From Candidatus Latescibacterota bacterium (GTDB lineage: Bacteria; Latescibacterota; UBA2968; GCA-2709665): DNA of 64,000 nucleotides. The notes under the pieces are model-generated. The model made no database searches and was not told where the DNA came from. It saw only the letters and a program-made list of their open reading frames with translations. The stretch is taken from assembly GCA_965219995.1 (NCBI GenBank), contig CBDCOX010000002.1, positions 4,256,001 to 4,320,000 of the forward strand, given 5' to 3'. This document shows, in pieces, positions 1 through 64,000 of this stretch; position 1 is the stretch's first letter; each line of letters begins with the position of its first letter. Both the position numbers and the translations under genes were made by a program.

Positions 1-30
1 CGGCCTCCACAATGCGGGGCTTCTTGTGGA

Positions 31-95
31 AAGATAAGCATATCTTGTTGAATTAACGCTGATATTTTGGCCATTTTCGATGATATTTTGTTGAA
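31..95 (-). promoter_or_regulatory. Four-box direct-repeat promoter motif, copy 1 (target gene would lie left of the window)
   Basis: Plus-strand boxes GTTGAA(47), GCTGAT(58), GATGAT(79), GTTGAA(90); minus-strand TATCTT hexamer at 36-31, 10 bp from box 1. Confidence 0.55.
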
Positions 96-281
96 TTCTG
101 GCTCATTTTGCACCTATGGCGCCGTGGCGGGAGAATGGCGGTTGCGATTCTCAGCATTCCATGGATCACTGTTCCTGCGGACGAAGGAAAGTCGGTCGAG
201 GTGAATGCGGGACGGAGGATGGAACCTGCGGGAAAACTCAGGCGGAGAAAAAGAGGAGGCGAGAGCGCGTATCGCTTCGCA

Positions 282-2084
282 TTACTTGAGGTAGAGCAGT
301 CGTTGCGTCTGCACCCCGCCGGGATAGCTCAGCCGCGCAATGTAGATTCCAGTTGACAGCGAGGCGCCAGACTGGTCCCTTGCATCCCACCGGACCCGGT
401 AGGCGCCGGCGGCCTGGGACTCATCCACAAGCCTGCGAACCGGCTGGACCAGCACGTTGTAGATGACCAGTTGTACCCTGCCCGGCTCTGCCAGATGGTA
501 GACAACGTGGGTGGCGCTGTTGAAAGGATTGGGTGAACCGGGCGACAGCCCGCTGAATGCAGCCTCTGCCTCCGGCGCAGTAAACGGCTCGGCCGCGATC
601 GCCAGCTTGCCGGCGGCCAGCGGTTCGACCCGCACGACCTTCATTCCGCCGCCCAGCGTCAGCTCCAGAACCTGCCGTTGGTTGCGATTAAGGGGAATGC
701 TGTGCCATTGGCCTACGGCGTCGCCGGCGGAGCTTCGGGCCCGGGCGCGGTAGTAGCCGCTCACCCCGTCCGCGCTGGAAATGGTAAGGACCAAACTGCC
801 GCTGGCATTGGTGACGGCGCTCCAGTCGTAGCTGGAAGGGCGGCCGGCGATGGCTCGCGAAAACTCGACGGTCAACCCCTCGACGGCGTCTCCCGTGACC
901 GTGGCCGCCACTTCCGTACGGGCATGAGTCGCAGCAACGTCGGGGGCCCGGCCATAATAACCCGACCCAACGATGAAGTTGAACGGGACGACGCGTCCTC
1001 CAATGCTGAGTTCACCGGTGAACTGGCGGGCGTAGCCCGCCTTGGGGATATCGGCGCTGTCGGAGTCGTCATCGGGATCGTCGTAGTAGTACTCCACGAA
1101 ACCGCCCTCCGGGTCATTCTTCGCTGCTGCGAGGACCTGCGGCAGAATGAGCTCTCCGGTGACGCCGTCCCGTGCAATTCCCACCAGAGGCCGCAGCTCG
1201 AATCTGTTCGGAAACGCGCCGTGGAACAGGACGAAGTTGCTGGTAAGATCCAGGACGTATAGGTACACGGAACCGTGCCTCCAGGGTCCGTTCGGATCCC
1301 GCATGGCGATCCTGGCTTTCGAGGAGTCGTTTAGATCGCCGCTCGTCTGGCGTTCGAGAAAGAACTCCCCCGCCTGCGTGACGAAGGCCTTCAAGGTTTC
1401 CCGGTCCACCACGTCCCTGGCGGTAACGGTCGGATTGCCGTAATCGATCTCTTCTTCGGCCAGGTGAGATTCATCGAGATCGAATCCCGCCAGCAACACG
1501 ATCGGGATCGGGAAATTGGCCGAGATATAAACGGTGGCATACCCGGAGGCGCCCGGCATATCGGGGATATTGAACGGGCCGCCTTCCCCTGCTGCGGCTG
1601 CGGCGAAGGCGGCCAGGGCCGCGCCAGGGTCGGCCAGGAGGTCGGCCGGATTGATTCCCAATGCTTGAAGGATCGCTCCATAAATCACGGGATTGAGCAG
1701 CCTGCCTGACAATGCCATGGCCTTTGCGTGAAAGAATATCCGATCGGGCGTCAGTTGCACGAGGTACGTGGAACCGGAACGCCAGGGACTCCCCTCGTGC
1801 CGGAGGAGACATCCAATGTAAAACGCTTCCTCTGCAGTCGCTACTCCCTGGCTGAATTGATCTCTCGCGGCCTGCGCAAAGTCCTTCAGTGTAGCGCTGC
1901 CGTCTTCCACCTGTTGCGCCGTCGCACGCGGGTCCGGAGGAGGCGTCACCCCGGGAGGGAGTGGACAGGCTTCCTGCGTCTGCGCCAGGGCGGGGCGCGT
2001 ATTGAAAGAGAGTCCGGCCAGTACGAGCATGCCGAACACAGGAATCGCGTATGACGAAGTGAGCAATGTTCGAACCTTTTTCAT
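282..2084 (-). CDS. Secreted protein with two Cache-like domains and a C-terminal FlgD-like/T9SS-type sorting domain
   Basis: Signal peptide (..PALA-Q); Cache_2-like motifs PWRHGSVYLYVLD..VLFHG, GGFVEYYYDDP..PKAGYAR..IVGSGYY, with an earlier related unit PWRSGSTYLV..IFFHA; C-terminus PNPFNS..LVIYNVL..VRRLVD..WDARDQSG..STGIYIARL..LLYLK. Confidence 0.8.
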   Translation of the reverse strand: MKKVRTLLTSSYAIPVFGMLVLAGLSFNTRPALAQTQEACPLPPGVTPPPDPRATAQQVEDGSATLKDFAQAARDQFSQGVATAEEAFYIGCLLRHEGSPWRSGSTYLVQLTPDRIFFHAKAMALSGRLLNPVIYGAILQALGINPADLLADPGAALAAFAAAAAGEGGPFNIPDMPGASGYATVYISANFPIPIVLLAGFDLDESHLAEEEIDYGNPTVTARDVVDRETLKAFVTQAGEFFLERQTSGDLNDSSKARIAMRDPNGPWRHGSVYLYVLDLTSNFVLFHGAFPNRFELRPLVGIARDGVTGELILPQVLAAAKNDPEGGFVEYYYDDPDDDSDSADIPKAGYARQFTGELSIGGRVVPFNFIVGSGYYGRAPDVAATHARTEVAATVTGDAVEGLTVEFSRAIAGRPSSYDWSAVTNASGSLVLTISSADGVSGYYRARARSSAGDAVGQWHSIPLNRNQRQVLELTLGGGMKVVRVEPLAAGKLAIAAEPFTAPEAEAAFSGLSPGSPNPFNSATHVVYHLAEPGRVQLVIYNVLVQPVRRLVDESQAAGAYRVRWDARDQSGASLSTGIYIARLSYPGGVQTQRLLYLK

Positions 2085-2268
2085 GGATATTCTCCTTTTC
2101 GAAAAGTCTTGCTGTGTGATGGAAAATCGAACTTCACTGAACTGTTGCAGTCACCGGCGACAATCCTGCGCGGAGATACTTGCGGATCATCGCCTGGAAA
2201 GCGCTACATGAATCGGTAGATCGAATCTGCCTTCACCCGCTTGCTCTCGGCAAGTTGAACAAAACGGA

Positions 2269-2333
2269 AATATAAGGACAGATCGTTGAACTAATGTTGA
2301 ATTTTTGTTCGTTTTCGACAACTTTTCGCTGAA
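2269..2333 (-). promoter_or_regulatory. Four-box direct-repeat promoter motif, copy 2 (upstream of the Cache-CTD gene)
   Basis: GTTGAA(2285), GTTGAA(2296), GCTGAA(2328); TATATT hexamer at 2274-2269, 10 bp from box 1. Confidence 0.6.
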
Positions 2334-2479
2334 AATTGATGCATTTTGCAGTGGTAAGGGTGAGATCGGGCTCTACCGTTGGTGTGCACAGTCGTCAGCT
2401 GGATTGGCGGTCGGCCGGTCAACCGGAGGTTGTTCGGAGGGAAGGGGGAGGGAAGAATGCAATTCCTGAGTATGATGGA

Positions 2480-2560
2480 TATCGCAAACCCGTGACCGAA
2501 ACATCTCGCCGGGGCTATTGCAAGGCATCTCATTCTGAGCGCAACAAAGAATCTCCCGTC
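2480..2560 (+). repeat. Partial copy of the composite REP-mosaic intergenic repeat
   Basis: tcgcaaacccgtgaccgaaacatctcgc...cattctgagcgcaacaaagaatctcccg matches the right half of the copies at 9.5 and 20.3 kb. Confidence 0.7.
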
Positions 2561-2568
2561 TAACGCAT

Positions 2569-4719
2569 CTAGCTATTTCCAAACGCGCCTGCAAAGATCA
2601 GAAAATCGCTGAACCCGATGGCGCCGTTGCCATCCAGGTCGTACCGCGCGTCGTACCCCTCGTCGGCCTCCTTCAACCCAAATGTTCCCGCGAACTGTAC
2701 GAAATCCCCGAATCCCACGGTCCCGTCGCCGTCGAAATCGGGATCGGGGGTTGAGGGACGCGTCCCCGTCCACTTCGATACGTCCCACAGCCGGACCTGA
2801 CCGTCGTCGGACCCGGAGGCCAGCATGCTCCCGTCGGGTGAAAACGACACCGAATTGACGGCGCTCGCGTGACCGAGAGTGACCACGTGTTTTCCGGTAA
2901 GGGCGTCCCACAACCGGACCGTCAAATCCCACGACGCCGAGGCCAGCGTGGATCCATCGGGCGAGAACGCCACCGACTTGACGGTGGTACGATGTCCTTT
3001 CAAGTCAGCGATCTCCCTGCGCGTGGTCGCGTCCCAGAGCTTGAGCATATCCAGGCGCGGACTGAATGCTGACCCGGACGCAAGGGTGGCGCCATCGGGA
3101 GAAAACGACACCGAGTAAACCTCGTACAGATGTCCTTCCAGGCTACCTACCTGGGTCTGTGCGGCGACGTCCCACAGCCGGATCGTTCGATCCCACGACG
3201 CGGAGGCCAGGGCGCGGCCGTTCGGCGAAAACGCCAGTGCGTCGACCTGATCCGAATGCCCTTCCAGCATAGCGACCTGGGTGTCTTTGGCCAGATCCCA
3301 CAGCCGGATCGTTCGATCCCGCCACGCGACGGCCACCGTGCCGCCGTCCGGCGAAAACGCCGCAGAGCGGCCCATTATGAATTCGGAAACCTCAGTGCGG
3401 GTTGTCACGTTCCACAGTCTAACCCCGCGGTCCCACGACGAGGTGGCCAGCGTGCCGCCGTCGGGCGAAAACGCCAGGGATCTGAACCCGCCATCCTCTC
3501 GCCCTCCCAGCGTGCCAACGTGTCCTCGGGTCGCGACGTTCCAAAGCATTACTCTGCTGTCTTCAATACCTCCTGCGGAAGCCACATGGGTACCGTCGGG
3601 GGAGAACGACACCGACGTCACCCCGTGGGTATGCCCTTCCCAGGCGGCAATCAGGTACGGCGAGGCTTCCTCGTACACGAAGTATGTACCGTTCGCGTCT
3701 CCCCTGGTGTCAACGACACTGACGCCGATGCCATGAGCGGGTCCATCAGGCAGACTCCTGAAGCCATCGAACGAGCTATAAGCGCCTTCAAACTCGAACG
3801 AAACGACGGCATATTTCTTCCCTCCGATCGATCGACACGCCACGATACCGCTTAAGCTGTTTAGTATGACTTGATGAAGACCGTCAGGGTCGCTGAGTTC
3901 GACCTGGACGGTGACGCTCGTCGAGCCTGCCGGGTACCGGGTTGGCGACAACAGTCGGATGCCGGGCGCCGATACCTCTTCCAATGGAATATCGGGATTG
4001 AAGTACGGATGCACGGCAAGGAGTTCCGCGGAGCACGCAGACAGCGCGCTTCCAATGGAACCATAGGACATGATATGCTTTTTGTCCCTGAAGTCGTGCC
4101 ACAAGCTGAAGGCATGGCCCAGTTCATGCGCGACGGTTGAGTACTCGAATCCTCCAGGTACCAGCACCCAGCCCCCACGCTTGCCCAGATCGCCCCCCAA
4201 TCCCATTGCCCGGCCGGCGGCATTGCTGCTATTGTCGGTGATTATCAGATACACGTTCGCGGAGAGATCGAATTCACGTTCAACATCGAAGATCTCTTCG
4301 GTATTCGACAAATAGTGCGCATCGGGATGATCCGCGTCCACGCGATGCACGAGGGGTTCGCCTCGCGCGTCTGTCTCGACGCGAAAGGTCCGATTGCCGT
4401 AGCCATGCGCCAGCATCTGCTCCCCGAAGAACGTCTGAATCCGCTTGATCACCGTCTTCATCGAATCGACGACTTCCTGCCGAAAGGGGCGATCGTTGGG
4501 CAGGAAGTAAATCATCCGCACGGTTCGCGGTTCGCCCACGTTGAGGTCCGCCGCCCGTTTGCCGGCCGGGAGGGGGTGCTCCCGCCGCCACTGCTCATGA
4601 CCGACCCCGCAGAATAGCACGTGGTCGGACGCAGACGTGGACGCGGAAACTCCTGTCACCGGTGTGAGCAGGAGAAACAGCACAATTGGTAAAACAGAAC
4701 CGCAAAGGTTGGCTATCAT
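2569..4719 (-). CDS. Secreted zincin-like metalloprotease / WD40 propeller / C-terminal dockerin-like protein
   Basis: Start reassigned to ATG 4719 (AGGGAG upstream, signal peptide follows); HELGHAFSLWH zinc motif; about 7 WD40 repeats (AFSPDG..LAS.SWD.TIRLWD); twin DFDGDGTVGFGDF / DLDGNGAIGFSDF Ca loops. Confidence 0.88.
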   Translation of the reverse strand: MIANLCGSVLPIVLFLLLTPVTGVSASTSASDHVLFCGVGHEQWRREHPLPAGKRAADLNVGEPRTVRMIYFLPNDRPFRQEVVDSMKTVIKRIQTFFGEQMLAHGYGNRTFRVETDARGEPLVHRVDADHPDAHYLSNTEEIFDVEREFDLSANVYLIITDNSSNAAGRAMGLGGDLGKRGGWVLVPGGFEYSTVAHELGHAFSLWHDFRDKKHIMSYGSIGSALSACSAELLAVHPYFNPDIPLEEVSAPGIRLLSPTRYPAGSTSVTVQVELSDPDGLHQVILNSLSGIVACRSIGGKKYAVVSFEFEGAYSSFDGFRSLPDGPAHGIGVSVVDTRGDANGTYFVYEEASPYLIAAWEGHTHGVTSVSFSPDGTHVASAGGIEDSRVMLWNVATRGHVGTLGGREDGGFRSLAFSPDGGTLATSSWDRGVRLWNVTTRTEVSEFIMGRSAAFSPDGGTVAVAWRDRTIRLWDLAKDTQVAMLEGHSDQVDALAFSPNGRALASASWDRTIRLWDVAAQTQVGSLEGHLYEVYSVSFSPDGATLASGSAFSPRLDMLKLWDATTRREIADLKGHRTTVKSVAFSPDGSTLASASWDLTVRLWDALTGKHVVTLGHASAVNSVSFSPDGSMLASGSDDGQVRLWDVSKWTGTRPSTPDPDFDGDGTVGFGDFVQFAGTFGLKEADEGYDARYDLDGNGAIGFSDFLIFAGAFGNS

Positions 4720-4824
4720 TGGAATGTGCTCCCTTCGGAAGGGGTTCAGGCGCCCGGGACTCCCGCGACGGAGATGACCGTCCAACATACCTCCCCGAGC
4801 GAAGTCGAAAGGCCCCTATTGAGA

Positions 4825-5192
4825 CGTGGTCATTGCCTGCGTTGAGCCTGTCGAAACGGCTTGTCGAAATGCCCGTATATCGGGATCCCATCAACACACG
4901 CGCTTGCAAAGAATGACCGTATGAGCGCAAACGTGCCGCCAGTTCGGATCGGGACACGTGCAAATCATGTACGTGTGAATCGATGCTGCAGTAGATCCTT
5001 CGTCAGCCTGCCTGCCGATGATTCTCTGGCAGGCAGGGCGGCTTCCTCAGGATGACATGTTGGGCGAATGAATGACGGACATATTTTCGCCAATGGCTAT
5101 TGCAATGCATGTCATTCTGAGCGGAGCGAAGAATCTCCCGGCTACTCGAACGTCCTGGTCGAAAACGCGCGGAAAACGCATCTGCGCGGAGA
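4825..5192 (+). repeat. Composite REP-mosaic repeat, copy A
   Basis: acgtgccgcc..cgatgctgcagtagatccttcgtcagcctgcctgcc..ggcaggcagggcggcttcctcaggatgaca..tgtcattctgagcggagcgaagaatctccc..gaaaacgcgcgg..tgcgcggaga. Confidence 0.85.
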
Positions 5193-5595
5193 TCCATAAT
5201 CAACCTGCCACGGCGAATCACGCGACGTTGGATGCCCTCTTCATCCGCCATACCGAGATTCACGCGTACAGGTTTGAGCGCATCAAGAGCGACACGGCCG
5301 CCCGGTATGGTCGATCAATGATTCGGGTTCCCAACAACGGCTTGCGGAATCGTCGAGCAATTCAAAAAAAACTGTTGTGCGAAGGCAGTCACTGTGGTTA
5401 TGATACTTTCCCGCAAAAGACGCGTGAAAAATGGCCGGTAGAAGCGGCATTCTTCGTGAGGACCCATCTGTCTCATTTTGGCAGATTTGCGCGGCGCAAA
5501 CGCGTTCAGGCGTATTGGATGATCCGGAACCATCGCGGAACCCCGCTTCGCGAAAAGAGCCGCACCACGAACCGTCGGACGAACAAGGGGCAACG

Positions 5596-7143
5596 ATGAC
5601 CCGACGCAGATTGCCCATCGGGATTCAGACCTTCCGGGAAATCCGCGAGCAGAATTGCTACTACGTTGACAAGACCGCGTACATCCGGCGGCTGCTCGAC
5701 GAGGGCAAACACTATTTCCTGTCCCGTCCGCGCCGGTTTGGCAAGAGCCTGTTCCTGGACACGTTGAAGGAACTGTTCGAAGGCAACGAGCCGCTTTTCG
5801 ACGGACTGTACATCCACGACCGCTGGGATTGGAGAACGCCCTATCCGGTTCTGCGCCTCAGCTTTGGCAGCGGCATCTTCAATGAGCCGGATGCCCTGCA
5901 CAAAGAGGTTATGGCGCAACTGGACGCCTTTGAAGCAGAAGCGGGCGTCAAGAGCCACTACGACTCGGCGTCGGCGCGATTTCGCGATATCATCCGGACG
6001 TTGCATCGCCACGCGGGACGTCGCGTAGCCGTACTTGTTGACGAATACGACAAGCCGATATTGGACGCGCTGGAAATTCCGGAGATTGCCCGCGGCAACC
6101 GTGACTTTTTGCGCGGCCTCTATGCCACCATCAAAGACTGCGACGCGCACGTCCGCTTCACGTTTCTCACCGGCGTCAGCAAGTTCTCCAAAGTCCGCCT
6201 GTTCTCCGGCCTCAACAACCTCACGGACGTCACCATTGACCCGCGCTATTCCTCGGTCTGCGGATACACGGAAGCGGACCTGGACACGGTATTCGCGCCG
6301 GAACTGCCGGGCCTGGACAGAGACCGTGTCCGCGAGTGGTACAACGGCTACAGCTGGCTGGGCGATGAGAAGGTGTATAACCCGTTCGACATTCTGCTGC
6401 TTTTCGACAAACGCGCTTTTGGCACGTACTGGTTCGAGACCGGCACGCCCACGTTTCTCATTGAAACCCTGTTCAAGCGCCGCGTCAGTTCTCTCGACCT
6501 CGATACCCTGATCGGCGGCGACAATTTATTGTCCACCTTCGACGTTGACCACGTGGCTACCGAAGCGCTCCTGTTCCAGACAGGCTACCTCACCATCACC
6601 GGCCAGGAAGACCTTGGCGGTACGTCTCTGTACCGGCTGGGTTATCCCAATCGGGAAGTGCGCCAGAGCCTTAACGAGAGCCTGCTGCGCCACCTGGTCA
6701 AAGACTCGACGCGGCAGACGGCGAACGCCGTGCGCCTGTTTCGCCTGCTGGAAGCCAACGACTTTGCCGGTCTGGAGACCCTGTTCCACGCCTTCTATGC
6801 CAGCATCCCGTACGAATGGTACACCAACAACGACATTGCCGAATTCGAGGGTTTTTACGCCAGCGTATTCTACTCCTATTTCGCGGGGTTGGGGCTTGAC
6901 GTCACCGTTGAAGACAGCAGCAGCCACGGCCGGCTGGACATGGCCGTTCACTTCAACGACAACGTCTACCTGTTCGAGTTCAAGGTGGTGGAGATGGCGT
7001 CTGAGGGCGCTGCAATGGCGCAGTTGCAGGAAAAGCGTTACGCGGACAAATACCGCGGGCAGGACCGGCCCATCCACCTGATCGGCGTGGAATTCAGTAA
7101 GAAAACGCGGAACATTACGGGATTTGAGGTCGCGCACGCCTGA
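5596..7143 (+). CDS. AAA-ATPase-like domain + PD-(D/E)XK nuclease protein
   Basis: Family-typical LPIGIQTF..YYVDKT, Walker A SRPRRFGKS, Walker B VLVDEYDKP, FLTGVSKFS, YNGY, YWFETGTP; nuclease GRLDM..YLFEFK..AMAQL..Y. Confidence 0.92.
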   Translation: MTRRRLPIGIQTFREIREQNCYYVDKTAYIRRLLDEGKHYFLSRPRRFGKSLFLDTLKELFEGNEPLFDGLYIHDRWDWRTPYPVLRLSFGSGIFNEPDALHKEVMAQLDAFEAEAGVKSHYDSASARFRDIIRTLHRHAGRRVAVLVDEYDKPILDALEIPEIARGNRDFLRGLYATIKDCDAHVRFTFLTGVSKFSKVRLFSGLNNLTDVTIDPRYSSVCGYTEADLDTVFAPELPGLDRDRVREWYNGYSWLGDEKVYNPFDILLLFDKRAFGTYWFETGTPTFLIETLFKRRVSSLDLDTLIGGDNLLSTFDVDHVATEALLFQTGYLTITGQEDLGGTSLYRLGYPNREVRQSLNESLLRHLVKDSTRQTANAVRLFRLLEANDFAGLETLFHAFYASIPYEWYTNNDIAEFEGFYASVFYSYFAGLGLDVTVEDSSSHGRLDMAVHFNDNVYLFEFKVVEMASEGAAMAQLQEKRYADKYRGQDRPIHLIGVEFSKKTRNITGFEVAHA

Positions 7144-7239
7144 ACCGCGGCTCGCCGAGCGAATAGGCGTGAGCCCGGGCGATGATGGACTATCGGTATC
7201 CGGTTCACAATCCTGTCGCTGCCTGCTGTCGCACCTGAA

Positions 7240-7479
7240 GATGAAATTGGAAAAATCGTAGACGTATATATCGAACGTCATGTAATGCCCCGTGATCCCC
7301 TTGGAGATGCATTGCATTTGGCCTTGGCATCATTCTATAAATTCGATTATCTTCTGACATGGAACTGTGAACACCTTGCCAATGCCAATAAGGTGGGACA
7401 TATTCGCAGGATCAATACTCTGTTGGGGCTTTATGTGCGAATGTTAATAACACCTTTGGAACTCATGGGAGATGAATAG
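7240..7479 (+). pseudogene. 5'-truncated PIN-domain (VapC-like) gene
   Basis: DALHLALAS..YLLTWNCEHLAN..ITPLEL is the C-terminal half of a PIN family; no N-terminal acidic strand visible; locally low GC. Confidence 0.7.
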
Positions 7480-7481
7480 TC

Positions 7482-7673
7482 ATGGATACATATCGAGAAT
7501 TGATCGAAAGCATCCGGGAAAGCCGGAAGCTCATGTCTGAAGCGTGTGGTCACAATTCGAGTAAATACATAGCCTATTTAAAATCGTTCAATACGCAGTA
7601 TTCGGATCAAGTGAAATTATCCCAGGAATGGCAAGGCTCAAAGTTTGCACGGCAGATAGAGTCCCTGGAGTAA
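7482..7673 (+). CDS. Small protein directly downstream of the PIN gene (possible antitoxin-like partner)
   Basis: Starts 2 bp after the PIN stop; ELIESIRESR..CGHN resembles small helical proteins that follow such PIN genes. Confidence 0.5.
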   Translation: MDTYRELIESIRESRKLMSEACGHNSSKYIAYLKSFNTQYSDQVKLSQEWQGSKFARQIESLE

Positions 7674-7971
7674 ACGTCCATCTCCTGAAGTTGGCATCTG
7701 GCGTTACCTGATTGACACGTAAGCGTCCAACGGATCGAGATAGCCGGGATTCACGTTTTCGTATCGTAATTCAATCGTGCCATTGCAAAGTGGCCCGTTC
7801 CACGTCGTCCGCGGGCTGCCTGGCTATTGGCGATACGAATGACCGGACGCCTTCAAATACGCCCGACTCCTGCGAATACCCGTCCTGCCTATATCAACAA
7901 CCCCACCCTCCTCTCTGCCGAAAACCCTTCCGCCTGGATCCGATACAGTTGGACTCCGTTGGCCACGCGCC

Positions 7972-8140
7972 GACCCATCCCAGGTTACCGTGAAAGCGCC
8001 CGCTTCCTGTCGTTCGTTTACGAGGACGCGTACCTCCTGGCCCAGTAGATTGTATACCGCCAGACGCACGCGCCCCGCCTCTGCAAGTTGATACCGGATC
8101 ACCGTGGATGGGTTGAACGGGTTGGGCGCATTCCGTCCCA
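7972..8140 (-). pseudogene. Relic of a FlgD-like/T9SS-type CTD (cohesin-CTD gene family)
   Basis: NAPNPFNPSTVIRYQLAEAGRVRLAVYNLLGQEVRVLVNERQEAGAFTVTWDG, close to the C-termini of 28714-29523 and 46217-47026; truncated both sides. Confidence 0.85.
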
Positions 8141-8179
8141 GACCGGCGCGTTCGCGCCCAACTCTGCGCGAACCGTCTT

Positions 8180-8421
8180 CAGACTATAGTAAACGCCTCC
8201 CTTTCCACAGCCCCAAACGGTTTCATACCCGCGAAGATATCGAAATTTCCCCCACTGACTATGTCAGGCCCGACACCGACCTGAATTACCTCTCGACCGT
8301 CACCGAATTCCGGAATGCCCCGGCTGAAGAGGACCTCCAACTCCGGTTCACCGACGAGCGCGCGCTTGGCGACCGCCTGCGCCGCTTCCTCCGGCAAGAG
8401 CTAAAAAGCCGGCGAGGTTAA
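8180..8421 (+). pseudogene. Possible 3' fragment of an unknown gene
   Basis: Coding-like composition ending at TAA 8421; no credible start; no family recognised. Confidence 0.25.
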
Positions 8422-8480
8422 TCACTCCGTCGCTGTCGAAATCACCGGGACATTGTGCAGAGGGCGCGGATACTGTACCG
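8418..8480 (-). pseudogene. Dockerin-like relic
   Basis: Translates SAPSAQCPGDFDSDGVIN, matching the CPGDFDGDG entry into the dockerin-like domain of 17221 and 51525. Confidence 0.6.
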
Positions 8481-8726
8481 TGTTGTCAACGGCTAACGTC
8501 GTTCCGGGCAACATGATTGCCAGGCACATGATTGCAAAAAAGCGATGTTGAATTGCCATCTACTTGGTATTGCAATTCGGACGTTCCTCAGACTCATCTC
8601 GAAAGTCTCGGTCTCGTGTTCTTGGCGACGCGACGCAGTCAGCCATAGACGACAAGCACTGATGTAGTGAACAGCGGCACAGCAACTCAAACCTTGCTCA
8701 ACGGGCTTTTGCGCGGTTGGTCCAGT

Positions 8727-9287
8727 TTAACGTGTTACCGAAACACCTCTCGCACTTAAGGCAGGAATGTGTGTGTCGATCGATTCGGAGTTCAACGGAT
8801 TCTCTCTGACGTTAATTCGGGTTAATCCTGGATTCGTAACCAAAGGTGAAATGTCCGATATTCTGTTGTTATAGAGATGCAGCGTCGTGAGGTTGGCTAA
8901 GCCGGATAGCGCCGAAATGTTGGAAATGCGATTGCTACCAAGATTCAACACCTTCAATTTGGCCAAGCTCGAAAGTGAAGAGATGTCCGAAATGCGGTTG
9001 TGCCAGAGAGACAGAGACGCAAGATTGGTCAAGTCTGCAAGAGACGATATGTCCGAAATGTGCCTGGTGTTGTGAAGTCTCAGGACTGTCAGATTAGTTA
9101 AGCCGGCAAGCGACGATATATCCGAAACACGGGTGGCCTCCAGATGCAACTCGTTCAGATTGATTAAGCCCGACAAGGGTTTTATGTCTGAGAGGGCGTT
9201 GCTGAAATCAAGATTCAGATACGAAAGTCGGGTCAATCCTGCCACGGCAGACACATCCGTGATGTCGTTATTGAATAGATTCAACTG
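8727..9287 (-). pseudogene. Internalin-like LRR gene, 5' part missing at the composite repeat
   Basis: 22-aa repeats L.L..N.ISDIS.L..LTNL; C-cap NPLNSESIDTHIPAL..RGV.V; the upstream frame runs directly into repeat DNA at about 9289. Confidence 0.8.
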
Positions 9288-9288
9288 C

Positions 9289-9650
9289 ACTCGCGCTTCC
9301 CTATGCTGACCGTGTGTGCGCCAACGTGCCGCCCGTTCGGCTCGGGACAACTGCAATTCACGCACGTGTGAACCGATGCTGCAGAAGATCCTTCGTCAGC
9401 CTGCCTGCCAATGATTCTCTGGCAGGCAGGGCGGCTTCCTCAGGATAACAGGTTTCGCACACGTCGGCAGACAGGAATGTCTGCCCCACCCTCACGTCTG
9501 TTTCCTGAGCTTGACAATTTTCGCAAACGCGTGACCGAAACATCTCGCTGAGGGCTGTTGCAAGCCATGACATTCTGAGCGGAGCGAAGAATCTCCCGTT
9601 TTCTGGATCGTCCTGAACGAAAATGCGCGCTAAACACAACTGCGCGGATA
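9289..9650 (+). repeat. Composite REP-mosaic repeat, copy B
   Basis: Same core as copy A plus palindrome ggcagacaggaatgtctgccccac. Confidence 0.88.
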
Positions 9651-9694
9651 CATCGCCTGCAGGTGCGGGCTTGACGAGCATCCGCAAAGACGGA

Positions 9695-9714
9695 AGAGCC
9701 GGTGGGCCGGCTCT
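9695..9714 (-). terminator. Hairpin downstream of the metalloprotease gene
   Basis: agagccgg-tggg-ccggctct about 20 bp after stop 9734; related hairpin at about 30420 after the paralog; weak U-tract. Confidence 0.4.
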
Positions 9715-9733
9715 ATGTCGCAAAACGACGCAC

Positions 9734-12700
9734 TCAGTCATCGATGGTGAGGATGACGTTCCCCTGCTCATCACCAACGTAGATCGGCCCGAGGGCTGCG
9801 ACTCCTTCGGGTGTCACGTGACTGGCGACCGGCTTCGCGCTTGCCGTGGGGGGCGTTATGGCTCCCACCGTGGCAGGCAGCCTGTACCGATCGGCATGGT
9901 TGGCGTCAACAATGTAGCCGAGATCGGCAAACGACTGAATGGTGATCCCGCTGAGCGCATGCTCCTGCTCTACCGTCGGCTCCATTATTTCGGCCCCGAA
10001 TTGGCGGTCCAGGCCTCTAAACACATACGGATTCCAATGGCTGCCCGCGCCGCAGCTTGAAAACAAGCGAGATTCCACCGGGACCTTGTTCCCAACGTAA
10101 GTCTCGCCGCCGGCGGCATCGAACGCCTGAACGGCCAGTTCACCACTGAAATATGCGTCTCCCGACAGTTCATGAACCAGGCCGAACGTCTGCCAGAGTA
10201 CACCGAATCCCAGAACATGCGCTATTTCGTGCAGCATCAGGTCGCGCACCTGTCTTTCCTCGTGCCAGAGCGACGACGTACCCTCACGCCGGGCAAGGAA
10301 TTTCGAAGCAATATGGACTCTGCCAAGTGCTGGCAGGCCGATCGGGTTGCCCGACCGCACATAGTCCGGTCCCCCCCGTCCCGCGTATTGTCCGTCATGG
10401 GATTTCAGGACAAAGATCCGCAGGTCGTCCACAACATCCCCGATCTCCCGGGTGACGCGGCCGCCGTCGGCAACGAAATCAAAGCGATTGGACGAGAAAT
10501 CCACGTCTGGCAGGCCCTGTGTAATGATGGCCTCGAAGCGCCTCGCCGCCTGCTGCATCAGATCCATGCGCGCGTCCGTAAAATCGTCCACGAACACGAG
10601 TTCGATATTGAAGGGGTCCGCCCCGGCAGGGACAACACGGACGTACAAGCCGGCGGAGCAGTTGTTATCGGTATCCGTCTCGCCAAGCACGCCATCCACA
10701 CATGCGCCATAGTAGTAAGTCCCCGGACTGGATGGGGCGTTCAACCGGATTGTTGCCCTGCTTGCAGCGAAAGTGGCGCGGCGTCTACCGGGTTCGAGGT
10801 TGGGTCCGAGGACCAGGCCGTCAATACCCGCAAGGCCTCTTATCGTGCCTGTGGCGACCTGCGTGTCGGAGGCATCGATGGTGGCGTCGTCCGAGCGGTA
10901 GTAACGCACCGCAGTCGCGCCAGATGCGGCGGGTCCCTCGTTTCTCACTGCCGCCGTGAACGTGAATGGCTGTCCCGCCAACGGGTTGCTCGTACTGACC
11001 CAGGCCGGACCGAAAGCCAGATCCGGAACGCCGACGTTCAGGGACACTGCCTCCGAGCAATTGTTGTTCGTATCGGTTTCCCCGGAAACGGGATCGACAC
11101 AAACTCCATAGTAATACGTGCTCGGATTTTTTGGCATCTCAAACCAACCGAAAACAGGGGGGCTCCCATTTGGACCGAGGAGCCCCACGCCGTTGGTCGA
11201 GACTTGCGTGTCTGAGGCTTCGATGACGGCGTCGTCCGACCGGTAAAACCGCGCGACCGTCTCGTCGGCGGTACCGTCACCTGCATTCAGGACGTAAGCA
11301 AGCAGATCGATTTCCCGCGCGGTTCGGTCGATCTCTCTTAGCACGAGTCCTCGAATGATCAGGTCCGGGTTTCCTCTGTCTTCGACAATCAGGCGCGTGC
11401 CAACGGAGCAGTTGTTTTCGGTATTGGTCTCGCCGGGGACGGGATCGACACAGACCCCCAGATAGTACGTGCCCGCCTCGTCCGGGCTTGGCATCGTATG
11501 GCCACTGCGGAATTGATACGTTGGGTCTCGAGGGGGTACAGCAAAGACTCCCAATTGAAATTGAAGCGACCTGTCTGTGGCGTCTATGGTCGTGTCGTCC
11601 GAGATGTACCTGCGCCCCGACGTCGCGGCAGCCGGGCCGGTACCGACGTTCTCAATCCTTGCGCTCCACGTAATGCCACTGCCAGGCGTGACATTATCGG
11701 GGATCAGAGTTGAAGGGTGGACGATTAGGTCCGGGCTGCCCTCATGGCTGCCGTCAACGGTGACAGGGACGCCCATCGAGCAGTAGTAGGTTAGCCTCCC
11801 TCCCACCTCCACGCAGACCCCGTAGTAATACGTTCCCGCGTACGCCGGGGCTGCCCAGTCAAGCACTGCCGTGGTGTCTGCTGAACCGCCCAACCAGGGC
11901 TCGGTAAACAGATAACCCCAATGGATGAGCGCGTCGCTTGAGTCTATAGATGCATCGGGCGATCGGTAGTAATTGATTCTCTGTGTTAATCCATCGGCCC
12001 GTGGTTTCTGTACGTTCGTCTCCATCGTGAAGGCCTGCCCCGCGTTCAGCCTGGTCTCGCTGACCTTGAATGAACGAAAGACAAGTTGATCCCCTTCGCT
12101 TCCTTCCGTCCCGACGACGGTAACAGGGCCGCCGGCTCCGGATGACGGCGCCGTTTTGCCGAAGTTCTCTGCGAACGCCAGGAAATCCGACAGGTCGATG
12201 CTGCCGTCATTGTCGAAATCTCCCCGCGCGTCGTAGCCGGCCTCCCCCTTTGACGTGCCGAACATGCGCGCAAAGGCGAGAAAATCCGACAGATCCACAC
12301 TCCCGTCGTTGTTGAAATCACCCGCGTTGCCACCGGCCGCAAACGTGATCTCAGCGGCGCCCACGGCCAGCTGATCCACGTCACGTCCGCTGGTCATCTC
12401 CATGCGTTTCACCACAAGCTTCGCGCCGGCATCCAGCTCGCGTGTCACCGATACGCTCACTTGACCCAGATATCCCGACGAAGGTACCGTAGCTCCCGAA
12501 ATGAACAGCGCCGATAGGGTGGCTGTACCCCGCACGATCAGGACGTTGCCGTTCCAGTCCACGCCCGATACCGTTCCGACGTGGTTTGCAAGGGTCTTGC
12601 CCGGCACGTCCAGTTCCAACGTGTACCCGTTCGTGGCGTTCCCCCCTCCGGCAGGCGCGAACAGTTGGAAGCGGATCGTGTCTCCCGCCTTCGGTGCCGG

Positions 12701-12859
12701 AAGCGTCTTCGCGTTGTTGTTCGTCGCCGGCGTCTCGATCTGCGTATCCACGTGCAGGGCCACCCCCGAGAACACCCCGAGCAACTTCATCGCGTACGCA
12801 GGCGCGCACAGCAATACCGCGAGGAACACCCACGGTCCGATGCGTCTGTATATGGACAT
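9734..12859 (-). CDS. Secreted cohesin-like / dockerin-like / 4x CARDB-like / leishmanolysin(M8)-like metalloprotease
   Basis: Signal peptide; about 150-aa beta-sandwich; twin GDFNNDGSVDLSDF loops; PDL..YY.S.D..ID..D..GTYYYG.CVD..ET.T.NNCS units; FNIEL.F..DDLRI..HEIAHVLGFG..GSHW..EIM..SGITIQSFADLGY. Confidence 0.88.
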   Translation of the reverse strand: MSIYRRIGPWVFLAVLLCAPAYAMKLLGVFSGVALHVDTQIETPATNNNAKTLPAPKAGDTIRFQLFAPAGGGNATNGYTLELDVPGKTLANHVGTVSGVDWNGNVLIVRGTATLSALFISGATVPSSGYLGQVSVSVTRELDAGAKLVVKRMEMTSGRDVDQLAVGAAEITFAAGGNAGDFNNDGSVDLSDFLAFARMFGTSKGEAGYDARGDFDNDGSIDLSDFLAFAENFGKTAPSSGAGGPVTVVGTEGSEGDQLVFRSFKVSETRLNAGQAFTMETNVQKPRADGLTQRINYYRSPDASIDSSDALIHWGYLFTEPWLGGSADTTAVLDWAAPAYAGTYYYGVCVEVGGRLTYYCSMGVPVTVDGSHEGSPDLIVHPSTLIPDNVTPGSGITWSARIENVGTGPAAATSGRRYISDDTTIDATDRSLQFQLGVFAVPPRDPTYQFRSGHTMPSPDEAGTYYLGVCVDPVPGETNTENNCSVGTRLIVEDRGNPDLIIRGLVLREIDRTAREIDLLAYVLNAGDGTADETVARFYRSDDAVIEASDTQVSTNGVGLLGPNGSPPVFGWFEMPKNPSTYYYGVCVDPVSGETDTNNNCSEAVSLNVGVPDLAFGPAWVSTSNPLAGQPFTFTAAVRNEGPAASGATAVRYYRSDDATIDASDTQVATGTIRGLAGIDGLVLGPNLEPGRRRATFAASRATIRLNAPSSPGTYYYGACVDGVLGETDTDNNCSAGLYVRVVPAGADPFNIELVFVDDFTDARMDLMQQAARRFEAIITQGLPDVDFSSNRFDFVADGGRVTREIGDVVDDLRIFVLKSHDGQYAGRGGPDYVRSGNPIGLPALGRVHIASKFLARREGTSSLWHEERQVRDLMLHEIAHVLGFGVLWQTFGLVHELSGDAYFSGELAVQAFDAAGGETYVGNKVPVESRLFSSCGAGSHWNPYVFRGLDRQFGAEIMEPTVEQEHALSGITIQSFADLGYIVDANHADRYRLPATVGAITPPTASAKPVASHVTPEGVAALGPIYVGDEQGNVILTIDD

Positions 12860-12863
12860 ATAA

Positions 12864-13065
12864 TCAGTCCCTCTTGTTATTAATGGCGCCCGTCAATTGG
12901 TTTCCCATTAATAACAGACGCATCAGATTCTTAAAGAGCCCCAACTCCGACGGAATGAGCGCAACGCCTGCGATTGTCCGTTTGAACTCTCTCAGGAGTC
13001 TGTCCGTAATGAAAATCATTCCTGTCACGCAGGCCATGAGAGACACACGTGTCAGGTCCGTTGCG
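12864..13065 (-). pseudogene. Degenerate LRR relic
   Basis: IPSELGLFKNLMRLLLMGNQLTGAI resembles the LRR units of 17221 and 51525. Confidence 0.55.
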
Positions 13066-13066
13066 C

Positions 13067-16000
13067 TTATTGTCCGAAACTCTCCACAAAGATCAAAAAA
13101 TCGCTTAGCCCGATCGTGCCGTTGCCGTCCAGGTCGAACCGCGCGTCAAATCCCGCGTCGCCCTGGCTTAACCCGAAGGCGTGGGCGAAGAGCAGAAAGT
13201 CGGATAGGCCGATGGTACCATCGGCGTCGAAGTCGGCGGCATCGAATTGGGGCGTGACGAAACGAGCAATATCCCATAGCAGTACCGTGCCGTCGCGTGA
13301 CCCCGAGGCGAGTGTCTTCCCATCGCCAGAAAACGAAAGGGAATTAATCCACTCTGTGTGTCCGCCTTCAAACGTAGCGATTCTTTCCTTTTTCGTCACG
13401 TTCCATAGTCTTATTGTACCGAAGTACTTCGACGAGGCGGCGAGCAGCCTCCCGTCAGGCGAAAAAGCCCCGGTAGTCGTCTGACCCCAATTGCCTTCAA
13501 ACGTGGCGACAGTCTTCCTGGTGGCGAGGTCCCAGAGTTTTACAGATCCCCAAACTTCACCAAGATTTCCATAGGCTGAGCCGGTCGCGAGCAACTTCCC
13601 ATCCGGCGAAAACCGTAAGAAACCACCGCTTACCCCAGCGGCCTCCAGATCCATGGTTGCGATTTTCTCATGCGTCATGACGTCCCACAAGTCCACCAGA
13701 CCGTCATCGAACTTCGAAGCCAGAATCCTGCCGTCCGGAGAAAACGATATCGCGTTTGCCGGAGAAGCAATCGCGGCCTGTGCGTTCGTTTCCGTGTCCC
13801 AGAAGACGATCTCGTAGATCCCTCCGGTAGCGATCGTCTTTCCGTCAGGCGAGACGACCATATCCGAGATGAAACATCTCTCTCTAAAGTAGGTGGCAAT
13901 GGGCGAAACTACATTCGAAAGTGTCGCCGTGTCCCACAGCAGTATTTCCTGGTACGCCCCGGACGCGAGGGTCGTTCCGTCGGACAAGTAATCCAAGGAA
14001 GCGACCGGGTACGTATGCCCTTTGAGAGTGGCAACCTGTGCCCACGTTGCCACGTCCAGCAGTCTGATCGTATTGTCGTCAGGCGCCAGTGCAAGCGTCG
14101 TTCCGTCGCCCGAAAACGCAACGGTACTGACGGCGCCTTCCTTTTCAATCTCGTCAATAACGCCCATTGCCGAAACGTCCCACAGGTTGACCGTGCCGTC
14201 AGAATGCCCCGACGCGAGGACTCCCTCTGGCGAGAAAGCCACGGATCCGACCTCGCCGGAAAGGGCTTCGAGCGTCGCGGTATTCTCTCCTGTCGCTACG
14301 TCCCACAGTCTGATGGTGCTGTCGCTGGAAGCCGAAACGAGGGTTTTTCCATCGCTTGTAAACGTAGCGGAATTGACTCTGCCTGAATGCCCCTCAAGGG
14401 TCGCCATCAGTTTCTTTGCCGCCACGTCCCATAGCTTGACCGTTCTATCCCAGGATCCGGAGGCGAGGACGCCGCCGTCCGGCGAAATGGATACGGACGA
14501 GACCGGGTACGTATGCGGGTACCTCTGGTCGTCGAGGATGCCGACCCTGGCCCCCGTCTTCACGTCCACCAGCCGGATGGTACTGTCAAAGCCAATCGCG
14601 ATCAGCGTACCACCCGGCAGAAACGATATGGAAACAGGGTCACCCAGCCAATTAAGGCTCCCCCCCCCGGTGCCAAAGTAGGCGACCTCCCGCCAGTCCT
14701 TCGTATCCCACGCCGTGACCCAGCCTTCATTATTAACGGAAACAAGCAGATTTCCATCCGGTGAAAAGGCCACGTCTCTGGGCCAACAGATCCGGAACGT
14801 GGTGATCAGAACGCCCGTCGCCACGTCCCAAACCCTTACACTGGGTGTGCGGCAAGACTGCTCTGAGACGGCGAGGGTAGTCCCGTCCGGTGAGAATGAC
14901 ATCGAGTTGATCTTTCCACGCTCCGAAGGCAGCAGGGCGAGCGGCCGGGACGTTTTCGCATCGTAGATCCAGACGCCAATCGACCGCGCCACCGCAATGA
15001 GTCTTCCATCCGGGGAGAAGGCGACCGCTTTTTTGCTGGAGGAGAGGCGGCCTTTCCCGACGCGGGCTGTCGCGCCATCAGGCAGATTCCACGTGTGATT
15101 GGCGCTGTCCCGGACCGGAAGTGGGACAGGCTGTCCCGTGCCTATCGCGTAGAAGGTCGCCACCGTGAGGTCACCCAGTGACACTTCGACGGCGTTCGTG
15201 CCCGGGCTGTCACCCAGCGTAAGGAAACGCTCGGCCCGGCCATTGGCGCTGGTCGTCGCGTTTTCCAGTGTGAAGCGTCCACTGAGACTTCCCCCGCCAG
15301 CGGTGACCGAGAAAACCACCTGCGCATTCGCAAGGGGATTGTTGTACTGATCCCTCACTTCCACGAGAAGGGGCTGCGCCAACGAGGTGCCTGACTCGCC
15401 TTGCTGGCCGTCGCCGGAGATCTTCTCCAGGCTATGCGGACGGGGAAGTGTTGATCCAGACTCAACGGCCGATAGTACGAATGAGAGGTCGTTCACGTTT
15501 CCTTCCAAATCAACGGCTCTGGCAATTATCCAATGCTTCGATGGCTGCGAGAGACCGGAGAAGACCCTCCAATACACTTCATACGGAATAACGCCGTTGT
15601 AATCAAAGGCCGCGAGAAACTGCGCGTCTCCCGCCAACCCTCGATAAGCCTTCACTTGAATACCACCTTCGTAGTCTACGTACAAAATCACCTGATGCAG
15701 TCCATCCGCATCGCCGACTTTGAGTTGCACGGAAACGCTTTTTGCGTCCTCCGGATAGGTAAGCGGCGAAATTCGTTCGATGGTGGGAGGTGGTCCCGCT
15801 TCAATGGGAATATCCGGGTTGAGATAGGGTTGTACAACCAGAAATTCGGCGTTGCAAGCGGATATTTCTGAATTCTCCAGGTTGCCGTACGACATGACAT
15901 ACGTCTGTTCGCGAAAATCGTGGTGCAAACCAAAAGCATGACCGAGTTCGTGGCTGACAACGTTGTGATGATTGAAGGGGTCCATTTCGTTGCTGGTAAC

Positions 16001-16570
16001 CAGGGCGAATCCGCCGGTTTTTCCGATTCGTGTACCTTTACCCCCCGCAGACCTATCGATTACGTCCGTACTGTTATCAATCGCGACTACGTATACGTTC
16101 CGCTCGACGTCGAAGGCATGTTCAATCTCATTAAGTACCTTCACAAATGTATCTTCTATATAGTGACTATCGGGATGTTGACCATCTACGCGATGCACCA
16201 TCGGCTTGCCTTCGACATCGGTTTCAAATTGAAAGGTTCTATCCTCATATCCACGCGCCTGCATGGATTCGGCATAGAACGTCTGGATCTCTCGAATTCT
16301 ATCTTTAAAGTTCTGGACCACCTCGGCGTGATAGGGCCGGTCATTGGGCAGAAAGTAGATCAGCCGCACCGTGCGGGGTTCGCCCACGTTCAGGTCTGCC
16401 GCCCGCTTGCCTGCGGGGCGGGGATGATTCCGCCGCCACTGCTCGTAATCGAACGGTACGCAGAAATGCACGCTGTCGGGCGCAGACGAGGACGCGGAAA
16501 CACCTGCCGGTGGCGTGAGCAGGACGACCGGCAGAATTGGTAAGATGAAGATGGAGAGGCGCGCTTGCAT
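13067..16570 (-). CDS. Secreted zincin metalloprotease / invasin-type Ig-like / double WD40 propeller / C-terminal dockerin-like protein
   Basis: N-terminus paralogous to 2569 (AADLNVGEPRTVR.IYFLPNDRP); HELGHAFGLHH; LEKISGDGQQG..PLLVEVRDQ..V.FSVTAGGG; many WD40 repeats; DFDADGTIGLSDF / DLDGNGTIGLSDF. Confidence 0.9.
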   Translation of the reverse strand: MQARLSIFILPILPVVLLTPPAGVSASSSAPDSVHFCVPFDYEQWRRNHPRPAGKRAADLNVGEPRTVRLIYFLPNDRPYHAEVVQNFKDRIREIQTFYAESMQARGYEDRTFQFETDVEGKPMVHRVDGQHPDSHYIEDTFVKVLNEIEHAFDVERNVYVVAIDNSTDVIDRSAGGKGTRIGKTGGFALVTSNEMDPFNHHNVVSHELGHAFGLHHDFREQTYVMSYGNLENSEISACNAEFLVVQPYLNPDIPIEAGPPPTIERISPLTYPEDAKSVSVQLKVGDADGLHQVILYVDYEGGIQVKAYRGLAGDAQFLAAFDYNGVIPYEVYWRVFSGLSQPSKHWIIARAVDLEGNVNDLSFVLSAVESGSTLPRPHSLEKISGDGQQGESGTSLAQPLLVEVRDQYNNPLANAQVVFSVTAGGGSLSGRFTLENATTSANGRAERFLTLGDSPGTNAVEVSLGDLTVATFYAIGTGQPVPLPVRDSANHTWNLPDGATARVGKGRLSSSKKAVAFSPDGRLIAVARSIGVWIYDAKTSRPLALLPSERGKINSMSFSPDGTTLAVSEQSCRTPSVRVWDVATGVLITTFRICWPRDVAFSPDGNLLVSVNNEGWVTAWDTKDWREVAYFGTGGGSLNWLGDPVSISFLPGGTLIAIGFDSTIRLVDVKTGARVGILDDQRYPHTYPVSSVSISPDGGVLASGSWDRTVKLWDVAAKKLMATLEGHSGRVNSATFTSDGKTLVSASSDSTIRLWDVATGENTATLEALSGEVGSVAFSPEGVLASGHSDGTVNLWDVSAMGVIDEIEKEGAVSTVAFSGDGTTLALAPDDNTIRLLDVATWAQVATLKGHTYPVASLDYLSDGTTLASGAYQEILLWDTATLSNVVSPIATYFRERCFISDMVVSPDGKTIATGGIYEIVFWDTETNAQAAIASPANAISFSPDGRILASKFDDGLVDLWDVMTHEKIATMDLEAAGVSGGFLRFSPDGKLLATGSAYGNLGEVWGSVKLWDLATRKTVATFEGNWGQTTTGAFSPDGRLLAASSKYFGTIRLWNVTKKERIATFEGGHTEWINSLSFSGDGKTLASGSRDGTVLLWDIARFVTPQFDAADFDADGTIGLSDFLLFAHAFGLSQGDAGFDARFDLDGNGTIGLSDFLIFVESFGQ

Positions 16571-16714
16571 CGGAATGATCTCCCTTCAGAAACGGTTCAG
16601 GCAGCGGCTCGACCTCAGTGTCGATGTACCGCGCATATTTATGGAGACGCGTGAAATCGTCTACACCCCACGCGTTGATTCGCAGACTTTATGCCTGCGT
16701 CCTTCCTCGCGTTC

Positions 16715-17107
16715 TCAGTTCGTCCCGCATTGCACAGACCTGTTGACGACGCTGGCGAGGGTTATGCCGCCAAAGGATACCGCCACGTCGAAATCCTGTC
16801 CGCTCTCACACCGGGTCTTTGCCTCGCCGCTGAGGTTGAGTTGCGAGCACGCGGTCAGCAACGCTGCGCGCATGGCTTCTTCCTCAGTTGCGCCGGAGCC
16901 CGTTCCTGTTCCCGATCCGGACGGCGAACTGAGATCTCCCATCCTTGAAGGCACAAGCGTCAGCGTCACCTCGCACTGCCACGACTTCGATCCCGCGCCG
17001 TCGTCGGCGCCGCAGGACAAGGCGACGTACGTGGCCAAAACGGTCATCAAGAGATAAATCGACGCCTTGAATATTGCCGTGAAGCTTCTTCTTCGTACCG
17101 TCTCCAT
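16715..17107 (-). CDS. Small Cys-containing lipoprotein, copy 1
   Basis: GGAGG RBS before ATG 17107; lipobox VALSC; four further Cys; mature part nearly identical to 33419-33817. Confidence 0.75.
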   Translation of the reverse strand: METVRRRSFTAIFKASIYLLMTVLATYVALSCGADDGAGSKSWQCEVTLTLVPSRMGDLSSPSGSGTGTGSGATEEEAMRAALLTACSQLNLSGEAKTRCESGQDFDVAVSFGGITLASVVNRSVQCGTN

Positions 17108-17220
17108 GAACACGCCCTCCTGGTTCAGGTCAACCGGGTAAATCACCTCGGCACGGAATTGTCTTTTTCGTCATCGACAACGTCAGCCTGATCGCCCTTG
17201 TTCGCATGTGATCTCGCACC

Positions 17221-19356
17221 TTAAGGCACGGCCGTTATTCGATAATCGCTGCCCGAACGGGTGCCCTGCAATCCGTTCAGGTTGAAGCCCGCGCTGCAGA
17301 ATCTTCCCGTACCGAAGGCCGTATACTGATAGCACCCGCCACCGACGTTGATAAACTCCGCACGACCAACCGAACACCTTTGGTTGGGCTTCACCACCAT
17401 CCCCACCGCGCACGCACCCAGGTTGTTGCCACTACCGCCGCCGCCGGCGGTGACCGTGACGCTTACACCGGACGAACAATTGTTGCCTGTATTGCTCTCA
17501 CCACTCACGGCGTCCACGCACGCGCCGTAGTAATACGTCCCCGCGTCCGATGGCGCGTCCAGGCTGATTGATTCGGCGCTTGTCCCCGACGCATCCAGCG
17601 CTCGCACCGCGTCCGTACCCACTTCCGTGTCGCTATCTGAAATCGTCGTATTCGAAGACCGGTAATAGCGCAGCGTCGTAGCGGCAGACCCGCCCGCGCC
17701 CGCGTTGCGCACCGTCGCGCGAAGCGTAAAGGACTCCCCAGTCGCCAGCGACGCGTCGCTCACCGATGCCGCATCCACGACCAGATCCGGACTGCTTCCG
17801 CCACCGCCGCCACTGTCGCAGTTCACCACGCCGCTCTTGCTTTCGATGCCCTGCAGCCATGCCCGGAATGCCGCGTCCGTCGGCGCGCACAGCCCTGTGT
17901 TTTCCAAAAACAGAAAGTCTAGGTTGGCAAGACCTGTGAAAGTGCCGGGCAGGGAGCCGGTAAGCCGCGGATTGGCCGAAAGCGCCAGCCATTCCAGGCT
18001 CGAGAGGTTGCCCAGTTCCGACGGGATCGTTCCCCTCAACTGGTTGCCGTGGAGATTCAGGTATTGCAGATTGGTCAACCTGCCCAGCTCAGGCGCGATC
18101 TCACCCGTCAACTGGTTGTTTTCCAGACCCAGGGCTTGCAGATCGGTGAGTCTGCCCAGCTCGGACGGGATCGGGCCCGTCAACTGGTTGTTCCAAAGAC
18201 CCAGCACTTGCAGGTTGGTGAGGCTGCCCAGATCCGACGGGATCGTGCCCGTCAGCTGGTTGGCGGAAAGATCCAAGTGTCCCAAGTTGGTGAGACTGCC
18301 CACCTCAGACGGGATCGTGCCCGCCAGCCGATTGCCGACCCGTACTCCAGTGTCAACACCGATGGCGACGGTGTCGCCGTCGCTTGTTGCAAAGGCGTAC
18401 AGCTCCAACTTCGTCACCCGGCCTGCCCCGTCTGTCGTCACGCCGTACCATTCGCCCAGCGGACGATCGCTCAGCCAGTTCGTATTGAAGCGCCAGTTGT
18501 CCCCATCCGTCGCGTTGTACAGCGCCACCAGCGCCTCACGATCTTCAGACCGGGGAGGAGGAGGCGCCTCGCACGTGGTCCCGAATACGCCGGCGAACGC
18601 CAGGAAGTCCGACAGATCGACGGCGCCGCTGCCGTCCAGATCCATCAGCGCGTTGTAATTTGCATCTCCGGACCGCGAGCCGAAAGCCCCCGCGAGCGCC
18701 AGAAAGTCAGGCAGACCCACCGTCCCGTCGCCGTCGAAATCGCCGGGGCACGCCGCTGCCTGCGTGAACGAAAGCAATGCGACAGATACGTCCAGATTCT
18801 GCACTCCGCCTGGGCCTGCCAGCGAAGCCGTCGAAACCGCCAGCACGTCCGATGACGTCAGCGCACGGCTCACGCTCAGGTTTACCTGACCGAGGTACCC
18901 GTTCGCCGGGACCGCCACGGCAGACAGCGACAGCATCGACAGCGTCGGGTTTCCCGTTCCCGATACCCTGGACAACAGAGCACTGCCGTTCAGGTCGGTT
19001 CCGGAAACGTCGTCGACGTAGCTCCCGAACGTCTTGCCGCGCAGTGAAAGTTCAACCGTGTATCCCTGGATCTGAGTGCCCCTCGCGTCGGGTACGAAGA
19101 GTTGAAACCGGATGCTGTCGCCAGCCTTCTTCTCAGGAACGGACACCACGTTGTTGTTCCGTGCGGGTGTCTCGATCTGCGCGTCCAGCAGCAATTGCGG
19201 GTGGCTGGAAAGGCCCCAATAATATGGCATCAATTCCTCCACCGGCACAGCCTGCGCCAACGCGACTTCCGACTTCAGGATGCCTATGCCGCCGGGGTTC
19301 GCGATAGCGAACAACACGAATCCAGCGACGATGGTTGCAAGGGAACGATGACGCAT
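17221..19356 (-). CDS. Secreted cohesin-like / dockerin-like / plant-type LRR / CARDB / Cys-rich terminal module protein
   Basis: Start at ATG 19356 (AGGAGAG RBS); DREALVALYNATDG.NW..W.GVT N-cap; 24-aa L.G.IPSELG.LTNL..L.L..NQ repeats; terminal CAVGMVVKPNQRC..YRITAVP. Confidence 0.9.
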   Translation of the reverse strand: MRHRSLATIVAGFVLFAIANPGGIGILKSEVALAQAVPVEELMPYYWGLSSHPQLLLDAQIETPARNNNVVSVPEKKAGDSIRFQLFVPDARGTQIQGYTVELSLRGKTFGSYVDDVSGTDLNGSALLSRVSGTGNPTLSMLSLSAVAVPANGYLGQVNLSVSRALTSSDVLAVSTASLAGPGGVQNLDVSVALLSFTQAAACPGDFDGDGTVGLPDFLALAGAFGSRSGDANYNALMDLDGSGAVDLSDFLAFAGVFGTTCEAPPPPRSEDREALVALYNATDGDNWRFNTNWLSDRPLGEWYGVTTDGAGRVTKLELYAFATSDGDTVAIGVDTGVRVGNRLAGTIPSEVGSLTNLGHLDLSANQLTGTIPSDLGSLTNLQVLGLWNNQLTGPIPSELGRLTDLQALGLENNQLTGEIAPELGRLTNLQYLNLHGNQLRGTIPSELGNLSSLEWLALSANPRLTGSLPGTFTGLANLDFLFLENTGLCAPTDAAFRAWLQGIESKSGVVNCDSGGGGGSSPDLVVDAASVSDASLATGESFTLRATVRNAGAGGSAATTLRYYRSSNTTISDSDTEVGTDAVRALDASGTSAESISLDAPSDAGTYYYGACVDAVSGESNTGNNCSSGVSVTVTAGGGGSGNNLGACAVGMVVKPNQRCSVGRAEFINVGGGCYQYTAFGTGRFCSAGFNLNGLQGTRSGSDYRITAVP

Positions 19357-19379
19357 GTGAACTCTCCTATGTGTCTTTA

Positions 19380-19915
19380 TCGATACGGCGACGTGAGTGG
19401 GTGCGGACGTCCGTAGACGGGAACACACCTGGCCGCCGGAGTTGGATTGATCCGATCAGGTGCGGGACAGGCATGCACACCGGCGTACGTCGAAGCGCTG
19501 CGGGTTGACAGACAATGCGAAGAAGGAGAAAAGAGAGGAGGGCGGCTTCTCGGCAGGGGAACAACAACCGGGAAAGCCGGTGATTCAGGTTTGCCCGACG
19601 GGGACGCAGACCTGAAGGCTGTCGCTGATGGTGAAATCCAGAACCGCAACCGTGGCCCGCTGCTGCCTGGGACCTTGGAATCCCGGGACGACATTCTGCC
19701 TCGAATCTTCGGACGATACCGCTCGAGGATGATTCAGCGACGCGATGTTCAGCGATGATGTTGCAAAATGCGTCGTTGTGCGCGTGGGATAATAATAACA
19801 CATATTTGTTGAAGTATCACTGAAATTATGGGGTATTTCTGTTGATTTTTCGGTGAATTTTCGTGTTTTTTTGCCGATGAGGCACGGTTTTGCGAAAGCG
19901 ATTCGAATCACATCC
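19380..19915 (-). repeat. Conserved long 5' leader region, copy 1
   Basis: Colinear similarity with 54045-54720 and 34480-35010. Confidence 0.8.
19792..19857 (-). promoter_or_regulatory. Four-box promoter motif, copy 3, with extended -10
   Basis: GTTGAA(19808), ACTGAA(19819), GTTGAT(19841), GGTGAA(19852); TGnTATTAT with hexamer at 19797-19792. Confidence 0.65.
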
Positions 19916-20060
19916 CGCCCTCTTGACGTCGCTAACACTTTAAATCGTCAATACGGATCTTCAATGGATGGACATGACAGAGAGGGTAAAAACGATATAG
20001 ACGGAAGTAGGAGAGGTTGTGTCGCCTGTTGCGTCGATAAAATACCAAGCTCCACGATGT

Positions 20061-20406
20061 CAACCGATGCTGCAGTAGATCCTTCGTCAGCCTGCCTGCC
20101 AATGAATCTCTGTCAGGCATGGAGCTTCCTCAGGATGACAGTTTGCGCTCTCTCTTCGCCGACCCTTCGACCCTTCGACAGACTCAGGGCACCGCATGCT
20201 CAGGGAGCGGCTCAGGGCACGGGAGACAGGAATGTCTGCCCCACCTTCATGTCTGTTTCCTGCGCATGACAATTTTCGCAAACGCGTGACCGAAACATCC
20301 CGCGGAGGGCTCTTGTACGCCATGTCATTCTGAGCGGAGCGAAGAATCTCCGGTCTTCTGGATCGTCCTGAACGAAAACGCGCGGTAGACACATGTGCGC
20401 GGAGAC
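20061..20406 (+). repeat. Composite REP-mosaic repeat, copy C
   Basis: Core repeat plus nested cccttcgacagactcaggg units. Confidence 0.88.
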
Positions 20407-20507
20407 AACGCATGCCAGGAGGTTTTCTCGCAATGACAGCAGAAGAAAGGACCCTCCTCACTCAGGCCAAGGGCCTCGGACATCCCAAGATGGGCTCGTG
20501 TCCCGGG

Positions 20508-21173
20508 CTATTCGCCTATGGGAAAGCCGACGCCGGCCTGGAGGGTGAGACTTCTGTTCTTGATGTCTTCCTCAACCGTCTTGTCGACGTTTATGAGCCC
20601 CAACGTATATCGCAGGTTTACGGAAAACGCCATCCCGTCGGCAATTGCCGTATCCGTGCCGATCCCAACGCTGACGCCAAGATCCATACCGCTTACGTCG
20701 TCTCCACAAAAGGTCGAGACGTCGAGATCCTCGAAGATCTCGATGCCGCTGACGCGGGCGGAGGCGTCACATTTGGTATTGAATCCAAACGACGGTCCGG
20801 CAAACGCGTACACCGAAACCGGGTTTTCGGACGGTGTAAATCTGACAACCCCCGTGCCCGAGAGCTCGATGTAATCGAGAAAAAACGTGGCCTCCAGCGC
20901 TCCCAGATCGCCGCTGTATCCCTTCTGCACGTAGCCCCCGTCGAGTCTGAGACCGAAGTTGTCCCGCATTGGAATGGTGGCTGAAGCTCCGAGAGACAGG
21001 CCGATGCGCGGATCCAGACTTTCCGCGCCTTCGACCGGGATGCCGCTCATTGTCGCACGGTTCACGCCGCCACGAACGGCAATTGTGGTCTGTGCGAAAA
21101 TGGAGACGGGACTGTGCAATGCCGCGAGGACGAATACACTCGTCAGAACGATGACCTGCTGCAGGCGTTTCAT
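20508..21173 (-). CDS. Outer-membrane beta-barrel protein (PorT/OMP_b-brl_2-like)
   Basis: Start MKRLQQ at 21173; signal peptide; GG.N.ATM, Y.QKG, LDYIEL, FAGPSFG, DLGVSVGIG, RYTLGL.N, NRSLTLQAGVGF. Confidence 0.8.
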   Translation of the reverse strand: MKRLQQVIVLTSVFVLAALHSPVSIFAQTTIAVRGGVNRATMSGIPVEGAESLDPRIGLSLGASATIPMRDNFGLRLDGGYVQKGYSGDLGALEATFFLDYIELSGTGVVRFTPSENPVSVYAFAGPSFGFNTKCDASARVSGIEIFEDLDVSTFCGDDVSGMDLGVSVGIGTDTAIADGMAFSVNLRYTLGLINVDKTVEEDIKNRSLTLQAGVGFPIGE

Positions 21174-21518
21174 GAATATCTCCGTATTGAAGGAATTACT
21201 TTGAAACGGATCCCGATAGGAAAAACAGAATACATCAACTCTCGTATCAGCGGCGCACTTCTCTTCTGAACCTCCTTTCCGGAAAGTCGGGTTTGTCATT
21301 TGTACAAACAGATCTAATCGATGCCTGACTCCCCCTTCGCACCCGCCTGCGAACCGGACGCGAGCGTTCCGTTGGGCGAGAATTTCGCGCCAAATATTTC
21401 CGCACCAACACATGCGTTTCACTTCTTGGACGGACAACCATTCTCAATCGAAGTGGATATTCGTCGAATCTACTTTTCGACCGCAAGACCTCGCAACCGG
21501 GCGCGTTATGGGTCCGGC

Positions 21519-24500
21519 TTATCCTGACGTCCCATAGGCGTCTACAAACTCGAAGAAGTCAGCGAAGTTCACGATGCCGTTGCCGTCGAGGTCATATTTG
21601 GCGTCCGTGGTGCCGAAAGCGTCCACGAAGTCGAAGAAATCGGCGAAATTTACGATGCCGTCGCCGTTGAAATCGGCCGTCTTCTGTCCCGGCGGCGCCG
21701 GAGGCTCGGGAGCGCCGGCTAACGCGAGGGCCAGCCCGAAGGGCGTTATCAACCCGTCTGCGCCGGTAAATAGGTCTTCGACGTTGGAGCCGTCCAGATT
21801 CGCGCGCTGCACTTTGCGCGTCTCTCCATCGGCCCAGTACATCTTGCCGCCGATCACGTCCAGCGCCAGCCCGTCCGGGGCGACCAGACCGCTGGTGACC
21901 AGGTCTTCGACGTTGGAGCCGTCCAGATTCGCGCGATGAATCCCGCGCGTATCGTGGTCGGCCCAGTACATCTTGCCGCCGATCACGTCCAGCGCCAGCC
22001 CGATAGCATTGTCCAGATTGCCGACAACCAGATCCTCGACGTTGGAGCCGTCCAGATTCGCGCGCTGGATCTTGCGCGTGGCCGAATCCGCCCAGTACAT
22101 CCTGCCGCCGGACAGATCCAGCGCCAGCCCGCTGGGATTGCGCAGACCACGACTGACGAGGTCTTCGACGTTGGAACCGTCCAGATTCGCGCGATGAATC
22201 CTGTCCCTGTCGGTCCAGTACATCCTGCCGCCGGCTACGTCCAGCGCCAGCCCCCACGGGTCCTTTCGCCCGCCGGCGCTTGTGACCAGGTCTTCGATAT
22301 TGGAGCCATCCAGATTCGCGCGCTGGATCTTGTCCGTACTCCAATCCGTCCAGTACATCTTCCCGCCGGCCACGTCCAGCGCCAGCCCCCATGGGTCCTC
22401 CAGCCCGTCGGCGCTCGTGACCAGATCTTCGATATTGGAGCCATCCAAATCCGCGCGCTGGATCTTGTCCGTACCCCAATCCGTCCAATACAACACCGGA
22501 TTCGCCGCCGGTTCGCTCACGTCGGTCAGGTCAATGGTCACATCTATCGTGGTGCTGCCGCCCTGCCCGTCGGACACCCGCACGGTGACCGTATAGCGGT
22601 TCTTCACTTCGTAGTCATACGCGACGCCCGACCTGGTTTGTAGCTGCCCGCTGGTTGCAACGAGGTCGAAACTCGCCGCGTCCGTACCAGCCAGGCTGTA
22701 CGTCAGCGTACCGCCGTCCCCGTCAGTGGCACTGACCGGGCTGCCGATGTTCTGTCCCGCGCCCGTGTTCTCGGCAAAACTGCGCGTGGCGCTTGCGCCC
22801 TCGGTGAACGTGGGTACCTGATTGGCCCCACCGCCTGTATCGGCGGTGACCGGCAGCTGGGCCGTCAGCGCGGCGCCATTGTAATTCGCGATCGCGTCGG
22901 CGCCCACGGTAAACGTGAGCGTCCCGTCCGCATCGAAGTCGCCGCTAAACGTGAGCGTGACCGTCACCTTCGTATCGCTGGCCCTCTGCACACCGAACGT
23001 ACCTACACTTACACCGGTGATTCCCGACACCGACACGCCGCGCCGGACGTCGAAGATGGAACTCGCGTACTTGCCGCCCGCCAGGGTCAACGTTACCACG
23101 CTTCCGTTCAGCGTCGCTTCCGTGAGTGGAGACACTGTCGACGCCGCGACCGACTCCATGCCGGCGTTCACCGGCAATTGAGCCGTCAGCGCGTTTCCGC
23201 TGTAGCTCGCAACGGCGCCCGCGCCAACCGTGAACGTCAATGTACCGTTCGCGTCGATGTCTCCATTGAACCTCAGCCCAACCGTCACCTTCGTGTCGCT
23301 CACGCGCTGAATCCCGAACGTACCGACGGTCACGCCAGCGATCCCCGATACCGACACCCCGTCACGGACGTCGAAAATGGAACTCTCGTACGCGCGTCCG
23401 GCCAGCGTCAACGTCACCACGCTCCCGTTCAGCGTCGCCTCCGTCAGCGTCCGCGGCGTGGTCGCAACAACCGTTTCTTCCAGCGCGGTAACGGATACCC
23501 GGTCAGCCAGTGCGGCGCCACTGTAATTCGCGATCGCGCCTGCACCTACCGTGAACGTCAGTGTGCCGTCCTCATCGAAATCGCCGTTGAAGTCCAGCTC
23601 GACGGTCGCCTTCGTGTCGCTTACGCGCCGGATGCCGAACGTCCCCACGCTTACACCCGTGATGCCGGAAACCGAGACCCCGTCACGGACGTCGAACGTC
23701 GAACTCGCGAATCTGCCGCCCGAAAGCGTCAACGTCACCACGCTCCCGTCCAGCGTCGCCTCCGTCAGCGGTGACGTCGTTGTCGCTGTCACGGATTCCA
23801 TCCCCGCGGTCACCGGCAACTGCGCGGTCAGCGCAGACCCGCTGTAGCTCGCTATGGCGCCAGCACCCACGGTAAACGTCAACGTCCCGTTCGCGTCGAT
23901 GTCGCCGTTGAACGTCAGTTCCACCGTGACCACCGTATCGCTCTTGCGCTGGATACCGAACGTACCGACGGTCACGCCCGTGACGCCCGATACCGACACA
24001 CCGCGCCGCACGTCGAAGATCGAACTTTCGTACGCGCCGCCGGACAGCGTCAGCGTCACCACGCTCCCGTTTAGCGTCGCCTCCGTCAGCGGTGACGTCG
24101 TTGTCGCCGTTACGGATTCCATCCCCGCGGTCACCGGCAACTGCGCGGTCAGTGCATCGCCGCTGTAGCTCGCTATGGCGCCAGCACCCACGGTAAACGT
24201 CAACGTCCCGTCCGCGTCGATGTCGCCGTTGAACGTCAGTTCGACCGTCACCTTCGTGTCGTTCACGCGCTGGATACCGAACGTACCGACGGTCACGCCG
24301 GCAATGCCCGATACCGACACGCCTCGTCGGACGTCGAAGATCGAACTCTCGTACGCGCCGCCGGACAGCGTGAGCGTCACCACGCTCCCGTTTAGCGTCG
24401 CCTCCGTCAGCGGTGACGTCGTTGTCGCCGTCACCGACTCCATCCCGGCGCTCACGGACAACTGTGCAGTCAGCGCCGCTCCGTTGTACGACTCGATCGC

Positions 24501-25196
24501 ATCCGCGCCAACTGTGAAGGTCAGCGTTCCGTCACTGTCGATGTCGCCGTTGAAATCCAGTTCAACCGTGACCTTCGTGTCGCTCACACGACGGATGCCG
24601 AACGTCCCCACGCTCACACCCGTGATGCCCGAGACCGACACCCCGTCTCGCACGTCGAACGTGGAACTTTCGTAAGCACGTCCAGCCAGCGTCAGCGTCA
24701 CCACGCTTCCGTCCAGCGTTGCTTCGGTCAAGGGTGACGTCGTTGTCGCCGTCACCGTCTCTTCCACGGACGGCACTGACACATCCCTGGTCAGCGCCGA
24801 GCCGTTGTAGGACGCGATGGCGCCGGCGCCCACCGTGAACGTCAGCGTGCCTTCTTCGTCGAAGTCACCGCTGAAGTCCAGTTCAATCGTCAACTTCGTA
24901 TCATTTACGCGCGTTATCCCAAACGTCCCCACGCTCACGCCGGCAATGCCCGATACCGCCACGGCGCGTCTGATGGAGAAGATAGACCGCTCAAATGTAC
25001 GCCCCGCTAGTGTCACCGTAACCTCGCTGCCGTCCAGGATCGCTTCGGTCAACGGGCTTGGCGTCGACACCGTAATTGACTCCTGCACCGCAGGAACGGG
25101 AACCTGGGCGTACGCCAGACCCGGCGCCGCGAAAGCCATCAGGACGATAAGCGATATTGTCACGGCGAATCGTCGATTCACATGTGGCCGTTTCAT
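21519..25196 (-). CDS. Secreted adhesin-like protein: 7 tandem ~107-aa beta repeats, cadherin-like domain, YWTD propeller, C-terminal dockerin-like domain
   Basis: Repeats ESV.ATT.SPLTEATL.GSVVTLTL..GTFGI.R..DTKVTVEL.FNGD; P.FTEG..TRS.AENT..V.ATD.DG..LTY; GGKMYWTD..KIQRANLDGS; DFNGDGIVNFADFF twice. Confidence 0.9.
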   Translation of the reverse strand: MKRPHVNRRFAVTISLIVLMAFAAPGLAYAQVPVPAVQESITVSTPSPLTEAILDGSEVTVTLAGRTFERSIFSIRRAVAVSGIAGVSVGTFGITRVNDTKLTIELDFSGDFDEEGTLTFTVGAGAIASYNGSALTRDVSVPSVEETVTATTTSPLTEATLDGSVVTLTLAGRAYESSTFDVRDGVSVSGITGVSVGTFGIRRVSDTKVTVELDFNGDIDSDGTLTFTVGADAIESYNGAALTAQLSVSAGMESVTATTTSPLTEATLNGSVVTLTLSGGAYESSIFDVRRGVSVSGIAGVTVGTFGIQRVNDTKVTVELTFNGDIDADGTLTFTVGAGAIASYSGDALTAQLPVTAGMESVTATTTSPLTEATLNGSVVTLTLSGGAYESSIFDVRRGVSVSGVTGVTVGTFGIQRKSDTVVTVELTFNGDIDANGTLTFTVGAGAIASYSGSALTAQLPVTAGMESVTATTTSPLTEATLDGSVVTLTLSGGRFASSTFDVRDGVSVSGITGVSVGTFGIRRVSDTKATVELDFNGDFDEDGTLTFTVGAGAIANYSGAALADRVSVTALEETVVATTPRTLTEATLNGSVVTLTLAGRAYESSIFDVRDGVSVSGIAGVTVGTFGIQRVSDTKVTVGLRFNGDIDANGTLTFTVGAGAVASYSGNALTAQLPVNAGMESVAASTVSPLTEATLNGSVVTLTLAGGKYASSIFDVRRGVSVSGITGVSVGTFGVQRASDTKVTVTLTFSGDFDADGTLTFTVGADAIANYNGAALTAQLPVTADTGGGANQVPTFTEGASATRSFAENTGAGQNIGSPVSATDGDGGTLTYSLAGTDAASFDLVATSGQLQTRSGVAYDYEVKNRYTVTVRVSDGQGGSTTIDVTIDLTDVSEPAANPVLYWTDWGTDKIQRADLDGSNIEDLVTSADGLEDPWGLALDVAGGKMYWTDWSTDKIQRANLDGSNIEDLVTSAGGRKDPWGLALDVAGGRMYWTDRDRIHRANLDGSNVEDLVSRGLRNPSGLALDLSGGRMYWADSATRKIQRANLDGSNVEDLVVGNLDNAIGLALDVIGGKMYWADHDTRGIHRANLDGSNVEDLVTSGLVAPDGLALDVIGGKMYWADGETRKVQRANLDGSNVEDLFTGADGLITPFGLALALAGAPEPPAPPGQKTADFNGDGIVNFADFFDFVDAFGTTDAKYDLDGNGIVNFADFFEFVDAYGTSG

Positions 25197-25213
25197 AAGT
25201 CAGCAACCCCTGT

Positions 25214-28200
25214 TTATTTAAATGTGCCAAGTGTGACGCGTCCGCCCTCGATGCTGCATCCTCCGGAGGCGATGCACGTATACCGCGTTCCATCCTGAAG
25301 CTCGATCAATCCGCCATTCTGAAAGCTGAGGACCGTACGTCCTCCGCTGCTTGTTAGACTTGCTTTCTGAAGGAGCTTCGGAACGAAGAAGCCGGAGGGG
25401 AAGTTCGGGAGCGCGTCGCCGACGCCGTAGGTCCTGCCCCGGCTGCTGCTGCCAACCGCGCCAATGGCGAGTCCGGACGGGTCGACAAGCCCGTCGGCGC
25501 TGGTGAGGAGGTCTTCCACGTTCGATCCATCCAGGTCGGCGCGCTGTACCTTGCCCGTGCCCACGTCCGTCCAGTACATCTTGCCGCCGTCCACGTCCAG
25601 ATCCAACCCTGTGGGGGTGTTCAGGCCCGTCGCAACCAGGTCTTCGACGTTCGAGCCGTCCAGATTCGCGCGCTGGATTTTGCTGGCGCCGCGGTCCGTC
25701 CAGTACATCTTGCCGGCTGACAGGTCCAGCGCCAGGCCGGTGGGGCTGCTCAGGCCGCTCGTGACCAGGTCCTCCGCGCTGGAACCGTCCAGATTCGCGC
25801 GCTGGATCTTGTCCGACCCGGGGTTGGTCCAGTACATCTTGCCATTTGGCACGTCCAGGCCGATTTCACCGGGAAATGCCAGGCCGGACAGTGTGCGGAG
25901 GTCTTCAACATTGGAGCCATCCAGATCCGCGCGTTGGATTTTGCTCGTCTGCCGGTTCGTCCAGTACATCTTTCCGCCTGCCACGTCCAGCGCCAGTCCG
26001 TACGGTACGCTCAGGCCGCTGGTGATCAGGTCCTCCACGTTGGAACCGTCCAGGTTCGCGCGCTGGATCTTGTTCGTCCCCGCGTCCGTCCAGTACATCT
26101 TGCCGCCTGACTCGTCGATGGCCAGCCCGTCCGGGCCATTGAGTCCTGCGCCACTGACCACGTCTTCGACGTTCGATCCATCCAGGTCGCCGCGCTGGAT
26201 CTTGTCAGTTCCCCAGTCCGTCCAATAGAGCTTTGTCGTTCCCGTGGCGGGCGGTGGTGACGCCGGCGCCGCGACCGTTATGCTCGCCGCGGCGGAGCAG
26301 TTGTTTCCCGTATCGGACTCACCCGTCACCGCGTCCACACAGGCCCCGTAGTAGTAGGTCCCGGCGGTCGACGGCGCCGTCAGGTTAATCGACTCGGCGC
26401 TGGATCCGGAAGCGGCAAGTCCGCTCACCGCGTCCGTCCCCACTTCCGTGTCGGTCGTGGAAATCGTCGCGTCCGAAGAACTGTAATAACGCAACGTCGA
26501 TGCCGCGGACGGGGCGTTGCCCCGGTTGCGGACCGTCGCACTCAGCGTGAAGGATGCCCCTGTATCCGGAGTGCTGCTGCTGACCGAAGGCGTATCGACG
26601 ATCAAGTCTGCCGAGGCGCTTCCCCCGCCACCGCCGGGGCCGCCTCCACCGCCGCCGGAGGACGTCGCCACGGCGACTCCGGACGGATCGACCAGTCCGT
26701 TGGACCCGGTGACCAGATCCTCCACGCCGGAACCGTCCAGATTGGCGCGCTGCACCTTGTTCGTGCCCGCGTCGGCCCAGTACATCTTGCCTGCCGGCAC
26801 GTCCAGAGCCAGACCGTTCGGGCTGTGCAGGCCGCTGGCGACCAGGTCTTCCACCCCCGAGCCGTTCAGGTTCGCCCGCTGGATCTTGTCCGAGCGCCGG
26901 TCCGTCCAGTACATCTTACCGCCGGAGACATCAAGTGCGATTCCGGTGGGACTGCTCACGTCGCTGGTGACCAGGTCTTCCACCCCCGAGCCGTCAAGAT
27001 TTGCGCGTTGAATCTTGTTCGCGCCGGGATTCGTCCAGTACATCTTGCCGCCGGATACGTCCAGCGCCAGACCGCCTGGAAACGTCAGACCGCCCGTAAT
27101 AAGGTCTTCTGCGTTCGCGCCACTGAGATCGGCCCTTTGAATCTTGTTCGTCTGCCGGTTCGTCCAGTACATCTTGCCGCCCGTCACGTCCAGGGCCAGA
27201 CCGTACGGAATCCCAAGGCCCGTCACGAGGTCTTCGACCCCGGAGCCGTCCAGGTTACCGCGCTGAATCTTGTTCGTACCGGCGTCCGTCCAGTACATCT
27301 TTCCGCCTGCCACGTCCAGTGCGAGCCCGTCCGGCCCGTCCAGCCCCGCGCCGGAGACCAGGTCTTCGACCCCCGAGCCGTCGACGTTCGACCGTTGGAT
27401 CTTGTCCGTGCCCCAGTCCGTCCAGTAGAGCTTCGATGCACCGGTGGCAGGAGGGGTCCGCGTCGTGACGGTCAGGGACACGGAAGCCGAACAGTTGTTG
27501 CCGGTATTGGACTCTCCCGCCACCGCGTCGACGCATGCTCCGTAGTAATAGGTGCCCGCATTCGACGGCGCCGTCAGGCTGATCGACTCAGCGCTCGAGC
27601 CGCCCGGCGACAGTCCGTTCACCGCGTCCGTACCGACTTGCGTGTCGCTGGCGGAAACGGTCGCGTCGGTCGAGCGATAGTAACGCAACGTGGACGCGGC
27701 AGACGAACCGTTTCCCTGGTTGCGCACCGCCGCGCCCAGCGTGAAGGTCGCGCCCGAAGCCACGTTATTGTTGCTGACGGAAGGCGACTGGACAACGAGG
27801 TCCGGGCTGCCGCCGCCCGTTGTCGGCGGCGGACCGCCAAAGCTCTGCGCGAAGATCAGAAAGTCCGTAAAGTCAACGGAACCGTCGGCATTCAGGTCTT
27901 GTGCGTTATTGTACCTCCCGTCCCCTTGCCGAGACCCGAACGCGCTTGCGAAAATCAGAAAGTCAGAGAATCCAACGTGGTTATCGCCGTCGAAGTCGGG
28001 GGAAGGCGGGGGAGGCGCAATATTGAACGTGACCTCACCGCCTGTCCTGAGTTCGTCGCTCGAGGTTGGACCCTCCGCGAGTGTAACCGACTCGATGCCG
28101 ATGGAAAACTGCCGGCCCGTAACGTCGGCAACGGTCGAAAACTCCGCGCGCGCGAGAAAGCCCGAAGACGCCAACGCGACGGGGTTACCCGCTGCCAGGT

Positions 28201-28531
28201 TCGCGCCGACGGAGCCTTCGGGAAGCGTGAGGGGGAACGCGCTGTTTTCGACCTTGACGAATGACAGAAGGGTAGCGTCGAAGTCGAATTTCAGAATCAT
28301 ACCGGCCAGGGACGTCCTCACGCCTGTCGCGAAAACCTCAACCGCGATGGTTGTACCGCGGCCGGAAACTGTCCCCGACGTAACCCCGTCATCCGTTTGG
28401 TTGCCCGCGCCTCCACCGGGAATCAGGTCAAGCGACAAAACGGCATTTGCATTGGCGCCCGCGAACGCCTGCCCGGCAAAAGCGGCGACCGCGATCGCGG
28501 TGATCAGCAATAGAGTCCGTTTGGGAATCAT
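25214..28531 (-). CDS. Secreted cohesin-like / dockerin-like / (CARDB + YWTD propeller) x2 protein
   Basis: Signal peptide; AVEVF..SLAGMILKFDFDATLLSFVKV..FLARAEF is cohesin-like; DFDGDNHVGFSDF / DLNADGSVDFTDF; two sets of YWTD repeats; 17 bp gap to the next gene. Confidence 0.9.
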   Translation of the reverse strand: MIPKRTLLLITAIAVAAFAGQAFAGANANAVLSLDLIPGGGAGNQTDDGVTSGTVSGRGTTIAVEVFATGVRTSLAGMILKFDFDATLLSFVKVENSAFPLTLPEGSVGANLAAGNPVALASSGFLARAEFSTVADVTGRQFSIGIESVTLAEGPTSSDELRTGGEVTFNIAPPPPSPDFDGDNHVGFSDFLIFASAFGSRQGDGRYNNAQDLNADGSVDFTDFLIFAQSFGGPPPTTGGGSPDLVVQSPSVSNNNVASGATFTLGAAVRNQGNGSSAASTLRYYRSTDATVSASDTQVGTDAVNGLSPGGSSAESISLTAPSNAGTYYYGACVDAVAGESNTGNNCSASVSLTVTTRTPPATGASKLYWTDWGTDKIQRSNVDGSGVEDLVSGAGLDGPDGLALDVAGGKMYWTDAGTNKIQRGNLDGSGVEDLVTGLGIPYGLALDVTGGKMYWTNRQTNKIQRADLSGANAEDLITGGLTFPGGLALDVSGGKMYWTNPGANKIQRANLDGSGVEDLVTSDVSSPTGIALDVSGGKMYWTDRRSDKIQRANLNGSGVEDLVASGLHSPNGLALDVPAGKMYWADAGTNKVQRANLDGSGVEDLVTGSNGLVDPSGVAVATSSGGGGGGPGGGGGSASADLIVDTPSVSSSTPDTGASFTLSATVRNRGNAPSAASTLRYYSSSDATISTTDTEVGTDAVSGLAASGSSAESINLTAPSTAGTYYYGACVDAVTGESDTGNNCSAAASITVAAPASPPPATGTTKLYWTDWGTDKIQRGDLDGSNVEDVVSGAGLNGPDGLAIDESGGKMYWTDAGTNKIQRANLDGSNVEDLITSGLSVPYGLALDVAGGKMYWTNRQTSKIQRADLDGSNVEDLRTLSGLAFPGEIGLDVPNGKMYWTNPGSDKIQRANLDGSSAEDLVTSGLSSPTGLALDLSAGKMYWTDRGASKIQRANLDGSNVEDLVATGLNTPTGLDLDVDGGKMYWTDVGTGKVQRADLDGSNVEDLLTSADGLVDPSGLAIGAVGSSSRGRTYGVGDALPNFPSGFFVPKLLQKASLTSSGGRTVLSFQNGGLIELQDGTRYTCIASGGCSIEGGRVTLGTFK

Positions 28532-28713
28532 CGGGGTACACTCCTTTGATTCGACAACGATTTCGATCCGCTACATGGTCCGAATGTGGAATACGTCACC
28601 TGTATCCGTTACGCCTCGAGGGAACGGCCTTCAGGTACACCGCCATCACTCGGAAGGGTGTTTCCGATGGCTGTATAACGCCGTGCGCGACTTCGGGCGA
28701 GACGACCTGGCGG

Positions 28714-29523
28714 CTACTTCAGCAACAGCATCCTTTTGGCGGACGAGAAACTGCCCGCCTGGATCCGATAGAGATAAACGCCGCTGGCCACGTGCCGGCC
28801 GAGCGCGTCCGTCCCGTCCCACGTTGCCGAAAACGATCCGGCATCCCTCCGTTCGTTCACCAGTTCGCGTACCTCCTGGCCCAGCAGATTATAGACGGCG
28901 AGCCGCACCTGCCCCGCCTCGGGAAGCTGATAGCCGATCGCCGTGGACGGGTTGAAGGGATTCGGGATATTCTGGTTCAGCCTGAATTGATCCGGCAACG
29001 GCTTCAGATCGCCGACCTCAACCCGGGAGAGCAGATCCACGGCGCCATCCACGCCTACCAGCACGCTCTCGGACACCCGAAAGTCCGACGCCGAAGGCGT
29101 ACCTCTGGTTGTGAAGGTGAGTTCAACGAGTTTGCCGTTGCCGCTGGCGCCCTGCCCATCGGTTCTCACCGCGCCGATATTCAACTCACCCGGCGTCCGG
29201 TCCGACGTCAGGAACAGCGTTTCCCGGCCGGAACCCGACTTGAGCAGATTGCCGCGCGGTTCCCTGGCTTCCAAGAACTCGTACCTGGCGGCATCGTATT
29301 GCAGCGTCAGGCCGTATCCCTTCAGATTATTGGCCTGAGACAACGTGAGACGCAACGTCAGGATCCCGTCTTCGCCGGCCGATTCGTCCACGCGCTCCAG
29401 CTTGAGCGCCGCCAATGCGTTCTGCCCCCCGGTAATCGTGATCCCGCGGGTCATATTTCCGGCCAACGCCGCACCGGTCAACACAAACGCCGCACATACG
29501 GTTGCGACCAAACGGTTAAACAT
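28714..29523 (-). CDS. Cohesin-like domain + FlgD-like/T9SS-type CTD adaptor, copy 1
   Basis: Signal peptide; LKGYGLTLQYDAARYEFLEA..G.L.IG....GASGNGKLVELTF cohesin-like pattern; F.LNQN.PNPFNPST.I.YQLP..VYNLLGQEVR.LV..WDGTD..VASGVYLYR..KRMLLLK. Confidence 0.85.
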   Translation of the reverse strand: MFNRLVATVCAAFVLTGAALAGNMTRGITITGGQNALAALKLERVDESAGEDGILTLRLTLSQANNLKGYGLTLQYDAARYEFLEAREPRGNLLKSGSGRETLFLTSDRTPGELNIGAVRTDGQGASGNGKLVELTFTTRGTPSASDFRVSESVLVGVDGAVDLLSRVEVGDLKPLPDQFRLNQNIPNPFNPSTAIGYQLPEAGQVRLAVYNLLGQEVRELVNERRDAGSFSATWDGTDALGRHVASGVYLYRIQAGSFSSAKRMLLLK

Positions 29524-29729
29524 GGCTGCCTCCTTAATTGTGTCGCCGACACGGCGACGTGGTGATTGCTGCCGACAGGTGTTGGACTCCCACCGGTTTA
29601 CGGACGATATCCGGAGATCCCCGGCCGCGTGTACACCCGGACGTCCGCGTTTGACAGAGTGGACAATATCGGCACTTTTACGGGTGCGACTGCCAGGAAT
29701 TGGCTTCTTGCTCAGCCGTTACTCATATA

Positions 29730-29778
29730 TTTGAATTATTGATGATATTTTCTGGCTTTTTGATGAATTATCGTTGAG
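29730..29778 (-). promoter_or_regulatory. Four-box motif, copy 4 (upstream of the cohesin-CTD operon)
   Basis: TTTGAA(29730), GATGAT(29741), GATGAA(29762), GTTGAG(29773); no clear -10 at the 10-bp position. Confidence 0.5.
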
Positions 29779-29962
29779 TTTGTCTTTGAAATGGCAAAAA
29801 GATATTGTAATCGCAAGTTGCTTCAATGGTTTCGTGATGTCAATGATGAAGTTTTGTTCAAACGTCCTGAACTTGTCCCAGATTCCAATTTCCGCAATAT
29901 CACGTTGTCGATGGCAATCGCAGAACATGACATTCTGAGCGAAATCAATCGGTGCCGTCCGA

Positions 29963-30375
29963 AACGTGGTCATTGAGCTTGTCGAAATGCCAGTATTCCG
30001 TGACCCAGTCGAAACTCGCGCTTCCCTGGGCTGACCGTGTGAGCGCCAACGTGCCGCCTGTTCGGCTCGTGACAACTGCAATTCACGCACGTGTGAACCG
30101 ATGCCGCAGGAGATCCGTCGTCGGCCTGCCTGCCGATGATTCTATGGCAGGCAGGGCGCTTCCTCAGGATGACAGGTTTCGCACGCGTCGGCAGACAGGA
30201 ATGTCTGCCCCACCTTCACGTCTGTTTCCTGAGCATGTCAGGTTTCGCAAACGCGCGACTGAAACCTCTCGCCAATGGTCATCGCAAAGCATGTCATTCT
30301 GAGCGGAGCGAAGAATCTCCCGTCTTCCGGATCGTCCTGAACGAAAACGTGCGGTAGACACATATGCGCGGAGAC
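29963..30375 (+). repeat. Composite REP-mosaic repeat, copy D
   Basis: Colinear with copy B; left end shared with copy A. Confidence 0.88.
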
Positions 30376-30457
30376 GTCGGCTGAATGTGTGGGCTCCATG
30401 GGAAGGCACGAAGACGGGAGGGCCGGTGGGCCGGCTTTTCTACGTAAAACAGCGCAC

Positions 30458-33124
30458 TCAGTCATCGATGGTGAGGATGATGTTCCCCTGCTCATCACCT
30501 ACGTAGATCGGTCCGACGGAGGCGACTCCCACGTCGACCTCGCGGCTGGCGATTGGCTTTGCGCTCGCCGGAAGGGGCGATATGGAACCTATCGTGGCAG
30601 GCAGCCTGTACGGATCGGCCTGGTTGACGTCAATAACGTAGCCGAGGTCGGCGAGGGACTGGATCGTGATCGCACTGAGCGCATGTTCTTGCGCTGGATT
30701 CTCCTCCATTATCTCGGCCCCGAATAGGCGATCAAAGCCCCTGAACACATACGGATTCCAATGGCCGCCCGCACCACAGCCGCCTGAAAGGTGGCGAGAT
30801 TCCACGGGGACCTTGTTCCCAACGTAGGGCTCGCCGCCTGCGGTATTGAACGCCCGAACGGCCAGTTCGCCACTGAAGTATGCGTGTCCCGACGTTTCAT
30901 GGACCAGGCCGAACGCCTGCCAGAGCGTACCGAATCCCAGAACATGCGCTATTTCATGCAGCATCAGGTCGCGTCCCCAATTTTCCTCCTGCCGTATTGA
31001 CTCATAACCCACAAGATTGGCAGGGTGTTTCGTATCAATAAAGACTCTACCAAGTGCTGGCAGGCCGGTCGGGTTGCCTTGCCGCACATAGCTCGGTCCC
31101 GCCCGTCCTGCATATTCTCCGTCGTGGGATTTCAGGACAAAGATCCGCAGGTCGTCCACAATGTCCCCGATCTCCCTGGTGACGCGGCCGCCGTCGGCAA
31201 CGAAATCAAAGCCATTGGACGAGAAATCCACGTCCGGCAGGCCCTGTGTAATAATGGCCTCGAAGCGTCTGGCTGCCTGCTGCATCAGATCCTTGCGCGC
31301 GTCGGTGAAGTCGTCCACGAAAATGAGCTCGATATTGAAGGGGTCCGCCCCTGACGGGACAACACGGACATATGCCCCCGCGGAACAGTTGTTATCGGTA
31401 TCGGTCTCGCCAGGCACGCCATCGACGCACGCGCCGTAGTAGTAGGTGCCGGGACTGGATGGCGCATTCAAGGTGACTGCTTTCCTGCTTGCAGCGAAAG
31501 CGGCGCGGCGTCTTTCGGGTCCGAGGTTGGGTCCGAGGACCAGGCCGTCTATACCCGTTAAGCCACTTATCGTTCCGGTGGCGACCCGTGTGTCGGAGAC
31601 GTCGATGGTGGCATCGTCCGAGCGGTAGTAGCGCACCGTGGTCGCGGCAGCGGCCTCGGGCCCCTCGTTTCTCACTGTGGCCGTGAGCGTAAAGGACTGC
31701 CCCGCCAGCGGGTTGCTCGTACTGACCCAGGCCGGGCCGAAAACCAGATCCGGAACCCCGACGTTCAGGGACACGGCCTCCGAGCAATTGTTGTTCGTAT
31801 CTGTCTCGCCGGCGACGCGATCAACGCAAACGCCGTAGTAGTACGTCCCCGGACTCGCGGGCACATCCAGCCCACTCACGGCCGGGTAATTTCCGTCCGC
31901 GCCCAAGCGTCGAATGTTGTCGGTCGAGACTTGGGTGTCGGAGGCATCGATGACAGCGTCGTCCGAGCGGTAAATTCGCGCGACTGTCTCGTCAGCCGCA
32001 CGATCACCCGCGTTCAGGACGTGAGCAAGTAAACCGATCTCCCGCGCTGTTCGGTCGTGCTCTCTAAGCACGAGCCCTCGAACGATCAGGTCCGGGCTTC
32101 CTCTGTCCTCAATGGTCAGGCGCGTGCCAACGGAGCAGTTGTTATCGGTTTTGGTCTCGCCGGGAACGGGATCGACGCAAACCCCCAGATAGTATGTGCC
32201 CGCTTTGTTCGGGCTTGAAGCGGTCAGGTTCTGGTTCAGGCGTTTTCCCGAGTCAAGAGGGAGTACGGAACTGATTTGAAATAGCGTGTCTGAGGCGTCT
32301 ATGGTGCTTTCGTGCGAGATGTAACCGCGCCACGACGTTGCGGCAGCCGGGCCGGTACCGATGTTCTCAATTCTCGTGCCCCACGTAAAGCGACTCCCAG
32401 GCGTCACGTTGTCGGGGACCAAAATGGAAGGGTGGACGATCAGGTCCGGACTGCCCTCATGACTGCCGTCAACGGTCACAGGGACGCCAATCGAGCAGTA
32501 GTAGCTTGGCCCGCTTCCCACCGCAACGCAGACCCCGTAATGGTAAGTCCCCGCATACGCCGGTGCTGTCCAGTCAAGCACCGCCGTGGTGTCTACTCTA
32601 TCCCCAAACAAGGGCCCTAACCAACCAATGTGGATTAGCGCGTCGCTTGAGTCTATGGATGCATCGAGCGAGCGGTAGTATTTAATTTCATGTGCGAGTC
32701 CAACGGCCTGTGGTTTCTGCACGTTCGTCTCCATCGTGAATCCCTGCCTCGCGTTCAGCCTGGTCTCGCTGACCTTGAATGAACGAAAGATAAGTTGATC
32801 CCCTTCGCTTCCTTCCGTCCCGACGACGGTAACAGGGCCGCCGGCTCCGGATGACGGTGCCGCCTTGCCGAAGTTCTCTGCAAACGCCAGAAAATCCGAC
32901 AGGTCGATGCTGCCGTCGTTGTCGAAATCTCCCCGCGCGTCGTAGCCGGCCTCCCCCTGTGACGTGCCGAACATGCGCGCAAAGGCCAGAAAATCCGTCA
33001 GGTTCACGACACCATCGTTGTTGAAATCCCCATCGATGGCGCCTGTGGCGAAGGTGATCTGCGCGCCGGTCACGACCAGCGCGGTCAAGAGGAACCACAG
33101 TCCGAGTCGTTTGAAGATCGACAT
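30458..33124 (-). CDS. Secreted dockerin-like / 4x CARDB-like / leishmanolysin(M8)-like metalloprotease lacking the cohesin-like domain
   Basis: Start ATG 33124 (GGGAGG RBS); paralog of 9734-12859; HEIAHVLGFG. Confidence 0.88.
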   Translation of the reverse strand: MSIFKRLGLWFLLTALVVTGAQITFATGAIDGDFNNDGVVNLTDFLAFARMFGTSQGEAGYDARGDFDNDGSIDLSDFLAFAENFGKAAPSSGAGGPVTVVGTEGSEGDQLIFRSFKVSETRLNARQGFTMETNVQKPQAVGLAHEIKYYRSLDASIDSSDALIHIGWLGPLFGDRVDTTAVLDWTAPAYAGTYHYGVCVAVGSGPSYYCSIGVPVTVDGSHEGSPDLIVHPSILVPDNVTPGSRFTWGTRIENIGTGPAAATSWRGYISHESTIDASDTLFQISSVLPLDSGKRLNQNLTASSPNKAGTYYLGVCVDPVPGETKTDNNCSVGTRLTIEDRGSPDLIVRGLVLREHDRTAREIGLLAHVLNAGDRAADETVARIYRSDDAVIDASDTQVSTDNIRRLGADGNYPAVSGLDVPASPGTYYYGVCVDRVAGETDTNNNCSEAVSLNVGVPDLVFGPAWVSTSNPLAGQSFTLTATVRNEGPEAAAATTVRYYRSDDATIDVSDTRVATGTISGLTGIDGLVLGPNLGPERRRAAFAASRKAVTLNAPSSPGTYYYGACVDGVPGETDTDNNCSAGAYVRVVPSGADPFNIELIFVDDFTDARKDLMQQAARRFEAIITQGLPDVDFSSNGFDFVADGGRVTREIGDIVDDLRIFVLKSHDGEYAGRAGPSYVRQGNPTGLPALGRVFIDTKHPANLVGYESIRQEENWGRDLMLHEIAHVLGFGTLWQAFGLVHETSGHAYFSGELAVRAFNTAGGEPYVGNKVPVESRHLSGGCGAGGHWNPYVFRGFDRLFGAEIMEENPAQEHALSAITIQSLADLGYVIDVNQADPYRLPATIGSISPLPASAKPIASREVDVGVASVGPIYVGDEQGNIILTIDD

Positions 33125-33182
33125 ACAATCCTCCCTTGAGAATACTCTATGCTGGAACCGACACCTCCCAACAAGCATCCGC

Positions 33183-33300
33183 TAACATCAACAGCAACAT
33201 GCGTTTCGTCGCCGAGAAATCGCCGTCAGGAATCCGATACACGTAGACGCCGCTGGCCACGGAACGGACTGACGCGTCCCTCCCGTCTCACCGGGCCGCG
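33183..33300 (-). pseudogene. Relic 3' end of a cohesin-CTD gene
   Basis: VASGVYVYRIPDGDFSATKRMLLL directly upstream of the dockerin gene, same arrangement as 46217/46157. Confidence 0.75.
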
Positions 33301-33418
33301 ATCGATCACCCTGGCGCGGGTGGTCGATCCCTGGATGACCGGGCTGAATTCATGCGGAACCCGTGCGTGTTCCACGCATTGATTCACAGAATTCAGGCCT
33401 GCGTCCTTCCTCGCGTTC

Positions 33419-33817
33419 TCAGTTCGTCCCGCATTGTACAGACCTGTTGACGACGCTGGCGAGGGTTATGCCGCCAAAGGATACCGCCACGTCGAAATCC
33501 TGTCCGCTCTCACACCGGGTCTTTGCCTCGCCGCTGAGGTTGAGTTGCGAGCACGCGGTCTGCAACGCTGCGCGCATCGCTTCTTCCTCAGTAGCGCCGG
33601 AGCCCGTTCCTGTTCCCGATCCGGACGGCGAACTGAGATCGCCCATCCTTGAAGGCACAAGCGTCAGCGTCACCTCGCACTGCCACGACTTTGATCCGGC
33701 GCCGTCGTCATTGCCGCAGGACAAAGCGACGTAAATGACCAAACCGGTCATCAGGACATAAATCGACGCCTTGAATATCGCAGTGAGGTCCCGCCTGTGT
33801 TCAGTCATGACTGACAT
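33419..33817 (-). CDS. Small Cys-containing lipoprotein, copy 2
   Basis: Lipobox VALSC; near-identical to 16715-17107. Confidence 0.75.
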   Translation of the reverse strand: MSVMTEHRRDLTAIFKASIYVLMTGLVIYVALSCGNDDGAGSKSWQCEVTLTLVPSRMGDLSSPSGSGTGTGSGATEEEAMRAALQTACSQLNLSGEAKTRCESGQDFDVAVSFGGITLASVVNRSVQCGTN

Positions 33818-33917
33818 TCCTCCGATTGGTGAACGGTTGGGTGGCGCATCTCAGGGTAGATTTGTCTCATCATCCGATGACAGATTCCGACGTCGTGCGT
33901 TTTTCCGGTGGGGAGGC

Positions 33918-34338
33918 CGCTCAATCGGCAGTATGAATGGTCCTGGCGTTGGTTCCACTGTTTTTCGAGGCATGGAAGGTTCGATCGGACGCCGATGTAG
34001 CTGCCGAAGGTCTTGCCGCGCAGCGACAGTTCCACCGTATATCCCTGAATTTGCGTGCCCCTCGCCTCCGGTACGAAGAACTGAAACTGAATGCTGTCGC
34101 CCGCCTTCTTCTCGGGCAGCGTCACCGCGTTGTCATTCGGCGCGGGGCTCTCGATCCGTGTGTCCGGAAGCAATTTCGGGTGGCTTGACAGGTCCCCGAT
34201 TGACTCATGCACGAGTTCCATAGGCGATACGACCTGTGCAGATACGGATTGCGGTTTTAGTACGCCTACGTCTGAGGTCAACCTCAAACCGAACAGCGCC
34301 AATGCCGTGCATACCGATACAACCGGGCTCCGCCACAT
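33918..34338 (-). pseudogene. Internally deleted paralog of the 17221/51525 family
   Basis: Signal peptide plus half of the cohesin-like domain (..LRGKTFGSYIG) joined to DNA matching the last ~25 codons of 51525, frameshifted. Confidence 0.8.
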
Positions 34339-34479
34339 ACCTGCCTCCTAAGAATCGTCACCCGTGCGGGGACATGCTTATGGGCACGGCCGATCGTGCG
34401 ACCGACGACGCCGATTGAGAAGCGACCGGATTCAACGTGGGCGCCAGCACATGCCGCGGCGGCGCAGATCGAGTGACGA

Positions 34480-35010
34480 TGGGAAGAAGGAGAAGAATGA
34501 GGAACGCGGCTGCTCGACCGCGAAAGAACAACCGAGCACGCCGGTGATTCAGATTTGCCTGAAGGGGGCCCGAGATGGAGAAATTCGGAGCGGAAATCCG
34601 TTTCGTGAGTTCTGATAAACAAATACGCCTGCAAGTAACCCCGAGAGAACCACCGTGAAGGTCAAATACAGTTGTCTGTCGGGTCAGGACTGCAGGCCTC
34701 TCCGTCAGATAAGGGGAGGCTGTCACTGATGGAGGTATCCTGAACCGCAGCAGTAACCCGATGCTGCCTTGGGCCGTGGAATCCCGGTACGGCATGCTGT
34801 CTCGAATCTTCGGACGATAACGCTCGACGATGATTCCGCGAGTCCGTCAATTGCAAACGTGTTGCACATTGCAGCAGTGCGCACGGTATAATAACACATT
34901 ATTTTTGAAGTACTGTTGAAATTTTAGATTTTTCGTTGATATATTGTTAAATTTGCCGTATTTTGGCTCAGGAAGGCGCGAATTCGCAACGGCGATTCGA
35001 ATTGCATGCC
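34480..35010 (-). repeat. Conserved long 5' leader region, copy 2
   Basis: Shares gccggtgattcag.tttgcc, ggcctctccgtcagataa, cctgaaccgca.c and ctcgaatcttcggacg with the other copies. Confidence 0.75.
34888..34951 (-). promoter_or_regulatory. Four-box promoter motif, copy 5, with extended -10
   Basis: TTTGAA(34904), GTTGAA(34915), GTTGAT(34935), GTTAAA(34946); TGnTATTAT hexamer at 34893-34888. Confidence 0.65.
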
Positions 35011-35143
35011 GCACTTTGCGACAGCGGCATTCTCTTTGATTCACAAAACGGAACCTGTATGGATGGACGGGACAGACAGGATTAGAGCCGGATAGCGGGA
35101 AGAGAGAGCGGAGATGCCGCCTGACAGGATGGACGATTGAGTA

Positions 35144-35460
35144 CCAACGTGCCGCCTGCTCTGCTCGGGACACGTGCAAATCATGCACGTGTGAATCGAT
35201 GCCGGAGCAGATCCTTCGTCAGTCACCTGTACTCGTCGGCAGGGCGCGATGCAGGCAGGCCCCCCCTTACGCCGGCTTTCCTCAGGATGACGGTCTGGGC
35301 TAACCGATGACTATTACATTCCGACAGTGGCAATTGCGAGTCATGCCATTCTGAGCACACCGAAGAATCTCCCGTATTCTCGATCGTCCTCAACGCAAAA
35401 GCGCGGTGAACGCACTTGCGCGGAGACATCGCCTTCCTGGCAGTCTCCTCAGGATGACAG
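35144..35460 (+). repeat. Composite REP-mosaic repeat, copy E (diverged)
   Basis: caacgtgccgcc..cacgtgcaaatcatgcacgtgtgaatcgatg..gatccttcgtc..cctcaggatgac..cattctgagc..gaagaatctcccg. Confidence 0.8.
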
Positions 35461-35699
35461 TGTTGGCAAACGTGCGGCTGAGACGTTTCGCGGATGTTGA
35501 ATGCGATGGGTCCAGAGTCTCCGGGACAATCCCTGATTCAACACCAACCCGAGTGCGAAAAGTGGTGGACCAATACACGCGATTGACGCTTGGCAAATAT
35601 GTGGCTAAGGTGTTAGAGTCTAGATAAAAGAGTTTCAAAATTGTTGGTAAAGCTCCTATCGGTGGCCGGTCGAAGGCGTATTTCGGGAGGGGGACTGCA

Positions 35700-36272
35700 A
35701 TGAAAAAAACGATACCTATGAATTGGTATCAGGCAGGCGTCCTGTTTATGGCGTTTTTGTTTACAGGTTGCGCGGCGAGCAAACAACTCTCAGGAGTTAA
35801 CGATCTTCTCCAGGAGTATCACGTTAAAGATGTCAGAGTGTCATTTGCAGACAAGGTCGATATAGGTGTTTTTAAGCGTTTGGATAATGAAGACGACAAG
35901 GATTTTGTCGAGAGAGTAGGAGCATCCATAGAGAAGACTGTACGCGAGTCGATTGTGTCCTCCCTAGACGGGCCAACACCAGCGAATATCGCTATTACGC
36001 TAACGGAAGTGGCGATCGCCAGCGGAGTAGGCAGAGCACTTGGTGGTCACGACAGTACGATAACTGGCATTGTGGAGATTGTAGATGCGAATTCCAGCAC
36101 GGTTCTGGCTGAAAGAGCGATTAAAGGAAAAGATCGTTCGACCAAAATGGGCGGTAATATTGGTGCCCTTGTATCGCTTATATCCAATGCAACTAATGCA
36201 GCCACAACCGACAGGGTTGAGGAGGCGGTCAACGATTTTTCAATCAAATTGCGAGACTGGATCGAAAAATGA
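35700..36272 (+). CDS. Lipoprotein of unknown function
   Basis: GGAGG RBS; lipobox FTGC; lower GC; stop overlaps next start (ATGA). Confidence 0.75.
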   Translation: MKKTIPMNWYQAGVLFMAFLFTGCAASKQLSGVNDLLQEYHVKDVRVSFADKVDIGVFKRLDNEDDKDFVERVGASIEKTVRESIVSSLDGPTPANIAITLTEVAIASGVGRALGGHDSTITGIVEIVDANSSTVLAERAIKGKDRSTKMGGNIGALVSLISNATNAATTDRVEEAVNDFSIKLRDWIEK

Positions 36273-36871
36273 GAGACAACTCGGTTCCGGCCATGACGAT
36301 CGGTGGTGTTATTCAGGTGGCCGGCCTCTTCCTGGCAGGTGTATGTGCATTACAGATGCTGGGCGCATGTAGCCAGAAATTGTCGATGCTGAAACCGGCA
36401 ACCGGCAAGCTAGCAGCTTACCATGTGAAAGAACTGGTCGTGCATGCCGAGGGAGGGGGGGGCAGTGAATCGGAGTCACCGGAGGACGCGGATAGAGTGT
36501 CGTCGGTATTTAAGACTGCCATCGGCAGAGAGTTGCGAGCTACTCTTCGCGGAACGAATCCGGCGAATGCGATCATCCGCTTAAAGGATGTGGCTGATCT
36601 CAATACCCATTCTTGGACTGACGAAAGCGGTTTCGTCCACCATGTCACGGTGTCGAACTTTGATTATTACGTCAACCTCACTTTCAAGGATGCTCTTACG
36701 CATGACGTAATTGCTGAACAATGGTTTTTGATTGATCGTGGGAATTGGTTTACACGGCAAGGCGTTTGGCGGTCGCTCAGCCGGGACGAGCAACTTAATC
36801 GTTGGAGTAGCAGGCTTGCGGAGCAAATTAGATTGTGGGTCAGTTCAGCCGAGCCTGAAACCCGACCCTGA
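36269..36871 (+). CDS. Lipoprotein, distant paralog of the upstream gene
   Basis: Lipobox LGAC; shares YHVK.. and L.G..PAN..I.L..VA with 35700. Confidence 0.7.
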   Translation: MRDNSVPAMTIGGVIQVAGLFLAGVCALQMLGACSQKLSMLKPATGKLAAYHVKELVVHAEGGGGSESESPEDADRVSSVFKTAIGRELRATLRGTNPANAIIRLKDVADLNTHSWTDESGFVHHVTVSNFDYYVNLTFKDALTHDVIAEQWFLIDRGNWFTRQGVWRSLSRDEQLNRWSSRLAEQIRLWVSSAEPETRP

Positions 36872-37139
36872 CATTGCATAAATCTGCGTTGCACAAATCT
36901 GTTTGAAGGCAGTGGTATAATCAGGCGGCATCCTTCAGTGTTTCGATGAAATGCAGCAGATCGTTTTCCACTTTTGGTTTGGATTGGAGTTCAGGGTCAG
37001 GGTCAACTCGCCCTTGGGCAACGTGAGGCGCCGGGCGCGCTGAATGAAGCGGTGACGCAGATCAACCTGTGCAGGCATTTGTCGAAAGGATTGAGGCATG
37101 GCTGGGCAGCCGCGACTTTGTAATAAACCCCGGACCGGT

Positions 37140-37523
37140 ATGAACCTGCTTGGAGAGACTCGCGCGGGAACACTGGTGGTGATGGCAGTCGCGCTCAGCG
37201 TCTTCGGTGTCGGTTGCGACAACCTCTTGGGTCCGCCGGAAGACGCGGTTACCGTACAAGTCACGACGTGTTCAGGTAAAAGAGATATTGCCGGACGTGT
37301 GGATGTCACAATAGGGGGCACTGTACGTGCGCACTGGTCGGTGAAATTCGTAACCGTCACCGGATACGCCGATGATCAATGGCGGATCGGGATGGACTCG
37401 TTGGGCTTTATGGACAAGGGCGACGTCGAGGCGTTCACCATCACCGGGCGATTCACTACTTCATCTATTTCTGCACAGACTACTCTCAAATGCACAGCCG
37501 AGGTCAGCTATAACGTTGATTGA
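37140..37523 (+). CDS. Small lipoprotein, single beta-rich domain
   Basis: Lipobox GVGC; domain homologous to the C-terminal module of 47171-50221. Confidence 0.7.
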   Translation: MNLLGETRAGTLVVMAVALSVFGVGCDNLLGPPEDAVTVQVTTCSGKRDIAGRVDVTIGGTVRAHWSVKFVTVTGYADDQWRIGMDSLGFMDKGDVEAFTITGRFTTSSISAQTTLKCTAEVSYNVD

Positions 37524-37756
37524 GGTGCCGGAGGGCCGTTCGGGGGATGCGCCGACCGGTCCAGAGACCGTCGGCGCATCCGGACCGACGCGGCGCTCGT
37601 TTCCTCGATCAAGGCGATCAGCTCGCCGAAGACTCCCCGACGTACCCCACGACTTGACAAGATCCAGCACAGACCATCCTATTCTCGGCATAACAAGATG
37701 GCCATGAGACCGAAGTACGAGCAGGGGCTGGTGCCCCGTATCCCTGATGGTGCTGA

Positions 37757-39409
37757 ATGAAGGGCTGGCAGCATGTGACCGTTACATTGATCATCGTTGG
37801 CGTGGCTACGCTATTGCCAATGGCGGCGGTTTGGCAGACTGGGGCCTCAACGCAAGGAACCCATGCGGAGGCCATGATCCGGGCCGCCATAGCCGGCGAT
37901 GCGGAAACGATTGGCAGCTTGCTTGAATCACGGCTGGACCCGGTGGTCATGGACGACTATGGCGTTACGCCTCTCATGGCTGCTGCCTACGCGGGCAATG
38001 CCGAGGTGATCAGCCTTTTGCTTCAGGCGGGCGCGGATGTCAACTCCAAATCTGGACCCTCAGGAGCGACATCGTTGAATATTGGATATGGGTCTTTCAT
38101 CGAAATGCGACGACACGACGGACCGAGGTATGAAGGTGATACGGCTTTGATGTCGGCTGTCGTGGCCGGGCACCTGGATGCGTTGAACATCTTGCTCGAT
38201 GCCGGTGCGGATGTGAATGCCACGGACAACATGGGGAGGACAGCCTTATCCGTCGCCAGGATGCGGAATCACCGAGAAGCAATGGAGCGCTTGACCGAGA
38301 GTGGTGCGGACGGTGGCTCGGCCGCGCCGCAGACAAGCTCTGCAGGAACCCAAGCCGATACGCACGACGGCTCCATGGAGTCGCGACTGTGGTCTGCGGT
38401 TGAACGGGGTGACGTCACGGAAGTGCAATCGTCGGTCGATGCCGGCGTGGACGTGAATGTGGAACAAACCGTGAACGTGGGAGGGTTTTCAGCAGACAAA
38501 CTGCGCGAACTGGGTCTGCGAGGACTCACGCCCGTGGTGCTGGCCGCCTTGAGGGGTCACGCAGACGTGACGGGAACCCTCGTCGATCATGGCGCTGATA
38601 TGGACGCGATGACTGTTCGGGCGGCCGCGGGGGAGGAAGTCGAGTTCCTGGGAACGGCCTTGATGGCGGCTGCGAGGAATGAGCATGTTGGTGTGGCCCG
38701 ACTGTTGATTGAACGCGGCGCTGATGTGATGGCGAGTTGGAAGAACATGAATGCTCTCATTACGGCAGCGTATACGGGTAACCTGGACATGGTGGCTCTG
38801 TTGGTCTCGGCCGGCGCATACAAACCTACCACGCTCAATGGCATTAAGGCGTTGCAGACAGCGGCGGACAGGGGTCACACGGAGGTCGCCGAGTTGCTTC
38901 AGACGAAGTTCGACGAGTACTTGGAATCCGGCGAAGCAGCCGAGGCGTTTGTGAACGGGTTCAAGGACGGTCTCAGGAAACGCGCTGCTCGGAATCCGGA
39001 CAAACCCGTCAACCGCCGTCTGCTTGATCGCCTGGACGCCATGGATGGTCTGGGGCCTATCCGCGAAGTCGGTGATCGCTTTCAGGACTGTCGGACGTGC
39101 CCGGAGATGATCGTGCTGCCTACAGGCGAGTTCGAGATGGGATCGCCGTCACATGAAAAGGATCGCAGGGATTGGGAAGGTCCGGTTCATCGTGTGGCCA
39201 TTGCAGAGCCCATTGCGATGGGCTTGCACGAAGTGACTGTCGCAGAGTTCCGCCGTTTTGTGGTCGATACGGACCGCGCGATGGGCGACTCCTGCTGGAC
39301 ATTCGTCAGTACCAATTCGTTTTCGGAGCGATTCGTGACGGTCGGGTTTCGCGTGGCACGGGAGTTGGATACGGTTGCGGTTTCTGGAAAGGCTGTCACT
39401 TCGGATTAG
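37757..39409 (+). CDS. Secreted ankyrin-repeat protein with an internally deleted FGE-sulfatase-like domain
   Basis: TPLMAAA..G..E....LL.AGADVN repeats; FQDC.TCPEMIVLP.G.F.MGSP..EGPVH.V..EVTV.EFRRFV jumps to VGFRVAR with the core motifs absent. Confidence 0.8.
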   Translation: MKGWQHVTVTLIIVGVATLLPMAAVWQTGASTQGTHAEAMIRAAIAGDAETIGSLLESRLDPVVMDDYGVTPLMAAAYAGNAEVISLLLQAGADVNSKSGPSGATSLNIGYGSFIEMRRHDGPRYEGDTALMSAVVAGHLDALNILLDAGADVNATDNMGRTALSVARMRNHREAMERLTESGADGGSAAPQTSSAGTQADTHDGSMESRLWSAVERGDVTEVQSSVDAGVDVNVEQTVNVGGFSADKLRELGLRGLTPVVLAALRGHADVTGTLVDHGADMDAMTVRAAAGEEVEFLGTALMAAARNEHVGVARLLIERGADVMASWKNMNALITAAYTGNLDMVALLVSAGAYKPTTLNGIKALQTAADRGHTEVAELLQTKFDEYLESGEAAEAFVNGFKDGLRKRAARNPDKPVNRRLLDRLDAMDGLGPIREVGDRFQDCRTCPEMIVLPTGEFEMGSPSHEKDRRDWEGPVHRVAIAEPIAMGLHEVTVAEFRRFVVDTDRAMGDSCWTFVSTNSFSERFVTVGFRVARELDTVAVSGKAVTSD

Positions 39410-39484
39410 GACAGGACTGCGGCTGGATGGTGATCGACGGCACGTTTAGGAGTGGCCTATCTGTTTCCGCCCCTTTCGTCTGGC

Positions 39485-40146
39485 CCAATGTATTGTAGAG
39501 GACCTCGGCAGGGAAGCGTGACGTTCCCATTCCCGGTATTCGGTACTTGTCGCACAACCACCAGCGGAGCCGTTTCCGGGTGTGGCTGTCCACACTCCGG
39601 TAGGTTCTGCTGACCGGACCCAGACGGAAGTAGTTGCCCCACCCTGCCAGCATTCGGTTCAGGTGGGTAGTGCGTTCTTGATGGTCTTTCAGCAGCCACC
39701 GTCGCGCCGTTGCCTCGCTGATAGCCCGGCAGATGTGCCGGATGGCCTTCTTTGACGGGCGCGTCCCGATATAGGCCTTGCCCGTCTTTGGCGAGTAACA
39801 GCGTCCGATGGTATAACCCAGAAAGCCAAATCGTCCTTCGGGAAGGGTGCATATGCTCGTCTTCTGCTCATTGACCGTCAACTTCAGCGCTCTCATGATG
39901 GATCGCATCGCGCGCATCGCCTCTTGTGCGCTGCCGCGACAGCAGATCACAAAATCGCCCGCTCCGCCTGCCTTGTCGGCAGACAGGCCGCCGTTGGCCT
40001 TGCAGCATTCGCAGGGGTAAGTGCAGGATGTCCTCACGATATACCTTGTCACACAGCGCGTAGAATCGGTAATCGGGTGATTCCTTCGCTTTGGCAGGCA
40101 ACGTCCTCTGCAACTTCCGAACCTTGTCTGGAGGTCTTAGGCTCAA
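39485..40146 (-). pseudogene. ltrA: Group II intron reverse transcriptase/maturase pseudogene
   Basis: Frameshifted; CKANGG is joined to DFVICC about 10 codons later, so most of the RT core including an intact YADD is missing. Confidence 0.85.
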
Positions 40147-40704
40147 CCCAATCTCCAGGCTCTCGCTCCGTTGACGTTGCCCTTGAACCAGGGCCCCTTC
40201 CCTCCCTGCCTGTAGCGCAGTACGCTGCGCAGGCAGGCACCGGCATTACCCGGCTTCTCGGGTACTACGGGCCACTCCGCCACCCCACGCGGCCCGGCCT
40301 GGCCCTCACGGGCTGCCGGTTGGTGGCCCCCGCACCACCGCCTGGGGCTTCCCGTGTTGCGTCGGATCTCTTGTATACGTGCCTCCGCCATTACCCCGGC
40401 CTGCCTGCGTCCTTCGGACAGGCAGGCCGGGACCGCTGGATGCACGCGTTGCTTTCTTTTTCGAGCGACGGCGGCCTTCCCCGAAATTCAGGCGGGTCGG
40501 CTCCCGCATTACCCTTTTCGAGGCCTGCTCAGCGTTCACTCACGTTTCGGCCTGCATACTCGCCAGGTCCGCCTTGCGACCTTCTACACCGGAGGCTTCG
40601 GAGATGTCGTTGCCTACGTCTCCGCTCCGGTTGCTAACGACTGCAGCAACATTTGTCGGGTGGGACTCTCACCCGCTGAAGTTCCACGCCTTTTCACGGC
40701 GCAC
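39485..40704 (-). mobile_element. Decayed group II intron (5' RNA domains + RT/maturase relic; no 3' DV/DVI seen)
   Basis: 5' end GTGCGCCGTGAAAAGGCG at 40704; GAAGCCGGGTAATGCCGG..GGAGGGAAGGGGC segment before the ORF; ORF KVRKLQR.L.AKAK..YRFYAL.DKVYR; FLGYTIGR, PSKKA, LNRML.GWGNYF domain X. Confidence 0.88.
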
Positions 40705-40857
40705 CATAGATGGACCTGTCTGCGTGCTTTGTAGTACCCTCTGGAGGAGGACTCGGGCGTGCACGATTCGGTAGGCTCGCGTCTTGCCTTTGTTTGCCGG
40801 ATCCTGCAGACGCTCACGTTTTTCGGGACTCAGACGGGCAACGAATTTCCTCGGCAT
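40705..40857 (-). pseudogene. IS630-like transposase N-terminal relic interrupted by the intron
   Basis: MPRKFVARLSPEKRERLQ..KGKTRAYRIVHARVLL resembles IS630-family N-termini. Confidence 0.65.
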
Positions 40858-40915
40858 GTCGATGGCTCCCTCTTCAGGCGAGACGTCAGACGAGAAGCAT
40901 GTCCGGCGTTAGAAG

Positions 40916-42700
40916 TCAATCGGCACTACCGGCCGCTTTCGCGTTCGGGTCGGCGGCGGCCTTCCGCAACGCCTCGACAACGCCTGCATTCTTGATTGTC
41001 TTTTTTGCCGCCGCGAGATCCAACGGCGTTCGATTATTAGCCGCTTTCGCGTTCGGATTGGCGCCGCCCTTCAAAAGCGCCTCGACAACGCCTGCATTCT
41101 CGTTGTACTGCGCCGCGAGATGCAACGGCCTTAAGTTATATGCCGCTCTCGCGTTCGGGTCGGCGCCGGCCTCCAGCAGCGCCTCGACAACCGTTGCATT
41201 CTCACAATACGCTGCCGCGATATGCAACGGCCGTTTTTTTTCACTCGCTTTCGAATGAACGTTGGCGCCGGCCTTCAGCAATGCCTCGACAACGCCTGCA
41301 CTCTCGTTTTCCTTCGCCGCGATATGCAACGGCCTTAAATTATATGCCGCTTTGGCGTTCGGGTCGGCGCCGCCCTTCAAAAGCGCCTCGACAACGCCTG
41401 CATTCTCACAATACACCGCATAATGCAACGGCCGGAGATTTTCATCCGCTTTCGCGTTCGGGTCGGCGCCGCCCTTCAGCAACGCACCGACAACGCCTGC
41501 ATTCTCGTTTTCCTTCGCAGCGAGATGCAGCGGCCGTAAATTTTTTTCCGCTTTCGCGTTCGGGTCGGCGCCGCCCTTCAAAAGCGCATCGACGACGCCC
41601 GCATTCTCGTTGTACTGCGCCGCGAGATGCAACGGCCGATTACGAGTGAGAGACGTTTTCGCGTTCGGGTCGGCGCCGGCCTTCAAAAGCGCCTCGACAA
41701 CGCCTGCACTCTCGTTTTCCTTCGCCGCGAGATGCAACGGCCGGAAATTTTCATCCGCTTTGGCGTTCGGGTCGGCGCCGCCCTTCAAAAGCGCCTCGAC
41801 AACGCCTGCATTCTCGTTGTACTTTGCCGCAAAATGCAACGGTCGATGATTGAACGGTCCTTTCGCGTTCGGGTCGGCGCCGCCCTTCAGCAGCGCCTCG
41901 ACAACGCCTGCATTCTCGTTTCCTCTCGCCGCACAATGCAACGGCCGAACATTCATATCTGCTTTGGCGTTCGGGTCGGCGCCGCCCTTCAAAAGCGCAT
42001 CGACGACGCCCGCATTCTCGTTGTACTGCGCCGCGAGATGCAACGGCCGATTACGAGTGAGAGACGTTTTCGCGTTCAGGTCGGCGCCGCCCTTCAGCAG
42101 CGCCTCCACAATGGCTGCATTCTCGTTGTACCACGCCGCGAGATGTAACGGCCGTAAATTGAACACCGCTGCTTTCGCGTTCGGGTCGGCGTCGGCCTTC
42201 AACAGCGCCTCGACAACCGCCGCATTCTCGTTGTACCACGCCGCATAATGCAACGGTGTCGAGCTATGTTTGTCACGCGCCATGGGAGATTTTCCGAACG
42301 TGAGGCAAGCTGTCACCTCGTCGAGCGTCGCCGTCTTAAAATATCCGTCTGTGTTCCACCCTTCGCACATCAGCCCAAGTGCGTCGCGATAATACCGACC
42401 TTCACGCCCCGCTCTATGCATATACTCCTTCGCCGACGCAATCACGGTCCTGGTGGAATCCGCGACTTTTGCAGACCAGAAGTAGAATTCCTTCGGTAAT
42501 TCCAATTCATGCCTTTTGCTCAACTCGAGAACGTCTTGTAATAGAGTCCGGGCGCGATCCACGTCCGCATTTTGCACGGCCTGCTCCAATTGGACCAGGC
42601 GAGAGTCGATCAGATTCTCCGGGGGCAACTGGGAAAATGAGGGACAATGAAACAACAATAGGGACACCGAGAGTATTGCCAATACGAAAAGAAGCTTCAT
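40916..42700 (-). CDS. Secreted ankyrin-repeat protein (13 near-identical repeats)
   Basis: Start MKLLFVLAIL after GGAGG; repeats RPLH.AA..NENAGVVEALLKGGADPNAK. Confidence 0.92.
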   Translation of the reverse strand: MKLLFVLAILSVSLLLFHCPSFSQLPPENLIDSRLVQLEQAVQNADVDRARTLLQDVLELSKRHELELPKEFYFWSAKVADSTRTVIASAKEYMHRAGREGRYYRDALGLMCEGWNTDGYFKTATLDEVTACLTFGKSPMARDKHSSTPLHYAAWYNENAAVVEALLKADADPNAKAAVFNLRPLHLAAWYNENAAIVEALLKGGADLNAKTSLTRNRPLHLAAQYNENAGVVDALLKGGADPNAKADMNVRPLHCAARGNENAGVVEALLKGGADPNAKGPFNHRPLHFAAKYNENAGVVEALLKGGADPNAKADENFRPLHLAAKENESAGVVEALLKAGADPNAKTSLTRNRPLHLAAQYNENAGVVDALLKGGADPNAKAEKNLRPLHLAAKENENAGVVGALLKGGADPNAKADENLRPLHYAVYCENAGVVEALLKGGADPNAKAAYNLRPLHIAAKENESAGVVEALLKAGANVHSKASEKKRPLHIAAAYCENATVVEALLEAGADPNARAAYNLRPLHLAAQYNENAGVVEALLKGGANPNAKAANNRTPLDLAAAKKTIKNAGVVEALRKAAADPNAKAAGSAD

Positions 42701-42941
42701 TGCAAGACCTCCCTTGCGCGTATGGCCGGTATTTGGCACGTTTTCGGCCTGCCATCCTGCCTGCGTGCCCCGTAAACGTTTTTCCGGTTGGGCGGGGCCT
42801 TTTACTTGCTTTAATCCTCCGTTACCCCCTTTCGAATGTCTTTCGCCCTTGCGGCAGCGGACGCCGACGCAAGGCGCCACCGCTTGACCGCTCCCGACGG
42901 GCGACGTAGGTTCAATCTCGATTCAAAGGAAAAGGCGCAAT

Positions 42942-43587
42942 CACACCTGTCCAAAACGGATTTGACTAACTACGAAAATCGCGAAAATACACGAAATAAA
43001 TGGCTGGAAAAATCGTCCACAACCATTGGCGAAACGAGTCTGTCCTACCTTCGAGAAGACTGTCACGTTGAGGAGGCCGTCAGGCAGTCGATGCGTCCGC
43101 GCACAAGTTCATCTACAATTGGCATGTACTACATTTACAATCGAGAATACGGGAGATTCTTCGCTGCGCTATGATTGACGTGCTTTGCGATTACCCTTGG
43201 CGAAACGCTGAGCCCACACCTTCGCAGAACATGTCATCCTGAGGAGGCCAGCGCGCTCAGAATGACATGTTTTAAGATTGTCATGCACGTGGCTTCCCGC
43301 TGTCATCCAGAGGAGGCATTCAGGCCGACGAAGGATCTACTGCAGCATCGTTTCATCCTTGTGTGATTTGCACGTGTCGATACCTGAGAGGCAGCACGTC
43401 CGCCTGCAGCGCTGGACGGAAGCGGCGAAAGATTCTTCGACTCCGCTCAGAATGACACGCGTTGCAACAAACACCGACCGATGGCAACCTGGTTTCCGTT
43501 ATCCGGGGCAGACCCGTACAAGATCGCGAATTGAAGCCACTTTTCGAACCATACATCTGAGAATCTCACGGTTCTTGGACAGCTGTG
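42942..43587. mobile_element. MITE-like non-autonomous element
   Basis: TIR CACACCTGTCCAA / TTGGACAGCTGTG (1 mismatch in 13); flanking direct repeat AGGCGCAAT at 42933 and 43588; uninterrupted site at about 50984. Confidence 0.8.
43141..43457 (-). repeat. Composite REP-mosaic repeat, copy F (inverted, inside the MITE)
   Basis: cgggagattcttcgct..tgtcatcctgaggagg..gacgaaggatctactgcagcatcg..gatttgcacgtgtc is the reverse complement of the core. Confidence 0.8.
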
Positions 43588-43789
43588 AGGCGCAATGAAT
43601 AATCTGGCAGTGCGCACTTTCCGTCATCCAATGCGCCAGACGCGCAGACTACCGTACAATGAGAGTGTTTTCGCTGGCAAATTTGCGCCTTACGCCGTTT
43701 ATGGCGATCTCCCCACCAGCCGGTATTCATCCGCGCGCGTGAGCGAATGGGCGCACATCCCGTCGCGTTCCGTGCCTGCAACGTCCACC

Positions 43790-44055
43790 CACCTGTCCCC
43801 ATGCGTCCGCAAAGAGGAGCAAGTCGGCAAAATAGGTCCGTCCATCGCCGTCGAAATCGCCAGGGCACGCCGCTGCTTGCGTAAACGACAGCTTTGCGAC
43901 ACCCACCCCCAAGCGCGTCCACGTCGCGTCCGCTGGTCATCTCCATGCGCTTCGACGCCGAGAAATCGCCGCCTCATATCCGAAACAAGCAGATCCCGCT
44001 GGCCACGACACGGACTGACGTGTACCGTCCGTCCCACGTCGTGGTGAACGATCAC
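43790..44055 (-). pseudogene. Chimeric relic: CTD end fused to cohesin-like/dockerin-like fragment
   Basis: GDFSASKRM|EMTSGRDVDAL..VAKLSFTQAAACPGDFDGDGRTYFADLLLFADAWG. Confidence 0.8.
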
Positions 44056-44201
44056 TCTGGCGCCGTTGGTCGGTCCCTGAATGACCCGACTGAACTCACG
44101 TGGAACCCAGGCTCGTGCCACCCGTCGATTCCCAGATTGTCAGCCTGGTTCCAAACGGTTGGTCGAATCTCCTCCCCACTGGGTCCGAAACCGCGACCGG
44201 A

Positions 44202-46157
44202 TCAAGGCACGGCGGTGATTCGATAATCATTGCCCGAACGGGTGCCCTGCAATCCGTTCAGGTTGAAGCCCGAGCTGCAGAATCTTCCCGTACCGAAGGC
44301 CGTAAACTGATAGCACCCCCCACCGATATTGATAAACTCCGCACGACCCACGGAACACCTTTGATTCGGCTTCACCACCATTCCTACCGTGCACGCACCC
44401 AGGTTGTTGCCGCTACCACCGCCGCCACTGCCGGCGCTAAAGCCCGCGTGAACCGTATAGCTGCCGGTGGTCTGGTCGTCGTACCCTTTCACTTCGACGT
44501 AGTAAGTGCCGGAACTCACGGTGCGTTCGATGCTGAAATTGCCACCGCTGCCACTGTCGTCATCGCTGTCCAGAGACGTGCCCGAATCGTCATACAACGT
44601 GCCATACGTATCGGTGCTACCTGTTGAGTAGACCGTCAACGTACCGGCGCCGCCAACCTGTACACTGAAGTAATCCACGTCGCCGCCGGTCTCGATACGT
44701 CCCGAACTCGAATTGCCCGGAGACAGGCTCGTCGCGTCCGAACGGCTATTGCCGTGGTCATCGGAGCCGCCCTCGCCAGGCATTGTCGTGGTACCCTCAA
44801 CAATCGTGGACCACGTATCCGGAGAGCCGGTATTGCAGGAAGAGGAGTTCCGGTACCGATAACGCATCTCGTAGGTTGTGTTCGGCTCACGACCGGAAAT
44901 GAACGCGATATAGTATTGCGTAACGGTGTTGTTTGATGCGTTCCGCGGCTCCAGGCACCCTTCTATCCAGCTTCCTTGAGGCGTCTTTCGCCGAATCTGT
45001 ATGTCATAGGCTCGAGTTTCTCCGGCGCGCCATGTATCCAGAATGCCGAAATAAAGCGAATCGGCAGTTGCACGCGCAAAGACCGGGTCGCTCAGATCGG
45101 AAAGACGCCAATTTACTTCGTCAGCCGTAATTCCGTCGTCACACGTCAAGCTGAGGTCGCCCGTAGTCGAGGAGTTAAAGGTCAATTGCATCACACAGCG
45201 TCCACCGTACTCTCCCTGGTCATATTCCTGCGTCACTGTGCCGGTATTCGTACCGGTATTCGTATATGTGTAGCTACCGGGCAATCTGCCGACGTCTTCG
45301 GTGAATCGTCCTGCAGACACAAAATCGACAAAATAGAACCTTGTCACCAAACGATTGCCAACAACAAGACTGTTGAAGGCTGACTGATCTGCCGGGGCAA
45401 TGCCCGCCGGCGTTCCGCCCTGACCGCCACCCCCGCCGCCAACGGGATAGGTCGCGCCGAACGTAATCGCAAACGCCAGGAAGTCCGACAGGTTGATGCT
45501 GCCGTCATTGTCGAAGTCTCCCCGCGCGTCGTAGCCGGCCTCCCCCGACGAAGTGCCGAACATGCTCGCAAAGGCCAGGAAATCCGACAGATCCACATTC
45601 CCGTCGTTGTTGAAATCTCCCGCGTTGCCGCCGGCCGCAAACGTGATCTCAGCGGCGCCCACGGCCAGTTGATCCACGTCGCGTCCGCTGGTCATCTCCA
45701 TACGTTTCACCACAAGCTTCGCGCCGGCATCCAGCTCGCGCGTTACGGTTACGTTCACCTGGCCCAGATATCCCGACGAAGGTACCGTCGCTCCCGAAAT
45801 GAACAGCGCCGACAGCGTGGCTGCGCCGCGGCCGATCAGCGCGTTGCCGTTCCAGTCCACGCCCGATACCGTTCCTACGTGGTTTGCAAGGGTCTTGCCC
45901 GGCACGTCCAGTTCCAACGTGTACCCGTTCGTGGTATTCCCCCCGCCGGCAGGCGCGAAAAGCTGGAAGCGGATCGTGTCTCCCGCCTTCGGTACCGGAA
46001 GCGTCTTCGCGTTGTTGTTCGTCGCCGGTGTCTCGATCTGCGTATCCACGTGCAGTGCCGCACCCGAGAACACCCCGAGCAACTTCATCGCGTACGCAGG
46101 CGCGCACAGCAATACCGCCAGAAACACCCACGGTCCGATGCGTTTGAAGATCGACAT
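44202..46157 (-). CDS. Secreted cohesin-like / dockerin-like / beta domain / FN3-like / PPC-like / Cys-rich terminal module protein
   Basis: N-terminal ~235 aa nearly identical to 9734; DDHGN....AT..GRIE..GDVDYF..DDDSG..NF.I..GTYYV.V.GY; terminal module shared with 17221. Confidence 0.88.
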   Translation of the reverse strand: MSIFKRIGPWVFLAVLLCAPAYAMKLLGVFSGAALHVDTQIETPATNNNAKTLPVPKAGDTIRFQLFAPAGGGNTTNGYTLELDVPGKTLANHVGTVSGVDWNGNALIGRGAATLSALFISGATVPSSGYLGQVNVTVTRELDAGAKLVVKRMEMTSGRDVDQLAVGAAEITFAAGGNAGDFNNDGNVDLSDFLAFASMFGTSSGEAGYDARGDFDNDGSINLSDFLAFAITFGATYPVGGGGGGQGGTPAGIAPADQSAFNSLVVGNRLVTRFYFVDFVSAGRFTEDVGRLPGSYTYTNTGTNTGTVTQEYDQGEYGGRCVMQLTFNSSTTGDLSLTCDDGITADEVNWRLSDLSDPVFARATADSLYFGILDTWRAGETRAYDIQIRRKTPQGSWIEGCLEPRNASNNTVTQYYIAFISGREPNTTYEMRYRYRNSSSCNTGSPDTWSTIVEGTTTMPGEGGSDDHGNSRSDATSLSPGNSSSGRIETGGDVDYFSVQVGGAGTLTVYSTGSTDTYGTLYDDSGTSLDSDDDSGSGGNFSIERTVSSGTYYVEVKGYDDQTTGSYTVHAGFSAGSGGGGSGNNLGACTVGMVVKPNQRCSVGRAEFINIGGGCYQFTAFGTGRFCSSGFNLNGLQGTRSGNDYRITAVP

Positions 46158-46216
46158 ACTATCCTCCCTCAAGAGTACTCATCTGTTGGTACGGATACAT
46201 CACTACCCGTACCCGA

Positions 46217-47026
46217 TTATTTCAACAGCAACATGCGCTTCGACGCCGAGAAATCGCCGGCTCGCATCCGATACACGTACACGCCGCTGGCCACGACGCG
46301 GCCAAACGCGTCCCTCCCGTCCCACGTGGCCGTATACGTACCGGCCTGCAGCGTTTCGTTCACCAGAACCCGCACCTCCTGACCCAGCAGATTGTACACG
46401 GCCAACCGCACGTACCCCTCCTCCGGCAGCCGATAGCCGATTTCTGTCGACGGATTGAACGGATTCGGCGCACACTGATCCAGGACGTATTGGTCCGGCA
46501 GCGGCTTCAGGTCGGCGACCTCGACGTGCGACAACCGGTCCACAGCGCCGTCCACACCGACCAATACGCCTTCCGAAATCACGAAATCCGACGCCGGCGC
46601 GCCACCGATGGCTCTGAAGACCAACTCAACGAGCGCGCCCTCGCCGCTGCCGCCCTCGCCGTCGACTCTGGCGGCGGCAACTGTCAGCTCTCCAGGCGTC
46701 CGATCCGACGTGAGAAACAACGGCTCCTGACGAGCGCCCGAATCGAGCAGGTTGCCGGCTGGTTCTACGGCCTTGAGAAACGCATACCCCGAAGGATCGT
46801 ACTCGAGCCTCAGGCCGTATCCCTTCAACTGCCTCACCTGCGACAGCGAAACACGCAACGTCAGCGTCCCGGCATCGGCAGCCGGATCGCTTATCCGCTC
46901 CACCTTCAGACGCGCCAACGCGTTCTGCCCGCCCGTGATGGTCAGTCCGCGCATCAAGTCTCCCGCCCTTGCCGCGCCTGTCAACACAAACACCGCACCA
47001 ACGGTCGAAATTACCCGAACGAACAT
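46217..47026 (-). CDS. Cohesin-like domain + FlgD-like/T9SS-type CTD adaptor, copy 2
   Basis: Same length (269 aa) and colinear with 28714-29523. Confidence 0.85.
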   Translation of the reverse strand: MFVRVISTVGAVFVLTGAARAGDLMRGLTITGGQNALARLKVERISDPAADAGTLTLRVSLSQVRQLKGYGLRLEYDPSGYAFLKAVEPAGNLLDSGARQEPLFLTSDRTPGELTVAAARVDGEGGSGEGALVELVFRAIGGAPASDFVISEGVLVGVDGAVDRLSHVEVADLKPLPDQYVLDQCAPNPFNPSTEIGYRLPEEGYVRLAVYNLLGQEVRVLVNETLQAGTYTATWDGRDAFGRVVASGVYVYRMRAGDFSASKRMLLLK

Positions 47027-47170
47027 ACCTGCCTCCTTACGGCGACGTCACCTTCACGGTGACATGGTGAGTACTGCCATTCGTGGAGCGGCCGAACCGA
47101 TTCGTGCGGCCCTCGCACCGGTCTCCGATCAACGCAATGGATCCATGGCCTGAGCTCGATTCCGGCTGCG

Positions 47171-50100
47171 CTACCGCATATCCGCCACACCCTGGACATT
47201 GTTGCCGAGGACCGTCGCGTTCCAGCTGACTCTGCACCTGAGTGTATTTGCGCTCGTAGAGATGATCCCGGAGATCGTGTAACTTTTGGATTGACCGGCC
47301 GACAAAGAGCCAACCAAGCTAACGCCCACCAACCGGTCATTGGCATATCCGGTTAACCTTAAAACCGACACCGACCTGTTCGCTCGAACGGTGCCCCGCA
47401 TTGTGACCGTAACAAGACCACTTACAGAATTGCGTGTGCCCGAGCAACTCCCGGTTATCGTAACCGCATCGGTCGGAGTCGTGCCGCCACCGCCGCCGGA
47501 GGTGACCGTGACGCTTACGCCGGACGAACAGTTGTTGCCGGTATCGCCCTCGCCGCTGACGGCGTCCACACACGCACCGTAGTAAACCGTCCCCGCGCTT
47601 GACGGCGCGGTCAATCCGATCGACTCAGCGCTCGTCCCGGACGCATCCAGCGCCGCCACGGCGTCCGTGCCCACTTCGGTGTCGCTGTCGGAAATCGTTG
47701 CATCCGAAGAACGGTAATACCTCAGCGTCGTGGATCCTGCCGAAGCGTTGCCCTGATTGCGCGCCTTCGTGCTAAGCGTAAACGCCTGTCCGGTCGTCAG
47801 CGTGTTGTCGTCCACCGTCGGTGAATCGACAACCAGATCCGGACTGCCGCCGCCGCCAGATTGGTCGGAAATCGTGTATACATAGACTTTCTCTTCAGTC
47901 CAATCTATCACATAGAATCGGTTCTGAGCATAGGTGATGCCAGACTGAGCCCGGTTGCTGGGATCCAGATCGAAATCCGCGCCCGAAGCACGCTGACCGG
48001 AGGTCGTGTACGCGTAAACTTTGGCATCAATATGATCAACCACGTACAATCGGTTCTTGGCATAGGTAATACCCAACGCTTCCTCATTGCTGGCATCCAG
48101 ATCGAAGTCCGCGCCGGAAGCACGCTGACCGGAACTCGTGTACGCGTAAACTTTCTCATGTGCAGCGTCAACCACGTAGAATCGGTTATTGCCAAAAGTG
48201 ATCCCCAGCGGATCACCGTCGCCTTTATTCAGATCGAAGTCTGCACTGGAAACGCGCTGACCGGAACTCGTGTACGCGTAAACCTTTTCATCCACATAGT
48301 CCACCACGTACAATCGGTTGTTGGCAAAGGTGATACCACCCGGGTAATCATTGTTGGTATCCAGATCGAAGCCTTCACTGGAAAGACGTTGCCCGGAACT
48401 TGCGTATGCATGGACCTTGGCACTCACTCTATAGACCACATAGAATCGGTTGTTGGCATACGTGATGCCCTCTAGTTGACCGTTGGTATTTTCCAGATCG
48501 AAGGACGTGCTTGTCGGGGGCGTTCCGCCGCCGCCCGCCCCCATGCGAAGCTCCATCACGTAGATATCAGTGTCTCTGTCACGGTCACGATTGGAAAGGA
48601 AGGCGATCTGCCGGCCGTCGGGAGACCACGCGTGATTCCAGTCCCCGGCGTCGTTGTGTGTCAGTCTGCGGGAGTTGCTCCCATCGGCGTCCATCACGTA
48701 GATTTCCGAGTTGCCGTCACGACCGGAAAGGAAGGCGATCTGCCGGCCGTCGGGAGACCACACGGGAGACCAGTCACTACCGGCGTTGTGTGTCAGGTTG
48801 CGGGGGTTGCTCCCATCGGCGTCCATCACGTAGATTTCCCAGTTGCCGTCACGGTTGGATTGGAAGGCGATCTGCCGGCCGTCGGGAGACCAGGCGAGAA
48901 ACTCGTCGCGGCCGGCGTTGAGTGTCAGGTTGCGGGGGTTGCTCCCATCGGCGTCCATCACGTAGATTTCCCAGTTGCCGTCACGGTAGGATTGGAAGGC
49001 GATCTGTCGGCCGTCGGGAGACCACGCGAGTACCTGATCCCAGGCGGCGTTGTGTGTCAGGTTGCGGGGGTTGCTCCCTTCGGCGTCCATTACGTAGATT
49101 TCATAGTTGCCGTCACGGTAGGATTGGAAGGCGATGTGCCGGCCGTCGGGAGACCAGGCGGGAAACGCGTCGGAGGCGGCGTTGTGTGCCAGGTTGCGGG
49201 GGTTGCTCCCATCGGCGTCCATTACGTAGATTTCATAGTTGCCGTCACGTTCGGAATGGAAGGCGATGTGCCGGCCGTCGGGAGACCAGGCGGGAAACGC
49301 GTCGGAGGCGGCGTTGTGTGTCAGGTTGCGGGGGTTGCTCCCATCGGCGTCCATTACGTAGATTTCCGAGTTGCCGTCACGTTCGGAAACGAAGGCGATG
49401 TGCCGGCCGTCGGGAGACCAGGCGGGTAGATGGAGGACGGCGGCGGCGTTGTGTGTCAGCCTGCGTATCGTCCCCGCCGTCATACCACCGCCACCTCCCC
49501 CGCCAACGGGATAAGTCGCGCCGAACACCTCCACAAACGCCAGAAAGTCTGACAGGTTTATGCTGCCGTCGTTGTCGAAATCGCCGCGCACGTCGTAGTC
49601 AGCCTCCCCTGGCGACGTGCCGAACATGTTCGCAAAGGCCAGAAAATCCGACAGGTCCACACGCCCGTCGTTGTTGAAATCACCCGCGTTGCCACCGGCC
49701 GTAAACGTGACCTCAGCGGCGCCCACGGCCAGTTGATCCACGTCGCGTCCGCTGGTCACCTCCATGCGTTTCACCGTAAGCTTCGCGCCGGCATCCAGCT
49801 CGCGTGTCACCGATACGCTCACTTGACCCAGATATCCCGACGAAGGGACCGTCGCTCCGGAAATGAACAGCGCCGACAGGGTGGCTGTACCCCGCACGAT
49901 CAAGGCGTTGCCGTTCCAGTCCACGCCCGATACCGTTCCGACGTGGTTTGCAAGGGTCTTGCCCGGCACGTCCAGTTCCAACGTGTATCCGTTCGTGGTA
50001 TTCCCGCCGCCGGCAGGCGCGAACAGTTGGAAGCGGATCGTGTCTCCCGCCTTCGGTACCGGCAGCGTCTTCGCGTTGTTGTGCGTCGCCGGCGTCTCGA

Positions 50101-50221
50101 TTTGCGTATCCACGTGCAGGGCCACACCCGAGAACACCCCCAGAAATTTCATCGCGTACACGGGTGCGTACAGCAATACCGCCAGAAACACCCACGGTCC
50201 GATGCGTCTGTACATGCACAT
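47171..50221 (-). CDS. Secreted cohesin-like / dockerin-like / 7x PD40 (TolB-like) / NHL-like propeller / CARDB / terminal beta module protein
   Basis: Shared N-terminal cassette; 44-aa WSPDGR.IAF.S.RDGN.EIYVMDADGSNPRNLT repeats; FDLD..N....GIT.ANNR.YVVD....KVYAYTSSGQR repeats. Confidence 0.9.
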   Translation of the reverse strand: MCMYRRIGPWVFLAVLLYAPVYAMKFLGVFSGVALHVDTQIETPATHNNAKTLPVPKAGDTIRFQLFAPAGGGNTTNGYTLELDVPGKTLANHVGTVSGVDWNGNALIVRGTATLSALFISGATVPSSGYLGQVSVSVTRELDAGAKLTVKRMEVTSGRDVDQLAVGAAEVTFTAGGNAGDFNNDGRVDLSDFLAFANMFGTSPGEADYDVRGDFDNDGSINLSDFLAFVEVFGATYPVGGGGGGGMTAGTIRRLTHNAAAVLHLPAWSPDGRHIAFVSERDGNSEIYVMDADGSNPRNLTHNAASDAFPAWSPDGRHIAFHSERDGNYEIYVMDADGSNPRNLAHNAASDAFPAWSPDGRHIAFQSYRDGNYEIYVMDAEGSNPRNLTHNAAWDQVLAWSPDGRQIAFQSYRDGNWEIYVMDADGSNPRNLTLNAGRDEFLAWSPDGRQIAFQSNRDGNWEIYVMDADGSNPRNLTHNAGSDWSPVWSPDGRQIAFLSGRDGNSEIYVMDADGSNSRRLTHNDAGDWNHAWSPDGRQIAFLSNRDRDRDTDIYVMELRMGAGGGGTPPTSTSFDLENTNGQLEGITYANNRFYVVYRVSAKVHAYASSGQRLSSEGFDLDTNNDYPGGITFANNRLYVVDYVDEKVYAYTSSGQRVSSADFDLNKGDGDPLGITFGNNRFYVVDAAHEKVYAYTSSGQRASGADFDLDASNEEALGITYAKNRLYVVDHIDAKVYAYTTSGQRASGADFDLDPSNRAQSGITYAQNRFYVIDWTEEKVYVYTISDQSGGGGSPDLVVDSPTVDDNTLTTGQAFTLSTKARNQGNASAGSTTLRYYRSSDATISDSDTEVGTDAVAALDASGTSAESIGLTAPSSAGTVYYGACVDAVSGEGDTGNNCSSGVSVTVTSGGGGGTTPTDAVTITGSCSGTRNSVSGLVTVTMRGTVRANRSVSVLRLTGYANDRLVGVSLVGSLSAGQSKSYTISGIISTSANTLRCRVSWNATVLGNNVQGVADMR

Positions 50222-50274
50222 TCATTCCTCCCTTTGAATTATCCTTTGATGGTGCGGATCCTTCTCAATCCATA

Positions 50275-50358
50275 CCCTGCCCGCTTTCACGCCGGGTCTC
50301 TGTCTAGCGGCTGAAATTGAGTTGGGTGCGCGCGGTCCTCAGCGCATCGCTTCTTCCT
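50275..50358 (-). pseudogene. Degenerate fragment of the Cys lipoprotein gene
   Basis: DNA similarity to 33499-33588. Confidence 0.55.
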
Positions 50359-50361
50359 GCG

Positions 50362-50803
50362 TCAAGGCACGGCAGTGATTCGATAATCATTGCCCGAACG
50401 ACTGCCCTGCAGGCCGTTCAGATTGAAACCCGAACTGCAGAATCTTCCCGTACCGAAGGCCGTATACTGATAGTACACGCCACCGATATTGATAAACTCC
50501 GCACTACCCACGGAACACCTCTGATTGGGCTTCACCACCATCCCCACCGCGCACGTACCCAGGTTGTAGCCACTACCGCCGTCATTGTCGCAGTTCACCA
50601 CGCTGCTCTTGTATTCAATACCCTGCAGCCATGCCAGAAACGCCGCGTCCAATCAGCGCGTTGCCGTTCCAATCAACCCCCGATACCGTTCCGATATGGT
50701 TTGCAAGGGTCTTACCGGGCACGTCGAGTGCAGGAGAAGCCTGGACGACGGCCAGCGGCAATAGAATGAGGCCGATCAATAACAAGCGTTTTCTCGCCAA
50801 CAT
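50362..50803 (-). pseudogene. Collapsed gene: signal peptide + cohesin-like fragment + LRR C-cap + Cys-rich terminal module
   Basis: MLARKRLLLIGLILLPLAVVQASPA-LDVPGKTLANHIGTVSGVDWNGNALIG, then in another frame DAAFLAWLQGIE..NC..YRITAVP. Confidence 0.8.
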
Positions 50804-51109
50804 CGGATACACTCCTTTTTTGACCTTTTCGAGCTTCACGGACGTTCCGCGGGAGCGGCAGGACGTCGCCGGCATCTCGGTTGCCACCTCTGCCGGCAGG
50901 TGATCGCCCTTGCGGTGGCCGATGCCGCCACCACTTGACCGCTCCCGACGTGCAATGTTGGTTCAATCTCGATTCAAAAGAAAAGGCGCAATGAATAATC
51001 TGGCCGTGCGCATTTTCCGTCATCCAATGCGCCAGACGCGCAGACTACCGTACAATGAGCGTGTTTTCGCTGGCGTATTTGCGCCTTACGCCGTTTATGG
51101 TGATCTCCC

Positions 51110-51240
51110 CTGGTCATCTCCATGCGCATCGACGCCGAGAAATCGCCGGCTCATATCCGAAACAAACAGACCCCGCTGGCCACGACACGGACCGACGCGT
51201 CCCGTCCGTCCCACGTCGTGGTGAACGATCACCCTGGCGC
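51110..51240 (-). pseudogene. Second copy of the CTD/cohesin-like chimeric relic
   Basis: Colinear with 43933-44060. Confidence 0.75.
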
Positions 51241-51341
51241 GGGTGGTTGGTCCCTGGATGACCCGAATGAAAACGCGTGGAACGCGGGCTCGCCCCACGC
51301 GTTGATTCGCAGACTCTAGGCCTGCGTCCTCCCCAGCGTTC

Positions 51342-51508
51342 TCAGTCCGTCCCGCATTGTACAGACCTGTTGACGACGCTGGCGAGGGTTATGCCGCCAA
51401 GGGATACCGCCACGTCGAAATCCTGTCCGCTCTCACACCGGGTCTTTGCCTCGCCGCTGAGATTGAGTCGCGAGCACGCGGTCCTCAACGCGGCGCGCAT
51501 CTCTTTTT
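51342..51508 (-). pseudogene. 3' half of the Cys lipoprotein gene
   Basis: Near-identical to 33419-33585; 5' half deleted. Confidence 0.8.
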
Positions 51509-51524
51509 CCGGTGGGGAGACCGC

Positions 51525-54023
51525 TCAATCGGCAGTATGAATGGTCCAGGCGTTGCTTCCGCTGTTTTTCGAGGCATGGAAGTTCCATCGGACGCCGTTG
51601 ACGGTGGACCCCCTTGCGTCGATGCTGTTACCGGAGTTGTAAAACGCGATGGAACCCCTGCCGGAACTCGACACCGTAAATGTGTAGCCTTTGTAGGTAC
51701 ACCGTCCGCCGGGTCTGACGACCAGGCCGGCCGTGCAGGCTCCGCCACCACCGCCGCCGCTGGCGGTGACCGTGACGCTTACACCGGACGAACAATTGTT
51801 GCCTGTATTGCTCTCACCACTCACGGCGTCCACGCACGCGCCGTAGTAATACGTCCCCGCACTCGAGGGTGCGTTCAACCCGATCGACTCAGCGCTCGTC
51901 CCGGACGCATTCAGCGCCCCCACTGCGTCCGTGCCCACTTCCGTGTCGCTGTCGGAAATCGTCGTATTCGAAGACCGGTAATAGCGCAACGTCGTGGATC
52001 CTGCCGAAGCGTTGCCCTGATTGCGAACCGTGGCGCTAAGCGTAAAGGACTCCCCCGTCGTCAGCGACGCGTCGCTCACCGATGCCGCATCCGCAACCAG
52101 ATCCGGACTGTCACCGCCGCCGCCGCTGGCGCAGTTCACCACGCCGAACCTGTATTCAATACCCTGCAGCCATGCCTGAAACGCCGCGTCCGTCGGCGCG
52201 CACAGCCCCGACTCGTGTAGTTCCAGCGTTTCCAGGCTCGTGAGGCTGCCCAGCTCCGACGGAATAGGACCCGTCAACTGGTTGGCGCCAAGCAACAGCA
52301 CTTCCAGTTTCGTCACGCTGCCCAGCTCCGACGGAATCCGACCCGTCAACCGGTTGCCGGAAAGAGACAGCGCTTGCAGATTGGTGAGGCTTCCCAGCTC
52401 CGACGGAATCGGACCCGTCAACCGATTGCCGGAAAGAGACAGCACTCGCAGATTGGTGAGGCTGCCCAGCTCCGACGGAATCCGACCCGTCAACCGGTTG
52501 TTGGAAAGTTCCAGCTCTTCCAGTTTCGTCATGCTGCCCAACTTCCCCGGGATGCGACCCGTCAACCGGTTGTTCGGGAGATGCAGCCGTATTAACTTGG
52601 TGAGACTGCCGAGTTCTGCCGGCAAGGGCCCCGTCAATCCATTGCCGGAGACCGTACCGGTACTGGTAACGGGTTTATTCGAATCGTAAGTAAACAGCCG
52701 CAGATGGGTTACGCGGCCTGACGTGGCGGTCGTCACGCCGTACCACTCCCCCAAAGGCCTGTCGCTGAGCCAGTTGGTGCTGAACACCCAGTTCGGGCCG
52801 TCCGTCGCGTCGTACAGCGCCACCAGCGCGGCACGTTCGTCCAGGACGGCGCAGCTTACGGCGCTTTTTTCGTTACTGATCCGGTGTACCCACCAGGTCG
52901 CGAACGCCTCGTCCTCCGGCAGGCACAGCCCCGTGCCGTGGGCCAGCATATCTTCAAGATTGTCAAGCCTGGTGAATGAATCTGGAAACGGGCCGGAAAG
53001 ACCGGTATTGTTGTGAAGATTAAGCACTCGCAGGTTGGTGAGGCGGCCCAGTGCATCGGGGACGCTGCCCGACAACTGGTTGTCGTTCAACCTCAACTGC
53101 GTCAGGTTGGTGAGATTGCCAAGCGCGGAAGGAATACCCCCCGTGAGCCGGTTGCTGTTCAGGAACAGCGCCGTCAGGTTGGACAGGCTGCCCAGTTCGT
53201 CCGGAATAGCGCCCGTCAATTGGTTTCCGTAAAGAGACAGGTATTTCAGATTGGACAGGCTGCCCAGTTCCGCGGGGATATTCCCCGTGAGCCGGTTGCC
53301 GTTCAGGAACAGCGCCGTCAGGTTGGACAGGCTGCCCAATTCCCCCGGAATGGCGCCCGTCAATTGGTTTAGAGAGAGGGACAGGCTGGTCACATTGGAC
53401 AGGCTGCCCAACGCGGCCGGGATCGACCCTGTCAGACGATTGCCGACGTACGTGCCGGTGCCGTCCCCGATGCCGACGGTGTCGCCGTCGCTTGTTGCGA
53501 CGGCGTATAGCGCCAGCCTCGTCACCTGTCCGTCCACGTCCGTGGTCACGCCGTACCACTCGCCAAGGGGCCGGTTGCTCAGCCAGTTCGTATTGAAGCG
53601 CCAGTTGTCCCCATTCGTCGCGTTGTACAGCGCCACCAGCGCCTCGCGATCTTCCGATTGAGGAGGAGTGGGAGGCGACTCGCATTCTGTCCCGAACACC
53701 TCCACAAACGCCAGAAAATCCGTCAGGTTGATGCTGCCGTCGTTGTCGAAATCTCCCCGCGGGTCGTAGCCAGCCTCCCCCGACGACGTGCCGAACATGC
53801 TTGCTAACGCCGGAAAATCCGACAGATCCACACTCCCGTCGTTGTTGAAATCGCCAGGGCACACCGCTGCCTGCGTAAACGACAGTTCCTCGGGCGTCAT
53901 CTCCGCCACAGGCACAGCCTGCGCCAGCGCGTCTTCCGATTTCAGGATGCCTACGCCGCCGGGTTTCGCGATACCGAACAACACGAATCCCGCGAAGATG
54001 GTTGCAAGAGAATGATGGCGCAT
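51525..54023 (-). CDS. Secreted dockerin-like / two LRR blocks / CARDB / Cys terminal module protein lacking the cohesin-like domain
   Basis: Signal peptide paralogous to 17221; twin Ca loops; two (N-cap + 24-aa LRR + GLC.P C-cap) blocks. Confidence 0.9.
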   Translation of the reverse strand: MRHHSLATIFAGFVLFGIAKPGGVGILKSEDALAQAVPVAEMTPEELSFTQAAVCPGDFNNDGSVDLSDFPALASMFGTSSGEAGYDPRGDFDNDGSINLTDFLAFVEVFGTECESPPTPPQSEDREALVALYNATNGDNWRFNTNWLSNRPLGEWYGVTTDVDGQVTRLALYAVATSDGDTVGIGDGTGTYVGNRLTGSIPAALGSLSNVTSLSLSLNQLTGAIPGELGSLSNLTALFLNGNRLTGNIPAELGSLSNLKYLSLYGNQLTGAIPDELGSLSNLTALFLNSNRLTGGIPSALGNLTNLTQLRLNDNQLSGSVPDALGRLTNLRVLNLHNNTGLSGPFPDSFTRLDNLEDMLAHGTGLCLPEDEAFATWWVHRISNEKSAVSCAVLDERAALVALYDATDGPNWVFSTNWLSDRPLGEWYGVTTATSGRVTHLRLFTYDSNKPVTSTGTVSGNGLTGPLPAELGSLTKLIRLHLPNNRLTGRIPGKLGSMTKLEELELSNNRLTGRIPSELGSLTNLRVLSLSGNRLTGPIPSELGSLTNLQALSLSGNRLTGRIPSELGSVTKLEVLLLGANQLTGPIPSELGSLTSLETLELHESGLCAPTDAAFQAWLQGIEYRFGVVNCASGGGGDSPDLVADAASVSDASLTTGESFTLSATVRNQGNASAGSTTLRYYRSSNTTISDSDTEVGTDAVGALNASGTSAESIGLNAPSSAGTYYYGACVDAVSGESNTGNNCSSGVSVTVTASGGGGGGACTAGLVVRPGGRCTYKGYTFTVSSSGRGSIAFYNSGNSIDARGSTVNGVRWNFHASKNSGSNAWTIHTAD

Positions 54024-54287
54024 CTCCGTCTCCTATAAATCTTCACCGATACGGTGACGTGTGTGAGTGCGGACGTCCGTAGACGGGAACAAACCCGGCC
54101 GCCGGAGTTGGATTGATCCGATCAGGCGCGGGACTGGCATGCACACCGGCGTACGTCGAAGCGCTGCGGGTTGACGGACGATGCGAAGAAGGAGAAAAGA
54201 GAGGGGGGCGGATTCTCGGCAGGGAAACAACAACCGGGAAAGCCGGTGATTCAGGTTTGCCTGGAGGGATGGGTGGTTGCGAAATTC

Positions 54288-54301
54288 GGGGGGGGGGGGG
54301 G
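54288..54301. repeat. G14 homopolymer
   Basis: 14 consecutive G next to an AT-rich stretch. Confidence 0.9.
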
Positions 54302-54599
54302 TAAATTATTGTTATTATGTTAGATATATAACTATACTGGCGAGTAACCGCGAGAGAACAGTCGTGACGGTCAAGTTCGATCATTCGTCGGGTCTGGATT
54401 ACAGGCCTCTCCGTCAGATAACAAAAGACTGTCTCTGATGGCGAAATCCTGAACCGCAACCGTGGCCCCATGCTGCCTTGAGACCTGTAATCCCGGGACG
54501 ACATTCTGCCTCGAATCTTCGGACGCCACCGCTCGAGGATGATTCCCCGACGCGATAGGCAGCGAAGGTGTTGCGAATTGCGTCATTAGTACGCGTGGG

Positions 54600-54664
54600 A
54601 TAATAACACTTATCTGTTGAAGTATCACTGAAAAATTAAGTGTTTTCGTCAGATTTTTTGTGAA
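54600..54664 (-). promoter_or_regulatory. Four-box promoter motif, copy 6, with extended -10
   Basis: GTTGAA(54616), ACTGAA(54627), TGTGAA(54659); TGnTATTAT hexamer at 54605-54600. Confidence 0.65.
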
Positions 54665-54791
54665 TTCTTGTGAATTTTCGCCCGATGAGACGCGGATTTG
54701 CAACAGGGATTCGAATTGTGTGTCATTTCTGCCGACGACGCTAATGACTATAATTCGCCAAAACGGAACTTGCATGGATGGACAGGAGGAG

Positions 54792-54935
54792 AACCAAAGG
54801 CGCGAGAAGAGCACGAGAGAACGAGGAAAACCAAAGGCGCGAGAAGAGCACGAGAGGACGAGGAAAACCGAAGAGCACGAGAAAGGCACGAGAAAACGAG
54901 GAAAACCGAAGAGCGTGAGAAGATGTGGAAGATCA
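54792..54935 (+). repeat. Purine-rich 37-bp tandem repeat
   Basis: aaccaaaggcgcgagaagagcacgagagRacgaggaa twice, then degenerate units. Confidence 0.85.
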
Positions 54936-54971
54936 AAAAGCCGGAAGAAGAAGCGGTGGCGCCGCCTCGTG

Positions 54972-55362
54972 GACGTGCCGCCTGTCGGTCTACGGACACG
55001 TTCAAACCATGCAAGTGTCAACCGATGCCGCAGTAGATCCTTCGTCAGCCAGCCTGCCGATGATGCTCTGGCAGGCTGGGCGGCCTCCTCAGGATGGAAG
55101 TTAGCTCTCCCTTCGCCGACCCTTCGACAAGCTCAGGGAGCGGCTCAGGGCACAGGCAGACAGCCACCTTCACAGCGGCTTTTTCATCGTCTTCACCTTG
55201 CCGCGACTCCCCCTGGCCATTGTTGGGGCGTCCCTTGTGGGCGCCCGGGGATTCCGCGACGGAAATGATCGACACACATGTCATTCTGAGCGGAGCGAAG
55301 AATCTCCGGTCTTCTGGATCGTCCTGAACGAAAACGCGCGGTAGACACATGTGCGCGGAGAC
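54972..55362 (+). repeat. Composite REP-mosaic repeat, copy G
   Basis: Core plus cccttcgacaagctcaggg and gttggggcgtcccttgtgggcgccc palindromes; right end near-identical to copy C. Confidence 0.88.
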
Positions 55363-55487
55363 GTCGTCGGCGCGGAGATTTCCGAAGGAAGACAGTTATG
55401 GAGACGAGCCGAAGCCGTACCGGATGATCTACCGCTTGCGCCGCTGCGGACAACATTGTATCGTTCAGAACAGGTGTACAACCCGGA

Positions 55488-55552
55488 AATTTAGGGATAG
55501 ACCGTTGAACTTGCGCTGATAGTTCGCCCGTTTTCGATAGTTTTTCGCTGAA
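55488..55552 (-). promoter_or_regulatory. Four-box promoter motif, copy 7 (divergent from the hybrid regulator gene)
   Basis: GTTGAA(55504), GCTGAT(55515), GCTGAA(55547); TAAATT at 55493-55488; closely similar to 2281-2350. Confidence 0.6.
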
Positions 55553-55677
55553 AACTGTCGCGTTTTGCAACGATGAGGGCGTAATCGGGCACTGCCGTCG
55601 GTAGGCGCAGCCGTCTGTTGGATTGACGGTTTGCCGGACAAGCGGAAGACGATCTGCGGTAAAGGAGGAGGACAAGG

Positions 55678-58065
55678 ATGCAGCTGACCGAGAAGCTTCA
55701 ACTGGAGAACAAGCAACTGCGCGAGCGGTTGACGAGGTTGAGCCACGCCAGCCAGCGCATCAACGAAAGCCTCGACTTCGAGACGGTGCTGCAGGGAGTG
55801 GTGGACAGCGCCAGGTCTGTGACGGACGCCAGGTACTGCGTGGTCACGCTGCTGGACGAAGAGGGAAACGTACAGGAATACCTCGTCTCGGGGATGACTC
55901 CCGAGGAGGCCAGCCAGATTTGGAACTTCCCGGAGGTCCCTCGGCTGTACGAGTACCTCCGTCAAATTAAGGAGCCGCTTCGGCTGATCGACTTCTTCAG
56001 CCACAACAAGGCATTGGGACTGCCCGCAGTCCGGCCCGACGGATTCGACGCGACAACCATTTCCTTTATGGCCGCGCCAATCGAACATCGCGGCGAGAGC
56101 GTGGGTCACTTCTTCCTGGCCGGGAAGGTAAGCGGGCCGGAATTCACCGCAGAGGACGAAGAGACGCTGGTGATGTTCGCCTCCCAAGCGGCGCTGGTCA
56201 TCACCAACGCCCGGCGGTACCGCGACCAGCAACGGACTGCGGCCGACCGGGAAGCGCTGATCAATACCTCACCGGTTGGCGTCATTGTCTTCGACGCACG
56301 GACGGGAAAGCCCGTGTCAATCAACCGGGAGGCCGCGAGGATTGGCGAGGGCCTGCGGATTCACGAACGGCAACTGGAAAACCTCCTCGAAGTCGTAACG
56401 ATCCAGCGCGCCGACGGGCGGGAGATGTCTCTGGAGGACCTCTCCCTTGCCGAGGTGCTCAGCACAGGCGAAACAGTACGCGCCGAGGAGGTCGTTCTGC
56501 AGGTGCCCGACGGACGAAAAGTCAGAGTACTCGTGAACGTGACGCCAATCCGCACGGACAACGGACATGTGGCTTCCGTCGTCGTCACCCTTCAGGACAC
56601 GACGCCGATGGAGGATCTGGAACGGATGCGGGCGGAGTTCCTGGCCATGGTCAGTCACGAACTGCGCGCGCCGCTGGCCGCAATCAAGGGCTCCGCGTCA
56701 ACGGCGCTGAGCGACACGTTTCCTTTTCGCCAGGCCGAAATGGTCCAGTTCCTGCGGATCATCAGCGAGCATGCGGACCGAATGGCCGGTCTGATCAACG
56801 ATCTGCTGGACGTGGCGCGTATCGAGACAGGCACCCTGATCGTGAATCCTCTGCCCACGGTGGTCACCGTCCTTCTCGATCAGGCTCGGAACACATTCGT
56901 GAGCGGGTGGGATCGGAACAACGTCCACCTGGATCTGGCCCCCGGCCTTCCACCGGTGATGGCCGACCCCGGCCGAATCGTGCAGGTTCTGGTCAACCTG
57001 CTGACGAACGCGGCCAAGAATTCGATGAATGCATCTTCGATTCGTGTCCATGCGGAGCAGGAGGGCGATACGGTGGCGATCAGCGTCAGCGACACGGGGC
57101 GGGGCGTGCCGCCGGACCAGATGGCGCAACTGTTTCGAAAGTCCTCCCGTCGCGATCGGGACTCAAGTTTCGGGTACAGCGGCGCACACGGCTGGGGCCT
57201 TCCGATCTGTAAAGGCATCGTGGAAGCACACGGAGGAAGAATCTGGGCCGAGAGCGCAGGAACGGACAAAGGCGCCAGGTTCACGTTCACCATACCGGTT
57301 GCGGGAGACGCCCCTGCGGTCGTCAGCCGGGATCTTCGTTCGACCGGTGCCGGCGCCGGGGAGAAGGCTGCGGACCGGTCGAAAATCCTCGTGGTGGACG
57401 ATGACCCGCAGACGTTGCGCAGCGTTCGCCAGGCCCTGTCCGGCGCCGGCTACGTACCCGTCGTTACAGGAGACCCGGACGAGGCGCTCGTCCTTCTGAA
57501 CGAACACCGGCCGGAGCTGGCGTTGCTGGACCTTGTTCTCCCCGGCAGCGACGGGATCGAGTTGATGAAGAAGATTATCGAAAGCAACGACATACCCATT
57601 GTCTTCATTTCCGCGTACGGACACGAAGACACCGTTGCCCGCGCTCTCGACAACGGCGCCGCGGATTACCTGGTGAAACCCTTCTCGCCAACGGAGCTGG
57701 CGGCCAGGGTCAGGGCGGTCCTGCGTACCCGCACGTCCCACCGTTCGGTCGTTCCGTCGGAGCCGTTTGCGCAGGGAGACCTGAGAATCGACTATGCCAG
57801 CCGCAGGGTGAGCATCGCCGGAAATCCGGTGAAACTGACCAGAATCGAATACCTCGTCCTGCAGGAACTCTCCATAAACCACGGACGGACGGTTCACTAT
57901 GAAGATCTGTTGAGGCGCATCTGGTACAGAAGAGGCAATAAGGACAAGCGACCGCTCCACGCGGCCGTCAAGAACATCCGGCGCAAGCTGAATGACAGCG
58001 CAAAGTACCCCAGATGGATATTCAACGAACCGCGGGTCGGGTATCGCCTGGGTAGGACGAGGTAG
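55678..58065 (+). CDS. Cytoplasmic hybrid sensor kinase-response regulator: GAF-PAS-HisKA-HATPase-REC-OmpR-type wHTH
   Basis: GGAGG RBS; GAF (SLDFETVLQ..F..EDE..L..FASQAA); H-box EFLAMVSHELRAPL; N-box QVLVNLLTNA; DTGRG; REC ILVVDDD..LLDL..GAADYLVKPF; wHTH LTRIEY.VL.EL..LLRRIW..IRRKL..I.NEPRVGY; no TM segment. Confidence 0.93.
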   Translation: MQLTEKLQLENKQLRERLTRLSHASQRINESLDFETVLQGVVDSARSVTDARYCVVTLLDEEGNVQEYLVSGMTPEEASQIWNFPEVPRLYEYLRQIKEPLRLIDFFSHNKALGLPAVRPDGFDATTISFMAAPIEHRGESVGHFFLAGKVSGPEFTAEDEETLVMFASQAALVITNARRYRDQQRTAADREALINTSPVGVIVFDARTGKPVSINREAARIGEGLRIHERQLENLLEVVTIQRADGREMSLEDLSLAEVLSTGETVRAEEVVLQVPDGRKVRVLVNVTPIRTDNGHVASVVVTLQDTTPMEDLERMRAEFLAMVSHELRAPLAAIKGSASTALSDTFPFRQAEMVQFLRIISEHADRMAGLINDLLDVARIETGTLIVNPLPTVVTVLLDQARNTFVSGWDRNNVHLDLAPGLPPVMADPGRIVQVLVNLLTNAAKNSMNASSIRVHAEQEGDTVAISVSDTGRGVPPDQMAQLFRKSSRRDRDSSFGYSGAHGWGLPICKGIVEAHGGRIWAESAGTDKGARFTFTIPVAGDAPAVVSRDLRSTGAGAGEKAADRSKILVVDDDPQTLRSVRQALSGAGYVPVVTGDPDEALVLLNEHRPELALLDLVLPGSDGIELMKKIIESNDIPIVFISAYGHEDTVARALDNGAADYLVKPFSPTELAARVRAVLRTRTSHRSVVPSEPFAQGDLRIDYASRRVSIAGNPVKLTRIEYLVLQELSINHGRTVHYEDLLRRIWYRRGNKDKRPLHAAVKNIRRKLNDSAKYPRWIFNEPRVGYRLGRTR

Positions 58066-58244
58066 GCACATCGCGGGATGTTTGGAAACGGACGGGGAAT
58101 CGTCCGGAGCTTCGGTCAGACCGGTCCCGACAGGCCTCCGTTTGGAGCCCTGTCGGGACCTTTTCGTGCAAGTTGCGGACAAGGTTTCACGTAACGCTCG
58201 AGGCGGTGTTCGAACCGGAGATTCGGACACGTGATTTCGGTCGA

Positions 58245-61200
58245 TCAGAAGTTCCTGAAGAGCAAGAGACCGACGCGCGCGCCGTTCCCGCCCATTCCGA
58301 AGCCCTGCCGGGGCAGGCCGTATTCGCAGCGCAGTTCCAACCGCAGGTCCCGGCTCATGATACCGGCGGACCCGTTGGCGGAACCCGGCCCATTGAGGCG
58401 CAACCCGCCGCCGAGGCGTTGTATGCCCGCGTCGGCCACGTCCATCTCGACAAAGGGCGCCAGCCGGCCCCGTCCTCCCAGGGTCTCAAGCCCATAGCCC
58501 ATGCCCGCACGCGCGCGGTTGGGACGCCAGTCCGAGGCCTCGGGTCCGTCCGTCCCGTGTCGGTAGGCCGTCATCCGGTCGCCATTCCACAGTCCATCGA
58601 CACCGCCGGCGGCGTGCTGTCCCCACGCCGGCTCAATGAACAGTGTCAATCCCCTGTTGTCGGCGCCTGGGTCCAGACGCAGTGCGAGGCTCAGGCCGCC
58701 TTCCCTGAAGTCCCGGTCCTGGTGCGCCGCAAGCCAGTGCGAGCGGATCTCCACGTCGAGGCCGATGGGTCGATTTGCGAGCGAGAGCGCCCCGGCCAGT
58801 TCGGTGCCGAGGCCGGTCTCGACGTCGCCGCCGTCAAACCGTGCGCCCAGGGCCAGTCTCAGATCCATCCGCGTGTCGGTCGTCACGGACCAGGCCGTGC
58901 TGCCGTTGACCATCATGCGGACGCGTCGGGCGTCGCCGGTGGCGGCTCTCAGTCCGGCCACGGCTTCGGAGCCGGTGTTCACGGCGAAGGCGTCGGCCGT
59001 CAATGCCAGGTCGACCCGACCCACCCGCGTGAGGTCCATCCTCCCTCCGAGCGCGGCGGAGCGGCTGTCGATGTCGGTTTCAACCGTACTGCTGCCGGTG
59101 CCTGCCAGGGGGCCGCCGTAGCCGCTGTACAGTTCGGCGTCGCCCGTGCCGAAGCCCAGCATACCCCACAGGCCCAGTTTTTCGGAGGGGGACCAGTGAA
59201 CGTACGGATGGAGGCTGGCCAGCCGCGTCTTCCACCGGCCGATACTCTCGCCGGCATTGTCCAGGTCCTGGACGCCACTGCTGTACGACGCGGCCAGGCC
59301 CGCCACGAGCTTCGAACTCCAGTGGTAGTCCGCCCCGACGTACGCCGCCGTGACGCTGCCGTCCATGCGATTGTCCGATATTGGATCACCGGAATATCTG
59401 CTGCCGGCGCCGCGTCCCCAGAGCGTCCATCCGTTTTCCGCGGCCCCGGCCCGGTCCATAGCCATCTGGAAGGAACTGCGGGTGAGTATGCCGCGCCCGG
59501 AGGGCGCCCTCAGCGCGGGTCGAACAACGTTCGGATCGGACATTGACCCGGGCAGACCGATCAGCGCCGTTTTTTCGAAGGGGCTCCCGGAAGCGGGAGC
59601 GTCCAGAGGGACGCCGAACATACGTGCGGTGACGTGCACCCAATCCATCGTATCGAATGCCTGCCCGCGGACCAGCCTGCCACCGTTCAGCGTGGCTTGC
59701 TGCACCCGGGACGTGGCTTCGAAGCGACCGGCGACCGCATCCACGGCCTGGCTCAACACAGTGCGGCCGAACGCCGCCAGGGACAGCTCGAGGACGCGTG
59801 CGCGGTTGGTCTGGAGGTTCTCCACGGTGACGGCGAAGGAGAGCTTCGCGCTCAGGCCGTACGGGTCGCGGGCCGTCACCGTCACGCGGGCCGTCGCCAC
59901 GGCCACGGGCGTGAGCGCGATCACCCTGTCCACGAGGCTGACGTTCACGATGCCGTTGTCCGACGACGCCTCGTATTCCAGCGGGTCGCCGTCCGGATCG
60001 GCGAACAGTCCCGTCAGGTCAACGCTTCCGTTCGTGCCCATCGTAAGCACCTGGTCCGGGATGGTTCCCGTCACCGAGGGGCCGAGGTTTGTCCCCTTTA
60101 TCGCGATTGTCACGGTCGCCTCATCGCTGCTGGCGCCCCTGCTGTCCAATACCCGATAGGTGAAGCGGTCCTGGGCCGTCCTGCTTCCGTCGTGGTTGTA
60201 GACGAAGGTCCCGTCCTCATACAGCGTCAGGGCGCCATGGGCGGGCGCCTCGACCAGTATCGCGGTCAGTTGGCTCCTGTCGTCTTCGGCGTCGACGTCG
60301 TTGGCCAATACGCTGATACGCCCGTCATCACTCGCGCTCACGGCGGCGCCGGTCGCCAGCGGCGCAATCTTCGCGCCCGCGTCCGGTTCCGGAATATCGA
60401 AGTCCTCGGGCGGCGCGAAAGATGGATTTCGTGCGTCATGCCGGGCATCGCCGGTCCACAACGACGTTGTCCTGCGGCCCCGGAAGACGGTTACCGCGTC
60501 GTCCACCGCCACCGGCGGGGTGTTGATCCGCGTTCGCCCGCTGCCCGAGGGCGACCAGGCGCCCGCGCCCTCCGCGTTCTTCGCACGCACCTGCACCTCG
60601 TAGGTAGCTTCGGACTCCAATTCTGCGATCTCAGCGACGGTCTTCGTGCCCGTGAACGCGTGGGCCGTCCATCCCGATGCGCCCTGCGTACGGTACCGGA
60701 CGTCGTAGTCGTTCACCGCCGGGCCCGTGTTGGCGGGGACCCGCCAGACCGCCTGCACGCTCGTCAATGACGCGCCGGTCACCCTGGGCGCCGCCGGGGC
60801 TGCCGGGGGCTCCGCAACGTCGGTGACGCTGATGGCGACGTCGATGACGTCGCTACCCTCTCTTCCGTCGTTGACGGTCACCGTCACCGCGTAGGAGAGG
60901 GGTCCCGCCTCGTAGTCCAGCGAAGTCCCTTCGGAAACCATGATCTGTCCGGTGCCCGAATCGATGGCAAAGGCATCCGATCCCGACAGCGTATAACTCA
61001 GCACGTCTCCGTTCGGATCCGTTGCCTCGACCGGATCGCCGACCGCGCCGCCGGCGGGGGTATTCTCAGCCACTGCGCGAGTGGTCGTGAGGCCCGCCAC
61101 GTTGAAGCCGGGCGGTTCGTTGGGTCCGTCGTCGTCGATGATCGTGCCCGTTACGGGGTCGCCCGCCGTCACGCCGGCCGGCGCGTTGGATACCCGCAGC

Positions 61201-64000
61201 CCGACGGTGAAGGTCTCGTTCTCTTCAATATCGTCGTCCTCCGTCGTCGCCACGGTGAACGTATGCGCTTCGCCCGCCGCGCCGCTGAACCTGAGTGGAG
61301 ATTCGTTGGGCGTGTAGTCGGTTCCCGACGTCGCGGTACCGTCGCTGAAAACAGGCGTCACCGTCACACCGCCCTGAACGGCCCGGTTCAGCGAGACCCT
61401 GAAGGTCAGCCCATGGCCTTCAGACGCTTTCCTCTTCCGGGTTGTCGCCGTCCCGCTGTCGTCGTCTGTAATGGTGCCCGTGGCGGTTCCCGTTGTCAGT
61501 CCGGACACCGACGTCCCGGAGATTGAAAGACCCGCCGTGACGGTCTCGTTGTGTTCCACAACTTCGTCCTGGGCCGTCGCCACCGAGAACGTGTGGGTCT
61601 CCCCCGCCGTCCCGGCAAAGCGTATGCCCGCGACATCCGCGGTGTAGTCCCTGCCGCGGGTGGCCGTGCCGCCGCGGATGACGGGCGTGACCGTCAGACC
61701 GCCGGGTACCGTGCGGTTCAGCCTCACCGCAAACGTCAGAACGCCTCCCTCCGGGGCGGCGGCGTCTGCCATCGTCACCGTCTCCCTGACCGTGGACGGG
61801 TCATGTGTCGTGCCGCGGCCGCTGTCCGACCACGCGCCGTCGCCTTCGGCGTTCCTGGCCATCACCTGTACCTCGTACGTGGTCGCAGCCTTCAGGCCGG
61901 CGATCGTGGTGCTGGCGCCTGTGCCATTGAAAGCATGGTCTCTCCAGGCCGTTGTGCCCGCTTCTCTGTACCGCACGTCGTAATCGACGATGGGCCCGCC
62001 GTTGTCGGCGGGCGCCGTCCAGCTCACGTCCAGCGAACCCGCGGGGTCTCCCGACGACCGGCCTACCGACGGCGCGTCCGGCGCGTCCGGCGGCGATACG
62101 TCGGTCACGTTGACCGTGAGGGACAGGACGTCCGTGTGCCCGTGTCCGTCGTCCACGGTGACCGTCAGCCCGTCGTAAACACTCTTGACTTCGAAGTCCA
62201 GCGAGTCCTTCGTGCTCAGTTGGCCGGTGGCCGAGTCCATGCTGAAGACGGAGGCGTCGGTCCCGCCGAGCGTGTATGAAAGCGGGTCGTCCTCGGCGTC
62301 CGTCGCCGAGACCGGCGTGCCGATGGCCGTGCCCGGGGGCGTGTTCTCGGCCACGGTGCGGATGGCCGCGTCCCCGTCGTCGAATACGGGCGGTGCATCG
62401 TTGTCCAGGATCGTTACCGTTGCGGTCCTACGGCCCACCACCACTTTCTGGGACGCCCCGCTGGCGACCGAGGGCTCGCCCAGATCAATCCCGAAGCTCT
62501 CCAGGTCCTCGTGCTCCTCGTCGTCGAGGATGATAATCTCGATGATCGCCTCCGTCTGTCCTGCCGCAAGGGTGACGGTGCCGGAGCTGGGTTCGTGCTC
62601 GTGTCCGGACTGCCGATCTGCGACGGATATTCTCGACGCGGGCCCCGAGCTCGATGTGGTCCACGGCACCTCGACCGTACCGCCCACGGACGACGAGAGC
62701 GTGACCGGCAGTTCCACGCTGGTACCTTCAGCCACGGGGCCTTCCGGATCATGGATCGAAACGTATACGGTCGTGCTGTCACCAATCGTTCCCGGCGCCC
62801 TGTCGTTCTCGATCACGGTGATGGTGAACGTCTCCGTCACGGCGTCGTTCGTGCCGTCGTCGGCGCTGATGGTCACGGTGTGGTCCTGCACAGCCGCGTC
62901 CTGCGCCACGGTGCCGCTGACCTGTCCCGAGGCGTACGACAGCCCGGACGGCAGGCCCGTGACGGTCACCGTGGGCGTATCGCCGTCGGCGTCCGTCACC
63001 GTAATGGCGAACGTCGTGATCGACTCTCCCTGTTCGTACGTCTTGTCTCCCGGATCCGCGATCACCGGCGCGAAGGCGACGTCGGTCACGGTGATGGCAA
63101 ACGTCTCCGTTACGTCACCGTGCGCTCCGTCGTTGGCCGTGATGGTCACGGTGTAGTCCTGCACAGCCGCGCTCCGCGCCACCGTCCCGCTGACCTCTCC
63201 CGAGGCGTACGACAGTCCCGCCGGCAGGCCCGTGACCGTGACCGTCGGCGTATCGCCGTCCGCGTCCGTCACCGTGATGTCGAACGCCGTGATGGCTTCG
63301 CCCTGATCATACGTTTTGTCCCCCGGATCTGCGATCACCGGCGCAAAACTCTCGTCGGCCACCGTGATGGTAAACGTCAACGTCACGGCATCGTTTGTCC
63401 CGTCGTCGGCCGTGACGGTCGCGGTGTAGTCCTGCAGTGCTGCATCCGCCGCAACGGCGCCGCTGACCTGCCCGGAGGCGTACGACAGCCCGGTCGGCAG
63501 GCCCGTGACGGCGACCGTCGGCGTATCGCCGTCGGCGTCCGTCACGGTAATGGCGAACGCCGTGATCGACTCCCCTTGCAGGTACGTCCTGTCTCCCGGA
63601 TCCGCGATCGCCGGCGGAAAGTTTACGTCGGTCACCGTGACGGTAAACGTCTCCGTCACGGCGTCGTTCGTCCCGTCGTCGGCGCTGATGGTCACGGTGT
63701 GATCCTGCACAGCCGCGTACTGCGCCACGGTGCCGCTGACCTCTCCCGAGGCGTACGACAGCCCGGTCGGCAGGCCCGTGACCGTGACCGTCGGCGTATC
63801 GCCGTCCGCGTCCGTCACCGTGATGGCGAACGCCGTGATGGCCGCCCCTTGCGCGTACGTCTTGTCCCCCGGATCCGCAATCACCGGCGCGAAACTGACG
63901 TCGGTAACCGTGATGGTGAACGTCTCCGTCACGTCCGCGTTCGTCCCATCGTCGGCATTGATGGTCACGGTGTGATCCTGCACAGCCGCGTCCTGCGCCA
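58245..64000 (-). CDS. Giant autotransporter-like adhesin (5' end beyond window): putative-Ig repeats, Calx-beta, cadherin-like, FN3, C-terminal beta-barrel
   Basis: ~88-aa APVIADPGDKTY.QG..ITAF.ITVTDADGDTPTVTVTGLP.GLSY repeats; TRAVAENT..PV.ATD; V.W.AP...G..I.DYDVRYR; barrel WTLWGRG..YVGADY..HPYV..WGMLGFG, terminal F; frame open to window edge. Confidence 0.9.
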   Translation of the reverse strand, partial: AQDAAVQDHTVTINADDGTNADVTETFTITVTDVSFAPVIADPGDKTYAQGAAITAFAITVTDADGDTPTVTVTGLPTGLSYASGEVSGTVAQYAAVQDHTVTISADDGTNDAVTETFTVTVTDVNFPPAIADPGDRTYLQGESITAFAITVTDADGDTPTVAVTGLPTGLSYASGQVSGAVAADAALQDYTATVTADDGTNDAVTLTFTITVADESFAPVIADPGDKTYDQGEAITAFDITVTDADGDTPTVTVTGLPAGLSYASGEVSGTVARSAAVQDYTVTITANDGAHGDVTETFAITVTDVAFAPVIADPGDKTYEQGESITTFAITVTDADGDTPTVTVTGLPSGLSYASGQVSGTVAQDAAVQDHTVTISADDGTNDAVTETFTITVIENDRAPGTIGDSTTVYVSIHDPEGPVAEGTSVELPVTLSSSVGGTVEVPWTTSSSGPASRISVADRQSGHEHEPSSGTVTLAAGQTEAIIEIIILDDEEHEDLESFGIDLGEPSVASGASQKVVVGRRTATVTILDNDAPPVFDDGDAAIRTVAENTPPGTAIGTPVSATDAEDDPLSYTLGGTDASVFSMDSATGQLSTKDSLDFEVKSVYDGLTVTVDDGHGHTDVLSLTVNVTDVSPPDAPDAPSVGRSSGDPAGSLDVSWTAPADNGGPIVDYDVRYREAGTTAWRDHAFNGTGASTTIAGLKAATTYEVQVMARNAEGDGAWSDSGRGTTHDPSTVRETVTMADAAAPEGGVLTFAVRLNRTVPGGLTVTPVIRGGTATRGRDYTADVAGIRFAGTAGETHTFSVATAQDEVVEHNETVTAGLSISGTSVSGLTTGTATGTITDDDSGTATTRKRKASEGHGLTFRVSLNRAVQGGVTVTPVFSDGTATSGTDYTPNESPLRFSGAAGEAHTFTVATTEDDDIEENETFTVGLRVSNAPAGVTAGDPVTGTIIDDDGPNEPPGFNVAGLTTTRAVAENTPAGGAVGDPVEATDPNGDVLSYTLSGSDAFAIDSGTGQIMVSEGTSLDYEAGPLSYAVTVTVNDGREGSDVIDVAISVTDVAEPPAAPAAPRVTGASLTSVQAVWRVPANTGPAVNDYDVRYRTQGASGWTAHAFTGTKTVAEIAELESEATYEVQVRAKNAEGAGAWSPSGSGRTRINTPPVAVDDAVTVFRGRRTTSLWTGDARHDARNPSFAPPEDFDIPEPDAGAKIAPLATGAAVSASDDGRISVLANDVDAEDDRSQLTAILVEAPAHGALTLYEDGTFVYNHDGSRTAQDRFTYRVLDSRGASSDEATVTIAIKGTNLGPSVTGTIPDQVLTMGTNGSVDLTGLFADPDGDPLEYEASSDNGIVNVSLVDRVIALTPVAVATARVTVTARDPYGLSAKLSFAVTVENLQTNRARVLELSLAAFGRTVLSQAVDAVAGRFEATSRVQQATLNGGRLVRGQAFDTMDWVHVTARMFGVPLDAPASGSPFEKTALIGLPGSMSDPNVVRPALRAPSGRGILTRSSFQMAMDRAGAAENGWTLWGRGAGSRYSGDPISDNRMDGSVTAAYVGADYHWSSKLVAGLAASYSSGVQDLDNAGESIGRWKTRLASLHPYVHWSPSEKLGLWGMLGFGTGDAELYSGYGGPLAGTGSSTVETDIDSRSAALGGRMDLTRVGRVDLALTADAFAVNTGSEAVAGLRAATGDARRVRMMVNGSTAWSVTTDTRMDLRLALGARFDGGDVETGLGTELAGALSLANRPIGLDVEIRSHWLAAHQDRDFREGGLSLALRLDPGADNRGLTLFIEPAWGQHAAGGVDGLWNGDRMTAYRHGTDGPEASDWRPNRARAGMGYGLETLGGRGRLAPFVEMDVADAGIQRLGGGLRLNGPGSANGSAGIMSRDLRLELRCEYGLPRQGFGMGGNGARVGLLLFRNF

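What the first reader, a model, noticed from the sequence alone, without database searches (positions are those of the whole stretch)
2569..54023. Candidate new system: non-cellulosomal cohesin-dockerin platform displaying eukaryote-like repeat proteins and proteases through CTD-tagged adaptors
Seen: ten intact secreted proteins (2569, 9734, 13067, 17221, 21519, 25214, 30458, 44202, 47171, 51525) carry a duplicated DxxxDG.V...DF..F...FG module, and none has a sorting CTD. Two 269-aa genes (28714, 46217) consist only of signal peptide, cohesin-like domain and FlgD-like/T9SS-type CTD. Each lies immediately upstream of a dockerin-like gene, as does a relic at 33.2 kb. No cargo is a glycoside hydrolase: they are WD40, LRR, YWTD, PD40, NHL-like, CARDB and Zn-proteases. 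Known: twin Ca-loop dockerins bind cohesins, and CTDs of this type route proteins to the surface in FCB-group bacteria. Inference: the adaptor exports or anchors interchangeable dockerin-tagged host-interaction modules, a cellulosome-like logic repurposed for symbiosis or defence.
Basis: partly seen in the sequence, partly recalled or inferred. Interest (0 to 1): 0.88.

Follow-up and report, generated by a model that had tools for sequence, protein, structure and literature searches.

The report
Cohesin-dockerin surface kit with T9SS-type anchors
An uncultured marine bacterium tags dozens of secreted animal-like repeat proteins and proteases with dockerin modules and makes small cohesin proteins bearing a surface-sorting tail, so it probably clips these proteins onto its surface the way cellulose-degrading bacteria clip on enzymes, although binding has not been shown.

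Summary

Three corrections:
- This is genome-wide, not an island: 84 dockerin frames, 5 small adaptors, and one 1711-aa dockerin-cohesin-CTD protein. It is also lineage-wide: the adaptor occurs in 41 of 41 genomes sampled from the order.
- The T9SS set is partial: SprA, a PorU-like sortase and PorV-like proteins are present, but no GldK/L/M/N or PorP was found. No secretin was found either.

Binding is untested; the single complex job gave no verdict.

The logic is not new. A CTD-anchored cohesin scaffold was proposed for Cloacimonadota, and Ruminococcus has dockerin-borne LRR proteins and peptidases.

New here are minimal single-cohesin anchors, cargo dominated by eukaryote-like repeats, cohesin-dockerin leader cassettes shuffled between genes, and possible piggy-back export. 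Verdict: new variant of a known kind.

The parts
2569..4788 (-). Signal peptide - WD40 propeller - C-terminal twin-loop dockerin (residues 684-739)
   Evidence: Pfam WD40 225.6 bits; dockerin segments
9734..12859 (-). Signal peptide - cohesin-fold module type B (about residues 24-175) - dockerin (179-238) - CARDB repeats - leishmanolysin-like HEIAH domain
13067..16570 (-). Signal peptide - WD40 propellers - C-terminal dockerin (1113-1167)
   Evidence: Pfam WD40 242 bits; dockerin segments
17221..19428 (-). Signal peptide (true start probably the Met at residue 25) - cohesin-fold module type B - dockerin (228-288) - LRR - CARDB - 67-aa tail shared with 44202
   Evidence: Pfam LRR_8, CARDB, Dockerin_1 18.7 bits; 47% identical to the 9734 module; shared tail 92.5% identical
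21519..25196 (-). Signal peptide - seven 321-nt Ig-like repeats - YWTD propeller - C-terminal dockerin (1175-1225)
   Evidence: Pfam Ldl_recept_b 179.7 bits; repeats D5; dockerin segments. Pfam Dockerin_1 not listed at E<=0.01
25214..28531 (-). Signal peptide - N-terminal module type A - dockerin (179-236) - CARDB - YWTD/NHL propellers; directly downstream of adaptor 28714
   Evidence: Pfam Dockerin_1 24.9, Ldl_recept_b 318 bits; the N-module hits Pfam Cohesin only at E 0.031
28714..29523 (-). Adaptor: signal peptide - single cohesin - T9SS type A CTD (269 aa)
   Evidence: TIGR04183 30.6 bits > 23; Pfam Cohesin 19.4 bits; 68% identical to 46217
30458..33178 (-). Signal peptide - dockerin (50-108) - CARDB repeats - leishmanolysin-like domain; equals 9734 without the N-terminal module
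   Evidence: Pfam Dockerin_1 28.4 bits; 77% identical to 9734 over 879 aa
33189..33305 (-). Relic: last 33-39 codons of an adaptor CTD, just upstream of 30458
   Evidence: tblastn, 64-79% identity
33805..34347 (-). Relic: signal peptide and first half of a type B module, then out of frame
   Evidence: Translation; profile hit 5.8e-28
43727..44051 (-). Relics: one dockerin segment (43727-43936) and a CTD tail (43944-44051)
44202..46172 (-). Signal peptide - cohesin-fold module type B - dockerin (184-243) - unknown region - PPC domain - shared 67-aa tail; 44 nt downstream of adaptor 46217
   Evidence: Pfam Dockerin_1 26.9, PPC 24.1 bits; first 244 aa 91% identical to 9734
46217..47026 (-). Adaptor: signal peptide - single cohesin (about 36-178) - T9SS type A CTD (178-269)
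47171..50221 (-). Signal peptide - cohesin-fold module type B - dockerin (179-238) - PD40 propellers - CARDB
   Evidence: Pfam PD40 251 bits, Dockerin_1 28.3 bits
50364..51228 (-). Relics between 51525 and 47171: piece of the shared tail (50364-50586), type B fragment (50624-50728), CTD tail (51109-51228)
51525..54023 (-). Signal peptide - dockerin (56-115) - LRR - CARDB
   Evidence: Pfam LRR_1 124.7, Dockerin_1 25.0 bits
7895..8141 (-). Relic: frameshifted adaptor-type CTD
   Evidence: tblastn in two frames, 54-75% identity; CTD profile hit
282..2084 (-). 600-aa secreted protein with a T9SS type A CTD and no dockerin: an ordinary CTD cargo beside the cluster
   Evidence: TIGR04183 25.6 bits > 23

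Best explanation
The window holds part of a genome-wide, non-cellulosomal cohesin-dockerin assembly system of an uncultured FCB-group bacterium. Its nearest named homologues come from MAGs labelled Gemmatimonadota or Latescibacterota.

PROPOSED MECHANISM.
1. All components enter the periplasm by Sec signal peptides. This was read by eye from the N-termini; no predictor was run.
2. The small adaptors (signal peptide - one cohesin - type A CTD) are taken through the SprA translocon. A PorU-like sortase then fixes them to the cell surface. This step is inferred from the family.
3. Proteins with a twin Ca-loop dockerin dock onto these cohesins. Their cargo is mostly eukaryote-like repeat modules (WD40, LRR, YWTD, PD40, NHL, CARDB arrays) plus some enzymes. 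This step is inferred and not shown.
4. A subset of dockerin proteins carries its own cohesin-fold module directly before the dockerin. These could act like adaptor scaffoldins and extend or branch the assembly. This step is inferred.
5. The locus evolves by duplication and cassette exchange. The signal-peptide/cohesin/dockerin leader is 88-91% identical between genes whose cargo is unrelated, and the region is littered with relics. This step is shown.
For: DOMAIN IDENTITIES (shown).
- Homology to a Pfam-positive cohesin: 34% identity, E 8e-17; profile hit 5.5e-19.
- Paralogue C2:2367012 passes Pfam Cohesin at 28.1 bits, and the 1711-aa frame at 44.1 bits.
- Dockerins: motif, Pfam, fold.
- CTD over the NCBIfam cut-off and PorU-CTD-like in fold.

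DIVISION OF LABOUR.
- 84 dockerin frames, 22 CTD frames, and only 1 frame with both.

EXPORT PARTS.
- SprA reaches 628 bits against a cut-off of 200.
- The PorU-like protein scores 300 bits and has its own CTD. It lies 3.3 kb upstream of a paralogous adaptor-dockerin cluster, also in two same-genus genomes.
- PorV-like proteins are present, best 102 bits.
- No secretin was found with PF00263 or TIGR02517, while the controls rang in 6 of 14 genomes. SprA is therefore the only recognised outer-membrane route for folded proteins.

LINKAGE.
- In this genome 4 of 5 small adaptors lie next to a dockerin gene.
- In 20 relatives (best adaptor hit of each genome, +-9 kb), 9 of 20 loci have dockerin frames.
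- In the adaptor tree, one clade (support 95/92) has a dockerin neighbour in 11 of 12 rows.

CONSERVATION.
- The adaptor cohesin occurs in 41 of 41 genomes sampled from the order.

COHESIN-FOLD LEADER.
- In 11 of 16 frames hit by the three module profiles, the module is directly followed by a dockerin.

MOSAICISM.
Against: - No binding evidence of any kind was obtained.
- The T9SS set is incomplete by the models tried. GldL, GldM, GldN, GldM_1st and PorP_SprF gave no match, and GldK matched only through its FGE-sulfatase part. For most of these searches the control genomes rang nowhere, so absence is not shown.
- PorU-like and PorV-like matches are below the curated cut-offs.
- 11 of the 20 relatives' adaptor loci have no dockerin gene within 9 kb.
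- The basal adaptor copy sits among hemA/hemC/hemD, anmK, pcm and mreB. In the tree only 1 of the 14 rows outside the expanded clade has a dockerin neighbour. Much of the synteny may therefore be co-duplication within one genus.
- Dockerin_1 is found in 101 of 121 genomes of the phylum sample. That includes families where this adaptor cohesin was not found: f8 5/5 against 0/5, f10 5/13 against 0/13, f13 3/3 against 0/3.
- The stoichiometry is lopsided: 84 dockerin frames against 6 frames with an adaptor-type cohesin.
- The leader module shows no significant sequence link to cohesin. hhalign gave E 0.02-0.45. Pfam Cohesin is not among the 25 listed of 36 families in 55 relatives.
- Dockerins that follow a leader module do not form a sequence class of their own: 9 label changes against 10.5 in shuffles.
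Confidence: 0.55

Rival explanations
1. Self-contained assembly. The dockerins bind the cohesin-fold modules carried by the dockerin proteins themselves, in cis as a clasp or in trans as head-to-tail chains. The 269-aa CTD proteins would then be unrelated surface proteins that merely share the fold.
For: - Five of the ten window proteins have a cohesin-fold module within 2-20 residues of the dockerin.
- The dyad also occurs at C-termini (C2:1264137, C2:2109967).
- Relatives have 2-9 tandem copies of the module (P0189, P0190, P0295, P0299).
- The 1711-aa frame also has a dockerin directly beside a cohesin.
Against: - Only 11 of 84 dockerin frames have such a module, so most dockerins would depend on a few partners.
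- Adaptors lie next to exactly these genes in 4 of 4 adjacent cases in this genome, which suggests a link rather than independence.
- The module family is narrow: 131 representatives in 1.84 billion.
Confidence: 0.2
2. The dockerin-like modules are not cohesin partners here. They are stand-alone Ca-binding or stabilising modules, or modules that bind host matrix, polysaccharide or the cell envelope. Dockerin-like modules are widespread in non-cellulolytic organisms (recalled from Peer et al. 2009, which I could not read).
For: - Dockerin_1 occurs in families of the phylum where the adaptor cohesin was not found.
- There are sub-threshold matches to EF-hand families and to NCBIfam 'GC-type dockerin domain-anchored protein' at 22-23.6 bits against a cut-off of 29.
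- Dockerins outnumber cohesins about 14 to 1.
Against: - Cohesin genes are conserved in every genome of the order and lie beside dockerin genes far more often than about 84 dockerin genes in a 5.4-Mb genome would give by chance.
- Dockerin and CTD are nearly exclusive, as expected if one replaces the other as the means of attachment.
- The dockerin model superposes on a cohesin-binding dockerin at rmsd 1.5 A.
Confidence: 0.15
3. The dockerin proteins are periplasmic, or are released by vesicles or lysis, and are never displayed. The cohesin-dockerin contact, if any, serves periplasmic assembly or quality control.
For: - Dockerin proteins have only Sec-type signal peptides and no CTD.
- No secretin was found.
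- No GldLM motor was found.
Against: - Cargo types (LRR, WD40, YWTD, fn3, cadherin-like, FG-GAP, S8 and M8-like proteases, heparinase-like lyases) are typical of extracellular interaction proteins.
- The cohesin partner carries a surface-sorting CTD.
Confidence: 0.1

Closest known systems
Cellulosome anchoring scaffoldins of Clostridium (Acetivibrio) thermocellum (SdbA, OlpB, Orf2p) and the type I/II cohesin-dockerin pairs
   Same: - A cell-surface-anchored protein with one or a few cohesins receives dockerin-bearing proteins.
- Many dockerins serve few cohesins.
- Proteins holding both cohesin and dockerin recall adaptor scaffoldins.
   Different: - The anchor is a T9SS type A CTD on a diderm cell, not SLH repeats on a Gram-positive wall (the SLH anchoring is recalled).
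- No multi-cohesin scaffoldin was found: 4 Pfam Cohesin hits in 4 separate frames.
- No glycoside hydrolase cargo in the window.
- No CBM was seen.
Cellulosome-like complex proposed for Candidatus Stygibacter (Cloacimonadota), PMC8542988 (abstract and passages read)
   Same: - An FCB-group bacterium.
- Signal-peptide proteins with dockerins, including S8 and C25 peptidases and a non-enzymatic halomucin-like protein.
- A cohesin protein with a conserved CTD, inferred to attach it to the cell's own surface.
- Entirely in silico, as here.
   Different: - There, one 3,755-aa scaffoldin carries tandem cohesins and CBM2/CBM3, and the cargo is centred on polymer degradation (GH18, GH57).
- Here there are five 269-aa single-cohesin adaptors, cargo dominated by eukaryote-like repeats, cohesin-dockerin leader dyads, and adaptor genes paired with dockerin genes.
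Non-cellulosomal cohesin-dockerin modules of Clostridium perfringens glycosidases/toxins (PDB 2vo8, 2jh2, 2w1n, 2o4e, 2ozn)
   Same: - They are the only cohesins reached by the adaptor profile by sequence, at E about 0.05.
- They are used outside cellulose degradation to assemble secreted host-directed proteins (function recalled).
   Different: - Gram-positive, with no surface-sorting CTD.
- The cargo is glycoside hydrolases.
- Only a few components rather than 84.
Dockerin-bearing LRR proteins, peptidases and serpins of Ruminococcus flavefaciens FD-1, PMC2930009 (passages and tables read)
   Same: Dockerins on non-carbohydrate cargo: 28 LRR modules, 16 peptidases and 3 serpins are tabulated. 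The dockerin stands before the cargo in some (SIGN-Doc-SERPIN).
   Different: There they are a minority within a true cellulosome of a Gram-positive fibre degrader. Here repeat proteins are the majority: at least 21 of 73 frames outside the window are WD40.
Archaeoglobus fulgidus non-cellulosomal cohesin (PDB 2xdh)
   Different: Archaeal, with no CTD, and only a handful of genes.

Membership tests
Cohesin (Pfam PF00963) | Score over Pfam's gathering cut-off (24.1 bits) for the two window adaptors themselves | tested here: not met
   Isolated domains score 19.4 and 21.1 bits. Whole proteins: 17.7 bits for 28714, and 46217 is not listed. The genome scan gives 19.1 bits for 28714.
Cohesin (Pfam PF00963) | Homology to proteins that do pass the Pfam model | tested here: met
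   - Paralogue C2:2367012 (64% identical over the cohesin domain) scores 28.1 bits.
- The 1711-aa frame scores 38-44 bits.
- 46217 aligns with that domain at 34% identity, E 8e-17.
- By my count, 23 of the 120 listed family members carry a precomputed PF00963 hit.
Cohesin (Pfam PF00963) | Nine-stranded beta-sandwich fold of solved cohesins | tested here: met
   [not shown]
Cohesin (Pfam PF00963) | Binds a dockerin | not testable with these tools
   This needs a binding assay or a reliable complex model; see Tried and rejected.
Dockerin type I (Pfam PF00404) | Two tandem ~22-residue segments, each a Ca-binding loop (D-x-[DN]-x-[DN]-G, acidic residue at position 12) followed by a helix | tested here: met
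   Present in all ten. The model has helices at 167-176 and 200-209.
Dockerin type I (Pfam PF00404) | Score over Pfam's cut-off (22.9 bits) | tested here: inconclusive
   Met in 6 of 10. 17221 scores 18.7. 21519 is not listed. 2569 and 13067 are not visible because their tables were cut.
Dockerin type I (Pfam PF00404) | Dockerin fold | tested here: met
   [not shown]
T9SS type A C-terminal sorting domain (NCBIfam TIGR04183) | Score over the curated cut-off (23 bits), at the extreme C-terminus | tested here: met
   [not shown]
Type IX secretion system | Core machinery present: SprA/Sov translocon, PorU sortase, PorV shuttle, GldK/L/M/N (PorK/L/M/N), PorP | tested here: inconclusive
   - SprA is over its cut-off.
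- The PorU-like protein scores 300 bits against 420.
- The best PorV-like match scores 102 bits against 250.
- GldL, GldM, GldN, GldM_1st and PorP_SprF gave no match, and GldK matched only through its FGE-sulfatase part.
- The models come from Bacteroidota, and the controls mostly rang nowhere.
Cellulosome | Scaffoldin with several cohesins | tested here: not met
   Pfam Cohesin gives 4 hits in 4 separate frames of this genome. My adaptor profile hits 6 frames with one full cohesin domain each; one of them, C2:3512300, shows an extra weak partial hit at E 0.0016.
Cellulosome | Dockerins mainly on glycoside hydrolases and other plant-cell-wall enzymes | tested here: not met
   - The window has no GH.
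- Outside the window, 21 of 73 frames are WD40.
- Among the other 43, the commonest families are FGE-sulfatase 6, HYDIN/VesB Ig 4, SGL 4, FG-GAP 3 and Heparinase II/III 3.
- Only 25 of 77 families were shown, so single GH genes are not excluded.

The most novel reading that the evidence does not exclude
Piggy-back secretion. The 269-aa cohesin-CTD proteins would be carriers as well as anchors. Dockerin-tagged proteins, which have a Sec signal peptide but no CTD, would bind a carrier in the periplasm. They would then be carried as folded complexes through the SprA translocon and end up tethered to the surface. A few CTD-bearing carriers would thus give about 80 interchangeable host-interaction proteins access to the only outer-membrane route this genome visibly has. 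Recombination of the conserved leader cassette onto new cargo would supply rapid surface variation in a symbiont.
Probability: 0.2. Interest if true: 0.85.

Novelty: new variant of a known kind. Interest (0 to 1): 0.6.

Why it matters
WHY IT MATTERS.
- Eukaryote-like repeat proteins (WD40, LRR, ankyrin, NHL, YWTD) are the best-known genomic signature of sponge and other animal symbionts. How they reach and stay at the host interface is largely unknown.
- If this reading is right, one lineage solves the problem with a plug-and-socket system. A handful of surface-sorted cohesins would receive about 80 dockerin-tagged proteins.
- That makes the question testable with a simple binding matrix and surface proteomics.
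- It would also extend cohesin-dockerin assembly from polymer degradation to host interaction in a diderm cell with a T9SS-type anchor.
- With no secretin found, it raises the possibility of hitch-hiker export through SprA.

HABITAT HINT. Pieces of this locus at 90-99% identity were laid in contigs of two runs labelled sponge metagenome and one labelled marine metagenome. This is only a weak hint of habitat.

PRACTICAL INTEREST. Orthogonal single-cohesin/dockerin pairs with a T9SS anchor could be useful for surface display in Bacteroidota-like hosts.

Tried and rejected
COMPLEX PREDICTION. The chains were the adaptor cohesin (A1 residues 22-178) and the dockerin of 9734 (A2 residues 153-218). 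Verdict: no answer (score 0.11, mark 0.32; controls not run). This is neither support nor evidence against binding.

EXPRESSION. No RNA holder was listed among 12 runs, so nothing can be said about expression. The laid contigs cannot show transcripts.

PROMOTER AND TERMINATOR SCANS of the two adaptor-dockerin junctions. There were 0 promoter-like sites. The 2 and 3 terminator-like sites are at chance level and none lies in the gaps. This is uninformative.

SEQUENCE LINK BETWEEN LEADER MODULES AND COHESIN.
- hhalign of the adaptor cohesin against types A, B and C gave E 0.10-0.45; B against C gave 0.019.
- Pfam on the isolated modules: type A hits Cohesin at E 0.031, type B has no hit, and the 17221 module hits only Big_1 at E 0.017.
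- Pfam on 55 distant or multi-copy relatives: Cohesin is not among the 25 listed of 36 families.
- One type C module hits Pfam Cohesin at 21.9 bits, E 6e-4.
- The A2 profile against PDB was swamped by LRR cargo.

IDEA THAT LEADER-ASSOCIATED DOCKERINS ARE A SEPARATE (TYPE II-LIKE) CLASS. Not supported: 9 label changes against 10.5 in shuffles, as low in 44 of 500 shuffles. The tree has only 67 columns.

X-MODULE IDEA. Foldseek's X-Doc chain hits had TM 0.34-0.36 and rmsd about 15. VIA then put cohesins on top, so I read the module as cohesin-fold rather than as an X-module.

LONGER FUSED FORMS OF THE ADAPTOR COHESIN. None was found at E<=1e-5 with the word-index search, which is weak evidence. 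The genome search does find weaker cohesin matches inside frames of about 1500-1800 aa.

PROTEASE DOMAIN. There was no PDB sequence match.

The search for related loci was dominated by the CTD and gave little on the cohesin.

LITERATURE. Nine searches were run. I found no held paper that links dockerins or cohesins to eukaryote-like proteins of sponge symbionts, Poribacteria, Latescibacteria or Gemmatimonadota. The library lacks most subscription journals, and supplements were closed, so domain tables of sponge-symbiont papers may list these Pfam families without my seeing them.

CLOSED OR UNAVAILABLE.
- Peer et al. 2009 is not held. I saw it only in reference lists, and what I say of it is recalled.

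Full report
WHAT IS THERE.

The window is G000:C2:4256001-4320000 of a 5.44-Mb genome in 2 contigs, 98.6% complete. Ten long minus-strand ORFs each carry a duplicated dockerin segment. A six-frame regex scan found 18 matches, all in frame in these ten ORFs, and the alignment shows both segments in every one.

Pfam Dockerin_1 passes its cut-off in 6 of the ten. It is below the cut-off in 17221 and not listed for 21519. It is not visible for the two WD40 proteins because their tables were cut.

Cargo is WD40, LRR, YWTD, PD40, NHL-like and CARDB. Two proteins have an HEIAH domain with only a sub-threshold leishmanolysin match. There is no glycoside hydrolase. None of the ten has a sorting CTD.

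THE ADAPTORS.

ORFs 28714-29523 and 46217-47026 (269 aa, 68% identical to each other) consist of a signal peptide, one domain and a tail. The tail passes NCBIfam's T9SS type A sorting-domain model at 30.6 and 31.0 bits against 23.

Pfam Cohesin is sub-threshold for both. Three other lines settle the point:
- A paralogue passes Pfam Cohesin at 28.1 bits, and a 1711-aa frame passes at 38-44 bits.
- 46217 aligns with the cohesin domain of that 1711-aa frame at 34% identity, E 8e-17.

Both adaptors sit 182 and 44 nt upstream of a dockerin gene. The relic at 33.2 kb is a CTD tail just upstream of 30458.

In five of the ten proteins the dockerin follows an N-terminal module of about 150 aa. There are three sequence types in the genome, which I call A, B and C.

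Sequence evidence for the module being a cohesin is weak:
- Type C scores 21.9 bits and type A reaches E 0.031 against Pfam Cohesin.
- hhalign is not significant.
- No Cohesin row is listed among the relatives.

I therefore call it a cohesin-fold module.

The module is tied to the dockerin. In 11 of the 16 frames hit by the three module profiles, a dockerin follows within about 20 residues. That includes two frames where the dyad is C-terminal.

The type B family is small, with 131 representatives in 1.84 billion. Some members have 2-9 tandem copies. The type B module plus dockerin forms a leader on at least 68 proteins. Their cargo varies: PD40, WD40, CARDB, LRR, FGE-sulfatase, subtilase, NHL, YWTD, vWA.

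SCALE.

A profile of the window's dockerins hits 87 stop-to-stop frames in the genome. Of these, 84 have a domain E below 1e-5: 11 in the window, counting one relic, and 73 elsewhere. The dockerin is C-terminal in 51 frames and elsewhere in 33.

The adaptor-type cohesin occurs in 6 frames. These are five small adaptors and one 1711-aa frame with dockerin, cohesin and CTD in a row. The CTD profile hits 22 frames, and only that one frame has both a dockerin and a CTD.

Of the 73 frames outside the window, 21 are WD40 proteins. Among the 43 frames that my BLAST probes left unclassified, the commonest Pfam families are:
- FGE-sulfatase 6
- HYDIN/VesB Ig 4
- SGL 4
- FG-GAP 3
- Heparinase II/III 3
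- fn3 2, NHL 2, Peptidase_S8 2

Only 25 of 77 families were shown.

So the cargo is mostly interaction modules, with a few enzymes. Some of those enzymes act on glycosaminoglycan-like substrates.

EXPORT MACHINERY.

- SprA is present, at 628 bits against a cut-off of 200.
- A 1922-aa PorU-like protein scores 300 bits against 420 and has its own type A CTD. It lies 3.3 kb upstream of the paralogous adaptor-dockerin cluster at C2:2342372-2367953, behind two response-regulator/AraC genes. Orthologues 83% identical stand at the same place in two same-genus genomes.
- PorV-like proteins are present, best 102 bits against 250.
- GldL, GldM, GldN, GldM_1st and PorP_SprF were not found. GldK matched only through its sulfatase-modifying part. 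The control genomes mostly did not ring either, so this does not show absence.
- No secretin was found with PF00263 or TIGR02517, although six control genomes rang.

The dockerin proteins therefore have no visible outer-membrane route of their own. That is the basis of the piggy-back reading.

LINKAGE AND CONSERVATION.

In this genome 4 of 5 adaptors lie next to a dockerin gene, and each of those genes has a leader module.

I examined 20 relatives, taking the best adaptor hit of each genome with 9 kb on each side. Nine loci have dockerin frames and eleven have none.

The adaptor tree explains this split. One clade, with support 95/92, holds 12 rows from two genera of the window's own family. 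In that clade 11 of 12 rows have a dockerin neighbour within 700 nt. Among the other 14 rows only one does.

The basal copy (C2:1100125) sits in a conserved housekeeping stretch with hemA, hemC, hemD/cobA, anmK, pcm and mreB. That stretch is shared across both families.

The adaptor cohesin is present in 41 of 41 genomes sampled from the order. In a phylum sample, strong stand-alone matches are confined to that order: f1 13/13 and f2 29/29. Elsewhere the matches are weaker and lie mostly inside frames of about 1500 aa.

Dockerin_1 is wider, at 101 of 121 genomes. That includes families without this cohesin.

The small adaptor thus looks like an order-level derivative of the cohesin-CTD end of larger proteins. 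Dockerins do not depend on it everywhere.

MOSAIC EVOLUTION.

- 9734, 44202 and 47171 share their first ~240-250 residues at 88-91% identity (86-91% at DNA level), and then diverge completely.
- 30458 is 9734 without the leader module (77% over 879 aa).
- 17221 and 44202 share their last 67 residues (92.5%).
- CARDB units are shared between otherwise different genes.
- Relics of CTD tails, leader modules, dockerins and tails lie at 7.9, 33.2-34.3, 43.7-44.1 and 50.4-51.2 kb.
- Several intergenic repeat families flank the genes.

This is a birth-and-death, cassette-swapping locus.

READING.

The domain identities are shown. The assembly is inferred.

I hold it most likely (0.55) that CTD-sorted single-cohesin proteins anchor dockerin-tagged interaction proteins at the surface. 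The cohesin-dockerin leader proteins would act as possible intermediates.

The rivals are:
- Assembly among the dockerin proteins' own cohesin-fold modules (0.2).
- Dockerins with another ligand (0.15).
- A periplasmic or released fate (0.1).

Negative or neutral results are listed in full in the Against line and Tried and rejected. The complex prediction gave no verdict.

COMPARISON WITH WHAT IS KNOWN.

The logic is that of anchoring scaffoldins. A CTD-anchored cohesin scaffold was proposed in silico for Ca. Stygibacter (PMC8542988, passages read). Non-carbohydrate dockerin cargo such as LRR proteins, peptidases and serpins is documented in R. flavefaciens (PMC2930009, passages read).

What I did not find in nine literature searches is this combination:
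- Minimal single-cohesin CTD anchors.
- A cargo set dominated by eukaryote-like repeat proteins.
- A cohesin-fold/dockerin leader cassette.
- Adaptor-dockerin gene pairs.

PMC7081726 (passages read) discusses eukaryote-like domains and signal peptides in PAUC34f and Latescibacteria. It mentions 'cellulosome-affiliated enzymes' only by citing Farag 2017, which I did not read.

I therefore file this as a new variant of a known kind and not as a cellulosome, because no multi-cohesin scaffoldin and no GH-centred cargo were found.

HABITAT.

Contig pieces 90-99% identical to 44.1-50.3 kb were laid from two runs labelled sponge metagenome and one labelled marine metagenome. One 833-nt contig bridges the adaptor-dockerin junction. 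This is a weak hint that the lineage lives with sponges.

Noticed in passing
window 37757-40136: An ankyrin-repeat gene (Ank_2 142 bits) ends in the first ~60 residues of an FGE-sulfatase domain. It is followed on the other strand by a fragment with only the group II intron maturase domain (GIIM 49.6 bits). It looks like a gene cut by an intron remnant.
   Followed up: partly
window 40916-42880: A secreted protein with at least 12 ankyrin repeats (Ank 260 bits), made of very regular 102-105-nt units. It has no dockerin and no CTD, so not every eukaryote-like protein here uses the dockerin tag.
   Followed up: partly
window 9434-9733, 20189-20488, 30158-30457; 16668-16967, 33372-33671 (97%), 51295-51594; 5043-5200 and five more copies: Several families of intergenic direct repeats (D14, D16, D17, D18, D20) flank the dockerin genes. 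They may be recombination substrates or small mobile elements. No analysis was done beyond the repeat list.
   Followed up: no
window 20508-21437: An outer-membrane beta-barrel protein (OMP_b-brl_2 52.5 bits; TDE1717-family 39 bits, below its cut-off) sits between dockerin genes.
   Followed up: no
window 58245-63983: A frame of at least 1912 aa (it runs off the window) with He_PIG, cadherin, fn3, Calx-beta and Big_9 domains. Its C-terminal ~250 residues have no Pfam hit and end in ...LLLFRNF, which is reminiscent of an outer-membrane barrel. It has no dockerin and no CTD.
   Followed up: no
window 55678-58065 and 5431-7143: A GAF-PAS-histidine kinase-receiver-Trans_reg_C hybrid regulator lies next to the cluster. 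Separately there is a predicted AAA-ATPase_like + PD-(D/E)XK (PDDEXK_9) protein.
   Followed up: no
G000:C2:3130271-3135403 (L144:9545-14677, minus strand): A 1711-aa frame with dockerin (1408-1457), Pfam-positive cohesin (1481-1601) and T9SS CTD in a row. Its first ~1400 residues have no Pfam hit at E<=0.01. Similar frames of about 1500-1800 aa with a cohesin match occur across the class. They may be the ancestor of the small adaptors.
   Followed up: partly
G000:C2:3563858-3569969 (L149): Five tandem frames of ~350 aa, each with an N-terminal dockerin. The rest of each frame matches the C-terminal (FGE-sulfatase-like) part of the GldK model.
   Followed up: partly
G000:C2:1776483-1790182 (L130): Six tandem frames of 700-736 aa, each with a C-terminal dockerin: another expanded dockerin gene array.
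   Followed up: no
whole genome G000: No secretin (PF00263, TIGR02517) was found in a 98.6%-complete genome, while the controls rang in 6 of 14 genomes. No type II secretion or type IV pilus outer-membrane channel is therefore visible.
   Followed up: partly
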